DNA from: Cetorhinus maximus
Taxonomy: Eukaryota
Assembly (NCBI RefSeq): GCF_964194155.1
Contig: NC_135901.1
Span: 2,232,001-2,296,000, forward strand
Reading direction: 5' to 3'
Length of the DNA: 64,000 nucleotides
Shown here: piece by piece, positions 1 to 64,000 of the stretch
Layout: each line of letters starts with the position of its first letter
How positions within the stretch are numbered: position 1 is the first letter of the stretch
Notes under the pieces: generated by a model
Databases searched by the model: none
The model's input: the letters and a program-made list of their open reading frames with translations, nothing else
What the model was told of the DNA's origin: nothing
Made by a program: the position numbers and the translations under genes

Positions 1-2535
1 TCAGAACTGACATCAAGCCTTGTTTGTTTGCCTAGCCAACTGAGTTGCCCAATTAGACTTCTGCATTCCTTTTTTTCAATTTCAGAAGCCGCGGTATCTT
101 TCTGGGAGGCCCTACCATGACTAATTGCAACGGGATTGATGTTCTCTAAGTAGGATTGCTGATGTAAAAGGATATGTGATCCTTCCTGCCTGATTTCCAA
201 TCCAATGTACTTAAATGCAACAAAAGGCTGACTTCCAATTTTTAAACTCCGTTCTGAGCCCATTAATGGCAACTGTTTCAAATTCACTACTACTACCCCA
301 CACAAATCATCTAGATGCATCATAAAGATGCCTGCAAGTTCCCTCCATGGTACCAATAAAACATTGCCGGGCCTTCCAACCGAAGGCAGCCCAGCACTAA
401 CAAAACTGACCTCACTGAGAAATACCAAACTCTGGAGGCGTCATTTAAACTGTATACACATTTATTTAGCTTCCAGAGAATCCTTTCTACGTTTGGCACC
501 TCTTTTGGTGGACGGGGAAAAATTTCCCTTTGAAGTTGGTCTCCCTGCAAAAAAGCAGCTTTAATATCAATGGACTCGCATTCCCAAGCATTTGTAGCTA
601 ATAGAGCCAAAAGGATCTCCAACATAACTTTCCCTGCTGTCGGTGAATGTACTCGCGCACCCTGGTCACGCAGTTTTTCTTCAAACCCTCATACCACTGG
701 TCTGGCTTTAGTTTTAGAAGTCCCATCAGGAAGCACCTTTTCCATGCATATCCGCCTATGAGACAGAGCTGGTTGTCCCCTATCTGGTATACCCCAAATT
801 CTTTCCAACTCTGTAGTTCTTGCTGTTTGGCATCCTTTATTAATTTATAGTCTAATTTGTTTGAAACTAATAAGGCTTCTCAATCACATGGGCTTCTGCT
901 CCTTGTTACCAGTCTGTGCTATATTCCTTGACCTTGTTAAGCTATACTCTCTATCCTGCCTTCTATCATGCTCCGGATGTTATGTTTGATCTCCCTCCCA
1001 TTTATAGATGTTCATTCAACAGTTCGCGATCTCCTCCGAGAGGCATGTTCACTCCCAGGCCCACTGTCTGAACTGATACTGCATTTCCATGCCTTCTACT
1101 TTTGTACTTCATGTTTCCAATCCATAGGCCTTTATCTCATACATTTAACCAGTTTTAATATTTCCAGTGGCCTTCCCTGCTCTACCTACGACCATTGCAT
1201 CCCACCATTGACTGGCTCCTTCTGGCAAGCATGTAACTTTAGTGCCAGCTTTCGACATTCATCCTCTGGGACAAATCGCTTCATCTTCTTTGTCCAAAGT
1301 ACTGTCTCCATCTTCAGATACCCTGTCAACTTTATCTACCTGGTCCTCACAATCGTGCAACATATGGGTATGAGAAGCACATGGTTCCTCGTCCCTTCCT
1401 ACACTTTCTGAACCCGCAAATTTGTAGTCTGTGCCAACTAACCTTGATGAGTGCACCCGAATAGTGTAGTTCCCATGTTGTAAATGATTGTTTTACCATC
1501 TTTACTGATAATCTTTCCTGGACCTTTCCTCTCATTAAGTCCTTCTCTCTTACAGTATACCATGTCTCCCCGATTGAAAATAGTTTCCGATGGTCATACA
1601 TTGTGTCTTAGAGCTCGCCGGATTATTTCCGAAACTTCGGCTTTAAAGAACACTCTTCTACCCGTGTGCAGTGCATTTAGATGCTCAGATAAGGTAGAGC
1701 TAATCGTAGTTCCCTCCCAAGCTGGGGGCTGACCATTCAGGGCTGAAGGAATTTTTGGGTTTCTACCGAAAAACCAACTGATATGGACTATAGCCCCCAA
1801 CCATCTGCAGTGAATTCTTGGCATGGACAGCCCATGCTAGAGCTGATGATAATTTACAGCTTGGTCTATCCACCAATATTTTACGAAGCATCTCATTTAT
1901 TACTGCATAATTCCTTTCACACACTCCGTTACTAAAGGGGCTTTCAGCTGCGGCATTCATAACTATTATATTCATGTTTTTGTACATATCCACAAGCTCG
2001 TCACTAGCAAATTTCCCCCATTATTGGTGAGGAATTTTGCTGGTGGTCCCAATCCAGTCCCTATCCACTTCTCCATTATCTGATCCACAATTATTTTCTC
2101 TTCTTTACTGTATATGATTGTCGGCTGGCTAAACCTTGTTGCCAAATCTACGAAATATAAAACAAAAATGTTCTTTTCTTTATCCCATACCTTTAAATCT
2201 ATTGTCAGAATTTCATTGAAATGCCCCGCTAAAGGTGGACTCACTATCAGCCGTGACAGTGTCCTTCTGCATTTCTTATGTATGCCACATCTATTGCTTA
2301 TCTGCTCTGTAATTTTAGTGTACTCTCCATCCCTTAGCAAAATCTTTAACCTTTGCAAAGAAGGATGGACAAACTGCTGGTGCAATTTTAACACAATTTG
2401 TTTTTCATCTTCTAAATTCCTATCCCCTGACGCTAATAACACTCCTTTAATCTGCTTAATAGAAAAGTTAGGTTTCATTAAAGGAATACAGTAGTGTCCA
2501 GATTGCGTAAATCATAAATCCACAGGTTTTCCAAA
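1..2535 (-). mobile_element. Degenerate Ty1/Copia-type LTR retrotransposon pol (integrase then RT)
   Basis: Minus-strand ORF pieces: LHQQFVHPS (integrase N-terminus), LTIDLKVW..FVDLATRFS..AAESPFSNGVCER (integrase core), then IDIKAAFLQG..LWKLNKCVYSLNDASRVWY (Copia-type RT). INT-before-RT order is Copia-like; many stops and frameshifts. Confidence 0.85.
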
Positions 2536-2574
2536 TGCAATGGGGGCAGGGAGGAGGGCGAGAGCAGAGGGTAA

Positions 2575-3200
2575 TAGAATCCCATTCCACAGGCCCCACA
2601 TTTACATGGTTTTTCCCTGTTGTGGATGTCCTTGTGTCTCACTATGTTCAACAATCAGTTGAAGCCTCATATAAACGGTCTCTCCCCGTTGTAAATGGTG
2701 CAATGCTTTGTCAGGCTGTGTAACTAGCTGCAGCTCTTTCCAAAGTCATTGCACTGGAACACTCTCACTTGGGTGCGTTTGTCTCGATGCTTTGCCAGTC
2801 ATACTGATGTTAGAAATATTTTCAAACAGACAAATATTTCTCCTTCCACATTCAATGGCTGATGATCATCTGGTCCTGATGAATCAATTAAGTCTATCTA
2901 GAGTCCATACCAACTCTGCAGAGGAATCCAGTCAGATCCATTCCTCCTTTATATCCTCCTCACCCTGCAAATTTATTTCCTTCAAGTGTTCATGGGATGT
3001 TTGATTTGATTTTCCCATCTGCAAGTCCTCCTTCTCCAATATGCTTGACAAGACGTTTACTAAAGCCATTACAGTACGTACACAATAGAAATTAGAAACT
3101 GATATTCCAGTTGACATAAAAAATCCTTTTCCCTCTCAAACTAGAATTCTCCTTCCCTGAAGGTGCTGATTCTCGGGTTCAGTTTCAGAGTCACAATTTG
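2575..3200 (-). pseudogene. Truncated ZNF paralog remnant (upstream exon, leader, start of first finger)
   Basis: Reverse complement matches the family leader (ILEKEDLQMGKSNQTSH..., ggcttcaactgattg..., KC.ACG.GF). It ends against the Copia sequence. Confidence 0.8.
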
Positions 3201-3319
3201 CCTCCCCAATATGTCACCCAGGTAACTAAATCTCTACGCCTAAAGTTAACTAACAATTTTGTTCAAGCGATGTCAAAATCAAATCCAGTGACTTCTACAT
3301 GTACTTTGTGACAAGGTGG

Positions 3320-3700
3320 GGTCATTGCGCCCCTCACTCCCACTTTTCATGCCAGTCCCATGTGTTTGGAGATCGGGCTGTGGCTCAGTAATGGCAGCCG
3401 TAACTCCCACAAGTCCCCGCTTTAGGGAAACCGGTCTATCCACCGCGCAGGCGGGACGGCCCGGGAGTGCGCATGGGCAATGAAGAGAGGGGGTACGCAT
3501 GTGTGGAGAAAAGCGTTTCACGGTGGCCAACATTGGAACACGTCATGGGGTCAAAGTGTCTTCATGCGGGGATTGACCAATGGGAAGAATTGGAGGACCG
3601 GAAGGACTCTTGTCTTCCAGGCAATCAGAGCGCGGGCTTTGTGTCAATGAAGATTGAGTTTAACACAGACTAAAATTTCCTCATGTCCAAATCTGAGTAA
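3320..3700. promoter_or_regulatory. CpG-rich promoter and exon 1 of the ZNF gene at 4986 (type-1 promoter)
   Basis: CpG enrichment, gcgcagg/gcgcatg NRF1-like sites, CCAAT, and ZNF143-like gccgtaactcccacaagtccccgc at 3396-3420. Inverted paralog at about 62290-62670. Confidence 0.7.
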
Positions 3701-4985
3701 AACACTTTCTTTTCTCCCCCTTTCCATTACTTTTCTCATTCTGGGTTTAAATTGTTGACTTGCAGGAACTGAAGGGAAAGGAAGCGAATCCAGTGAGGGT
3801 GCAGACTCTGGAAAGGTTGGCCTACTCTCTCTCTCTCTTAAAGACATTGACATCGTTTGCTCACTCATCTTGGCACATTTGTTTGTCTGGCTAATGTTCA
3901 CATTTAAAGGGGTCGTTTTCCCAGGGAATGGCTGATATTTAAGGGGACAGTAAATTAATATAGGACAGGTTTAAGTGAAGTGATGTTATGTGGTTCATAT
4001 TAGACATATTATTTATGGTTTTCCAATTAAGTACATTTATTATTATTTCTAGTCTTGTAATATAGTACTGTAGCTATGTTATATATTTTCAGACAGTCGA
4101 TATGACACAGAAGGAGTCCATTTGGCAACTAGAGTCCATACCAACTCTGCAGAGGAATCCAGTCAGATCCATTCCTCCTTTATATCCTCCTCACCCTGCA
4201 AATTTATTTCCTTCAAGTGCCCATCCAATTTTGAAATAATTGATCATCTCTGCTGCCACCATCCCCATAGGCTATAGGCTGCCTAAATAAAGTTCTTCCT
4301 CACATCCTGCGTGTATCTCTAATCAAGTAATACATTACTGTATATTACATGCATCTTTAGTCCAAAAAATATATTATATGTATTAGAATCAGTGAGCATG
4401 GACCCGTTGATCAGCATGAATTGTCACCTTCAGAAGAATTGGGGCGGTGTATATTAGGTACAGCAGAGTGAGAATGGAGGGAGAGTGTGTGGGATGGAGA
4501 TTTACAGCTTTTGGGGAATGAGAGAGGAAAGAATGTTTCATAGAAACTAGAATTGTTTGTTTTGAATTTCTAACCAGTACTGACAGTGATGATTTTTGTA
4601 AACTCCTTTCACAGGATATCTGGAGGTGAGGATTTGCAGACTGAAATCTCAAAACAAACATCACACCATGATCTGACAGAGTCACTCGATTCATTGGGAT
4701 GTGGATGTCATTGGCATTTGAATCTAGAAGGAGAAATGTTTATCTGTTCTGTTTGTGGAGAAGATTTCAAACATCAGTGTGACCGGGAAAGCACCAAAAC
4801 ACACACACACACACACCTGAGTGGGAGTGTTACAGTGAACTGACTGTGGAAAGAGCTTTAACCAGTTACACAGCCTGAAAAAACATCACAGCATTCAAAC
4901 TGGGGAGAAACCGTAAATGTGCTCTGTTTGTAGATGAGTCTTCAACTGATTGTTGAACCTGGAAAGACAGAAGGACACCCACACC

Positions 4986-5576
4986 ATGGAGAAAAGATGG
5001 AAGTGTGGGGGCTGTGGGAAGGGATTCCGTTGCCCGTCTGATCTGGAAACTCATCGACGCAGTCACACTGGGGAGAGGCCATTCACCTGCTTTGTGTGTG
5101 GGGAAGGATTCAGCAAGTCATCCACTCTGCAGTCACACCAGCGAGTTCACACTGGGGAGAGGCCATTCACCTGCTCCGAGTGTGGGAAGGGATTCACTCA
5201 GTCAACCAACCTGCTGACACACAAGCGAGTTCACACCAGGGAGAGGCCGTTCACCTGCTCTGAGTGTGGGAAAGGATTCACTCAGTCATCCAACCTGCTA
5301 ACTCACCAGCGAGTTCACACTGGGGAGAGGTCATTCATTTGCTCCAAGTGTGGGAAGGGATTCACCCAGTCATCCAACCTACTGACACATCAGCGAGTTC
5401 ATACAGGGGAGAGGCCGTTCACCTGCTGTGTGTGTGGGAAGGGATTTAATCGGTTATCCAGCCTGCAGGAACACCAGCGCGTTCACACTGGGGAGAGGCC
5501 ATTCATCTGCCCTGTATGTGGGAAGGCATTCACTTGGTCCTCCCTTCTATTGAGACACCAGCGACTGCACCAGTGA
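4986..5576 (+). CDS. C2H2 zinc-finger protein, 7 fingers, 196 aa
   Basis: [10 protein letters not shown]..., TGERPF linkers, uninterrupted frame, ATG in accATGg context. Confidence 0.88.
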
Positions 5577-7679
5577 TTACAAGGGTTGATTCTGTTGTTA
5601 TTGCTGCTGCGAATCACATCCAGGACTGAACCATGTTCATCCTCACAGCTGGACTGGCCGGTCTCATGACCTTGCTTCCAGTGGACTGATGCACTTTGAG
5701 ACTTGTTGCGAATATCCAGTTTCATCTTTCATTTGGATCACAGAATGAAAGGGTGTTTGGAAGGAAAAAGAAATTCAGTTTGCCTTCCATTTTCTCCCAA
5801 AGCATAACTCATTGCCATGGAGATGGGCTGTGGGGATTAGAATATTTTTTAAACATTTATCTGGATGTTTCTCACGGGGGACAATTACAGATTTGGTCTT
5901 GTGTAATTTACAGTTTACTTGGAATTCATGTGAGGGGAAAAAGAAGCTGGAAGATTTGCCTAGTTTGAAGCTAGAGGAAGAAATCTCCAGTGGTCCTCAC
6001 CGTGAAAGGCAGTTGGCCTTGTGTCAGAGAGCAATCAGCTTGGAAAGAGATATGAAGAGGCTGTGGGAGCCGACTGGGAAAAAGCAGTTGGTCTATCCAA
6101 AGTGAGCTGAAGAAGGCAGTGGCATCCTCACAGAGAGGAAGAGCTCTGGATATCTAAATCCCAGACTGGGGAGAAATCAAAGTAAATTCCAGAGGGCTGT
6201 GGCATACCTTGGGTTGGCCCCAAAGAAAGTGAATGAAGCCTCAAGATTTCGTAAGGTAAGGGAACCATTGGGGAGGGAGTGGTGCTTTCTTCATTTATTC
6301 ATTGAGATATATATACAACAAAGTTTGTTTTTGTGTAAAAGCATGAAATTTTGTGGTGTAGTTCTTTCAGTTAATCACTGGCTGTTTAGACTTATCTTTA
6401 AACATTAACAGTCCCTACCGGGATTGTAACATTCTAGTTTGTTGCCTGGCGAGAATAGTGACCAGAAACGGTCAGTGAGAATCTCCACAGAGAGCGAGGT
6501 AGCAGAAGCCAATCAGTGTCAGAAAGAGATGCCAGCATTTATTGTCCATCCTTAATTGCCCATGAGACGGTTGTGATGATCTTCCTTCTCCAACCGCTGC
6601 AGCCCACCTTGTCCAACTTATCTGTTGTGGTATGGTGCAGCTGAGTTTCTTTCTCAGCCATTTCCGAGGAAGGTTAAGAGTCAACCACATTGCTGTGGGT
6701 CCCGAGTCACATGTAGGCTAGACCAGGGAAGGACAGCAGATTTCCTGCCCTCCAGGGTATTGGTGAACCAGGTGTAAGAGAATTCCAAAGATTCACAAAC
6801 CTTCTGAGTGAAAACATTTCTCCTCATCTCAGTCTGAAATGATCGGCCCCTTATCCTGAGTCTGTGCTCCTGTGTTGTAGATTCCTCAGCTAGGAGGCAA
6901 CAACCTCTCAATGTCTACTGTTCATACCCTGACACTGGCTGCACATTGGCTCCGCCAATTGTCAATTGACCCTCTGGCATCAAAGTGAGGGAGCCACATT
7001 CATGATGAATAAGTCAAGGCTGGTTGACCTTGGCGGGCTTCTTGCTGCCCCCAGTTGATGCCGCTAAACCCTCCCCTTGTCACCAGGCTTCCTCCCAGCC
7101 GTGGGATCACCATGTGGAGCAGGAACACCGGCTTTGCTCCTTGTGGCACTGAAGCCCAGTTTGGTGCCCACCTGTCCCCCCTCCCACCCAGGCAGATACC
7201 AGGGACCTGACATTGACCTCCATGGGGCCTAAAGTCAGAAGCATTTTCAAAGTAAATGCCGATGCTCCTTTAAATTGATGCATTTGTCACTGAAAGAAAA
7301 ATCCAGTAAAAATCTAATTGTAATTTAGTACAGTGGCTACGTTATATATTTCCAGTTGGAGAGTCGTTACGTCACAAGCAATCCACTCAGTAACTCGGGT
7401 CCATGCCGACTCTGTAGAACAATCCAGTCAGTTCCATTCCCTCTCTCTATCCCCGTTCCCCTACAAGTTTATTTCCTTCAAATGCCCATCCAATTTCACT
7501 TTGAAATCATTTACTGTCTCTGCTTCCACCACCCTCGTAGGCAGCGAGTTCCAGGTCATGACCGCACACTGAAAATCCCCCCATATCTCTATCTTATTGA
7601 GTAGTGTATACGACACACATTTTTAGTTCAGTATATGCATGTGTGTGTATATATATATATATGATATATATCACATTCC

Positions 7680-9310
7680 TCATACATGGTGAAGAATTCC
7701 TTCACCTTTGCCAAGACCATACAGGACTTGCACATCGATCGCAATGCCATGTCCATGTGCTTGTTCAACATTGCGAGCCTATTCACTAATACACCGTTCA
7801 GGGAAGCCATAGAGATTTGCACCAAGTCACTATGTCATGGCAATCTAACCCTCCACCATTGTCTGAATCTGCATTCATTGAACTTATGAACTCAATAGCT
7901 CGCACAGTTGACATCTGATTTAATGACCACCATGCCTGCCCAAATGGATAGTGTTGACATGAAATCCCCCTCCAGGCCCAGCTATCACGAACATCTTTCT
8001 CAGTTTCCATGAGAAACACGTCTTTGATGGACTAACCCCTAACCTCCTACCCCTTGTGTATTCCCAAGCTGTAGATGATATACTAGTTATATTTGATTCT
8101 GCAGCTGCATCTAAGGTTTCCTTATATATCTTAATGGGTTCCAGCCGGTGCTCAAATTCCCCTTTGAAATGGAGCAGTCAAAGGAGCTCCCATTCCTCAA
8201 TGTGGTGGTTGAGATACCTGCTAATGGGTTCTCTACTACCGTCTACTGCATGCCTGCCTTCACTGGTTAATATATGTGTTGCGATTCCTACATTTCCACG
8301 CACTATAAGATTGGCCTAATCAGCAATCTCGTAAACAAGGCCCTGAGCCATTTGCTCACCATGCAAGCTTGATGCCAAATAGGCTGCATCAAAGCTATCC
8401 TGCGGGTTAATGGCTACCATGACCAGACCAGGGGGTCGCTGTATAATCGCGCAAACTCATGAATGGGCCTAAGGCCTTGGGTCCTGAAAATGCCCAATCT
8501 ACCTCAGATTATCCTGGAAGCATAAGGTGTCTCAAAAATTTAAGCAACACTGTTACTATGCAGTGGCAACATTAGTAATATTCTTCACTAACAGAATGCT
8601 GATGTGAAACCAAAAGGACATTCTGTCTACCACACAAATGAGTAACGTGGTATATGAATTTCAGTGCTGGGGTGTTGCCAGGTATGTAGCCCGTATGTCT
8701 CAATGACTGGCGGATCATATCAAGCAGCACATCTTTTTGGCTGTTCGCAACAGGCAAAGTACTGACTGTAGTTAACCAGACAGAGCTTGCAAAACTCAGA
8801 ACATAGTGACTAACTGATGTGATTCTGCAATTGGACAACACTTACTAAACAATCCTGATTGTGCTAAGAATGAAACTAACAACCAATTTAAGATTATCAG
8901 TCAGACTCACAGTGTGGCTCACCAAGATTCAAACACCGGGCCCCATTTTTTTCAAACAGAAAGAACATGTCCATTCATTGCACCTTTTTCAACTAAACAG
9001 AAGCTTCGGGGACAGCCATTCCCTTGTTCATTCCCCAAGGCAATGAATTGACCAGTCAGAGTCAACTTGTCTGGTTTGAATTTTTAAGAAAAGCTTGGCA
9101 GTTACTGTTCCCTGGTGCATTCTCCATGGCGACAGCTCTACCAATCACAGTCCACTTGCCAACCAATCAGCACCCCTTTTTCATACCCGTTGTTCCCTTT
9201 GAGATTTGGTATTCTTGTGGATCTATCCTGATGAGGGCAAGATGAAAAGCTTCGACATCATGTCTCTTTTCTCGGCAATACTAAAGTTCTGTACTAGCAA
9301 GTGACTACCT
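7680..9310 (+). mobile_element. Penelope-like retroelement (RT and GIY-YIG remnants)
   Basis: KNSFTFAKTIQDL..IASLFTNTP RT motif, VVYEFQC..YV..SQ.L..HIKQH GIY-YIG-like motif near 8640-8730, and a hammerhead-like tail near 9225. Confidence 0.8.
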
Positions 9311-10273
9311 GTTAATATCATTAATGTAGTTAATATGTTCCGAAGGAGAGTCAAATTGGACTCGAAATGTTAACTCTGTTCCCCTTTCCACAGATGCTGC
9401 CAACCTGCAGAGTTTTTCCAGCACTTTGTTTTTATTTCAGATCTCCAACATCTGCAGTATTTTGCTTTTATATTAATCTGACCCTTAAGTGATTTATTTA
9501 TGGCAGTTAATAACATTTATTCAAGTACAGTGCTTACTTTGTTAATTTGTTAATAAAGTGGTGTTAATTCATTGATATTTGTCTGGACTCAATTTCGTTA
9601 CCATTTTTTATTACTGACTGGGGTCTCCCTCTCTCTCTCTGCGCCTCGTGTTTCCCTCAGCACACTAACTGGGCTATCCATCAAATCTTGGGACATGCAT
9701 GCTTCATACAAACAGTGAGATGGTGAGCAGGTTATTGCTGAGTAAGCGCTGCCTGATAGCACTGTTGATGAACCTTCCACTATTTTATGGCACAGTTCTA
9801 AAGAGTGAGCAGGGACAGAGGCTCCTGCGGGTCCATGTGCATTGATGGTGGAAATGGAAACAACAAGTGATTTCAAAAGGAAACTGGATGGGCACTTGTG
9901 GGAAATAAACTCACAGGGCTACAGTGACAGAATGGGCAATGGGACTGACTAGTTTGCCGTAGAGTCAGCACCATGGATTCGATGGGCCAAAAAGACCTCC
10001 TTCTCGGTCCTACTGAATCTGTGATCTAAAGAGCACAATTTCAGCTGCTCCAGTCTCTCCAACTGACTGGAGTCCTTCATCCCCAGTACCATTCAGATAA
10101 ATCCTCTCTCCAGCTTCTCAAAGAGCTGCACATCTTTCCTAAAGAGTGGGGCCCGTATACGGGGTTCCGGTCTACAGTAATACAATTGAAAAGCAGGGAG
10201 GTTATGTTGAGCTTGTCTAGAACCATGGTTAGACTACACTGAGAGTAATGTCAACATTAGTGATCTCCATTTA

Positions 10274-10620
10274 GAACCATAGAACACTACAGCACAGAAA
10301 ACAGGCCATTCGGCCCTTCTAGTCTGTGCCGAAATATTATTCCGTTAGTCCCATTGACCTGCATCTAGTCCATAACCCTCCAGACCTCTCCCATCCATGT
10401 ATCTATCTAATTTATTCTTAAAACTTAAGAGTGAGCCCGCATTTACCACGTCAGATGGTAGCTCGTTCCACACTCTCACCACTCTCTGAGTGAAGAAGTT
10501 CCCTCTAATGTTCCCCCTAAACCTTTCCCCTTTCACCCTAAAGCCATGTCCTCTCATGTTTATTTCTCCTAATCTAAGTGGAAAGAGCCTACTCGCATTT
10601 ACTCTGTCTATACCCCTCAC
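10274..10620 (-). mobile_element. Young CR1 LINE 3' fragment nested in an older CR1
   Basis: RGIDRV..LFP..RGNFFTQRVVRVWNELP CR1 ORF2 C-terminus. Absent at the paralogous site near 58450. Confidence 0.85.
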
Positions 10621-11349
10621 ATTTTATGAAAAGGAAATAGAAGCACTGGATAAGGGGCGACAAAGATTCACAAGAATAATTCCAAAGCTGAGAGCATTTA
10701 ACCCTCAGGAAAGGAGAGGGCTGTTTTTCTCCAGAAAAGAGAAGACTGAAGGGTGACCTGATGGAAGTCTTTAAGATTATGAAGGGGTTCAATAATTCAA
10801 CAGGGATTTCATGAGAAACCTCTTTACCCAGTGAGTGGTGAAAATGTGGAACTCACCACCACAGTGAGTGGTTGAGGTGAACAGCATGAATACATTTAAG
10901 GGGAAGCTAGATACATATATGAGGGAGAAAGGAATAGAAGGATATGCTGATGGGGGGAGATGAAGAGGGGTGGGTGGAGGCTCATGTGGAGCATAAATAC
11001 TGACATAGAGCAATTGAACCGACTGGCCTGGCCCTGTGCTATAGACTCAATGGAACAGAAACAAATGTATTTATTTTAGATCTACCTATAGTGGTAGGAA
11101 GAACACTATTTACTATCCAGGATAAAATAAATGTCCTTCATCAGCTTTTGTGGATTATTTCAGTGGAAATGTGCCCACTCAGGCTCAAAGAGCATCTGCC
11201 CACTGGAAGCAAAGTCGTGAGACCGGCTAGTCCAGCAGAAAGAAACCCTCCGACCCTCCCACTTCACCAACTGTCAGAATGAACATGGTTCAGTCCTGGG
11301 TGTGATTAACAGCAGCAATAACAGCAGAATCCAACTCCTGTCATCACTT

Positions 11350-12500
11350 GTGAACTCGCTGGTGTCTCAGCAAGGTTGGATGACTGAGTGAATACCTTTC
11401 CACACTTGGAGCAGGTGAACAGTCTCTCCATGGTGTGAACTCGGTGGTATGCCAGTACAGAGGATGAAACACCAAATCTCCTCCCACACGCAAGGCAGGT
11501 GAATGGCCTTTCCCCGGTGTGAACTTGCTGGTGTCTCAGCAGGTGAGATGACTGAGTGAAGCCCATCCCACACACAGGTGAACAACATCTCCCCAGTGTG
11601 AACCTGTTGGTGTGTCAGCAGATGCTATGCCTGAATGAATCCCTTTCTACACAGGGAGCAGGTGAACAGCCTCACCCCAGTGTGAACTCGTTGGTGTGTC
11701 AGCAGGGTGGATGAATTACTGAATCCGTTCCCGCACTCAGGGCAGGTGAACGGTCTCCCTCCTGTGTGAACTCGCAGGCGTGTCAGCAGTTGGGACGAAT
11801 TACTGAACCCTTTCCCACACATAGAGCAGGTGAATGGCCTCTCCCCAGTGTCAATATAATTCCAGTGCAGGCAGGGAAGGCAATCCCTTCCAACAGTCTT
11901 TTCCATGGTTTGTCCAAGGTGCGGTTGTCCTTGTGTCTCTCGAGGGTTGATGATCGGTTGAAGCCTCATCCACATACAGAACACGTGTACAGTTTCTCCC
12001 TGCTGTGAATGGTGTGATGTGTTTTCAGGCTATGTAACTGGTTAAAGGTCTTTCCACAGTCAGTGCACGGGAACACTCTCACTCGGGTATGTAGTCACAC
12101 TGATGTTTAAAACCTTCTGAAGCAGACAGACCAGAAAACAGTTTTCCTCCTCGATTCAAAACTGATGAAATTCAAAGGCCAATGATATTCAGATCCTGAT
12201 GAATCGAGTGATTCTGTCAGATGTTGATGTGACCTTTCATTTGAGATTTCTGTCTGCAATCTGTCCTGCAAAATGAGTTCACAAAAGTCATCATTGTCAG
12301 CGGAGGATAGAAATTCAGAACAGACAATTTTAGATTCCGTGGAAAACTTTTTCCTCTCTTATTCCCCAAAAGCTCTAAATCTCCACCCCACACACTCTCC
12401 ATTCTCTGCTGGACTTGTTTTAGACCCTCCCAATTCTCCTGAAGGTGGTGATTCATGCTGATAGATCCATGTCGACTGCTTCTTGTATTGGACCTTAAAA
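11350..12500 (-). pseudogene. ZNF pseudogene (about 7 fingers, deletions and frameshifts, start ATG changed to TTG)
   Basis: Finger ORFs split into 11625-11984 and 11306-11575; first finger partly deleted; accTTGgac at the usual start position. Confidence 0.85.
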
Positions 12501-12639
12501 TTTTCATACAATAAAAAACAGGTTCCACAAAATCACCAGCATTTCCCCCCTCAGCATATTTGGCACTAATTCCAGTTACAGATTCCCACAACTCTCTGTA
12601 CTTCCCAGGGAGTGTGAAGAAAGTGATTTACTCACAGAT

Positions 12640-13190
12640 GTTGGTCAGAGGAGGAAGTTTTAGTGTTTGCGAAGCTCAAAAGAAATGTTGTTCTGTTTAA
12701 AATCAAACTGCATGACTCGGAAGAAAATAAAGCGAAGACACTTCACAAAATCCCCTCCCCTCCCCCCCCCCCCACTCCTGCAGCTGGCAGCCCAGCGCGC
12801 AGGCGCAGAAAGCACTGCTGACCCGAGCTGGCCGGAGCAGGCGCAGTGCAGCTGCCGCCAGCGGTCGCGCTCGATCTCTTTTTGGATCAGGCAGCCGCCG
12901 TAGACAGTGTGGGGTGGGAAGGGCAGTTCGCTGAGCGGCTTCTCGGCCTGTCCGGAGCCGTCAGCCGGTTACCTGGAAACCTTGGCTCGAGGAGGGGGAG
13001 GGGGGGACAATGGGTGGGGGCAAGGCTCCCGTGTCCGCGCGCCTGGCGTGCAAGATTGGAACCCGAGGACGTCAACGCGGAGCAGAGTGATTCCCATTGG
13101 CTGGTTCAGGTAGGGTTCGATTGTGGACGTAACAATGCGGAAGTTGAACAATGAGCTTCAGGCTAAAACTTCTGTGCAACATCTGTCAGC
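12640..13190. promoter_or_regulatory. Bidirectional CpG-island promoter, type-2 copy 1
   Basis: gcgcaggcgcag (NRF1-like), gcggaagt (ETS-like) and attgg boxes, lying between divergent ZNF genes. Paralogs at about 21190-21730 and 49665-50295. Confidence 0.75.
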
Positions 13191-13255
13191 TGTGGCTCAG
13201 TTCATAGCACTCTCGCCTTTGAATCAGAGGGTTGTGGGTTCATGTCCCACTCCCG
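13188..13255 (+). mobile_element. tRNA-derived SINE head (SacSINE1-like)
   Basis: gtggctcagtt..tagcactctcgcc..gggttcatgtcccactcc with A/B-box-like motifs, inserted at the exon 1 donor region. Confidence 0.65.
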
Positions 13256-14711
13256 GAAACCAAGAACTGTGATTGTACTCAAAAGAGTTGCAATCTGTGA
13301 CTGTTGATAACTCGAAAAGAGTATCTGTGAGGAAATCAATGTATTTATTGTATGTCTATTTATTTTCTAATTCTGGTCTTAAATTGTTGACTTGCAGGAA
13401 CTAAAAGGAAAAGAGTTAGTCCAGGGAGGGTGCAGTTTAGAAAGGTTGGCGCAATCTCTACTCTCAAAGACATTGACATCCTTTGCTCTCTCATCATGAC
13501 ACATTTATTTGTCTGGCTAAAAGAATGGTCTCTTTCCTGATGTACAGAATTAAAGGGATGGTTTCCCCAGAAGGCTGACATTTAAGAGGACATAGTAAGG
13601 TAGGACATGTCTTGTGTATAGATAGCGTACGTCTAGTGTCATATGTTATATTCTAGATATTGTTGGTTCTCTGATAAAGTACATTATTTATTTCCAATTT
13701 TGTAATGTAGCACTGTATATGTCCAGCTATTGAGTCATTATAGCATAGAAGGAGTCCATTTAAGGGACAGTAAATTAACATCAGGCAGAGATATGTCTAG
13801 TGCTGTTATATGATACATATTATTTATGATTCTTTAATTAGGTACATTCAGTTAATTTCTAGTCTTGTATTACAGAAATGTAGTTACGTTATATATTTCC
13901 AGTCACAGAGACATTACGGTACAAAAGGGTGTCCATTCGGCAACTCAAGTCCATGCCGACTCTCTGCAAAGCAATCCAATCAGTCCCGTTTCCCCTCTTT
14001 ATCCCCGTTCCTCTGCAATTTTATTTCCTTCAAATCAATTTCATGCATCCATCCAATTTCATTTTGAAATTATTGATCATCTTTTCTCCCAATACCCTCT
14101 GCGGCAGTGAGTTGCTGTATGTCTGTGTGTTCGGGACAGGAAGCAGTGAGAATGGATCTGCTGATCAGCATGAATTGGCACCTTCAGAAGAATTGGGAGG
14201 ATGTTTATTAGGTCCAACAGAGTGACAATGGAGGCAGGGTGTGTGGGACAGAGATTTACAACTTTGGGGGGAATGAGAGAAGAAAGAATGTTCCATTGGT
14301 TCTGAATTTCTATCCTGTACTGACTGATGACTTTTGTAAACTTCTTTTACAGGATATTTGAAGGGGTGGAATTACGGATGGGAAACTCAAATGAAGCATC
14401 ACGTTAAGATCTGATACAGCAACTTGATTCACCAAAATCTGAATATCATCAGTCTTTGATTCCATAAGAGAAAGGTTTGTCTGTTCTGTCTGCATCCATA
14501 ATTTTTAAAAATTAGTATGACTGGAAAAGCACTGAGAGACACACACACACCCAAGTGAGAGTGTTCCAGTAAACTGACTGTGGAAAGAGCCTTAGCCAGT
14601 TCCACAGCCTGTTCGCACCATTTACAATGGGAAGAGACCATACACATGTTTTGTGTGTGGACCAGGCTTCAGCTGACAGTCAAGCTAGAGAGAAACAAGG
14701 ACACTTGCATC

Positions 14712-15302
14712 ATGGAGAAACCGTGGAAATGTGAGGACTGTGTGAAGGCATTCAGATCTCCATCTTTGCTGGAGATTCATCGACGCACACACACTGGGGA
14801 GAGGCCGTTCACTTGCTCAGAGTGTGGGAAGGGATTCAGCGATTCATCCAACCTGCTGGCACACCAGCGGGTTCACACTGGGGAGAGGCCGTTCACCTGC
14901 TGTGTGTGTGGGAATGGATTCAGTCAACTATCCAACCTGTTGCGACATCAGCGAGTTCACACTGGGGAGAGGCCATTCACCTGCTCCCAGTGTAGGAAGG
15001 GATTCACTCGGTTATCCAGCCTGCAGACGCACCAGCGAGTTCACACTGGGGAGAGGCCATTCACCTGCTCCATCTGTGGGCAGGGATTCAGTGATTCATC
15101 CACCCTGCGGCAGCACCAACAACTGCACAGTGGGGAGAGGCCGCTCACCTGCTCTGAATGTGGGATGGGATTCACTCAGTTATCCAGGCTGCTCAGACAC
15201 CAGCCAGTTCATACTGGGGAGAGACCATTCACCTGCTCCGTGTGTGGGAAGGGGTTCACTCGGTTATCCAGCATGCTCAGACACCAGCGAGTTCACAAGT
15301 GA
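14712..15302 (+). CDS. C2H2 zinc-finger protein, 7 fingers, 196 aa
   Basis: MEKPWKCEDC... intact frame to TGA. Confidence 0.88.
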   Translation: MEKPWKCEDCVKAFRSPSLLEIHRRTHTGERPFTCSECGKGFSDSSNLLAHQRVHTGERPFTCCVCGNGFSQLSNLLRHQRVHTGERPFTCSQCRKGFTRLSSLQTHQRVHTGERPFTCSICGQGFSDSSTLRQHQQLHSGERPLTCSECGMGFTQLSRLLRHQPVHTGERPFTCSVCGKGFTRLSSMLRHQRVHK

Positions 15303-15339
15303 TCACAGTCATTGGATTCTGTTGTTATTCACATCCAGT

Positions 15340-17876
15340 GGAAAGGTAGACTGTATGAGAATGAAGATAGCTCTAACTATTGTGGAAAGGATAGTAGAAA
15401 TTAAAAATAAAGATACTCCCCAGAGTGGTAAAGAGATTATGTAGAGGATGGAAATGAGTCAAAAAGACTGATATGTTTTCACAGTCATAGAGTTGGACAT
15501 TTGAAATCAGATTGTTGGAGATTAAAAAGTAAACCAGTGGCATTGGTAAAAGTGGCTGGTGTTTCTCCAGAGAAAGTTGCACCAAAGGGGGAAGCTTGTG
15601 AGAAATCAATACCTTCTAATGTATTTACCATGGGTAAAAATAGAAACTTGAGGGATTATGAAGGATTTATATTTAAAAAGGAAGTCACTCCATTTTTGTC
15701 CAAGAAAGAGCCTGGAAAGATTGTTATCCTTAGAGACACTGGCTCATCTCAGAGCTTATTGTTAACAAAAGATTTAGACTTTTCTTCAAGATGTTCACTG
15801 AACAAAAATGTATTGGTTCGCGGTGTTGATGGGGAATGTGTGCCTATCCCATTGTGTAAAGTCAGTTTAAACTAGGCTCTCATAGAAGGTCTGTTATTGT
15901 TGGTGTTATGATTATGTATGTACATTTTATATTGGGGAATGATATCGGCTCCTCTGACAGCACAAACCCACGACCACTACCATCTAGAAGGACAAGGTCA
16001 GCAGACACATGGGAACACCACCACCTGGAAGTTCCCCTCCAAGTCACCACCATCCTGACTTGGAAATATATCGCCGTTCCTTCACTGTCGCTGGGTCAAA
16101 ATCCTGGAACTTCCTTCCTAACAGCACTGTGGGTGTACCGACACCACATGAACTGCAGCAGTCCAAGAAGGCAGCTCACCACCACCTTCTCAAGGGCAAC
16201 TAGGGATGGGCAATAAATGCTGGCCCAGCCAGCGAAGCCCACATCCCGTGAATTTAAAAAAAAATAGTAGGTGATATTGTTTTTCCACTTTCTGGGACCG
16301 TGTTCACAGTTCAGAAGATGTTCCTGTGAGTAAAAAAAACCCTCGTCTATTCGTGACCCGGTTAAGCAACAAACTGATACAAATAAAGATATTGATGTGT
16401 CCACCCTAGTCATGGACGGGGCAGAGTCAGGAAAAGTGCCTGAAACATCTCAAGATAAAAGCCCACCACAGAAGTAACTAAGATCTAAAATATACCCTAA
16501 AGGATTAATGACATCGAACACTGAATTATATGTAGCTGCCTGTGCTGAGACAGAACAAGATATAACAGCAGCAGGAGTTCAGGCAAAGGGACGGTTCACA
16601 GAAAAAACACTTCAAACTCCAAAATGATTGGAATGAAATAGTTTGTGAGTGACGTGGAAGACTCAAAATGTTTGAAAAAAGAATTGAAAGTCCAGAATGA
16701 AGAAGCTGTCAACATCACTGGAAAGAAATTAAATTAAACTCGATCTGAATGAGATTAGGTGAACCGAAAGGATTATAAACTGTTCAAAGACCAGACCACA
16801 CAGGAGTATCAAAAATTTTTGCTTGAACATAAAAAGCATTTTGTGATGAGAGATGTATATTTTTATATTTTTGTGATGATGTTTTGTGTGTAGAAAGCTG
16901 GGGGTGTGTGTCCAGGGTTAATTAAGCAAGGGGGAGGTTACTAGAGACAGGTTGTCTGTGAGGTCTAAGAGATGAAAGGTTAAAGGTGTTAGGTTTGTGC
17001 ATGTGGTGCAGAGGTTATGGTGGGTTTGAGTTACAAGTAAATAGGTTGGTTCTGAAATTTGCGTTGTGATATCAGTGGGAAATGGGTTTTTCAGCTTTGA
17101 ATTTCAAAAAGGGAGTTCAGAAGTAACAGGGGACATTTGCATCTAACAGGGATTCTATGAGTAATTAGGGGAAGGCATATTAAATTTTATTGACCCAAAA
17201 GTAGAGGCAAAACAGAAAACATGAAATATTTTTATATTTGGAGAAGTTGAGTTTCAAAGAGGTGTTTCAGGACAATGGAACCTGAGATGAAAGGGGAAAA
17301 AGATATTTAAGGAAAGGGGTGTTTAACTGTTGAGGGTTGCTGTGGGTGAACCCACTGAGGTTCAGCTTCTCTGTGTGTGTGCGGCTAAGAAACTGTAAAA
17401 GTTTAGAATTGGAGGCAGCCACCCAGTGTTAAGCCAGGAGTCTTTGTTTTAGGAAACAGTTTGTTTCTGAACCTTCTTTTGGAATCCCATATCAGAGTGG
17501 AAGTACCTGAGAAGTCGTGAGGTACACCTTTATTAAAGTGATAATAATTCCTTGACTTGGATAATGTTTACTGGATTTTTATGGTTAAAATCTATAAGGG
17601 ATTGTTGCCAAAAAGGTAGTGCAGTCGTGCACTTTTGACCAAGCATATTTTTGAGGGTTGTTCTGTAAGGCTGTTCTAACTTTTATCTTGTGCGCTTAAG
17701 TTTTCCTTTTTAATAAATCCTTTAATTTTAAAAATTCTAAAGGTATGACTGGAGTTCTGTGTTTTTGAAGTCAGTAGCTCTTCCTCCTTGTTTTCACAAA
17801 AAAAGTTTATGATCAGCGAGACAGACTTCACTCGAGTCTGACTTGCTCAGCAATAACATCAGCTGTGGTCGTAACA
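15340..17876 (+). mobile_element. Gypsy-type LTR retrotransposon remnant (gag knuckle, protease, probable 3' LTR)
   Basis: Degenerate zinc knuckle (GHLKSDC) and aspartic protease ILRDTGSSQSLL. LTR-like segment about 16850-17876 with AATAAA, ending in ..gtaaca. It replaces the ZNF 3' UTR. Confidence 0.65.
15945..16265 (+). mobile_element. LINE 3' end nested in the Gypsy remnant
   Basis: SWNFLPNSTVG..KKAAHHHLLKGN* followed by tagggatgggcaataaatgctggc..poly(A). The same tail ends the SINE at 55880. Confidence 0.7.
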
Positions 17877-18249
17877 TTTTGAGTGACATTCTTAAAATGG
17901 CAAAAGAAGATTTTTACCAGTGACCTACACAGCAGATTAGCTTGGAAGCATTGGAAAAATAACAAGGGACTGAGCAGCCACAGTCAAGAGATGATAAATG
18001 AAAGTTTAACCTCTGAGAATAGCTGGAACTGAGGAGAACTCTCCACAGCACTGTGACATACTTGATGTGCCTTATGAGAGAATCATGGGGAAACTAAGAT
18101 GTAAACCTGAGGGCACAACATATGTAGTTAAAAACCATATTAAGTATTAGTACTTGCTTTGTTTAATTCTTTTATATACAATAAAGTTTGTTTTGGTAAA
18201 AAAAACAAGTGAAATCTTGTTGTGTAGCTTTATTGGCTAAAATGAGGTG

Positions 18250-18727
18250 TTTGGCTTTCTTTTGAGCGTAGTGACAATGCCAAGGCCGTTCCTTGTTTCC
18301 TCCTTGGTTGGGACGTAACATGTGTCCACATGTCCACTTCATTCTTCCACTGGTCATATGGCTCAGACTCCGAGAGCATTCGTGGGTAATCAGACCCTGA
18401 CAATTTCCACTTGCTTTCAGCCATTTCTCACAAAAGCTGCTAGGATTGTAGGTCTCTGTGTGAAATCTTATTTTCCTTGCGTTTCAAACCTTCACCATTA
18501 GACAAACATTCTCTGTTACCATGTTATAATACTGATAGCCTTATGGTAAAAGAAGAAACTGCAGCCAATCTTTACTTGGTATAGATTTATTCACAGAGTG
18601 AAACATTACAGCTATAGGCCTCCTGGTTCCACTCTATGTCAGTAAGTGTCTCTTATACGGGCTTATGTAACCATCCAATCAATGCCCTCCACCTGCAGAT
18701 ACTTAACCTCAATTGATACAATTAACA
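18250..18727 (-). mobile_element. Copia-type 5' LTR (18522-18727), PBS and gag start
   Basis: TGTTA...TAACA termini, immediately followed on the minus strand by tggtaacagag (tRNA-Met-like PBS), then the ORF MAESKWKLSGSDYP..PYDQWKNEVDMW. Confidence 0.75.
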
Positions 18728-19846
18728 CCAACGGTCAGAGCATCTAAAAGGCTCTAATTTGTGTGACTGCCATGGTGTCTCAGCAGCTCGGATGAATGAG
18801 TGATTCCTTCCCACAAACTGAGCAGGTGAACAAATCTCTCCATTGTGAATTCGCTGGTGCCTCAGCAGGTTGGATAAATCACTGAATCCTTTCCCACACA
18901 CGGAGCAAGTGAATGGCCTCTCTCCACTGTGAACTCGCTGGTGTGTCTGCAAGTGGGATGACTGAGTGAATCCTTTCCCACACTCAGAGCAGGTGAACAG
19001 CTTCTCCTCACTGTGAACTTGCTGATGTCTCTGCAGGTTGGATGAATCACCGAATCCCTTCCCACAGTCAGAACAGGTGAACGGCTTCTCCCTGATGTGA
19101 ACTCGCTGGTGTTTCAGTAAATCGTACGACATTCTAAAGCTCTTTGCGCAGTGACAGCAGCTGAACGGTCTCTCCTCAGTGTGAGTTCCTACCTGATGGT
19201 CCATCAGCGCTTAGTGTGTAAAGCAGCTCCCACAGTCAGAGCATTGAACAGGTTTCCCATTGGTCTGAGTACCTTGGCGCCCCAGCGGACTGGGCTGACT
19301 GAATCCCTTCCCACACATGGAGCAGGTGAATCGCCTCTGCCTGGTATGAATGTGCTGGTGTCTCACCAGGCTGGATAACTGAGTGAATCCCTTCCCACAC
19401 TGAGAGCAGGTGATTGGCTTCTCCCTGGTGTGAATGTGTTGGTGTGTCAGCAGGAGGGATGAGTGAGTGAATCCCTTCCCACACTCAGAGCAAGTGAACA
19501 ACCCCTCACCAGTGTGAAATCGCTCATGATTCCACAGGGCAGATGACCGTGTGAATCCCTTTCCACACATGGAGCAAGTGAACGGTCTCTCCCCAGTGTG
19601 AACTCACTGGTGTATCAGCAGGTTGGATGAATCACTGAATCCCTTCCCACACTCAGAGCAGGTGAATGGTCTCTCCCTGGTGTGAACTCGCTGATGTCTC
19701 CGCAGGGTGGATGAATCAATGAATCCCTTTCCACACACGGAGCAGATGAACGGCTTCTCCCCGCTGTGGCTGCGCTGATGAGTTTCCAGTTCACAGGGGG
19801 CACGGAATCCCTTCCCACAGTCCCCACATTTCCATGGTTTCTCCAT
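18728..19846 (-). pseudogene. ZNF pseudogene (about 13 fingers; internal stops, frameshift, 3' end cut by LTR)
   Basis: MEKPWKC at 19846, TGA in finger 3 (19604-19606), a further break near 19210, and the frame runs into the Copia LTR. Confidence 0.82.
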
Positions 19847-21189
19847 GGTGTGGGGGTCCTTGTGTCTCTCCAAGTTCTACAATCAGTTGAAGCCTCATCT
19901 ACACACACAACACGTGTCTGGTTTCTCCCTGCTGTGAATGTTTTTCAGCTCTGTAACTGGTTAAAGCTCCTTTCATAGTCAGTGCAGTGGCACACATTCA
20001 CGAGGGTGTGTGCATCTCAGTGCTTTTCAAGTTAGATTAATGTTTAAAACCTTTTGAAACAGGCAGACATTTCTCTTTCTAAATTCATAGGCTGATGTCA
20101 CTCACGTCCCAATGCGTTGGGTAGCTCTGTCAAATCTTGACGTGATGTTTGGTTTGATATTTCTGTCTGTAAATCCTCCTCTTCTAATATCCTGTAAAAG
20201 GAGTTTACAAAAGTGATCACTGTCAGTACAGGATAGAAATTCAGAATAGACAATTCAAATTTCTATGGAACATTCTTTCCTCCCTCAATCCCCAAAAGCT
20301 GTAAACCTCAGTCCCACACTCTCCCTCTATCCTCACTCTGCTGTACCTAAAACACACCCTCCCAATTCTCCTGAAGGTTCTGATTCATGCTGATCGACAG
20401 ATCCATGCTCACTGCTTCCTGTACTGGACACAGAGACCTGAAAATCTTCATGCAGGCTGTCAGCCTAATATAAATATGTTTATGTTACTAGACTAAAAAT
20501 TAGTATAATGTACAGTCCCGTATCACTTGGTTAGAGGAAAAGCTCCATTTATGCAGTGAGTGGTCATGACCTGGTGAAAGTGAAGACAATCAATGATTCA
20601 AAATGAAATTGGATGTGCAGTTGAAAAAATGAACTTGCCGGGGAACCAAGATATAAAGGGGGAATGGGGCTGACTGGATTGCTATACAGGGAGTCGGCAT
20701 GGACTTGAGTTGTCAAATAGAATCCTTCTGTGCCACAATGACTCTGTGACTGGAAATATATAACGTAGCTACAGTACTATATTAGAAGATTAAAAATAAC
20801 AAAATGTGTTATAGAGCCATAAATATTATACCTAATATGTAACATATAACAACACTAGACATATCTTTGTTGTTATGATTCCCATGGAGACCGATAACGT
20901 TAAAATAAACACATTCCCAGACAAACCCAATGGAATAAACCGAAGGACAAGGTTTCACTTTTTTAATTTTTCCTGTAACAATCAAACTAAAATCAACACA
21001 AATGAAACATGCATTAACAGACAAGCAGGATTTGAACAGACAGGATAAATTTGACCTGAAACAGTTTATACAATAAAAGCAGGTTCCACAAAATCACCAG
21101 CATTTCCCCCCTCAGCATATTTGGCACTAATTCCAGTTACAGAGTCCCACAACTCTCTGTACTTCCCAGGGGAGGGAAAGAAAGTGTTT

Positions 21190-21730
21190 TACTCACAGAT
21201 GTTAGACAGAGGAGGAAGTTTTAGTGTCTGTGCGAAGTTAATAACAAACGCTATGCTGTTTAAAATCAAACTCAGAAATAAATGAAGGGAAGACATTTTG
21301 TAAACACCTCCCCCCCCCCCCAGCGCGCAGGCGCAGAAAGCGCTGCTGACCCGAGCTGTCCGGAGCAGGCGCAGTGCGGCTGCCGCCAGCGGTCACTCTC
21401 GATCTATTTTTGGACCCAGCCAACTGCCGTAGACAGTGGGGGGGGGAGGGGGAATTCACCGAGCGGCTTCTCGCTCTGGCCGGGGCCGACAGCTGGTTAC
21501 CCAGAAACCTTGGCTCGAGGAGGTGCAGGGGGAGCGGGAACAATGGGTGGGGGGCGGGACTCCCGTGTCAGCGCGCCTGGCCTGCAGACTACAACCCGAG
21601 GACGTCACCGCGGGGCAGAGTGATTCCCATTGGCTGATTCAGGCAAGGTTCCATGGTGGACATCACAGTGCGGAAGTTGGACAATGAGCTTCAGACTAAA
21701 ACGTCCTCCTCTGGGTAACATCTGTGGGGA
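21190..21730. promoter_or_regulatory. Bidirectional CpG-island promoter, type-2 copy 2
   Basis: Paralog of 12640-13190, between divergent ZNF copies. Confidence 0.75.
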
Positions 21731-21904
21731 AATCAATGTTTCCTCATTTCTATTTATTTTCTAATTCTGGGCTTAAATTGTTCAATTGCGGGAATTGAAG
21801 GTAGGAAGTGAATCCAGGCAGGGTGGAGACTCTAGAAAGGTTGCCCCAGGACTCAGTAAAAAGGGTGGTTTGTCCAGGTAATGGCTGGAATTTAACGGTA
21901 CAGT

Positions 21905-22330
21905 AATATGAGAAAATGCTGAGCTGGTTAAACCTTAACTCAATGGAGCTCAGAAGAATGAGAGGTGATTTTATTGAAACAAATAGGATCCTGAGGCTGT
22001 TTGACAGGGTAGATGCTTGGAGAATGCTTCACCTCGCATGGGATTCTAGAATTAGGGGTCACAGTATAAAAATAAGTGTTCTCTCATTTAAGGTGGGGAG
22101 GAATTTCTTCTCTCAGAGGGGCATTACTCTTTGGAATTCTCTTCCACAGGGAGTACTGCAGGCTGGGTCATTGAAGACATTCAAGGCAGAGTTGGACACA
22201 TTTTTGACCGACAAGGGAATCAGCATTATGGGGACAGGCAGGAATGTGCAGTTCAGGCCACATCAAATCAAGTAGGATCTTATTGAATGGTGGAGCAGGC
22301 TTGATGGGATGAATGGCCTTCTCCTTATCC
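21905..22330 (+). mobile_element. CR1 3' fragment in a ZNF intron
   Basis: RRMRGDFIE..NFFSQR..LWNSLP. A similar fragment sits in the same intron at about 50930-51510. Confidence 0.8.
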
Positions 22331-22926
22331 ATTTCTTATAATCTCTCCAGGAAAGGAAGCAGTGAGCATGGATCTGTTCAGGAGAATTGCGACGGTGAAT
22401 TTTTGGCACAGCAGAATGAGAATGGAGCGATTGTGTGTGGGATAGAGATTTACAGGTTTTAGGGAACAAGAGATGAAAGAATGTGCCGTAGAAACGAGAA
22501 TTGCCTGTTCTGAATTTCCCACCTTTACTGACAGTGATGACTTTTCTAAACTCCTTTTACAGGATATTAGAAGGGGAGGATTCGTAGTCAGAAATCTCAA
22601 ACCAAACATCATGTCAAGATCTGACGGAGTCACTCAATTCATCGGGACCTGAATATCATCAGCCTTTGAATCTAATGGAGAAATGTTTGTCTGTTCTGAT
22701 TGCTTCATAAGGTTTTAAAGTTCATTGTGACTGGAAAAGCATCAAGATGCACACGCCCACGTGAGAGTGTTCTCGTGCACTGACTGTGGAAACAATATTA
22801 AGCATTTACACAGCTTGACAAAAACATCAGACCATTCACAGCATGGAGTGACTGTACACGAGTTCTGTTTGTGGATGAGTCCTCAACTGATCGTCGAACC
22901 TGGAGAGTCACAAGGACACCCACACC

Positions 22927-23517
22927 ATGGAGAAACGGTGGAAATGTGGGGACTGTGGGAAGGGATTCCAGTCCCCTTCTGCACTCGAAATTCATCGACG
23001 CATTCACACCGGGGAGAGGCCATTCACGTGCTTTCTGTGTGGGAAGGGATTCGCTCGGTCATCCAACCTGCTGACACACCAGCGAGTTCACACAGGGGAG
23101 AGGACATTCACTTGCTCTGTGTGTGGGAAGGGATTCACTCGGTCATCCAACCTGCTGACACACCAGCGAGTTCACACCGGGGAGAGGCCATTCAGCTGCT
23201 CTGAGTGTGGGAAGGGATTCGCTCATTTTTCCGCCCTGCAGACACACCAGCGAATCCACACTGGGGAGAGGCCATTCACCTGCTCTGTGTGTGGGAAAGG
23301 ATTCACTCAGTTATCCAGCCTGCTGAGACACCAGCGAGTTCACACTGAGGAGAGACCATTCACCTGCTCTGCTTGTGGGAAGGAGTTCAGTAATTCATAC
23401 AACTTGTTGACACACCAGCGAGTTCACACTGGGGAGAGGCCGTTCACGTGTTCTGACTGTGGGAAAGGATTCACTCAGTTAGCCAACCTGTTGAGACACC
23501 AGCGAGTTCACAAGTGA
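22927..23517 (+). CDS. C2H2 zinc-finger protein, 7 fingers, 196 aa
   Basis: [10 protein letters not shown]... intact frame. Confidence 0.9.
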
Positions 23518-23548
23518 TTACAGGGGCTGGATTCTGCTGTTATTGCTA

Positions 23549-24115
23549 CTGGTATAAGATACTAGTTCGACCTCAGCTGGAGTATTGTGTACAGTTCTGG
23601 GCACCATACTATAGGAAGGATGTGAATGGATTAGAGACAGTGCAGAAGAGGTTTATGGGAATGGCTCCAGGGATCAGAAATTTCAGTTATGAGGATAGGT
23701 TGGAGAGGTTGGAACTGTTCTCCTTGGAGGAGGGAAGGCTAAGAGGAGAGTTGATAGAGGTGTCCAAAATTATGAGGGGGCTGGACAGAGCACATAGGGA
23801 GAAACTCAAAGAAGGGTCAAGAATGAGGGGGCACAGATTTAAAGTGAGTTGCAAAAGAAGCAAATGCGATGTGAGAGAAAAACCTTTTCACGCAGCGAGT
23901 GGTTTGAATCTGGAATGTACAGCCTGGGAGTGTGATGGAGGCAGGTTCAATTGAGGCATTCAAGAGGACATTGGATGATTATTTGAATGGAAACAATGTG
24001 CAAGGATACGGGAAAAAGGCAGGTCAATGGCACTAAGCCATAATGATCATCCGGAGAGCCAGTGCAGACTGGATGGGCCGAGTGGCCTCTTGTGCCATAA
24101 CAATTATGTGATTCT
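23549..24115 (+). mobile_element. CR1 3' fragment inserted in the ZNF 3' UTR
   Basis: LVRPQLEYCVQFWAP motif; it splits the conserved UTR and is absent at the paralogous site near 53245. Confidence 0.85.
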
Positions 24116-26034
24116 GTTAACCACATCCAGGACTGAACAATGTTCATTCTGACAATTGGTGAAGTGGGAGGGTCAGAGGGTTTCTGCTGGGCTGGCTGGT
24201 CTCACAACTTTGCTTCCAGTGAGCTGATGTTCTTTGAGCCTGGGAGTGCACATTCCCACTGAAATGAGCCACAAAAGCTGATGAAGAAAATTTATTTTAT
24301 CCAGGATAGTAAATAGTGTCCTTCCTACCACTACAGGTAGATCTAAAATATATAGATTTGTCTCTGTTCCATGGAGTTTACAGCACAGGCCAGGTCAGTC
24401 AGCACAATTGGTCTATGTCAGTACTTATGCTCCACATGGGCTTCTACCCAACCTCTTCATCTTCCCCATCAGCATATCCTTCTACTCCCGTCTCCCTCAT
24501 GTATGTATCTAGCTTCCTCTTCAATGTATTCATGTTATTCAGCTCAACCACTGGCTGTGGTAGTGAGTTCCACTTTCTCACCACTTGCTGGGTAAAGAGG
24601 TTTCTCATGAAATCCCTATTGGATTATTGAACCCCTTCATAATCTTAAAGACTTCCATCAGGTCACCCTTCAGCCTTCTTTTTTCTACAGCAAAGCACCC
24701 CAACCTTTCCTGAGGTTTAACTGCATTATTCTTGTGAGTCTTTGTTGCCCCTTCTCCAGTGCCTCTATTTCCTTTTTCTAAATGGAAATCACAAATATTG
24801 AAACTACTCCCAGTGTAGTCTAACCATGGTTCTAAACAAGTTGACCTCCCTAGTATCTAGTGAACTAGTATCTTATACCAGTAGCATAACCTCCCTGCTT
24901 CTCAATTCTGTTCCTCTAGAAAGGGACCCTACATATGGGCCCACATTGAAGGAAAGATGTGAAATTCTTTGAGGCTGGAAACAGCATTTGCGAGATGGCA
25001 GACTTCAGCTAGTTGGAGAGACTGGAGCTGCTGAAATTCCTCTCTTTGTGTCGTCGAATCATTAGGATAAGGAATGGGACCGTTCAGCCAATCAATTGCA
25101 TGACAGCTCTCCAGAGTAAACCGGTCAGTCCTATTGTCCCATTCCATCCCCACATCCCTGTAGGTTTATTTCCCACAAGTTCCCACCCAACTTCCTTTCA
25201 AAATCACTCCATCATCTCTGCTTCTATCACTCTCATTGGAAGCAGATTCAGGGTCTTTGCCACTCACTTTAAATGGCCACAAGGCTCAGAGAGCACAGAT
25301 GGAGCACATTAGGCCCATCATGCTCATGCTGGCTCTTTGAAAAACTACCCAATTAATTCAGTCGCCCTGCAGTTTACTTTTGCTTTCAAGAATCTGTCCA
25401 GTTCCCTTTTAAAAGATCGAGCTGAATCTGTTTCTCGCAATGTTTTCAGGGAGTGAATTCTAAATCACAACAACTCACTGTTTTAAAACAAATAATTCAG
25501 GATATAGTGTGTTTGAAGTTTCACGTAGTATTCGAGATGGGATCAAAGACGTGATTATTACACAAAATTAAGGCTCAATCTTTATCAATGGTTTTGATGA
25601 GGAGATTGAAATATATCCAAGTTTGTGGACAATCAGAAAAAAATGCATTTCTGTAGCACCTCTCAGGACCACAGGACTCCCTAAAGCGTTTTACAGCCAA
25701 TGAAGCAGTTTTGATGTATAGTCAATGGTATAATGTAGGAAACTGTAGGTAGGTCTGCGTAATGAAATTCAGTTTTAAAAATCAATCACTTTCATAATAT
25801 ATTCACTGTTATAAGGAACAAGGTCAAGGAAGCCATTTTAACCTGTACAAGGATTGTTGCCTTTTCACATTCTGCAACTTCACTTTATTGACTATATGTT
25901 CATTTTGTATTAAAGCCCATCATAAAACATATGATTATTGAGTAATGAGCCTTGATTAAGTTATCATTAGTCACTCAATGTAAAAGACAATTATATTGTA
26001 ATGGCTGGATCTTTATTTTTAAACATTAAGACTG

Positions 26035-26760
26035 GAAAAGGAGACACGTCTAAGCTTTTCATCTTGCACTCATCAGGACACTTGCAAGAATACTAATATA
26101 AGGGTGTAACAACAATTTATACTGTATGTGAAGAGAGTGCTGATTGGTTGGCAAGTGGCATTGCCATGGGGAATGCACCACTGATGGTGACTGACAGTTA
26201 GCTTCCAAGCATTGTTTGAAATTTAAACCAGGTAGTTTGACCCTGATTGGTCAAGACATTGCCCTGAGGAATGAGTCAGCGATTGACTGTCACTTATTTT
26301 GTTTAGCTGAAACTGACACAATGTATGTACTTGTTCTTTCTGCCTGCAAAGAACAGGGCCCTGTGTATTAATATGTGTAGCTTCCTGTACATGCAAATGT
26401 GCCACATTGCAAGCCCAACTGACAATCTTAAATTGGTTGTCAGCATAATTCTTAGCACATTGAAGGTAGGCCTGTGGTAGACCGTGGTAGATAATCCCCT
26501 GGCAGATTTCTCAACTAGTATGTCAAGGAAAGGGAGTTCATTTGACTGCTCCATTTCAAAGGTGAATTTGAGTACAGGATAGAGCCTTCATTGGTCAACA
26601 TACGCATTGGGATTCTTACAGCTGCACACACTATAAGACTGGCCCTATCGACAACTTTGTAAATAGGGCACATCAAAGGCATCCTGAGGAATAATGGCCA
26701 CCCTGATCAAATTGTTTTGTGCTGTACATCATGCAAACTCATGAACGGGCCTAAGGCCAT
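26035..26760 (-). mobile_element. Rearranged Penelope-like fragments
   Basis: Reverse-complement similarity to 8160-9270 (MEQSNELPFLD), followed by a short plus-oriented piece. Confidence 0.7.
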
Positions 26761-28259
26761 ATAGGGAAATTGATGTTTATTGATTAGTCTTAGTTTAGAT
26801 CACACGATCAAATTATATTGATCAATTAACTTTATGGTATATTATCCTTTTAAACTGTAACCAATAGAGGACTTCAGCATTTAATATCATGTGACTCTGC
26901 TTACCTTCACTTGACAAATAAAGGCACCACAGGACTTTAGACACAATGGAGGTAACATACTAATGAGTTAATTACAGAACAACTGCTGAAGAGGCCCCTG
27001 TTGTATGCATTTCCATTTCACAGAGCCACATTGTGAGAACTTGCCACTTTCAAGGTTGAATGGGCAAGCTTACATCCCCCCACATCGTAATACCTTATCG
27101 AAACCTGGTGTTATCAGGAAAGGAAAGTTAGGAAGGATTTATTGTAGAGAGGAGGGAAAGAATAACAACAGCTGTGTTCTACCTTAAGCTAGTTTTAATT
27201 TATAGTGTTTTCGAAGAAAGCAATTACATTTGGCTCAATGTATTCTTTGTTTTAATCTTTGTTGTTAATTTTTATAACATTGTGTTTTGTAACTGTATTA
27301 TCCTTTTAGATTTTTATCACTATGTAATAACTGAATGTAGAAGGAGACTTTACGACCTTACATTTTAAACACTAATTATTGATATGCACTTATATTTTAT
27401 ACGCACTCTTATAACTTTTAAGTATTACCTATTTTGTAATCTTCTGTAATAGGCCTACATAGTCTTAAGCAACTTTTCTATTCTATCCTTTGTTTTAAAA
27501 GTAAAGTAACAATTACCAACAGCACAAAAAAGAAACACCTAGCAAATGGCCTCGTAAACAAAGTTACTGATAAAGGTTCTGATTTAATAAGGAACCTGCA
27601 CCAATTCAGCAAAGTTTGAGACAACCATCTCAAGGTATCATTCATGAGGCATGACAGCATACTAAACAAATAGCCAAGGAAGATATCATAAAACCTCATT
27701 TTATCTTGGCAAGAAGTTATTAAAATAACAGAAACAAACTTTAATGAGGAGGATGGTCCTATAAGTAACTGGAATTTTAAGGAACCAGTCAAGGGATACT
27801 GGTAGGTGACATCAGTCGATGACCATCACCCTTAGGAACCAATCACAGATTGATCACACACCCCTTGAGCCAATTAGAAAATAGCCTCGCCTTGTTTAGG
27901 CCAATCAGAATGCAATATCATTGATCATACTGTGGATTGTGACTTGTAAAGAGTTAATAAGCAGCAGCTTTCACCAAGCCACGCTGAATTTGAAACTGAA
28001 AACTGCTTGTCGGCTGAAAGCAGAAAACCAGAAGGCTCCAGAGAGAGAAAGAAGACCAAGTGTCGACCTGCATCCAGAGCTGAACCGGGAAGCAAGAACC
28101 GTAGTACGCCTGTAAAGTCACTGCCCTGCTGTGATAAGTATGAACTTAGAACTTATTAAAGTTTCCTGAATCACTTGTTTCCTATTGCCTGAATCGTTAA
28201 AGTCTCAAATGAACAAAATTGGAATTTAAGTTCAAATGGTACTGAGAACTTTCTGCTGC

Positions 28260-28875
28260 CACTTTCGGCCCTGAAAAGTGCCCAGTCTACCTCAGGAAGG
28301 GCAAGGTATCTGAAAAATGTATGCAACAGATGAAGCTAGCAGTTTCATGCTGCTACTATGCAGCAGCAACATGAATGGTAGTCACCACTAAAAGAATGCT
28401 GCCATCAAGCCAAAAAGACATTTTACCTATCACACAAATGAGTGATGTGGTATATAAATTTCAGTGCCAGTGTGATGCTGGGTATGTAGGCTGTACATCC
28501 CAAAGACGGGCAGATCTTATCAAACTGCATGTCCCAGCCGCTGTTCACAACCGGCAGGGTACAGACCGTAGACAACCAGCCCGTGCTTGCAAAACTCAAA
28601 ACACAGTGGCCAACATTAGATGTGATTCTACAATTGGACATTTGCTAAGTAACCCTCAATGTGCTTAGAATTACACTCACAACCAATTTAAGATTGCCAG
28701 TCAGGCGTGCAATGTGGTGCATTGCGTCTACTGGAAGCTACATCTATTAAGACACAAGGCCCTGTTCTTTGCAGACAGAAAGAACATGTACAAAGATTGT
28801 GTCTGTTTCAATTGAACAGAATAAGTGACAGCCATTTGCTGACTCATTCCTCAGGGCAATGTCTTGACCAATCTG
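28260..28875 (+). mobile_element. Penelope-like GIY-YIG fragment
   Basis: SDVVYKFQCQCDAGYVGCTSQR; similar to 8480-9060. Confidence 0.75.
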
Positions 28876-28879
28876 ACCC

Positions 28880-30240
28880 CATCCAATGACTTACTATTGC
28901 CTACTCTGATTCTATCAAACTCCCTAAGTATTCTACTTACCTCGGTGCTACTCTCTGATGTATCCCCCTTATCAGTTAATACTTCACTATTTCCCACTGT
29001 CAGTTTTTCTGCTCTCCAATCTGATTTTTCCTTCAGGTTCCTACCCCTCTCCCAATCTAGTTTAAACCCTCCCCAACAGCACTAGCAAACCTCCCAACAA
29101 AGACATTAGTCCCAGTCCTGTTAAGGTATAACCCGTCCTTCTTGTACAGATCCCACCTGCCACAGAACCGATCCTAATGCCTCAGAAGTCCAAAGCCCTC
29201 CCTCCTACTTCATTTCTCCAGCCAAATGTTGAACAGCTCAATCTTTCTATTGTTATGTTCACGAGCACGTGGCACTGGGAGTAATCCTGGGATTACTAAC
29301 TCTTGAGGTCCTGCTCTTTAATTCCCTCCCTAACTCCCTAAAATCTGCTTTCAGGGCCTTATTCCTTTTCCTACCTATGTCATTGGTCCCAATGTGGATC
29401 ATGACCTCTGGCTGTTCACCCTCTGCCAAAAGAATGTCCTGCAGCCACTCTGTGACATCCTTGACCCTGGCACCAGGGAGGCAACATACCATCCTGGAGT
29501 CAGGCCTATAGCTGTAGAAACAACTGTCTGCTCCCCTAACTATGGAATCCCCTACCACTATACCTTTTCCACACTTTCTGCTCTCTCTTGTGCAGCTGAG
29601 CCACAATCTTGGCTCTTGTTACAGTCCTCTGAGGAACCATCTTGATCAGCAGTATCCAAAATGGAAAAGCAGTTAGAGAGCAAGATAACCTCAGGGGATT
29701 TCTGCACTTCCTGCCTGTTTCTTTCAGATACTATGGAGATCACCCATTCCCTCTCTGCTGTGTACTTCTTAGCTGCAGTGTGACCACCTTTCTTAACGTG
29801 CTATCCACATAATCCTCAGCCTTGTGGATGCGCCACAGACTCCAGCCACTGCTCAAGTTCCGCAACCTGCAGCTCAAGTTTCTCCAGCTGGTGACACTTC
29901 CTGCAGATATAGTCATCGAAGGCACTTTGTGCCTGCACAAGTTACCACATCTTGCAGGATGCACATTCCACATGGCCAAGCTGCAGTCCCATATCTTAAA
30001 CTTTATATAAACTGTTTACTACAGTATGGTACAATATAATAACCAACCTGTCACTTACCAATTGTCTCTCTTCTCTGTGGTGAGTCCGGAAAGGCCTATA
30101 CTTACCAACTAATCAACTTATGGGACTCCTGTCATGTCACTTTTAGATTTTCTCTGTAAACTCCTGGCTCTCCCTCTCTCTGCCTTTTTGGACTCTCTCT
30201 TTCTCCCTGAACTCCTGCTGCTTTATAGGCTTCCACTGTA
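28880..30240 (-). mobile_element. CR1 LINE ORF1 (SGNH esterase-like) and 5' region
   Basis: IVVGDSIVRG..CCLPGARVKDV..IHIGTND esterase motifs with an upstream Cys-rich segment. Confidence 0.8.
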
Positions 30241-30559
30241 GCAAAGTAAGAGTCAGCTACTGCAGGCAGAGAAAAGATAGAAAATGAAAGGATCACCTCC
30301 TTCCCTCTTCACTGAACTCCCTCAACTCACCAAACACCAACTTAAGCCCTCTAATGCAGCCCAAAGAAGAACGGCAGTGCAACCGATTCCACATCCTGAG
30401 AGATACTGTAACCGGAGTAATTTTGTCAGTTTTGTTGGCCATCAATGTAACTATTGTGACTTGACTGTCTATTGTAACAACTGTGATTGGGCCATAGATG
30501 GAACTAACAGATGTTAGTAAGCTAACAGGTCAAGAAGCCATTTTGAACTAATCCAGGAG

Positions 30560-32550
30560 ACATGGATGACCAGAGATGTTCAGGTTATGATGAGAAGGAA
30601 AAGAGAGGCTTTTAGCAGGTACAAGGGAAGCAAACCAGCTGAGGCATTAGTGGAGTACAGACAGTGCAGGGTGGAGCTTAAGAAAGCAATTAGGAGAGCA
30701 AAGAGGGGATATGAGAAACCTCTGGCTGGTAAAAGTAGAGAAAATCCCAAGATATTCTATAAGTATATCAATGGGAAGAGGATAACCAGGGGAAGAGTAG
30801 GGACAAAGGGGGCAATCTATGGGTGGAGCCAGAGGACATCGCTCGAGTGTTGAATGAATACTTCACATCCGGCTTCACCCAAGAGAGTGAGGAGGAAGGT
30901 TATCGAACTCGGTGAAAGAGACTGCAAGGTTCTTAAGCAAATTGATATAGGGAGTGACAAGGTATTGGAGGTGTTGGCAGGCTTAAAAGTGAACAAATCT
31001 TCAGGTCCAGATGAGTTGTGTCCCAGACTACTGAGGGAGGCAAGGGAGGAGATCGAAGGGGCTCTGACCCAAATTTTTAATTCCTGTCTGGCCAAGGGGG
31101 AGGTGCCAGAGGACTGGAGAAGAGCTAATGTGGTTCCACTATTTAAGAAGTGTTGTAGATGTAAGCCAGGGAACTACAGGCCAGTGAGTCTCACGTCAGT
31201 GGTAGGGAAACTCTTGGAGAAATTTCTGAAGCAGAGTATCTATCTCCACTTGGAAAGGCAAGGTTTGATCAGGGATAGTCAGCATGGCTTTGTCAGAGGG
31301 AGGTCATGCCTAATAAATTTGAATGAATTTTTTGAGGAGGTGACCAGGTGTGTAGATGAGGGTAGTGTAGTTGATGTAGTTTATATGGATTTCAGCAAAG
31401 CCTTTGACAAGGTCCCATATGGGAGACTTATAAAGAAGGCAAATGCACATGGGATACATGGTAATTTGAAAAGGTTGATTCAAAATTGGCTTAGTTGTAG
31501 GAGGCAGAGGGTGATGACAGGATGTTTAGCGACTGGAAGCCAGTGTCCAGTGGCGTACCACAGGGATCTGTGCTCGGTCCCCTATTATTTGTCATTTATA
31601 TAAACGACATAGATGACTATGCGGGGGGTAGGTTTAGTAAGTTTGCGGATGACACAAAGATTGGCCGGGTGGTTACCAGTGAGGTTGAGTGTCTTGGGCT
31701 ACAGGAAGATATAAACGGGATGGTCAAATGGGCAGATAAGTGGCAGATGGAATTTAACCCTGAAAAGTGTGAGGTGATACACTTTGGAAGGAGTAATTTG
31801 ACAAGGAAGTATTCAATGAATGGCACGGCACTAGGAAGTTCTGAGGAACAAAGGGACCTTGGCATGTGTCCATAGATCTCTGAAGGTGGAGGGGCAAGTT
31901 AGTGGGGTGGTGAAAAAGGCATTTGGGACATTTGCCTTTATCAATTGAGGCATAGATTACAAAAGTAAGGAGGTCATGTTGGAGTTGTATAGAACCTTGG
32001 TGAGGCCACAGCTGGAGTACTGTGTGCAGTTCTGGTCGCCACATAATAGGAAGGATGAGATTGCACTGGAGGGGGTGCAGAGGAGATTCACCAGGATGTT
32101 GCCTGGGATGAAATATTCACGTTATGAAGAGAGGTTGGATAGACTTGGGTTGTTTTCATTGGAGCAGAGAAGACTGAGGGGCGACCTGATCGAGGTGTAC
32201 AAGATTATGAGGGGCACGGACAGGGTGGATAGGTAGCAGCTGTTCCCCTTAGTTGAAGGGTCAGTCACAAGGGGGCATAAGTTCAAGGTGAGGGGCAGGA
32301 GGTTTAGGGAGGATGTGAGGAAAACCTTTTTACCCAGAGGGTGGTGACGGTCTGGAATGCGCTGCCTGGGAGGGTGGTGGAGGCGGGTTGCCTCACATCC
32401 TTTAAAAAGTACCTGGATGAGCACTTGGCACGTTAAAACATTCAAGGCAAGGCTGGTAAATGGGATTAGGTAGGTAGGTCAGGTGTTTCTCATGTGTTGG
32501 TGCAGACATGATGGGCCGAAGGGCCTCTTCTGCACTGTGATTCTGTGATA
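30560..32550 (+). mobile_element. 5'-truncated CR1 LINE ORF2 (RT)
   Basis: [48 protein letters not shown], and a tail ending ..gattctgtgat. Confidence 0.92.
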
Positions 32551-33399
32551 GTAATATAAACCAGTTACTGCATGAATGGAAACCGGCCAGGAATGATTGA
32601 ACAAAGTAGAGAGACTCAATTGTGAGACAGTTGAAGGATAAGCAATTAATCAATAGATGTATTGGTAAAGGCTGGACATATAACCTGGGACAGAAAGTCT
32701 GTAATGCTTACCCATAATTTTAAATGTACTAAACGTACATTATAAGACAGTGCATTGTAAAATGATCTTTCACAGACCAATCTAGAAAGATAAGTTGTGC
32801 TAAGTCGAAGTCTTTATGTCCTTGGGGAGTAACATAAAGATGGGTAAAGAATAAGGCATTATTGAAGAATTATTAAAAATCAGATACTGAAACATCGGGA
32901 GTAGCCCCATTTTATTACTGTGTGGAAAGATGCTCACATATGTGAGAAACAAATTATAAATAAGCAGACAGTTAATTATTGTTTGACAGTTAGGCTAATT
33001 TGAGATAAGAAAATAAGAGTTAAGGGGATCAAATGAAGGTGTGGAGAAGCCATTTTGCTGGCATGTTATCCACGCACTGAGTGTTTGAGACAGGATTCTG
33101 AAAGATCGACTGTCGACGGGCGAGCAGAGGGTTAGCATCACTTCACACCTTCAGCTTGATCACCCGAGGAAGGTGTGAGAAGTCTGCTTAGTTGTTAAGC
33201 TTTTTCCTTTTACTGTTAATTGAAACTTAGTTTTCTAATTTTTTAACTTGTTACCTTTCTACCGTTTAATTGTTAACAAATCTTTTAAATTTACCATCTG
33301 AAGTATTCAGTCTTGTCCGATGATTGAGTCTAGTGTGAACCAAATGATTTATTAGATAATACACAAATGGGGACATCAGGTCAAATGAGTTATACCCCA

Positions 33400-34240
33400 T
33401 GAACTATCTGTAATGCCCTTTACACCATGAGTTCTGATTTTGTGCAGTAACCTTTGATGTGACACTTTGTCAAATGCCTTCTGGAAATCGAAGTACAGCA
33501 CATCCACAGGTTCCCCTTAGCTTGTTGCTTGTTACTTCCCCAAAGAACACTAATAAATCAGTCAGGCATGATTTCTGTTTCACAAAACCATGTTGACGCT
33601 GCCTGATTACATTGAGACTTTTTAAGTGTTCATTAGAACCTCCTGAATAATAGATTCTAGGATTTTCCCAATGACATATGTTAAACTAACTGGCCTGTAG
33701 TTTCCTGCTTTCTGTCTCCCTCCTTGAATAGAAGAGTCACATTCACTATTTTCCAATCTGATGAGATCTTTCCAGAATCTAGGGAATTTTGGAAAATTAA
33801 AACCAATGCATCTACTATTTCAGCAGCCACTTCTTTTAAGACCTTAGGATGAAGTCCATCAGGACCAGGGGACTTGTCAGTTTTTAGTTCTAATAATTTT
33901 CCCTGGTGCCTGTTATAAGTTCCCTGTAATTGTTTTAAGTTCCTCTCTCCCTTTCACCTCCTGATTCACAATCATTTCTGGCAGGTTATTTGTATTCTTT
34001 GCAGTGAAGACAGGCGCAAAAATCTGTTGTGTTTGTCCGCCATTTCCTTATTTTCCATCATTAATTCCCCAGACTCACTCTCCAGAGGACCAATGCTCAC
34101 TTTACTGATTCTTTTCCTTTTTAAATACTTGTCGAAACTCCACCTGTTTTTATATTTCTAGATAGCTTTCTCTTGCAGTCTAATTTCTCCTTCTTTATTA
34201 ATATTTTAGTCATTCTTTGCTGTTCCTTATATTCTTTATA
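33400..34240 (-). mobile_element. Old CR1 ORF2 fragment
   Basis: Reverse strand shows DVLYFDFQKAFDKV, NYRPVSL and KSPGPDGLHPKVL motifs. Confidence 0.75.
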
Positions 34241-34454
34241 TGGTATTATAAAAACTGCAGCATTCCAATTGTTGTTGACGGTTCCCGTGTGTTCGGCTCT
34301 CAGCTGCAGGCAGCGCCTGGTTCAGTTTTACCCAACACATCTATGTCTGTGATGTCGCATTCATCTCATATTTATAAAGCTACTTTCACGCAGTGAGAAA
34401 CATTCCAAGGGGCTTCACAGGAGTGATGACCCTGAGCCACATAAGGAGATGTGA

Positions 34455-34672
34455 GGATGTTAAACTGAGGGTCCCTTCTGCTCTCTCAGGCGGATGTGAA
34501 AGATCCCATGGCTGCTATTTTTAAGAAGAGCAGGGGCGCACTCCATGGTGAGGGCAATATTTCACCCTCAACCAATCTGACTAAAAACAGGTCATTTCTG
34601 GTCATGATCACATTGCTGTTGAGGAGGTTTACTGCGCACAGAGACGTCCTGAGATTGTGAAAGGCACTTTAC
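34455..34672 (+). mobile_element. SacSINE1/DeuSINE-like fragment
   Basis: aaagatcccatgg..gaagaagagcagggg..atcacattgctgtt core; similar to 56345-56790. Confidence 0.65.
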
Positions 34673-34787
34673 AATTCTGTCAACTCCAGCCCGGATACTG
34701 TGATTAGCAACAACACTTACCCAATATCATAATTAATAAGGTTCACTCCTGAATCTGATTAACAGCAGCAGAATTTGAACAGTGCAG

Positions 34788-35825
34788 TCACGTGTGAATT
34801 CGCTGGTGTGTCAGCAGGTTAGAAGATCGATTAAATCTCTTCCCACACACGGAGCAGGTGAAGGGCCTCTCCCCAGTGTGAACTCGCTGGTGAGTCAGCA
34901 GGTTGGATGAATGAGTAAATCCCTTCCCACACACGGGACAGGTGAAGGGTCTCTCCCCAGTGTGAACTCGCTGGTGTCTCAGCAGGTTGGATGATCGATT
35001 AAATCCCTTCCCACACACGGGACAGGTGAATGGCCTCTCCCCGGTGTGAACTCGCTGGTGTGTGAGCAAGTGGGATGGTCGTGTGAATCCCTTTCCACAT
35101 TCAGAGCAGGTGAAGGGCCTCTCCCCAGTGTGAACTAGCTGGTGTGTCAGCAGGTTGGATGACTGGGTGAATCCCTTCCCACATTTGGAGCAGGAGAACG
35201 GCCTTTCCCCAGTGTGAACTCGTTCATGTACAGTAAGTTCAGATGATCGTCTGAACCCAGTCGCACAGTGAGAGCACCTGAACGGTCTCTCATCAGTGTG
35301 AATACGTTGATGATATTGCAGATCCCCAGAACCTTTGAAGCACTTTCCACAGTCTGGACATTTAAAAGGTCTCTCGTCAGTGTGAACCCGTTGATGTGTC
35401 AGAAGGTGGGGCGATGTCCTGAACCTCTTCCCACACTGTGAGCAGCTGAACGGTGCATACCCGGTGTGAATGCGCTGGTGCTCCCTCAGTCCATGTGGGT
35501 TTTTAAAGCTCTTTTCACAGTCAGGGCATTTAAACTCTCTCTTTTCAGCGTGGACTTGCTGGTGTTTCAGCAGGTGGGATGAGAGAGTGAATCCTTTTCC
35601 ACACACGGAGCAGGTGAACGGCCTCTCCCCAGTGTGAAGTCGCTGGTGTCTCTGAAGGCAGACTAACTGAATGAATCCCTTCCCACACACGGAGCAGATG
35701 AATGGCCTCTCCCCGGTGTGACTGCGTCGATGAGTTTCCAGATCAGACGGGGATCTGAATACCTTCCCACAGTCCCCACATTTCCACGGTTTCTCCCTGG
35801 TGTGAACGGTGCTTTTTGCTTCCAT
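34788..35825 (-). CDS. C2H2 zinc-finger protein, 12 fingers (about 345 aa from MEAKS; upstream exon frame also open)
   Basis: Intact ORF 34788-36041; likely acceptor tttgtag near 35930. Confidence 0.88.
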
Positions 35826-36324
35826 GTTCAAAGGATGATAATATTCAGGTCCTGATGAATCAAGTGACTCTGGCTGATTTTGATGTGATAGTGGTTTGAC
35901 TTTCCAAACTGAAAATCCTTCTAATACTCTACAAAATGAATTTAAAACATAAACAAGGAACTGTGAAACAGAACCGACAAAAACACAAGGACAGGCTGTG
36001 ACATTGAGGTGAATGAATCTGGTAATTTGTGGGACCAGCACGAGGAAAATGTGACCATGGAAGCTACCAGATTGTCATAAAAACCCAACTGGTTCACTAA
36101 TGTCCTTAAGGGAAGGGAACCTGCCTCCCAGTCTGGACCTACACAAGATTCTGGCCTCTATGGGAGAAGAGAGAGTGAGAGGTGGAGGAGGGGAAAAGGA
36201 GATGGATTTCATAGATCTGCAATTCAACCAGAATTTGAAAATTCCAAACCCATGACCCCCACCACCTGGAAAGACATGAGCAACTGGTGCATGGGGAAAA
36301 CCATCAGCTTCAAGACGCACAGCA

Positions 36325-36548
36325 TAGAGTTCACACTGGGGAGAGGCCGGACACCTGCTCCATGTGTGAGAAGGGGTTTAATCCATCATCCAACCGGCTG
36401 ACACACCAGCGAGTTCAGCAGAGACCCCAGGGGTTGGATTCTGCTGTTCATCATATCCAGGACTGAACCATGTTCATTCTGATAGTGTGGGTTTGTTTCT
36501 GCTGATGTTAATAATCTCTGTAACTGGACTGGTGATTTAATATTCTGG
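36325..36548 (+). pseudogene. Orphan ZNF 3' fragment (last finger plus 3' UTR)
   Basis: gttcacactggggagagg..acacaccagcgagttc, then ggggttggattctgctg..ccaggactgaaccatgttcattctga. Confidence 0.75.
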
Positions 36549-36669
36549 AAATCGCCTTCTTTTACTTTGTAACCCTTACTCTTCAAATGAAGCATCTTTC
36601 TTCGGCCTACAACAAACAGTGATTTACTTGTAATTTTTTCCATTTAGTTTCTTTATTCAGTGCTCACCA

Positions 36670-36935
36670 TGTGGTCTGCTCTACGTTGGGAAGATCAAAC
36701 ACAAATTGGGTGATCACTTTGTGGAACAACCTCTGTTCAGTCTGTGAGCTTGACCCTGAGCTTCTGGTCACTTGTCATTTTAATTCTTTGCTCCACTCCC
36801 ACTCTGACCTCTCTGTCCTTGGCCACCTGAGCTGTTCCAATGAAGCTCAATGGGAGCTTGAGGAACAGCAGCTCATCTTTAGATTCGACACTTTACAACC
36901 TTCCGGAACTCAACGTCGAGTTCAGCAGTTTCTGC
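36670..36935 (+). mobile_element. Penelope-like 3' fragment
   Basis: HFNS..HSHSDLSVLG..EAQWELEEQQLIFRFDTLQPSG; same family as 39410-39700. Confidence 0.7.
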
Positions 36936-38559
36936 ACCAACAGGGAGTTGTCAGGATCGGGAACTCTTGACCTCTGGAACCTGATTCTACAGGGAATTTT
37001 AAAAGGAAGTTGACAGGGATTTGAGAATGAGGAATTTACTGATTACAAACAGAATGCATGTGAGTGGGTCTAAATATGACTGCTCTTTCAAAGAGACAGC
37101 AGAAGCACAAAGGGTTGAATGGCCTCTTTCTGTGCTGTAAGTTTCTATGATTCTAGGGGATGGCTATTTAGTCCCTCGTGTCTGTTCCACCATGAAATGA
37201 GATCATGGCTGATCTGTGATCTAACTCTATACACTTGCCTTTGCTCCACATCCATTAATACCTTTGGTTAACAAAGATTGTTCAATGTCATATTTAACAT
37301 TAACATTGATCTTGCATCAACTGTTGTTTGTGGAACAGAGTTCCTCACTTCTACCTCCCTTTGTGTGTAGAGGTGTTTGCTAACTTCACTTCTGAAAGGT
37401 CTAGCTCTCATGTTTACATTATGCCCACTATTGCGTTGATATCCTCTTTAACCAGCAATGCAACTCCACCGCCTTTTCCTTTTTGTCTGTCCTTCCTAAA
37501 TACTGAATACCCCTGGATGTTCAGTTCTCATCCCTGGTTGATGCAAGATCAATGTTAATGTTAAATCTGACATTGAACAATCTTTGTTAACCAAAGGTAT
37601 TAATGACATTAAACAGTCCCAGATTCCCCAACTGGTGGAAATTGTTTCTCTCTATCTATCCATTCAGTTCCAATTAATATTTTGACAACTTTGATCAAAT
37701 CACCCCTTAATCTTCTAAATTCCAGTGAATACAACGCAACTTTGTGTCATCTCGCCTCACAATTTAACACTTGGAGTCCAGGTATCGTTCAGGTAAATCT
37801 GTGCTGCACTCCCTCCAGGGAAAATGTATCCTTCCTGCCCAGAACTGAACACCGTTCTCCAGATGTCGTCTGACCAGGGCTTTGTGTATCCAGATGCTTT
37901 TCCAGTCACAGTGATACCTGAAATTAATTTATTAGGAGAGATGACTGAAACTCGGATTGTGTTTCCAGGAATTTATCCAAGATAGAGAGAAATTATTTCT
38001 GTTAACTGGGGAGTTGTGGACTAGGGGCATAGTCTAAAAATTGTAGCCAGGTCTTTCAGATTGAAATGGGGTAACAATTGTTGACACAAAAACAAAAGTT
38101 TGGAATTCTCTCCCACAAATGACAATTCCCTCACCAATATGACCACCCATTTACACCCCCACCCCCACCTTCCCCTCCCAAGATGGTGATAGACAGTTGC
38201 CTGCATAAACCAGGCCTCTTACCAGGGTTTCCAGGCCCACAGCCACCATGTTTTTTTTATTCTATGATGGGATGTGGGCATTGCCCATCCCAATAGACCT
38301 GGAACTGAGTGGCTTGCTGGACGGTTTCAGAGTGAACCACTTCACTGTGGGTCTGGGGTCACATGTAGGTTGGCAGATTTCCTTCCCTGAAGGAGCGCAG
38401 GTGAACCAGATGAGGTTTTAAAACAACCCATGATAGTTTTATGGTCACAATTTCCGAGACGAGGTTTATATTCCAGATTTATTCACTGAATTGAATCCAT
38501 ATCCTCAGAACAGGGTCTCTGGGTTTCTAGCCCAGTGACATTACCACTAGGCCACCGTC

Positions 38560-38870
38560 TCCCCGAGCCCCGAGCTCGCGTGCGGTTTCCAGGCCCTCCC
38601 CTCCCCCCCCCCACCGTTCCAATCTCCAGCCGTCGGCTTCATTTCTCACCCTTTGTGATCTTAACCCGACCGCCTTCTTCCGGCTCCGATTCCAGTACTG
38701 CGCATGCTTCGGTCGCAGCCTAGCCGCGCCCCTCCATCACTCCGATTGGCTCTGAAACCAGCCGCTGCCGCAGACACGCCCCCTCCTGCTATTGGTCTGG
38801 AGCTGCTGTCAATCAGCCGGGCATTGTGAGCTGTCAGGTGAGAGGTCACTGTCGGGAGCGGGTTCATAAA
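38560..38870. promoter_or_regulatory. CpG-rich promoter, probably for the minus-strand 12-finger gene
   Basis: actgcgcatgc (NRF1-like), cttccgg (ETS-like), two attgg boxes and cacgcccc (Sp/KLF-like). Confidence 0.6.
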
Positions 38871-38874
38871 CACA

Positions 38875-39700
38875 GAGATAAAAACAAAAAACTACTGCGG
38901 ATGCTGGAAATCCAAAACAAGAACAGAATTACCTGGAAAAACTCAGCAGGTCTGGCAGCATCGGCGGAGAAGAAAAGAGTTGACGTTTCGAGTCCTCATG
39001 ACCATTCAGCAGAACTGAGTGAAGTTAGGAGAGGGGTGAAATATAAGCTGGTTTAAGGTCGGGAGGGGGGTGGGGGGGGCGGGGGGGAGAGAAGTTTGAA
39101 GGGGGGCGTGTTGTAGGGACAAGCAAGCAGTGATAGGAGCAGTAATCAAAAGATGTCACAGACAAAAGGATCAAAGAGGTGTTGAAGGTGGTGATATTAT
39201 CTAAGAAAATGTGCTAATTAAGAATGGATGGCAGGACACAAAGTACAGCTCTGGTGGGGTGGAAAGACTGACAGGGTATTATAGTTATAGATTAAAAATA
39301 ATGGAAATAGGTGGGAAAAGAAAAATCTATATAAATTATTGAAAAAAACAAAAGGGAGGGGGAAGAAACGGAAATGGGGGTGGGGAAGGGGGGAGGGATT
39401 TTAAGATCTAAAGTTGTTGAATTCAATATTCAGCCCGGAAGGCTGTAAAGTGCCTAGTCGGAAGATGAGGTGCTGTCCCTCCAGTTTGCGTTGGGCTTCA
39501 CTGGAACAATGCAGCAAGCCAAAGACAGACATGTGGGCAAGAGAGCAGGGTGGAGTGTTAAAATGGCAAGCGACAGGGAGGTTTGGGTCTTTCTTGCAGA
39601 CAGACCGCAGGTGTTCTGCAAAGCAGTCACCCAGTTTGCGTTTGGTCTCTCCAATGTAGAGGAGACCGCATTGGGAGCAACGAATGCAGTAGACTAAGTA
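38875..39700 (-). mobile_element. Penelope-like element 3' part with pseudo-LTR
   Basis: Minus strand ETKRKLGDCFAEHL..HFN..LIFRLGTLQP.GLNIEF, and the terminal block gatgctgccagacctgctgagtttttccag. Confidence 0.75.
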
Positions 39701-39889
39701 ACAACGAATGGTTTCTGCAGTGCAGTCACTGAGAGCTCAATGTCCATTGATCAGTAAAACCATATTCAGTCACAGTGAAATCACTCAATGGGGCAAGATT
39801 AAAACACAAACAGCTGGGAATCAGAAATCAAATCAGTTTTACAAGTTAAAAGCATTATCTGGACGTAAGTGCATAGGAAAAAGCAGCAG

Positions 39890-41100
39890 AATAGACCATA
39901 GGGTCCCTCGAGCCTGCTCCATCATCGGAAATGATCATAGCTGATCTTCAGCTTCAATTCCACTTTCCCACCTGTTCCCCATATCCGTCGATTCACTGAG
40001 AGACCAAAGATTTGTCTATCTCAGCCTTAAATGAATCCAACAATAGACCATGCACAATCCTCTGGAGTAGAGAATTCCAAATATTCACAACAACATGAGT
40101 GAATAAATTTTTCCTCATCTCAGTCCTAAATGATCGGCTCCTTGTCTTGAGACTGTGCCCCATCTTTTTGTTTCTTCAGCCGGAAAGACAACTTCTCCAT
40201 GTCTACCCTATCAAGCTCCTTAGAATCTGAAATGTTTCAATGAGATCACCTCTCACCTTTTAAACTCCTGAGATTATAGACCCAATTTACTCAGCCACTA
40301 ATCATCAGACAACCATTTCACCCCAGGGACCAACGTAGTGAACCTTCACTGTACTACCTCCAATGCAAGTATATCCTTCTTTAAATATGGAAACCAAAAC
40401 TGTATACAGGGTTGCAGTTGTGGTCTCAGAAAATCCTTGTATAATTGTAGCAAGACAACTTCATTCTTCTACTCCAATCCGCTTACATTAAAGGCCAATT
40501 ATGGATGATAAAAAGTAATAAAGGCCAATGAAACAACAAAGGACAATGGACATATTCTTCCTGGAGAGAGAATGAATGAGAGTATAATATTGGAGAGAGT
40601 AAGAGGCTGTCCGATCTGCTGAGTTTTTGTATCAAATTTCTAGCATCTGCAGTATTTTGCTTTTGTAAAAATATTTTGTATCTGTCTTTACCAAGGAAGA
40701 AGATGCCATATGGCCACGGTGAAAGAGGAGGTAATTAAAACACTAAAAGTATTTAAAATTGATAAGAAGGAGTTATTAGATAGACCAGTCTATACTTAAA
40801 GTTAATAAAGCGCCAGGACTGGATGAGTTGCATCCAAGGATAATGAGGGAAGTGAGAGTGGAAATTGCAGAGGCACTGGCCATAATTTTCCAATTTCACT
40901 TAGACTCAGAGGTGGTTCCAGAGGACTGGAGGATTGCAAACGTTATAACTTTGTTGAAAAAAAGTAAAGATAAGCCCAATAACTACAGGCCAGTCAGTTT
41001 AACTTCCGTGGTGGGGAAAATTCTAGAAGCAAGGATTCGGGATAAAATTAATAATCACATCGATAAATGTGGGTTAATTGAGGACAACCAGCACGAATTT
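39890..41100. mobile_element. CR1 fragments (3' piece on minus, ORF2 piece on plus)
   Basis: HPRIMREV..VPEDWRIANV..NYRPVSLTSVVGK on plus; CR1 tail on minus at 39890-40500. Confidence 0.75.
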
Positions 41101-41169
41101 AATCTTATTTATTGGCCATCCGACCCCAGTGTGAAAGTAAAGAAAAACCTGTTCATAATAGGGGTTCTC

Positions 41170-41490
41170 TATGGCAGCATTTTTACCCAGCATCCCCCGC
41201 GGTGGAGAATGTCCCTTGTCCATTACCACAGGGGGAGCAGTGCGCAGGCGCAGTGCTGCCCAGTGTTGGGAGCATGCGCAGTGTCAGATGACCAGGGACA
41301 GACGCTTCTCTCCCGGATCCACAATGGATGGCGGGGCGGAAAGAGCGATGGATCCGGCGGGTGGACGGAGAGGCTCCGGAAACGTGCTGTGAAAACTGCA
41401 AACCCCAAATGAGAAACTACCGGTTTTCCGTTTGCACAGAGTGGAGCCGAGAGGAAATGTCCCGGTGACAAACCCGGAGCAGGAGGAGAG
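41170..41490 (+). promoter_or_regulatory. CpG-rich promoter of the 13-finger gene at 42416
   Basis: tgcgcaggcgca and gcatgcgca (NRF1-like), tacccagcatcccccgcg (ZNF143-like), ggggcgga, ccggaa. Confidence 0.65.
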
Positions 41491-42415
41491 AATGTTGTGC
41501 ATTTCTATCCTGGACTGACAGGGATGGATTTTGGAAACTCCTTTTACAGGGGTTTAGAAGAGGAGGATTTACACACAGCAAACTCAAACCGAGAGAAATG
41601 TGTGTCTCTTCTCAATTTCTATCCTGAGCCAACTGATGAATTTTGTAAACCAAAAAAAAAATTACAGGTGTTGGGAAAGTTTGGGTTGGGGCATTTTTTC
41701 TTTAGAAAAAGGGAGAGGGAGGAACTGATAGAGGGCTTTACAATGATCAATGGGTTGGACGGGGTAGATATGGAGAGAATGTTTCCACTTGAAATGTCTT
41801 CACTCAGAGAGTGGTGAGAATATGGAACTCACAGGAAACCATTGAGGGAGAAAAATTGTGATAGTTTCAACAGGAGACTAGATGAGTACATGGAAGAAAA
41901 GGGATTAGAAAGATAAGCTGAAAGGCTGAGATGATTTGCATGAAATGGGGGGAGAAGCATAAAACTAGCAGAACAGTTGGACAGAATGGCCTGTTTGTCT
42001 GTTGCATATTTTGAGTATTTCAATTTAAACTTCATTTACAGGGTATTCGGAGGGTTGGATTTGCAGATGGGAAATTCAAACCAAACATCACATCAAGATC
42101 TGACAGAGTCACTTGATTCATTAGGATCCGAATATCATTGGCCTTTGAATGTGCAAGGAGAAATGTTTGGCTGTTCTATCTGTGGGAAAATGTTTCAAAC
42201 ATCAGTGTGACTGGAAAAGCACGAAGACAGACACACACACCCCGAGTGAGAGTTTTCCAGTGAACTGACTGTGGAAAGAGCTTTAACCAGTTACACAGCC
42301 TGAAAAAACATCATACTGTTCACAGCGGGAAGGGACTGTACACGTGTTGTGTGTGGGTGTGGGGCTGGGCTTCAACTGGTCGTCCAACCTGGAGAGACAC
42401 AAGGACACCCGCACT

Positions 42416-43564
42416 ATGGGGAAACCATGGAAATGTGGGGACTGTGGGAAGGGTTTCAATTCCCCATCTGAGGTGGAAACTCATCGACGCAGTCACACTG
42501 GGGAGAGACCGTTCACTTGCTCCGTGTGTGGGAAGGGATTCACTCAGTCATCCAGTCTCTACACACACCAGCATGTTCATACTGGCAAGAGGCCATTCAC
42601 CTGCCTTGAATGTGGAAAGAGATTTAATGCTTTGTCAAACCTCCGGACTCACCATCGTGCTCACTCTGATGAGAGACCGTTTAAATGTTCTGACTGTGAG
42701 AAGAGCTTTAAAAGCAGAAAGGATCTACTGACACACCAACGCACTCACACTGGGGAGAGGCCATTCACCTGCAATGTGTGTGGGAAGGGATTCACTCAGT
42801 CATCCCACCTCCTGACACACCAACTTGTGCACACTGATAAGAGACCTTTTAAATGTTCTGACTGTGAGAAGAGCTTTAAAAGTAAAAAGGATTTACTGAA
42901 CCATGAACACATTCACACTGGGGAGAGGCCATTCACCTGCTCCGTGTGTGGGAAGAGATTCACTTCTTCATCCCACCTTCTGACACACCAATTTGTTCAC
43001 ACTGAGCAGAGACCTTTTAATTGTCCTGACTGTGAGAAAAAATTTAAAAGCAAAAAGGATCTTCTGAAACACCAACACACTCACACTGGGGAGAGGCCAT
43101 TCATCTGCTCTATCTGTGGGAAGGGATTCACCCGGTTAGCCCACCTGCTGAGACACCATCGAGTTCACACTGGGGAGAGGCCATTCACCTGCAATAAATG
43201 TGGGCAGGAATTCATTGATTCATCTGACCTTCTGATACACCAGCGAGTTCACACTGGGGAGAGACCATATACTTGCCTTGAGTGTGGCAAAAGATTCACT
43301 CAGTCATCTCATCTCACTACACATCAACTTGTTCACACTGATCAGAGACCTTTTAAATGTTCTGACTGTGAGAAGAGATTTAAAAGTAAACAGAATCTGC
43401 TGACACACCAGCGAGTTCATACTGGGGAGAGGCCGTTCACCTGCTCCGTGTGTGGGAAGAGATTCGTTCAGTCAAACAACCTGCTGAGACACCAGCAAGT
43501 TCATATGCGACAGCGGGGGTTGGATTCTGATGTAATTGCTACTTTTATTCACATGCAGGACTGA
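42416..43564 (+). CDS. C2H2 zinc-finger protein, 13 fingers, 382 aa
   Basis: [10 protein letters not shown]... intact frame with a short C-terminal extension. Confidence 0.88.
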   Translation: MGKPWKCGDCGKGFNSPSEVETHRRSHTGERPFTCSVCGKGFTQSSSLYTHQHVHTGKRPFTCLECGKRFNALSNLRTHHRAHSDERPFKCSDCEKSFKSRKDLLTHQRTHTGERPFTCNVCGKGFTQSSHLLTHQLVHTDKRPFKCSDCEKSFKSKKDLLNHEHIHTGERPFTCSVCGKRFTSSSHLLTHQFVHTEQRPFNCPDCEKKFKSKKDLLKHQHTHTGERPFICSICGKGFTRLAHLLRHHRVHTGERPFTCNKCGQEFIDSSDLLIHQRVHTGERPYTCLECGKRFTQSSHLTTHQLVHTDQRPFKCSDCEKRFKSKQNLLTHQRVHTGERPFTCSVCGKRFVQSNNLLRHQQVHMRQRGLDSDVIATFIHMQD

Positions 43565-43589
43565 ATCATGTCTGGACGCCTGTTTTCAG

Positions 43590-46500
43590 TTTTCAGTGGG
43601 GTTCCACAATTTGTAGCTTATATCAATGATTTAGACTTAAATGTAGGGGCAATGAGCAAGAAGATTGCAGATGATGTCAACATTGCTGGTGTGGTTGACA
43701 ATGAGGAAGAAAGCTGTGGACTGCAGGAAAACATCAATGGACTGGTCAGATGAGCAGAGCAGAAAATTGGTAAATGTAAATCAATCTGGAGCAGTGTGTG
43801 ATAATGAAATTGGGGAGGGCAAACAAGAGAAGGGAATGAAAATAAAAGGGATGACGCTGAGAACTACAGAGGAACAGAGAGACCTCGGAGTGCACATCCA
43901 CATATCCCTGAATGTGGCTGGACAGGTAGATCAGGTGGTCAGGAAGGCATTTGGGACACTTTCTTGCCTGAGGACTAAAATATAAGAGCAGGGAGATTAT
44001 GTTAGAATTGTGTAAAACACTAGTTAGAGCACAGCTAGAGTACTGAGTATGGCCCTGGTCACTGTATTAATCAACTATAAAGTAATCAATTAGCCTAAAA
44101 CTAAAGACGAATTGATAATTTATCATAAAATTGCAGTCAGTATTCAATTAATCAAATCTAGGGGATAATGATAAAGCTAACTAACAATGGGTTGAAACAG
44201 TGAAGAAGTCTGATTTTTTCAGTAAATTAAACTCTGAGGTGTTTAGATAATAAGGGTTAAGAAAAACATTTTTGTTAATTCCCTGTAAAAAAAATAAGGT
44301 GACTTCAGCATAATGGAAGAAGCTGATTGGTGGGTAGCTGATGGATCTTTATTTATTTTAATGATTAGCTTATTTTGTTTAAATGAGTTAATAATCAGAT
44401 AAATAAAGGCATGGCAGGGTATCAAATTCCTGAAGAATGCGCATCCAGTTCCATGTGGGAAAACCAGGATGCTTCTCTGTGCTGGACAATCACAAGTGCA
44501 GGAAGTGTCATCAGCTGGAGCAGCAGGAGGCAAAGGGGAATGGTCAAGAGGTGGTTTTGGGATCACAAGGCTGTTTCCAATGGAGTTCTGGATGGCTCAG
44601 CACAGGATTCCATGCTTCTGTGGTATATATCACTGATTTAGACTTTAACATGGGGACATGATTAAGACATTTTCAACCTTGTCATTAACAGTGAGGAAGA
44701 AAGCTGTAGACTGTAGGAAGGTGTCAATAGAATGATCAGGTGGGCAGAAAAGTAGCAAATGGAGATCATCCTCGAGAAGTGTAAGGTAATAAATACATTT
44801 GGGGAGGGCAAACATGGCAAAGGGAAAGAATATTACTGGTATGATGGTGAGAAGTGTAGGTGAACAGAGGGACATTGGAGTGCATGTCCACAGATCCCTG
44901 AAGGGGACAGGCGAGGTAGATAAGGTGATTAAAAAGGCAGACAGGATACTTTCTGTTATTAACTGAGACATAGAATACAAGAACAGGGAATATTTCTAGC
45001 ATTTTCGGTTGATGAAAGATCACAGACCTGAAACTCTTCTCTCTCCATAGATGCTGCCAGAGCTGCTGAGTATTTCCAGTATTTTCTGTTTTTATTATAT
45101 GATCAGGGAGGTTATACTAGAGCTGAATAAACAATTAGTTGGACCACAGCTGGACTACTGAGTACAGTTCTGGTCAGTGCATTACAGGAAGGATGTGTTC
45201 ACACCAGAGAGGGTACAGAGGAGATTTATGAGGATATTGACAGGAATGACAAATTTTAACGATAAGGAAAAATTGGACAGGCTGGGGTTGTTTTCTTTGG
45301 AATAGAGGAGGCTGAGGGGAGATTTAACTGAGGTGTATAAAATTATGAGGGGCATAGATAGAGTGGATAGGAAGGACTTATTTCTGTTAACAGAGATGTC
45401 AATGACTAGAGGGCTTAGATTTAAACTAATTAGCAGATGGTAACCCCCAGGATGTTGATAGTGGGGGATACAGCGATGGGCGATGGTTGGATTCTCTATT
45501 TTTGGAGATGGTCATTGCCTGACACTTGTGTGTCGTGAATGTTACTTGCCATTTGTCAGCCAAAACCTGGATATTGTCCAGGTCTTGCTGCATTTGGACA
45601 TGGACTGTTTCAGTATCTGAGGAGTCACGAGTGGTGCTGAACATTGTGAATTGTCCTGATGAGTGCAAGACAAAAAGCTTAGTCATGTCTCTTTTTTCAG
45701 CAATCTCCTGTAATGTGGCTGGTGTTTACTATTTCAATACATCAGATAAATCAGCTTTGTTTCAAATATACAGCGTGTCGTGTGTTTGGTCTCTTTGAGC
45801 TATCACGAGCGTATTCCCTTAAATCCACTCAGGAAATGTCTTTAACAGGAAACCAACAATTAAACACATCACATCAAATAAGTGGCAAAAATCCATCAGG
45901 AAGATGAGGAACTATTTTTTACTCAATAAGTTATGACCTGAGACGTTCTGCCTGAAAGGGGATAGGAGCAGATTCAATAACAACTTTCCAAAGTGAGTTG
46001 GATCTCCAGTTAAAAGGTAAAGTCTGCAGGGCTCTGGGGAAAGGGCAGGGGAGTGTGGGCTAATCGGCAGCTCTTTCAAAGGTGATCACAACCCTATAAG
46101 GCAGCTCTATGTCGACAGGAGAAAGGCTGGTGTTCAACTCCCCGAGAATAACAAGGAAGTTATGAGAAATCAGAATAAAACACTGGTTCAACCTCAACTG
46201 GAGTATTGTGTCCAATTCTGGATACCACACTTTAGGAAGGATGTGAAGGTATTGAAGAGGATGCAAAACAGATTATTGAGAATGGTTCCAGGGATGAGAA
46301 ACTGCAGCTATGAGGATAGATTGGTAAAGATGGGGCTGATCTGTTTAGAGAAAAGAATATTAAGAGGAGATTTGATAGAAATGCTCAAAATCATGAGGTA
46401 TCTGGACAGAGTAGATCGGGAGAAACAATTCCTAGTGGCAGAAGGGCTGAGGACCAGGGGACATGGGTTAAAGGTGAATTGAAAAAGAAACAATGGTGAC

Positions 46501-48895
46501 ATGAGGAAAACCCTGTTTATGCAGTGAATGGTCAGAATCTGGACCTGCACTGACTGAGAGAGTGGTGGAGGAAGGTTCAATCATGCCTTTCAAAACAGAA
46601 TTGGATAATTATCTGAACAGAAAAAATGTGCAGGGCCGGGGAGTGGGACTGGCTGAGTAGCTCTTTCGGAAAGCTGGCATGGGCATGGACATGATGGGCT
46701 GAATGACCTCCTTCTATGCTGTAACCATTCTATGATTCTAATGAAGGCTGTGGGGAAAGGGCAGGGGAGTGGGACTCATTGGCAGCTCCTTCAAAGGTGG
46801 TCCCAGCCCTACAATGCAGCTCCATATTGAAAGGAGGCAGTCTGATGTCCAACTCTCCAAGAATAAAGAAAGATCTCAACTCTTAGCAGGATTAGGCAAT
46901 TCAGTCTCTCGAGCCTGCCCCACCATTCAATACGATCATAATTGATCTCATTTCGGCCTGAACTCCAATTTCCCGCCCTCCCCCCCTAACCTTTCAACCC
47001 TTTACTAATTAAAAATCTGTCTATCTCCTCCTTAAATTTATTCAGTGTCCCGGCATCCCCTGCACTCTGAGGTAGTGAATTCCACAGATTCACGACCCTT
47101 TGAGAAAAGTAATTCCTCCTCATCTCTGATTTAAATCTACCACCCTTTAGCCTAAAACTATGGCCTCTTGTTCTACAATGCCCCACAAGGGGAAACATCT
47201 GCTCATGTCTACTTTGTCTATCCCCTTTAGCATCTTATATACCCCAATTAGATCTCCTCTCATCCTTCTACACTCTAGCGAGTATAGGCCTAAACTGCTC
47301 AATCTCTCCTCATAAGACAAGCCCCGCATCTCTGGAATCAATCTAGTGAACCTCCTCTGACCTGCCTCCAATGCAACAACATCCTTCCGCAAGTAAGGGG
47401 ACCAAAATTGTGCACAATACTCCAGGTGCGGTCTCACCAATGCCTTGTACAGTTGCAACAATACTTCCCTATTTTTATACTCTATTCCTTTAGCAATAAA
47501 TGCCAAAATTCCATTTGTCTTCCTTATTACCTGCTGTACCTGCATACTAGCTTTCAACGATTCATGCACGAGGACACCCAGATCCCTCTGCACTGAAGCA
47601 TTCTGAAGTTTCTCTCCACTTAAATAATAAGTCGACTTTTTATTCTTCTGACCAAAGTGGATAACCTCACACTTATCCACATTCAACTCCATCTGCCAAA
47701 TTTTGGCCCATTCACCTAACCTGTCCATATCCATTTGTAAATTTTTTATTTCTTCATTGCAACTTACTTTCCCACCTATTTTTGGTGTCATCTGCAAAGT
47801 TAGCTATTGTACCTTCTATCCCTGAATCCAAGTCATTAATATAGATTGTAAATAGTTGGGGCCCAAGGACTGAACCCTGTGGCACCCTACTAGTTACAGC
47901 TTGCCATCCAAGGAGCCCTTCAATTCTCTGTGAATGTCTTTCAAATGCTGACAGATTCCTTCCTTCTTTTGAAATTTCATTTCCTTATGCCTGGGATGCA
48001 GACAGTGCTGGACACAGAGGGAGCAGCAAACCTGGTTCAGAGTGGACACGCTGGGTATATCCCTCCTTAAGTAAGGAGACCAAAACTGTACACAGTACTC
48101 TAGGTGTGGTTTCACCAATGCCCAGTACAGCTGTAGCAAAACTTCCCTACTTTTATACTCCAACCCTCTTGCAATAAATGCCAACATTCCAGTTACCTTC
48201 CTAATTTCTTGCTGTACCTGCATGCTAACTTTTTGAGATTTATGTGCCAGGACCCCAAGGTCCCTCTGTACTACAGCATTCTGCAGTCTCTCTCTACTTA
48301 AATAATTTCTGATTTTCTATTCTTCTTGTCAAAGTGAAAACCCTCACATTTTCCCAAATAATGCACCATCTGCAAGTGTTTTCCCATTCACTTAATCTAG
48401 CTCTTTGTTTCCTCACAATTTGATTTCCTACCCATTGTCAGCAAATGTGGCTGCAATACACTCGGCCCATTCAACCACGTCATTAGTATAGGTTGTAAAT
48501 GGTTGAGGTGACAGCACTGATCCCATAAGACCATAAGACATAGGAGTAGAAATTAGGCCATTCGGCCCATCGAGTCTGTTCCGCCATTCAATCATGGCTG
48601 TTAAGTTTCTCAACCCCATTCTCCTGCCTTCACCCCATAACCTTTGATCCCCTTACCAACCAAGAACCTATCTATCTTGGTCTTAAATACACTCAATGAC
48701 CTGGCCTCCACAGCCTTCTGTGGCAATGAATTCCATAGATTCACCACTCTCTGGCTAAAGAAGTTTCTCCTCATCTCTGTTCTAAAAGGTCTTCCCTTTA
48801 CTCTGAGGCTGTGCCCTCGTGTCCTAGTCTCTCCTACTAATGGAAACATCTTCCCCACGTCCACTCTATCCAGGCCTTTCAGTATTCTGTAAGTT
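43590..48895. mobile_element. Stack of nested CR1/LINE fragments on both strands
   Basis: Repeated LEYCVQFW, QRDLGV and NFFSQRVVNLWNSLP motifs (for example 46162-46482 +, 46885-47897 -, 48525-48895 -). Confidence 0.8.
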
Positions 48896-49664
48896 TCTGT
48901 ACAGTTCTGTTGAAGGGTCATGAGGACTCAAAACGTCAACTGTACTCTTCTCTGCCGATGCTGCCAGACCTGCTGAGTTTTTCCAGGTATTTATGTTTCT
49001 GTTTTTGTTTTGAATTTCCAGCATCCACAGTTTTTTGTTTTTATCTCTATGTATTTAATATCTTGTTAAATTAATAAACATTTATGTTAGTTTAGATAAA
49101 AAAAAAACCTTTTGAGACTGTGGTTTTATTTCTGAATTCAGAGCTGCATCTCAAAACATACCAATTGAAAATATAGGTTATGACATTTGTTCAAGTTTCT
49201 ATCTGGGATTTAAACAACTCAGCCTTTACCAACTGCTGTGTCATAACATCGCTGCAGTACTACATTACACGACTAGAAATAATAATAAATGTACTTTATT
49301 ACAGAAGCATAAATAATATATCTAATTTGTACAATATTACACCACTAGACATATCTATGTTGTTACAATCCCCTTAAAAGAAACAAATTCCCAGACAATC
49401 CTCAACGGAATAAATCGAAGGACAAGGTTAACTTTTAAAACTTATTCTGTAACAATCAAACTAAAATCAACAAAAATGAAGCATGCATTAAAAGACAAAT
49501 ATTATTTGAATAGACAGGATAAATTTGACTTTAAACAGTTTATACAATAAAAAACAGGCTCCACAAAATCACCAGCATTTCCCCCCTCAGCATATTTGGC
49601 ACTAATTCCAGTTACATAGTTCCACAACTCTCTGTACTTCCCAGGGGAGGGAAAGAAAGTGTTT

Positions 49665-50295
49665 TATTCACAGATGTTGGACAGAGGAGGAAGGTTAAGT
49701 GTCTGTATGAAGTTAATAACAAACGCTGTGCTGTTTAAAACCAAACTCTGGAGAAGATGAGGGGAAGATATATAGTAAACTCCCCTCTCCCACTCCCTCA
49801 GCTGGCAGCCCAGCGCGCAGGCGCAGAAAGCGCTGCTGACCGTGTTGTCCGGAGCAGGCGCAGTGCGGCTGCCACGAGCAGCCGCTCTCAGTAGCTTTTT
49901 GTTTTTATCTTTCCACCGATGCTGCCAGACCTGCTGAGTTTTTCCAGGTAATTCTGTTTCTGTTCTCGATCTCCTTTTGGGCCGCCGTAGACAGCAGCCA
50001 CGGCCGTGGGGGTTCGCTCCGCGGCTTCTCGCTCTGGCCGGAGCCGCCAGCCGGTTGCCTGGAAACCTTGGCTCGAGAAGGTGCAGGAGGAAGGGGAACA
50101 ATGGGTGGGGGTGGGGCTCTCGTGTCCGCGCGCCTGGCCTGCCCTGCCGCCTGGAACCCCAGCACGTCACCGCGGAGCAGAGTGATTACAAATTGGCTGA
50201 TTCAGGCAGGGTTCCATTGTGGACATCACAATGCGGAAGTTGGACAATGAGCTTCAGACTGAAACTTCCTCCTCTGGGCAACATCTGTGAGGAAA
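49665..50295. promoter_or_regulatory. Bidirectional CpG-island promoter, type-2 copy 3 (left gene missing)
   Basis: Paralog of the 12.8 kb and 21.3 kb promoters, with a ~75-bp Penelope-derived insert at about 49889-49963. Confidence 0.75.
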
Positions 50296-50489
50296 TCAGT
50301 GTTTCTCCCTTTCTATTTCTAATCTAATTCTGGTCTTAAATTGTTGACTTGCAGGAACTGAAGGAAATGAAGTTAATCCCAGGAGGGTGCAGACTCTGGA
50401 AAGGTTGCCCCAGTTCTCTCAGTGAAAGGGGTGGTTTGCCCAGTAGTTGGCTGGTATTTAATGAGACAGTACAGTAATATAGACATTGA

Positions 50490-50915
50490 GTATTGCTGTA
50501 AAAAGAGAGATTCTGTCGAAGCTTTTCATTTGCACGCATCAAAATAGATGTGAGAATGTCAAATTTCAAAGGGAACAATAATTCATATTGTAAAACAGTG
50601 AGCTGATTGTTTTGCAAGTGTACTCAGGTCAAGTTGTTGCTTTGGGGTATGCACCAGGGAACAATCATGGCTAGCTTTTATTTAAATTCAGAAAATCCGA
50701 ATCAAATCCAGTTGGTTGAGAGATGTCACTGGGGGAAATGACAAGGAATAGTTGTCCATGTAGCTTTTGTTCAATTGAAAAGGCACAATGCCTAGACAAA
50801 TTTTCCCCGCTGAGGTCCAGGCCCAATAAAAGATTATCAGTTGGGCTCACAATGTGGCTCACTTACACTTGCTAGAAGCTCCATTTATCCCTATTCCAGG
50901 TCCGGTCCACTGCAC
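50490..50915 (-). mobile_element. Penelope-like 3' fragment in a ZNF intron
   Basis: Reverse-complement similarity to 8880-9260. Confidence 0.6.
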
Positions 50916-52127
50916 ATAAAGAAATTTTTTTGGAAGTCTTACTATAGTTGCACAGGGCATTGTTGAGGCCACACGTTGAGTATTCTGCACAGTTTTGGAT
51001 TCCTTCCTTAAGGAGGGATATACTGGCTTGGAAGCCATTTGTAGAAGGTTCACTAGGCTGATTCCTGGGATGAAAGATTGTCATCTGAGAAATGCTGAGC
51101 AGGTTGAGCCTTAACTCATTGGAGTTTAGAAGAATGAGAGGTGATCTTTTTGAAACAAATGGCATTCTGAGGAAGCTGGACAGAGTAGGTGCTGGGAGAA
51201 TGTTCCCTCTCATGGGGAAATCTAGAACAAGGGGACACAGTTTAAAAAAGGGGTCTCCTATTTAAGATGGAGATGGGGAGGAATTTATTCTCTCAGAGGA
51301 GCGTTAGCCTTTGGAATTCTCTTCCACAGAGAGCAGTGGAGGCCGGGTCATTGAATATATTCAAGGCCGAGTTAGACAGATTTTTGATCAACAAGAGAGT
51401 CAATGATTATGGTGGACAGGCAGGAAAGTGCAGTTAAGGCCACATCAGATCAAACATGATCTTATTGAATGGCGGAGCAGGCTTGATGGTATGAATGGCC
51501 TACTGCTGTTCCCATTTCTTATAATCTCCGTTTCCAGGACAGGAAGCGGTGAACATGAATCTGTCGATCAGCTTGAATCGGCACCTTTAGGAAAATTGGG
51601 AGGGTGTATAGTTGGTACAGCAGAATGAGGATGTAGGGAAAGTGTGCGGGATGGAGATTCAGAGATTTTGGGGAATGAAAGAGGAAAGAATGTTCCATCA
51701 AAATTACAATTGTTTGTTCTGAATTTCTCCTCTGTACTGACAGCAATGACTTTTGTAAACTCCTTTTACAGGACATTAGAGGGGGAGGATTTGCAAATTG
51801 AAATCTCAAACTAAACGTCACGTCAACAGTCACTCGGTTCATCACGATGTGAGTATCATCGGCCTTTGAATCTAGAAGGAGAACTGTTTGTCTGTTTTGT
51901 CTGCTTCAAAAGGTTTTTAACATCAGTGTGACTGGAAAAGCACCGAGACACACAGGCCCGAGTGAGAGTGTTCCAGTGCATTGACTGTGGAGAAAGCTTT
52001 AACAGGTTACACAGCTTGACAAAAACATGAGACCATTAACAGCAGGGAGAGACTGTACACGTGTTCTGTTTGTAGAAGTGTTTTCAACTGATTGTTGAAA
52101 CTGGAGAGACACAAGGACACCCACACA

Positions 52128-53222
52128 ATGGAGAAACCGTGGAAGTGTAGGGACTGTGGGAAGGGATTCCAGAACCCATCTGCACTGGAAAATCATCGAC
52201 GCAGTCACACCAGGGAGAGACCATTCACCTGCCCTGTTTGTGGGAAGGGATTCACTCTCTCAGGCAACCTGCAGATACACCAGCGAATTCACACCGGGAA
52301 GAGACCATTCACCTGCTCTGAGTGTGGGAAGGGATTCACTCAGTCATCTTCCCTGCAGAGACACCAGCGAGTTCATACTGGGCAGAGGCCGTTCACCTGC
52401 TCTGATTGTGGGAAGGCATTTACTCAGTTATCCAGCCTGCTGACACACCAGCGACTTCACACTGGGGAGCGGCCATTCACCTGCTCCGAGTGTGGGAAGG
52501 AATTCACTCAGTCATCCGCCCTGTGGATACACCAGCGAGTTCACACTGGGCAGAGGCCGTTCACCTGCTCTGACTGTGGGAAGGCATTTATTCAGTTATC
52601 CAGCCTGCTGACACACCAGCGAGTTCACACTGGGGAGAGGCCATTCACCTGCTCTGACTGTGGGAAAGGATTCACTCAGTCATCCAGCCTACTGACACAC
52701 CAGCGACTTCATACCGGGGAGAGACCTTTCACTTGCTCTGAGTGTGGGAAGGGATTCAATCAGTCAACTAACTTGCTGACCCACTGGCGAGTTCACACAG
52801 GGGAGAGGCCGTTCACCTGCTCCAAGTGTAGGAAGGGATTCACTCATTTATCCACCCTGCGGAGACACCAGCGAGTTCACACTGGGGAGAGGCCGTTCAC
52901 CTGCTCCAAGTGTGGGAAGGGATTCACTCAGTCAACCGCCCTGCAGGCACATCAGCGAGTTCACACCGGGGAGAGACCATTCACCTGCTCTGAGTGTGGG
53001 AAGGGATTCAGTGATTCATCCCACCTGCTGATGCACCAGCGAATTCACACTGGGGAGAGGCCGTTCACCTGCTGTAACTGCGCGAAGAGATTCAGACTTT
53101 CATCCACCCTGCTGAAGCACCAGCAAGTGCATGCTGAGGAGAGGCCATTCACCTGCTCCGCTTGTGGGAAGGGATTCACTCAGTCATCCAACTTGATGAG
53201 ACACCAGCGAGTTCACAGATGA
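52128..53222 (+). CDS. C2H2 zinc-finger protein, 13 fingers, 364 aa
   Basis: [10 protein letters not shown]... intact frame. Confidence 0.9.
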
Positions 53223-55879
53223 TTGCAGGGATTCCGCTGTTATTGCTGTTGTTAATCACATCCAGGACTGAACCATGTTCATTCTGACTGTTGGTGAAGT
53301 GGGAGGGTCAGAGGGCTTCTTTCCGCTGGGCTGGCTGGTCTCACGGCTTTGCTTCCAGTGAGCTGATGCTCTTTGAGCCTGGGAGTGCACATTCCCACTG
53401 AAATGAGCCACAAAGCTGATTAAGTACATTCATTATATCCTAAATAGTAATAGTGTTTTTCCTACCACTACAGATAGATCACAAATAAATACATTTGTCT
53501 CTGTTCCATTGAGTCTACAGCACGGGGCCAGGCCAGTCGACTCAATTGGTCTATGTCAGTATTTATGCTCCACATGAGCCTCCGCTTCATCTCCCTCCAT
53601 CAGCATATCTTTCTATTCCTATCTCCCTCGTGTATGTATCTAACCTCTGCTTAAATGTTTTCATGTTTTTCACCTCCACCACTCGCTGTGGGAGCAAGTT
53701 CCACATTCTCACCACTCACTGGGTAAAGAGGTTTGTCATGAAATCCCTATTGGATTATTGAATCCCTTCATAATCTTAAAGACTCCCACCAGGTCACCCT
53801 TCAGTCTTCTCTCTTTTTTCTGAAAAGTGTCAGTGAAGAAAATGCTTTCGGTTCTGATATTGTTCTTTTTCTAAATGGAGATCACTAATGTTGACAGTAC
53901 TCCCAGTTAGTCTAACCAAACAAGTTGAACAGAAACTCCTTGCTTTTCAAATTCTATCCCTCTATAATGGAACCCTACATATGGACCATACATTAAAGGA
54001 AAGATGTGAATTCTTTGAGAGGCTGGAGACAGGATTTATGAGAACGGCACCAGGGGTGAGGGACTTCAGTTAGTTGGAGAGACTGGAGTAGATGAAATTG
54101 CTCTCTTTAGATCATAGAATTATGCATTCGGCCCATCAATTGCATGCCAGCTCTCCAGAGTGAATCAGTTAGTTCCATTGCCCCGTTCCATCCTCACGTC
54201 CCTATAGGTTTATTTGTCCACCCAATTATCCCCGCTTCTCTTACCCTCGAGTGGAAGCAGATTCCAGGTCATGACCACTCACTTTAAATGCCTACGAGGC
54301 TCACAGAGCAAAGAGGGAGGCCATTATGCCCATCATGCTCATGGTGGCTCTTTGAAAAACAACCCAATTAATCCAGTCGCCCTGCAGTTTTCTTTTCCTT
54401 TCAAGAATCTGTCCAGATCCCTTTTTAAAGATAGAAGTGAATCTGCTTCTCGCACCATTTTCAGGCAGTGCATTCCAAATCACAACAACTTGCTGTGTTT
54501 TAAAACAAATAATTCAGGATATTGTGTGTTTGAAGTTTCACATAGTATTCAAAATGGTGGCAAAGATGTGGTTATTACACAAAATTAAGGTTCTGACGAG
54601 GGGATTGTGTGTAATATATCCAATTTTCTGGACAATTACGAAACAATACATTTCCATAGCACCTCTCAGGACCACAGGACCTCTTAAAGTGTTCTGCAGC
54701 CAATGAAGTAGTTTTGAAGTTTCATCATTGTAATGTATGAAACTATAGACAGGGCGGGGTAGTCAAATTTCATTTTAAAATTCAATCACTTTCATCCTCT
54801 ATTCACTGTTATAAGTAACAAGGTCAAGGAAGCCATTTTAAACTCTTAACATGTGGCTTCTTGAAACTTTTGCACATTGTATAACTTTTCTTTATTAAAT
54901 ACCTATTGGTTTTGTATTAATAGCCAGCCATGAACCAGATGATTATTCAGTAATGAACCTTGAATAAGTTACCACTTCGTGAATCAATGTAATAGATAAT
55001 TATATTATAACGGGTGCATCTGCATTTTAAAAATGAACACCATATAAACTTATTTTTTCTAGGAACTGCAGAGCTAGCAGAAATTGTTTAAACAAATAAA
55101 TTATTTTCTAATTTTGATAAGCTATAGGACATCATATTCTGCCAAAATCTAGTTTAAGAATAAGGCTCATGTTTAATCCAATCAAGATTAGTAAAAAATA
55201 AAGCTATTGTTTTCCATAATCTGTTGTTTTGAACCACTGTATCTTGTATTAACCAAATGTATTAATTAAATATTACTGTATTAATTAACTATCAGTCAGT
55301 AACAGATGTTTAAGTAGTGAGCCTTAATTGAGTTACAATTAATGAATCAATAATGAATCAGTAGTTATAGTAAAAGACTGAGTTTTATTCACTGTAAAGA
55401 TGTGAAACCTTCATTGCTGTGTATGTAAAGAATGTGCAATGAAGATAAATGTACTGGCAAGAGAGACCTTCAAGCTCTGATTAGCCTCAACATTTGAAAC
55501 TGTCTGAAAACCTGTCATTGTATAGAATCAGATAAAGGGATAGTATGAAACCGTTCTATTGTATTCCTGTCAAAGATAATGAGAGAAGGTCGTGTAAGTA
55601 ATTGTGAATACAATTAATCTAGCAACTAAATTGACCAATTGTCATGTTACAACAAGCCCCACTCTGATGTGAGGTAATGGTCACTTTGGGGATAAAAGTA
55701 GAGGTTCCAAAGGTCTTCCTTGCTAGCCAAGTACTGAAGATTCCCAAGGCTGAGTTCCAAGGAAATTACTGTCAAAGAAGGAGCCAGGGAGGGTGACGCT
55801 TCTACGGACTGATCACCCACATGAAGTTGTAAAAGTTAATGTCTTAAAATCGTTAAGTAAACCTTTATCTTATAATGTC

Positions 55880-56190
55880 TGGGGGAGGCAATGGTGTAGT
55901 GGTATTGTTGCTGGACTAGTAATCCAGAGACCCAGGGTAATGCTTTGGGGACCAGGGTTCAAATCCCACCATGGCAGATGATGGAATTTGAATTCAATAG
56001 GAATGAGATTAAAAGGCTGATGATGACTCATGAAACCATTGTCAGGGAAGGAAATATGCGGCCCTTACCTGGTCTGGCCTACATGTGACTCCAGACTCTT
56101 AAATGCCCCTCTGAACAAGGGCAATTAGGGATGGGCAATAAATGCTGGCCTAGCCAGCGACGCCAAATCCCATGAATGAATAAAAAAAGT
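55880..56190 (+). mobile_element. tRNA-derived SINE with LINE-derived tail
   Basis: tggtgtagtgg A box, gggttcaaatccc B box, and tail agggatgggcaataaatgctggc..poly(A). Related minus-strand copies at about 6530-6775 and 38250-38565. Confidence 0.8.
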
Positions 56191-56344
56191 TTTTTTTTTA
56201 AGTTTACTATCCAGAGAAGTCTGCCTTTGCCTTAATTGGTTAAAATCTTGTTTGGACCAAAGTGAATTTATTAAGTGGCAAGCTGAAATCAATTAAGTTA
56301 CAGATCGCAAGATCATATAATATAAATCTTAAATTTAAGATATT

Positions 56345-56795
56345 ACATTTATATAGCGTCTTTCACAACCACAATACATCACAAAACGCTTTGCAGCCAA
56401 TGAAGTACTTTTGAAGTGTAGTCACTGTCGTAAAGTTGGAAACATGGCAGCCAGTTTACACACAGCAAGATCCCACAAACATCAATGTGATAATGAGCAG
56501 ATGATCTGTTTTTAGTGATGTTGATTGATAAATATTGGCTGGGACACCTGGGATAGCTCCCCTGCTCTTCTTCGAAATATTGGCCATGGGAACTTCCATC
56601 TCCGCCCAAAGGGGCAGACAGGGCCCTTGAGTTAGCAACTCATCCAAAGAACAGCAGCTCCAACAGTGCAGCACTCCCTCAGTGCTCGCACTTGGAATAT
56701 TGACTTTGCTTTTTGTCCTCAGGTCCCTGGAGTGAGTCTTCAGCCCTCAGCCTTCTAACTCAGAGATATGAGTGTGATCCACTAAGCCATGGCTG
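56345..56795 (-). mobile_element. SacSINE1/DeuSINE-like SINE, near full length
   Basis: Minus strand tRNA-like head, gagggagtgctgcactg, Deu-like core, and tail acttcattggctg..gtgaaagacgctatataaat. Confidence 0.75.
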
Positions 56796-59150
56796 ACAGT
56801 ATAGACAATACAAAGTTAGAAAGGGAAAGTTATCCTTTAAATTCCCCACATTTTGCCTCTAGTGCCTAAATCTAATAATCAAAACTCCAATATAAATAAC
56901 ATGTATTTGACTGACAAATGTTAGTGTTGGCTTACAGCCACAAGTTTTGAACTCCCATTTGAGCCTCTGGCTCCTTTCTGTCTCTTGCTCATGTCAATGA
57001 TGGAGCTGAGGGCTGAATTTAGCTGAGAATAACAGGGTCTGCATCGCATTTAAGAAATTGCCATGGGTATTGACTAACACGAAGATGCTGGAAGGCTAAC
57101 TGGGAAGTGGGCCTCCAACCAATTGGGGAAGGAGTGGGGGGCGACCGGGGCTGATAGTGACGTGACCCCTGGGGTTCAGTTCCCCTGTGACCAAAGCGGG
57201 GAGTGATGGGAACAGCGTACAGAGGAGCTGTAGAGAAACCATTTGGGTCCAGAACATTGTGCACATCCTTTTACTCTGGTTGTCTTTGATCCTTAAGTAA
57301 TTTTCTTCTTTTTAACCGTGTTATGTTTCCTGAATAAACTCTTATCAGAAAAAAATATTTGATTTTGCTGGGCTTTACATGATTAGATTTATGCACTTTA
57401 GGGAGAGTGGCAGGCTCTTTAACAGAAAATGAGTCCCTCTAAGGTAAAGGAGCCACAGGGGGAGATGAGATTTTATTTTTGACACAGCGATGTTAGAAAA
57501 TGGGGTTCAGGGAGTTAGTTAACCTTTTGTCCCCCTTTCCCAAACTCTTAAATGATTCACAGTGATAACACTTATTGGTGACAGTGGCTAGATATTATTC
57601 AACTAAGAGCTGACACTTGCTCATGTCTGAGCAGTAGTATCAAAGTGCAGCAGCATTACCATTGCACTCTGGATAGAAGCGCAATCTCCACTTAAATGCT
57701 CCATGGTATGTCCCAGACGCCATGGTTCCCACATAGAACCATAGAAAAGTTATAGCACAGAAGGAGACCATTCGGCCCATCTTGTCCATGCCAGCCCGAG
57801 GACACCCAGCAAGTCATTTCTTCTCAGGTTCGGGGAGATTTGATAGAGGTGTACAAGATTATGACAAGTTTACATAAAGTGGACAAAGAAAAGCTGTTCC
57901 CATTAACTGATGGTACAAGAACTGGGGGACACGGATTTAAGCTTTTGGGGAGGAGATGCAGGGGGATGTGAGGAAGAATATTTTACACAGTGAGTGGGAA
58001 TGACCTGGAACTCACTGCTTATAAGGGCAGTGGAAAAGGAGACAATGAATAATTTCAAAAGGAAATTGGTTGGACACTTGAGGGAAATAAACATTCAGGG
58101 TAACAGGGATAGAACAGGGCAATGGGACAGATTAGTTTGCTCTGTCGAGTCGACATAGACTCGATGGACTGAATGGCCTCCTTCTCTGCCCTAATGACTC
58201 TGTGATCGAAAGACAGAAATTTCAGCTGCTCCCGTCTCTCCAACTAACTGAAGACCCTTATCTCTGGTGCATTCTCACGATTCTCCTCTGCGTCCTCTCG
58301 CATAATTTCACATCTTGTCTAAAGTGCGGGGCTCAGTTGTCGGGTTCCTTTCTAGAGGTACAGAATTGAAAAGCAGGGAGGTTATGTTCAACTTGTTTCA
58401 AACCGTGGTTAGACTACACTGGGAGGACTGTTAACATTTTTGATCTCCATTTAGAAAAGGGAAATAGAGGCACTGGAGAAGTGGCAACAAATATTCACAA
58501 GAATAATACCAGAAATGAGAGCATTTCAACCCTCGCGAAAGTCTGGGGCTGCTTTTCTCTAGAAAAGAGAAGACTGAAGGGTGACCTGGTGGGAGTCTTT
58601 AAGATTATGAAGGGGTTCAATAATCCAATGGGGATTTCATGAGAAACCTCTTTATCCAGTGAGTGGTGAGAATGTGGAACTCGCTATCACAGTGAGTGGT
58701 GGTGGTGAACAGCATGAATACATTTAAGGAGAAGCTAAATACAAACAAGAGGGAGAAAGGAATAGAAGGATATGCTGATGGGGGAGATGAAGAGGGGTGG
58801 GTGGAGGCTCACGTGGAGCACAAATACTGACATATACCAATGGAGCCGACTGGCCTGGCCATGTGCTGTAGACTCAATGGGAGAAAAACAAATTTATTTA
58901 TTTTAGATCAACCTGGTAGGAACAACACTATTTACTATCCAGGATAATTAAATGTACTTCATCAGCTTTTGTGGATCATTTCAGTGGAAATGTACTCTCC
59001 CACATTCAAAGAGCATCAGCCCACTGGAAGCAAAGTCATGAGACTGACCAGTTCATCAGAAAGAAACCCTCTGGCCCTACCAACTTTCAGAATGAACATG
59101 GTTCAGTTCTGGATATGATTAACAGCAGCAATAGCAGCAGGATCCAACCT

Positions 59151-59994
<844 letters not shown>

Positions 59995-60552
59995 GGTGCA
60001 GGTGTCCTTGTGTTTCTTCAGGTTATTCCACAGTCAGTACACTGGAAAATTCTCATTTGGGTGCGTGTGTCTCGATGCTTTTCCAGTCACACTGATGTTG
60101 AAAACTTTTTGAAGCTGACAGAATAGACAAACATTTCTCCTTCTAGATTCAAAGGCTGATGATATTCAGCTCCCATGAATTGAGTGACTGTCAGATCTTG
60201 ACGTGACTTTTGTATTGCGATTTCTGTTTGCAAATCCTCCCCTTCTAATATCCTGTAAAAGGAGTTCACACATCCCATCAGTCTAGGATAAAAATTCAGA
60301 ACAGACAATTCTAATTTCTAAGGAACATTCTTCCCTCCTATGCTCCAAAATGTGTAAATCTCCATCCCACACACTCTCCCTCCTTTCTAACTCTGCATTA
60401 CCTAATGTACACCCTCCCAATTCTCCTGAATGTGGCAAATCATGCTAATTGACAGTTCCACACTCACCACTTCCTGTTCTGGACACGGAGGCATGAAAAT
60501 CTATCACAGGACTAAAAATGTGCGTAATATTCAGTACTCCAATACTGATATA

Positions 60553-61292
60553 GAGATACTGTACTATATTGTGGAGCTGGAGATAGAGTACTCTATTGCT
60601 GAGTGATACAGTGCTCTACTACTGAGTTAGAGATACAGTACTCTATTACTGAGCTAGAGATACAATACTCTGAAGCTGAGTTACAGATACAGTACCCTAA
60701 AGCTGAGTTAGAGAGACAGTACTCTGATGCTGAGTTACAGATACAATACTCTGATGCTGAGTTACAGATACAGTACTCTGATGCTGAGTTACAGATACAG
60801 TACTCTGATGCTGAGTTACAGATACAGTACTCTGATGCTGAGTTACAGATACAGTACTCTGATGCTGAGTTACAGATACAGTACTCTGATGCTGAGTTAC
60901 AGATACAGTACTCTGATGCTGAGTTACAGATACAGTACTCTGCTGCTGAGCTAGAGATACAGTACTCTGATGCTGAGTTACAGATACAGTACTCTGATGC
61001 TGAGTTACAGATACAATACTCTGATGCTGAGTTACAGATACAGTACTCTGATGCTGATTTACAGATACAGTACTCTGATGCTGAGTTACAGATACAGTAC
61101 TCTGATGCTGAGCTAGAGATACAGTACTCTGATGCTGAGCTAGAGATACAGTACTCTGATGCTGAGTTACAGATACAGTACTCTGATGCTGAGTTACAGA
61201 TACAGTACTCTGATGCTGAGTTACAGATACAGTACTCTGATGCTGAGCTAGAGATACAGTACTCTGATGCTGAGTTACAGATACAGTACTCT
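60553..61292. repeat. 27-bp minisatellite, about 27 units
   Basis: Unit gatacagtactctgatgctgagttaca repeated in tandem. Confidence 0.97.
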
Positions 61293-61458
61293 TAGATTTA
61301 CTTGGAACTTGCTGCCTACGATGCTGGTAGAAGCAGATATTAACAATGATTTGAGGATGAAATTAGTAGGCATTTGCAGGAAATAAACTTGCAAGACTAT
61401 GAGAATCTACAGGGTGAATGGGACTGCCTGGATTGCTTTATGGAGAGTGAGTGAGGAC

Positions 61459-61864
61459 TAAGCTTGCCAACTGTGATGAAATGTATTCCTGGAGGTTTCA
61501 CCGCATGATTTACCTCCACGTTCCAGCTGTTAATCAACCAACACAGCCAACCTTGTGCCGCACTGCCTTCCTACACCAATTGGAAAGCAAAAAGACTCAT
61601 TACCCACTTGGATGATACTCAACTGTCAGCCAAGCAGCCTTCCACACCCTCCCCAGCCGCCCACCACCCCACCTCCATCCCCACACACATTTTCAATATT
61701 TTTATATCTGGCAAAGTGAAATGTTCTAAGAAAATTACAAAAAAAAAACAATCTTTATTAATTTCCTGATGAATTTTCTCCAGGGTTGCACGCAGCAGTG
61801 AATTGGCGAATGGTCTTCAATTCCTGGAGACTCCAGGCTAATCTTGGAGAGTTGGCATGGACTA
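61459..61864. mobile_element. Probable non-autonomous DNA transposon (hAT-like MITE)
   Basis: Imperfect terminal inverted repeats ..ttgccaact / agttggca.., with ggacta on both flanks; it interrupts a CR1 tail. Confidence 0.5.
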
Positions 61865-62289
61865 AAGTCGCTGAATGCCAAAATGACTCTATGGTTGGAA
61901 ATATAAAATGCTACCACCACATATATTACAAGAATAGAAATAATAATAAATGTACATGATTAAAGAATCATAAATAATATCTCTAATATGTATCATATAA
62001 CAACACTCGACATAACACTTCCAATATTAATTTACTGTCCCTTAAATGCCAGCCATCTCCTGGGGAAACCATCCCCTTAATTATGAACATTAAGGAAGAG
62101 ACCATCCTTTTAGCCAGACAAATAAATGTGTCGAGCTGAGGGAGCAAAGGATGTCAATGTCTTTAAGAGAGAGAGACCTGGGCCAACCTTTCCAGAGTCT
62201 GCACCCTCCCTGGATTCAATTCCTTTCCCTTCAGTTCCTGCAAGTCAACAATTTAAACTCAGAATTAGAAAAGAAATGGAAAGGGGGAG

Positions 62290-62670
62290 AAAATAAAGTG
62301 TTTTACGCACAGATGTTGGACACAGGAGGAAGTTTTCGTCTCTGTGAAGCTCAAGCGCTGGAGACACAAAGCCTGCGCTCTGATTGGCTAGAGCAACAGA
62401 GTACTTCTGGTCCTCCAAGTCTTCCCATTGGTCAACATCTCAACTTAATGGTCATGTTGGGGAGAGCAGGGGCACTCCTCCGCACATGCGCAGCTTCTCT
62501 CTCCCTTGGACATGCGCAGTCCCGGGTCGCCCGCCGTGTGGCGGATAGAGCGGTTTCACCAACGCGGAGGATTGTGGGAGCTATAGCTGCCATTACTCAT
62601 ACAGATCCCAATCTCCAAGCTCTTCAGAGCTGGATGAAATGTGGGGGTGGGGGGGCGCACTGACCCCACA
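62290..62670 (-). promoter_or_regulatory. CpG-rich promoter and exon 1 of the minus-strand ZNF copy (type-1, inverted paralog of 3.3-3.7 kb)
   Basis: Two catgcgca sites, attgg boxes, and ZNF143-like gctatagctcccacaatcctccgcg on the minus strand at 62563-62588. Confidence 0.7.
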
Positions 62671-63139
62671 CTGACAGAAAGTATATGTGGGTAGTTACTG
62701 TATTTTATTGTAACACCCCCTTAGCCAATCAGTTTGTTAACTTCAAGCGTAAGGATATAGATTTAAATACAAGCAGAAAATGCTGGAGATATGCAGGCCT
62801 TGGCTATTAAAGAAAAATATTCCACGTGCTTTTTTAACCACCATATCTACCTGTGCTGTTACCTTCAGGGATCTGTAGGCAAACACTCCAGGGTCCTTCT
62901 GTTCCTCTACATTTCTCACTATTCTACCATTTGTTCTGTATTCCCTTGCCTTGTTAGCCTTCCCCAAATTAATTACCTCAAACTTCTCTGGGATTGAACT
63001 CGGGGTTTCCCTCCTTAAACCTTTCCACCCCTCTAAATCAATGTCAGTACTGAGAGAATGCTGCACTGTCGGAGGTTCTGTATTTTGAATGAGAGGTTAA
63101 ACTGGGGTCCCATCTGCCCTCTCATAGGTACATAATATA

Positions 63140-64000
63140 TTTACAGCAGAGAAGGCCATTCGGTCCATCATGTCTGTGGCAGCCAAAAAAGAACAACCCA
63201 GTCTAACACCACCTTTCAGCTCCTGGTCTGTATCCCTGTAGGTTACATCACCTCAAGTTCATATCCAAGATTTTTTTAAAAATTGTGATGAGGATTTCTG
63301 CACCTACCAACCTTTCAGGCAGGGAGTTCCAAACCTCCACCACCTTCTGGGTGAAAAAATTACTCAACTCCCCTCTAATCCTTCCAGCAATGACTGTAAA
63401 TCAATGCTTCCTGGTTACTGGCCTCTCTGCTATGGGAAATATCCACTCCATGTGGGCCCCTCAGAAATACATATGAAATCGATTAAATCTTCCTTCAGCC
63501 TCTTCTGTTTCAAAGGAAAATAACCCAGCCTCTCCAATCCATCCTCGTTGTTAAAATTCTCCATTCTTGGTAACATCATCATAAATGTCCTCTGTACCCT
63601 CTCTGGTGCGATCACACTCTTCCTGGAATATGGTAACCAGAACTGTACGCAGTACTCCAGCTGTGGTCTAACTAGTGTTTTATACAATTCCAGCATAAGC
63701 TCCCTGCTCTTATATTCTAGGCCTCGGTTATTAAAGAAAAGTATCCACTGTGCTTTCTTAACCACCTTATCTATCTGTGCTGCTACCTTCAGGGATGGTC
63801 GGACATAAACTCCAAGGTCCCTCTGTTCCTCTACATTTTTCACTATCCTACCATATATTGTGGTAAATCCATTGCCTTGTTAGCCTTCACCAAATTCATT
63901 ACCTCACTCTTCTCCGGGCTTGAATTCCATTTGTCACTTCTCTGCCCACCTGACCAGTCCATTGATATCTTCCTGTAGTCTAAAGCTTTCTTCCTCACTA
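63140..64000 (-). mobile_element. CR1 3' fragment
   Basis: EEQRDLGV..LVRPQLEYCVQFW on the minus strand. Confidence 0.85.

Follow-up and report, generated by a model that had tools for sequence, protein, structure and literature searches.

A large family of two-exon zinc-finger genes in Cetorhinus maximus, predicted to encode bare finger arrays and in many cases paired head to head

Introduction

How do zinc-finger (ZNF) proteins act in sharks? Shark genomes are rich in repeats, hold 1,000-3,600 ZNF ORFs and have no KRAB-ZFPs. The range of the KRAB-ZFPs, as given in the available text of two reports (PMC10380595; PMC11603059), does not extend to sharks. ZNF ORFs number 1,851 in Carcharodon, 3,586 in Scyliorhinus canicula, 1,223 in Amblyraja and 475 in Callorhinchus in the accessible part of the supplement of Wells et al., and chromosomes 13 and 17 of the catshark are described as bearing clusters of zinc-finger genes among which recent duplicates are numerous (PMC11979771). 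In the portions of this literature at hand the shark expansions are counted, and we found in them no description of the gene architecture reported below; those of Wells et al. and of the catshark paper give no account of how the genes are built, of their promoters, of a missing effector, of a first-finger signature or of selection. Here, we analyze a stretch of 64,000 nucleotides of the Cetorhinus maximus genome (the window), whose genes provide a concrete and testable layout: a bare array, a fixed first finger and one promoter cassette.

Results

Inventory and Family Size

An initial annotation of the window had claimed at least 11 ZNF copies, and 11 C2H2 gene copies are indeed present (table 1). 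Six are intact, three are frameshifted (near 11.3-12.0k, 18.8-19.8k and 59.2-60.0k, all on the minus strand) and two are remnants (2.6-3.0k, minus strand; 36.3k, plus strand). By extrapolation, the family to which they belong numbers ~2,000 arrays, spread along the 65-Mb contig C24. In the 904 kb that were sampled there are 103 arrays, 33-46 of them intact and 46 in one ORF; these figures, together with gene losses in segmental copies, bear out the claim of active birth and death. The closest proteins to the window genes are shark ZNFs, in support of a cartilaginous-fish family, and a sequence search of the PDB returned generic C2H2 proteins only. Independence of the family from the KRAB and FiNZ genes is supported as well.

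Table 1. Features of the zinc-finger locus (positions within the window)
Feature	Position	Strand	Remarks
Dead ZNF remnant (intron block, leader exon, broken first finger)	2559..3230	-	Partner of 5.0k gene
Type-A promoter and exon-1 block with 'solo-A' upstream part	3227..3828	+	Donor altered in this copy; inverted copy at 62.2-62.8k
ZNF exon; closed leader from 4615; ORF 4986-5576, 196 aa, 7 fingers	4615..5576	+	
Frameshifted ZNF pseudogene	11273..12260	-	
Two-way promoter cassette (L exon 1 minus, B exon 1 plus)	12508..13459	.	B block with ~137 bp interruption, absent from five segmental copies; usual donor missing
ZNF exon; ORF 14712-15302, 196 aa, 7 fingers	14353..15302	+	
Broken ZNF gene, first ORF 80 aa	18845..20191	-	Acceptor AG at 20193-20192
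Intron 1, GT..AG, 1005 nt	20192..21196	-	Skipped in presumed RNA contigs of family members
Two-way promoter core, CpG-rich	21197..21723	.	Exon-1 donors 21196 (minus), 21724 (plus)
ZNF exon; closed leader; ORF 22927-23517, 196 aa, 7 fingers	22563..23517	+	Intact in 5/5 close copies
Short-leader subtype ZNF ORF, 345 aa, 12 fingers	34788..35825	-	Intact in 5/5 close copies
Remnant: part of one last finger and conserved 3' tail	36305..36486	+	
Different CpG patch, candidate promoter	38560..38860	.	Donor-like GTGAGA both ways (38649 minus, 38838 plus)
Second CpG patch, upstream of 42.4k gene	41230..41500	+	
ZNF exon; ORF 42416-43564, 382 aa, 13 fingers, tail read in frame	42042..43564	+	ORF open in 5/5 close copies; Cys/His losses in two of them
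Two-way promoter cassette (L/B)	49544..50418	.	Minus-strand exon 1 without remaining gene body
ZNF exon; ORF 52128-53222, 364 aa, 13 fingers	51772..53222	+	Intact in 5/5 close copies
Frameshifted ZNF pseudogene, first ORF 48 aa	59150..60259	-	
Type-A-like promoter and exon 1 of 59.9k gene	62173..62759	-	

Gene Architecture

A family gene has two exons: a brief exon 1, from which no open frame extends to the fingers, and a single last exon that carries the tandem C2H2 array with its TGEKP-type linkers. Ahead of the array lies a leader made up of decayed fingers, which stops and frameshifts keep closed (2-10 stops and 1-9 upstream ATGs per leader). An acceptor could be located for 21 of the intact genes, and none of these has an open leader; 11 further intact genes are without a located acceptor. 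Translation would begin ~6 residues ahead of the first finger, most genes having an in-frame stop within ~15 codons of the ATG, and the proteins have 5-36 fingers, the 84-bp units of which are only 61-85% alike. The typical stop lies one residue past the last His and falls at the same codon in 68 of 73 tails.

Contigs from three presumed RNA runs (X1, X2 and X3) join exon 1 straight to the finger exon (20190/1 to 21196/7), and one contig of a presumed DNA run (X8) has the same join. The nature of X1-X3 as RNA is a guess, no source of matching contigs being recorded as RNA, and they are unstaged; because they bear other organism labels and are only ~82% like the window, they report members of the family and not the window genes themselves. 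A 25-nt middle exon that had been guessed from the sequence found no support, the listed joins skipping that stretch. The bare finger array of the initial annotation thus withstood scrutiny, given the closed leaders and the direct join, and we are highly confident of the two-exon, bare-array architecture as described.

Head-to-Head Promoters and Mode of Duplication

The sample contains 15 tight divergent promoter pairs, and 14 of these are heterotypic and share an asymmetric two-way promoter. The pairs have the layout of bidirectional-promoter genes, with a CpG-rich core and divergent first exons separated by <1 kb, as at the pair with donors 21196 and 21724; the core there has what we take to be CCAAT-, NRF1- and ETS-like motifs. 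The contigs cover both exon-1 regions, without strand or copy information, and the splice join is that of the minus arm only. Over the 904 kb, neighboring arrays are on the same strand in only 28 of 97 cases (p=4e-5), an alternation above chance; the two distal regions alone (9 of 21 same-strand) have no such excess.

The four pairs originally named are all divergent, and duplicated promoters are present as copies of the two-way cassette; a common cassette, however, was found only for 11.9k/14.7k and 19.8k/22.9k, a third copy at 49.5-50.4k having lost its minus-strand gene. The 2.9k/5.0k pair has another promoter variant and a dead partner, and the 35.8k/42.4k pair has no match to the exon-1 cassette and would use a different, candidate promoter. 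The proposal that a promoter plus its gene pair is the duplicating unit was not supported: the newest blocks measure at least ~59-60 kb and exist in five near-complete recent copies, copies of the window being 98-99.8% alike; both genes are intact in only 1 of the 15 tight pairs, and the distances of partner genes are uncorrelated (Mantel r -0.21, p 0.90, 13 pairs).

Gene bodies have moved from one promoter arm to the other and are not handed down in constant pairs. The idea that the left and right arms each carry a fixed gene lineage was rejected on the basis of 10 label changes, at least four of them forced by strongly supported branches, with bootstrap unsettled and the finger trees blurred by exchange between fingers. 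A clean inversion of the promoter core that swaps the A and B labels within a pair was likewise rejected, there being no reciprocal example in 13 pairs and general shuffling only. The intron-1 block is more uniform (0.93) than the leader (0.81), a pattern expected from conversion. Exchange through near-identical exon-1/intron-1 arms could reshuffle gene bodies among promoters while keeping the head-to-head order. The family grows via large segmental duplication.

The Conserved First Finger

Among 32 first fingers, the characteristic W and the P at +1 are present in all 32 and the E at +5 in 31. Omega in finger 1 is 0 at +1 and 0.05-0.10 at +5, sites at which internal fingers are free (1.3-1.8 at +5), and positions -1, 3 and 6 of the same finger vary as DNA-reading sites do. 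Of 19 proteins from other sharks, 13 have the signature, whereas it is absent from all 2,476 fingers of 111 proteins from outside the sharks. This conservation could be structural, since the W occupies the usual hydrophobic-core position and P(+1) possibly just marks the start of the helix. Such a structural cap, on a protein that simply starts six residues earlier, is what would be expected if these effector-less proteins acted by occupancy only, blocking polymerase, transcription factors or integrases. The lack of any domain outside the fingers, the placing of W at the core F/Y position and of P at the helix start, and the still variable -1, 3 and 6 agree with action by occupancy; it accounts poorly for the fixed E(+5), at a site where internal fingers vary freely, and for the persistence of the conserved finger when it is not the first in its array, as in the short-leader subtype. 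We judge occupancy alone unlikely, though it deserves serious attention. The reading that we prefer would make the conserved first finger a family-wide contact surface that recruits a partner, a role for which finger 1 is at present a tentative candidate.

Selection on the Fingers

In 262 internal fingers, omega is 0.05 at the structural F/L, 0.35 in the linker and 1.36 at positions -1, 3 and 6. The last value depends on the reference chosen: it is 1.36 (p=7e-7) against a global synonymous rate and 1.11 (p=0.48) against the local rate at the same sites. The dN/dS check proposed earlier is accordingly equivocal, the ratio of 1.1-1.4 at base-contact positions being not robustly >1. Four genes compared across five recent copies have a pN/pS of 0.48 (p=0.003) and no frameshift where 12-17 were expected; these four were chosen as intact, the other two window-intact genes being broken in some copies. 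The intact genes are under purifying selection. The recent copies hold only three contact changes (ratio 0.26), and neither these nor the contact omega of 1.11 supports an ongoing arms race; the base-contact positions would be free to retarget.

These values bear on the idea that the expansion is mostly mutational, driven by a recombination-prone cassette and segmental duplications, with a subset of proteins kept folded while their contacts drift and no transposon arms race. More than half of the arrays are broken, the five recent copies span at least 59 kb, the intron-1 block is conversion-like in its uniformity, and there is no contact excess, recent or robust, all of which agrees with this idea. 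Yet frame and fold are under purifying selection in the recent copies, the contact positions remain mostly within what we take to be typical base-reading residues, and the family features are common to several shark orders. A mostly mutational origin is in our view improbable. The genes probably form a functional DNA-binding family.

Search for an Effector Domain

The initial annotation had recognized no KRAB, SCAN or BTB sequence, and this held on closer search: upstream of the ATGs, the 146 stop-free frames scored (of 153 of at least 36 aa) gave C2H2 remnants only, the search for BTB being confined to these upstream frames. Genome-wide, scoring of 150 of 152 candidates gave one KRAB match, which is on C34, accompanied by exons of a PR domain and by an array of fingers, and is therefore PRDM9; the SCAN-like candidates scored (150 of 4,987) were all off C24. 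By these searches, the genes have no KRAB-A on an upstream coding exon, and neither SCAN nor BTB precedes the fingers. A 28-aa domain on a coding first exon, as in FiNZ genes, is also lacking, no open frame running from acceptor to fingers (judged by frame and not with a FiNZ profile).

An exon-1 peptide was considered as a shared effector and rejected, the type B 13-codon upstream ORF ending at the splice junction, type A having a different 8-codon ORF and type L no ATG. The read-through tail was discarded too: 39 in-register tails have 11 synonymous vs 44 nonsynonymous variants (ratio 1.37), and the short-leader subtype has in-frame stops there. An effector exon or isoform may of course have been missed, for example a short unrecognized peptide spliced at a cryptic acceptor near the ATG. 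In some contigs exon 1 and the finger exon are indeed separated by 8-35 additional letters, the leader was formerly coding, and the FiNZ domain is just 28 aa, shorter than the 36 aa at which our profile-free frame scan began; with no leader open in 21 genes, a stop near the ATG in most and exon-1 frames unlike among types A, B and L, we regard this as very unlikely. Least probable of all, and only barely credible, is a locus working mainly at the RNA or chromatin level, where thousands of similar genes, transcribed in both directions, would supply pathways of small RNA or self-silencing and share the conserved 3' element as a handle: the ~90 nt past the stop are 0.91 identical among paralogs vs 0.67 at four-fold sites and the upstream ATGs would damp translation, but Rfam gave no match in the window, a structured RNA in the tail was rejected (z -0.70 to 0.91 vs shuffles, seven folds) and constraint is strong at the protein level. 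The products are predicted to be bare DNA-binding finger arrays without a KRAB-type silencing domain.

Discussion

We favor, at roughly even odds (about 0.5), a ~2,000-copy family of two-exon C2H2 genes whose bare arrays are likely to have varied DNA targets, such as transposons, and to recruit a partner through finger 1. That transposons are the main putative targets is a somewhat less secure part of this reading. The family is likely a putative shark-specific counterpart of the mammalian zinc-finger transposon defence. We are doubtful of the wider proposition of a third independent vertebrate defence of this kind, in which finger 1 is the effector and the two-way promoter, with its near-identical arms, is the exchange point that reshuffles a chromosome-sized repertoire. 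Should finger 1 recruit a co-repressor, for which the FiNZ work suggests TRIM24 and TRIM33 as candidates, ZNF-based genome defence would be possible without separate effector domains; if it recruits none, the family would be a natural test of repression through occupancy alone. The start sequence common to the family could allow a whole-family knockdown, as done for the FiNZ genes.

A PRDM9-type array, with a PR/SET domain and near-identical minisatellite fingers, is not what these genes have, given how unlike their finger units are and that the true PRDM9 lies on C34. The cephalopod C2H2 expansions (PMC12513265) are also large, lineage-specific and outside the KRAB range; they belong to an unrelated lineage, and the available text describes no head-to-head promoter module. 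With the KRAB-ZFP clusters of coelacanth, lungfish and tetrapods the shark family has in common the tandem C2H2 fingers of the last exon, physical clustering, birth and death, and variable contacts; it differs in having no KRAB exon, an exon 1 that does not code into the fingers, an asymmetric two-way promoter shared by genes and a fixed first finger. KRAB-ZFPs bind transposons and silence them in a TRIM28-dependent manner.

To judge from the accessible text, the cyprinid FiNZ-ZNFs of zebrafish chromosome 4q (PMC10547256) resemble the shark genes in having lineage-specific ZNFs, hundreds to thousands in number, concentrated on a single chromosome, in their two-exon layout and in their equivocal-to-positive selection at contact sites. 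The FiNZ genes, however, have a coding first exon with a 28-aa acidic domain where the shark genes have a closed leader, and derepression of transposons has been shown for them, whereas a role of the shark family against transposons is putative (PMC10547256). FiNZ genes are expressed at zygotic genome activation, and it is their knockdown that derepresses transposons. For the proposed role of finger 1, the dipteran CGx-Phi domains are, in the portion of the report available, a separate finger with an added beta-strand, whereas the shark finger, a putative contact module, is the first unit of the array and has no added element; as single C2H2 dimerisation domains they provide a precedent for an N-terminal C2H2 finger that serves as a protein-contact module (PMC12774644).

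Gene Structure and Scale of the Family

Six-frame scanning, self-alignment and profile searches revealed 11 C2H2 gene copies in the window, in agreement with the initial annotation, which had proposed at least 11; six retain an intact open reading frame, another three carry frameshifts, and only remnants are left of the last two. All the full copies share a common layout: a short exon 1 at a CpG-rich promoter, then an intron whose 240-bp end is conserved, then one large exon whose first ~380 nt (the leader) are decayed linker and finger sequence. The main ATG lies ~6 codons upstream of the first intact finger, and from there the array runs on to a stop that is usually one residue past the last His. 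The ~90 nt immediately after the stop have a paralog identity of 0.91 versus 0.67 at four-fold sites, and their in-frame translation also occurs in Heterodontus gene models. Neither coding constraint nor an unusual fold was found in this tail, which could serve as a common binding site in DNA or RNA, or represent a conversion tract.

The remaining window sequence consists of LINE and LTR debris and a 27-bp minisatellite, several frames of which are open but give only spurious Pfam matches. A gag/protease remnant was identified by eye, a Pfam search of it being without match. One copy of a duplicated 91-bp stretch lies within a dead gene's leader and is absent from two segmental copies, and so looks like a recent templated insertion.

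Features of the window (window coordinates) and the PRDM9 locus
Feature	Location	Remarks
Conserved 3' tail	23515-23545, 5574-5660, 53220-53330, and paralogs	Alignment A1 of paralogous tails
27-bp minisatellite	60605-61292	25.5 copies, 93% alike; within intron 1 of the 59.9k pseudogene
gag/protease remnant, LTR-retrotransposon-like	15330-15900	Directly follows the 14.7k stop; cuts that gene's 3' tail
tRNA-Thr(agt), ARAGORN call	55888-55976	Likely a tRNA-derived repeat
91-bp stretch	2898-2988 and 4129-4219	100% identical, 1.2 kb apart
~137-bp stretch	13187-13322	Unique to the window copy of the block; splits the 14.7k gene's type-B exon 1
L-type minus arms	12508, 21073, 49544	All three drive a dead or missing gene; B-type partners intact
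Intron with exon joins	20192-21196	GT..AG
First 150 bp of intron 1	21724-21870, and paralogs
PRDM9, apparently complete	Contig C34, 9.11-9.12 Mb (segments L081:7893-8213, L082:5397-9852)	KRAB exon, PR domain exons, near-identical finger array

The window occupies 2.23-2.30 Mb of a 65-Mb contig (C24) in a genome of 3.99 Gb, and arrays were present in 5/10 blind 20-kb samples of this contig taken from 5 to 63 Mb. Six regions of array-bearing sequence (904 kb, a sample biased by the choice of three of them for likeness to a window query) contained 103 arrays, of which 46 each lie in a single open reading frame and 33 passed a strict intactness filter. Since two exact motifs have 411 and 447 matches genome-wide and 22 and 23 in this sample, the family size extrapolates to ~1,900-2,000 arrays. 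Among the first 100 matches listed per motif, 96 and 98 are on C24.

No Effector Exon Found

The view that these genes carry no KRAB or SCAN sequence was borne out. In protein comparisons, shark ZNFs came closest, and none of them bears a Pfam annotation for KRAB or SCAN. Genome-wide there is a single KRAB match, on another contig, and its position beside PR-domain exons and a minisatellite array of fingers identifies it as PRDM9, a result that agrees with a passage on the whale shark in PMC11603059. SCAN-like candidates number 4,987, and the 150 that were scored all lie scattered over contigs other than C24. They are likely the capsid genes of an abundant LTR retrotransposon family. The stop-free frames upstream of the arrays (146 of 153 scored) matched only finger remnants. 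In the 21 intact genes with a located acceptor (it was not located in 11 more), the leader has 2-10 in-frame stops and any phase, so that no upstream exon is readable into the fingers via this acceptor. Two studies supplied three presumed RNA runs (RNA status guessed, other organism labels, aligned at 82% likeness) whose contigs join exon 1 to the finger exon across the intron at 20192-21196; a few joins have 8-35 extra letters, and one contig of a presumed DNA run also shows the join.

Two-way Promoters and the Duplicating Unit

Neighboring arrays lie on the same strand in 28/97 pairs (p=4e-5), an excess of alternation that comes from the long-leader subtype (19/76 same-strand); two distal regions have no such excess (9/21). 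The proposed head-to-head layout is above chance in the whole sample. One of its pairs, 35.8k/42.4k, though divergent, has a promoter sequence that differs from the cassette, the two-way promoter with two divergent exon-1 arms. That these promoters are duplicated was supported by 15 divergent exon-1 pairs ≤700 bp apart, 14 of them heterotypic: 11 A/B and 3 L/B by promoter type, the latter in the window. In ten of the 11 A/B cores the profile blocks stand 229-252 bp apart, and the eight that were aligned match end to end. The arms are inverted copies of each other across exon 1 and the adjoining 150 bp of intron. The seven promoter patches of the window contain 9/9 of its NRF1-like and 5/7 of its ETS-like motifs.

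Five other C24 copies, for the most part 93.5-99.8% identical, each span 59-62 kb of the window; a sixth has 91-95% identity over the 30 kb compared. An uncollapsed haplotype might account for the most similar copy, though not for the mosaic copies at 94-97%. Such lengths, together with uncorrelated partner distances (r -0.21, p 0.90), do not support, as it stands, the earlier suggestion that the duplicating unit is a promoter plus gene pair. In the longer term, the cassette persists and the genes attached to it change. When promoter type was mapped onto a tree of 57 gene bodies, 10 changes were required, of which four or more are forced; its label is more clustered than in shuffles (1/200) because of recent co-duplications. 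Both genes are intact in only 1/15 tight pairs. At 27-31 Mb, A and B arms share an identity of 0.93 in the intron-1 block versus 0.81 in the leader, which suggests that this block is either an exchange point or under strong constraint. The initial 150 bp of intron 1 are 0.93-0.94 identical at 27-31 Mb, both arms included, and 0.86 between those copies and the window's.

Selection on the Fingers

The intact genes are under purifying selection. In four genes, selected for being intact, the frame was kept in 20/20 instances across five recent copies, with no frameshifts versus 12-17 predicted from flanking rates; of the variants, 31 were synonymous and 39 nonsynonymous (pN/pS 0.48, p=0.003). Of the five copies of the 5.0k gene two are broken, and one copy of the 14.7k gene is doubtful. 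The internal fingers (262, drawn from 33 intact genes) gave an omega of 0.05 at F/L and 0.35 in linkers (custom codon likelihood, fixed finger tree, equal codon frequencies, recombination uncorrected). Among the helix positions expected to diversify, omega at -1, 3 and 6 was 1.36 when a single synonymous rate was used (p=7e-7) but fell to 1.11 under a local one (p=0.48), and recent copies have only three contact changes. Together these values indicate that contact sites are free to change, and they hint at an arms race there.

The first finger has a signature of its own. Among 32 intact genes, all have W before the first Cys and P at +1, and 31 have E at +5, while positions -1, 3 and 6 vary; the same residues occur in 32 first fingers whose genes are not in the strict intact set. 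Omega is 0 at +1 and 0.05-0.10 at +5, significant under both tests, versus about 0.9-2.3 at these positions in internal fingers. In known finger structures, position +5 faces away from DNA. The signature recurs in 13/19 proteins from other sharks (Heterodontus, Mustelus and Scyliorhinus, plus a close variant in Pristiophorus) and in none of 2,476 fingers from 111 non-shark proteins; these counts leave out two further rows, possibly not independent. Finger 1 is the best candidate for a shared function, although its role may be structural; PMC12774644 contains a dipteran precedent for an N-terminal finger serving protein contact.

Discussion

In the proposed mechanism, the two-way promoters would transcribe pairs of bare arrays, and segmental duplication and exchange at promoter arms would supply new combinations, most of them dying. 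Surviving genes keep the fold and vary the contact residues, and their proteins most likely bind repeats, whose activity they would dampen, finger 1 perhaps recruiting a partner. The architecture and the purifying selection are established by the sequences, whereas both targets and partner are proposed by analogy.

Shark ZNF numbers are already in the supplement of PMC10547256, in whose main text the word "shark" is absent, and the catshark genome paper notes ZNF clusters with recent duplicates (PMC11979771). A term search found no mention of zinc fingers in the other shark genome papers searched, and no description of the gene structure, cassette or first-finger signature was found in the literature searched, which covers subscription journals thinly. 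The shark system is real and large. Although neither of the domains by which KRAB-ZFP and FiNZ clusters are defined was found in it, it is like both of them in layout and turnover.

Follow-up and report, generated by a model that had tools for sequence, protein, structure and literature searches.

In tandem clustered C2H2 zinc-finger families, N-terminal parts are described as having been lost by degeneration and the remaining genes then duplicated (PMC2443715, as far as the available excerpt of that paper goes). The shark genes analysed here likewise carry arrays with TGEKP-type linkers in large clusters and have a decayed N-terminal part that was then multiplied. They differ in that what was lost is not an exon for KRAB or SCAN but part of the last exon, a spacer plus three fingers, in that the new ATG lies within a finger linker, and in that this state is common to shark orders and found at no fewer than 530 places. 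KRAB-ZNF and FiNZ-ZNF genes, in the excerpt available of PMC10547256, splice an upstream exon to a single finger-array exon and show large lineage-specific expansion. Our genes share this layout and expansion, whereas their exon 1 gives no sign of being coding (synonymous share 0.21 and 0.28 against 0.25 expected, for exon 1 joined to a candidate exon 2) and their protein would consist of fingers only. No KRAB, SCAN or BTB domain appears in the ORF, the spacer or the gene models P0002 and P0003 among the Pfam families listed (for the copy 5 ORF, the best 25 of 48), and the main ORF begins at the first live finger, with upstream stops and frameshifts severing anything 5' of it. The strings 'shark', 'cartilaginous' and 'chondrichth' are absent from the main text of PMC10547256, and a search by title and abstract, with subscription journals and supplements outside its reach, returned no published description of the family or its leader.

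The window, a 64-kb stretch of Cetorhinus maximus DNA, holds genes of the Kruppel-type C2H2 family (tandem C-x2-C-x12-H-x3-H fingers with TGEKP-type linkers) together with the leaders listed in Table 1. The leader comprises a spacer followed by three broken fingers that have stop codons in common, and the start codon behind it sits at a former linker between fingers. Its repeats are finger-derived: finger 2 at 11969-12094 (minus strand) scores 26.4 bits against zf-C2H2 (cut-off 25.2), and finger 1 gives a weak match (E 0.023). Allowing up to 3 mismatches, a 21-mer around the first stop (stop 1) matches at 8 sites in the window, compared with 0.00 in shuffled sequence (n=100), and genome-wide the unit occupies at least 530 places. 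The first-pass annotation had described the leader as recurring family-wide, which is borne out by the presence of the first TGA at 514 of the 530 exact matches in the genome; the other 16 have sense first bases, and none of these opens into the main ORF. Both stops were recovered at the window positions it reported, as were the exceptions CGA and TGG at the second (stop 2), with two amendments. The stop-2 TGA of copy 6 is present but lies 9 bases from the 19876 originally given, and the TGA-CTG context fails at 4780, where TGA-CCG is found, although CTG does follow stop 1 in the majority sequence. A further leader fragment, absent from that annotation, lies at 37894-37914 (minus strand).

Table 1. 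Leaders, open reading frames and upstream elements in the 64-kb window
Feature	Coordinates	Strand	Details
Promoter/exon-1 module, type B, of copy 1	3560..3815	+	CT in place of usual GT donor
Candidate exon, 50 bases, copy 1	3766-3815	+	Inside promoter/exon-1 module
Copy 1 leader	4615..4985	+	Last-exon start, acceptor AG 4613-4614; spacer and three dead fingers; upstream ATG 4736; stop 1 TGA 4780; stop 2 TGA 4947
Copy 1 ORF	4986..5576	+	C2H2 fingers only, 196 aa, 7 fingers; begins at linker-derived ATG
Copy 2 leader	14353..14711	+	Stop 1 TGA 14518; stop 2 TGA 14674
Copy 2 ORF	14712-15302	+	Directly after copy 2 leader
Exon-1 donor motif, copy 3	near 21699-21728	+	
Copy 3 leader	22563..22926	+	Stop 1 TGA 22728; stop 2 TGA 22888
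Copy 3 ORF	22927-23517	+	Directly after copy 3 leader
Copy 4 leader	42042..42415	+	Spacer open for 55 codons until stop 1 TGA 42208; TGG at stop-2 site (42377)
Copy 4 ORF	42416-43564	+	Directly after copy 4 leader
Likely bidirectional GC-rich promoter	49660..50410	both	Exon-1 donor motif 50262-50291 (+) serves copy 5; second motif on - from 49696
Copy 5 leader	51772..52127	+	Stop 1 TGA 51929; stop 2 TGA 52089
Copy 5 ORF	52128..53222	+	C2H2 fingers only, 364 aa, 13 fingers; 13 zf-C2H2 stretches at 52128-53219
Copy 6 leader	19847..20191	-	TAA at stop 1 (20034); stop 2 TGA 19885; ORF from ATG 19846 broken after 80 aa
Copy 7 leader, pseudogene	11918..12265	-	TTG at start site; stop 1 TGA 12097; CGA at stop-2 site (11956)
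Leader with internal deletion	59995..60252	-	Most of fingers 2 and 3 gone; stop 1 TGA 60089..60087; ATG 59994
Decayed leader	2600..2900	-	Stop 1 TGA 2801..2799; stop 2 TGA near 2657; AGG at start site
Sister-subfamily gene	34788..35980	-	Same acceptor and spacer, without fossil fingers; ORF MEAKST... 35825-34788

For comparison among copies, 122 full-length matches were reduced to 84 non-redundant leaders at 93% identity, partial and deleted leaders being left out; 36 of the associated genes are intact, 41 are broken and 7 of the 84 are unclassed. Taken over the 84 copies, the majority sequence runs in a single frame from the acceptor to MEKPWKC, interrupted by three stops only.

Because it lies behind the splice acceptor of the last exon, the leader likely stays in the mRNA as 5' UTR, and the acceptor AG is itself kept (A in 100% and G in 98% of the 84 copies). 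Summed depth at the acceptor rises 24-, 13- and 14-fold in three presumed-RNA runs against 2.3-fold in run X12, contigs of presumed-RNA run X1 connect the exon-1 donor with the acceptor region, and a contig of run X3 (record 20) is continuous from finger 1 across the ATG; the presumed-RNA runs are RNA by guess, none being registered as RNA, the contigs are of other organisms, and the joints come from one run, among the best 15 of 196 hits. Alignment over a whole gene was dominated by repeats and gave no splice joint among the best 15 of 342 hits. The 50-base candidate exon 2 was rejected as a constant exon, its summed depth being no higher than that of intron 1 and the observed joints bypassing it. 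In 12 of 17 type-A copies an exon-1 ATG, 56 bases 5' of the donor, is in frame with the spacer and opens ORFs of 21 to 75 aa; this upstream peptide was rejected as a selected product, its length being variable and spacer omega near 1.

An alignment of leaders, proposed with the first-pass annotation as a check for codon or indel constraint, shows no codon pattern in the substitutions. Against the majority sequence omega is 0.91-1.04 for the parts of the leader and 0.50 for the first coding codons; over 42 independent pairs it is 0.97 for leader and 0.60 for coding sequence, and a second sample (8 copies, 4 pairs) gave 0.97 and 1.04. Among 316 fingers from the 36 intact genes, changes are scarce at structural residues and omega is about 0.44 at the positions counted. 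Of the 160 distinct indels in the leader, 39 have a length divisible by 3, the net frame is distributed 24/33/27, and 81 of 84 leaders contain a frameshifting indel. In the pair test finger 3 has an omega of 0.79 (p=0.043, uncorrected) against 1.02 in the majority-sequence test, and spacer nonsense changes number 24 against 39 expected in the pair test and 69 against 74 in the majority-sequence test. Per-copy divergence is 0.111 in the leader and 0.133 in the adjoining intron (Wilcoxon p=0.69), so that decay at about the intron rate, one half of the outcome that the first-pass annotation had set against its own reading, was largely observed. Since pooled pair divergence per site is lower in the leader than in the intron (0.128 against 0.171, with a minimum of 0.089-0.099 around finger 2), there may be weak RNA-level constraint.

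Regulatory leaders of the ATF4/GCN4 type carry short upstream frames (uORFs) preceding the main ORF. The finger leader, by contrast, keeps no uORF start, stop, length or peptide above background. Stop 1 is retained in 32/36 intact and 37/41 broken genes (p=1), stop 2 in 33/36 and 34/41 (p=0.32) and the consensus upstream ATG in 24/36 and 32/41 (p=0.31). Over pairs the shared TGAs show 13 and 10 differences against a background median of 15, and out-of-frame TGAs are retained as often as the shared in-frame ones. New upstream ATGs number 236 against 246 expected (104 against 106 in intact genes), and are thus neither purged nor favoured. Across the 84 leaders this amounts to no signature of a conserved regulatory uORF, and the earlier suggestion that the leader was kept as a uORF-bearing device finds no support in codon pattern or in retention of the stops and upstream ATG in intact genes. 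Most likely it is a fossil within an untranslated leader that mutates like unselected sequence, and not a regulatory device.

The in-frame stops themselves were likely fixed in a common ancestor. Stop 1 is a stop codon in 75 of the 84 leaders (TGA 70, TAA 5) and stop 2 in 72 (TGA 66, TAA 6), while a third in-frame stop, four codons 5' of stop 1, divides the family (TAA 53, CAA 21, n=84). Many independent CpG decays after the expansion could in principle have produced the shared TGAs: both sites fit the finger arginine codon CGA, which 1 of 84 leaders has at each site and which occupies stop 1 at 8 of the 530 places matched genome-wide. True CpG codons, however, retain CGA in one third to one half of copies and yield CAA as well as TGA (CGA/TGA/CAA 44/21/13, 41/15/15 and 30/24/12). 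No CAA is among the codons listed at the stop sites, and AGA is about as frequent as CGA at stop 1 (7 against 8), as later changes from TGA would give. Because the spectra at the stop sites are unlike this split, the stops were likely inherited; the codon spectra rule out recurrent decay as the source of the shared TGAs, and we give it hardly any credence. An extremely improbable alternative is that the TGAs are recoded, by readthrough or as selenocysteine, into a longer protein with three extra fingers. The majority sequence is in frame and CTG follows its stop 1, as recoding would have it; against this stand the frameshifts in 81 of 84 copies, at least two in-frame stops in all 84, an omega near 1, and the accumulation of TAA and additional stops. 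An Rfam scan of 49000-56000 (7 kb) returned nothing of note, only a chance tmRNA match (E 0.099). Frame and codon evidence rule out readthrough or a selenoprotein for the sampled copies. This agrees with the initial judgement that readthrough was unlikely, although the frameshift then reported in every traced copy is missing from 3 of the 84, which nonetheless have 4, 4 and 10 in-frame stops.

Gene models from other sharks end at the same points: their last residues are FQTSV, exactly at stop 1, in P0001 and P0002 (Squalomorphii) and in P0003 (Galeomorphii), and CGQGFN, at stop 2, in P0005. The founder event likely preceded the Squalomorphii/Galeomorphii split, early in shark history, and these models, with the codon spectra and the 514 of 530 TGAs, support the earlier proposal that the leader was dead before the expansion. 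No annotated protein reading from leader finger 2 into the array was found among the best 120 of 138 matches, a weak negative, with generic fingers dominating and identities of at most 57%. A sister shark subfamily, with start MEGKSTVHSGEKP (window 35825, minus strand; P0004, P0139, P0141), has the acceptor and spacer as here; it starts at the Met closing the spacer, its first finger matches fossil finger 3, and fossil fingers 1 and 2 are lacking. Its spacer is untranslated in several copies, with a stop before the Met.

Judging from the sequence, the protein likely begins at MEKPWKC, at an ATG in the context ACC-ATG-G where the linker has T-G-E. The linker-derived start put forward in the first-pass annotation is strengthened by its retention in 35/36 intact against 32/41 broken genes (p=0.016); an earlier, stricter split gave 26/27 against 22/26 (p=0.19). 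In the pair test the main ATG shows 13 differences and is not better kept than background, and broken genes retain the -3 A equally. AGG occupies the start site in 3/84 copies and in window copies at 35798 and 2618 (both minus strand).

We consider it probable that the leader descends from the front part, now broken, of an ancestral zinc-finger exon; its coding role would have been lost a single time, in a founder older than the split, after which it was copied on and persists as near-neutral 5' UTR. The ancestral last exon would have held spacer and fingers in one frame, a former coding state suggested by the in-frame majority sequence. CpG decay would likely have turned two arginine codons of the founder from CGA into TGA, giving the stops now fixed, and a linker glycine codon likely became AGG and then ATG, the linker supplying the ACC-nnn-G context in which the ATG is observed. 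The broken front was likely copied with each duplication as the unit multiplied to its at least 530 places. Leaky scanning and re-initiation are the predicted means by which ribosomes would pass a median of 4 upstream ATGs and reach the main ATG, with low output as the predicted consequence, untuned by selection.

Selection might instead have made the leader a translational brake, its length and upstream ATG load, not any one uORF, limiting output of a collision-prone finger protein. No leader among the 84 is free of upstream ATGs (median 4, range 1-9). In 16/36 intact genes an out-of-frame uORF runs across the start; uORFs of this class have in general been reported to be slightly deleterious (excerpt of PMC3486843). 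Pooled leader divergence is slightly below that of the intron, and tandem C2H2 fingers stall ribosomes in zebrafish, according to the excerpt available of PMC11620358. We nevertheless think a brake unlikely, since ATG gains match the neutral expectation and do not differ between intact and broken genes (3.9 and 4.0 per leader, p=0.93), large leader deletions occur (P0008, P0133 and, within the window, 60252-59995), and the dead fingers are absent from the sister subfamily. Upstream ATGs would also be invisible to selection, in keeping with their neutral gain in intact genes, if most productive mRNAs lacked the whole leader through an internal acceptor or start site. Some joints in presumed-RNA contigs do fall within the leader, but these are without GT..AG ends and several match genomic deletions or the sister subfamily; the upstream acceptor is strongly kept, depth rises there, and the X3 contig runs from finger 1 past the ATG. 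Partial-leader mRNAs are quite improbable as the main product.

Our verdict is thus an old, near-neutral fossil 5' UTR belonging to a large finger-only subfamily; a new recoding or regulatory mechanism is not indicated on present evidence. There is a slim chance that, in a shark-wide finger-only family of many hundreds of genes, dead fingers have turned into a shared low-output leader, or that start-codon access ignores upstream ATGs; if so, coding fingers would be under purifying selection while upstream ATGs turn over freely across a leader of ~360 bases. For a very large and poorly annotated shark gene family the fossil-leader reading settles the gene model, with the protein likely starting at MEKPWKC, and makes suspect those predictions that end at leader stops or attach the leader to other exons, the histone-leader model P0001 among them. 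One founder event is likely dated to before the Squalomorphii/Galeomorphii split, and its hundreds of parallel exonic, unselected copies beside selected fingers constitute a natural experiment on the uORF load that a vertebrate gene tolerates.

The 64-kb window (C24:2232001-2296000 of a 4.0 Gb genome) holds C2H2 zinc-finger genes clustered in tandem on both of its strands, interspersed with retroelement-like pieces that we take to be reverse transcriptase. Named shark proteins contain relatives of the leader described below, so the genome is presumably of shark type. Between the last-exon acceptor and the linker-derived ATG (main ATG) that opens the MEKPWKC ORFs lies a leader of spacer and three dead fingers, present in the window as 7 full copies, 1 internally deleted, 1 decayed and 1 fragment; a 21-mer at stop 1, the first of two in-frame TGA sites common to leaders, matches here 8 times, versus 0 in 100 shuffles. 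Positions in the first-pass annotation are correct to 2 bases or better, with the exception of 19876(-), whose true position is 19885. Genome-wide, exact 23-mer matches around stop 1, found on C24 as well as C22 and C32, have TGA in 514 cases and another first base in 16 (8 CGA, 7 AGA, 1 GGA); some of these matches may be near-identical copies arising from segmental duplication or unplaced sequence. Leaders were collected from the window, from 1.0 Mb of C24 (18-32 Mb) and from 30 search loci, and the 122 full-length ones were reduced at 93% identity to 84 (median pairwise distance 0.21). Another 0.4 Mb supplied a second sample of 12 leaders, of which 8 remained after reduction.

Coordinates of leader-associated and neighbouring features (window positions unless the sampled genome locus L033 is named)
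Feature	Position	Remark
Exon-1 end to first 100 bases of intron 2	50180-50510(+); 3560-3900(+); L033:2240-2560	Strongly alike
Exon-1 donor; acceptor region	L033:2342; L033:3208-3234	Joined in contigs
Opposed exon-1 donor motif pairs	49660-50290; 12660(-); 21221(-)/21699(+); 62335(-)	
Additional acceptor-plus-spacer fragments	41493-41590(+); 3104-2978(-)	5' of two leaders
Decayed ORFs	3-2478(-); 30854-31875(+); 47147-48223(-)	Presumably retroelement integrase / reverse transcriptase pieces

From the acceptor to MEKPWKC, the majority sequence of the 84 leaders is a single frame that spans a 40-codon spacer and three finger-like repeats and is interrupted by three stops; in one window copy, finger 2 remains above the Pfam zf-C2H2 cut-off. 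Codons holding a CpG at the time the family expanded now show CGA/TGA/CAA counts of 44/21/13, 41/15/15 and 30/24/12, and the spectra at the stop sites are unlike these (stop 1: TGA 70, TAA 5, CGA 1; stop 2: TGA 66, TAA 6, AGA 6, CGA 1). Judged from sequence, the shared stops are likely inherited, and these spectra, together with the genome-wide excess of TGA at stop 1, support the first-pass proposal that the N-terminus was inactivated before the expansion. The 16 genome copies in which a sense codon replaces stop 1 all carry further stops or frameshifts, and none is open into the main ORF. The third in-frame stop (TAA 53, CAA 21) is confined to a portion of the family and probably arose later.

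Among predicted proteins of other sharks, P0001 and P0002 (Pristiophorus japonicus) and P0003 (Heterodontus francisci) end exactly in FQTSV and P0005 (Carcharodon carcharias) in CGQGFN, the source species falling in Squalomorphii and Galeomorphii. Because models from both branches end there, stop 1 likely predates the split between them (~250 million years ago or more), the presence of a stop codon being deduced from the protein ends of these models. P0132 and P0160 have Trp at stop 1, yet lose the frame or reach their end soon afterwards. P0001, in which histone H2A is joined to the spacer of the leader ahead of the end at stop 1, reflects either an artefact of gene prediction or a transcript that is chimeric. 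Passages of PMC8455134 describe slow chondrichthyan substitution rates, which make a still-recognisable fossil leader plausible.

Constraint at the protein level is not seen in the leader. With the majority sequence as reference, omega is 0.91 in the spacer, 0.95, 1.04 and 1.02 in fingers 1 to 3, 1.00 in the intron and 0.50 in the first coding codons, where 4 nonsense changes are seen versus 29 expected; on 42 independent pairs it is 0.97 for the leader (p=0.58) and 0.60 for the coding start (p=0.019), with finger 3 alone at 0.79 (p=0.043, uncorrected) and 24 spacer nonsense changes versus 39 expected. The second sample gives 0.97 and 1.04, on 4 pairs only, and live fingers of intact genes have omega ~0.44 at the positions counted. 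Multiples of three make up 39 of 160 distinct leader indels, net frame divides 24/33/27, at least two in-frame stops occur in every leader, and 81 of 84 carry a frameshift. Readthrough of the stops is rejected because these omega, indel, stop and frameshift counts show no coding constraint, in agreement with the earlier argument from frameshifts against UGA-CUG readthrough.

Retention of the leader as a uORF-bearing device, also proposed earlier, can be judged by comparing genes whose finger array is intact (36 of 84 copies) with those in which it is broken (41; 7 unclassed); about half of the family may be pseudogenes. The main ATG is present in 35 intact versus 32 broken genes (p=0.016), support that is only moderate because a stricter split gave p=0.19. 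No significant difference appears for stop 1 (32 vs 37), stop 2 (33 vs 34), the consensus upstream ATG (24 vs 32), an overlapping out-of-frame uORF (16 vs 22) or the number of upstream ATGs (3.9 vs 4.0). Pairs differ at the two shared TGAs in 13 and 10 places versus a background median of 15, out-of-frame TGAs are retained in 62-72 of 84 copies, and one-step ATG gains number 236 versus 246 expected (104 vs 106 in intact genes). With neither stops nor upstream ATG kept above background, the proposal is not supported: no uORF-level constraint is seen in the leader. Decay at the neutral intron rate, raised as the contrary outcome, fits the per-copy divergence (0.111 versus 0.133 for the 63 intron bases immediately 5' of the acceptor; p=0.69 by Wilcoxon test). 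Pooled pair differences are lower in the leader (0.128 vs 0.171; minimum around finger 2), so that slight RNA-level constraint is possible.

The leader is likely spliced to exon 1 and contained in mRNA. Its acceptor AG is retained in 100%/98% of the 84 leaders, and the upstream module, alignable in 59 of them, includes a donor of exon 1, which reads GT in 55 of 59, a candidate exon of 50 bases, and two promoter types that are likely two faces of one bidirectional promoter. At L033, at least five joints of donor to acceptor region occur among the matches listed for contigs of presumed-RNA run X1, skipping the candidate exon, and none among those listed from run X12. Summed depth steps at the acceptor are 24-, 13- and 14-fold in X1, X3 and X6 versus 2.3-fold in X12; the first three runs are presumed to be RNA and stem from other organisms, and depth of contigs is a poor measure. 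Contigs extend from finger 1 across the main ATG at this locus, and predicted protein P0136 joins an exon-1 peptide to the spacer. Paralogues differ by 0.03-0.09 over the exon-1 end, first intron, candidate exon and initial 100 bases of intron 2, intron interiors included, versus 0.08-0.14 in the same genes' leaders, and CpGs are kept:decayed 97:12 and 85:16, a likeness suggestive of gene conversion or of a promoter cassette that spread recently. The opposed donor motifs are likely bidirectional promoters of head-to-head gene pairs, with what we presume to be CCAAT- and ETS-like motifs. Type-A exon-1 ends have an ATG 40 bases 5' of the donor with a 13-aa frame (14 of 17 copies), its stop formed by the splice junction, and type-B ends an ATG at 51 bases with an 8-aa frame (23 of 26); these short frames occur family-wide and are where a shared uORF, if any exists, would be, but they belong to the homogenised module and may lie upstream of the start site.

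As the first-pass annotation held, the main ATG occupies the linker Gly codon position in strong context (ACC-ATG-G). AGG, present at this position in 3 of 84 copies and in two window genes, is likely an intermediate between the Gly codon and ATG. The -3 A is retained in 82 of 84 copies, as are 8 of 115 leader A positions, and because broken genes keep it equally, the good context may simply be supplied by the linker. A sister subfamily of related shark finger genes shares the acceptor and spacer, starts at a Met at the spacer's end, has a first finger matching fossil finger 3, and keeps an intact H-T-G-E-K-P linker where the leader family has T-M-E-K-P. By a crude motif test, the 173 acceptor-spacer matches listed in 1.06 Mb are 83 leader type, 12 sister, 22 partial and 56 other, the last a mix of leader type, sister type and decayed copies. 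Because several sister-type genes (loci L093-L125) have their own common stop (NLS-stop-PEY) directly before the start Met, front-end loss seems to have occurred more than once in these subfamilies.

We observe fixed stops, neutral-looking decay, a conserved acceptor and a bias of the main ATG to intact genes. In a founder gene, CpG decay would have created the leader stops and the linker Gly codon would have passed through AGG to ATG; the leader would be included in mRNA, and the main ORF reached by putative leaky scanning and re-initiation. It is puzzling that genes can stay intact with a median of 4 upstream ATGs. Overlapping uORFs have only a slight deleterious effect and can persist in small populations (PMC3486843), and tandem fingers stall ribosomes (PMC11620358), so low output may cost little in a redundant family. 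Mammalian C2H2 genes likewise lost N-terminal parts by degeneration and then duplicated, according to PMC2443715; titles and abstract openings searched gave no published description of the shark family or its leader. The leader is real, old and family-wide, and most likely an unselected fossil 5' UTR.
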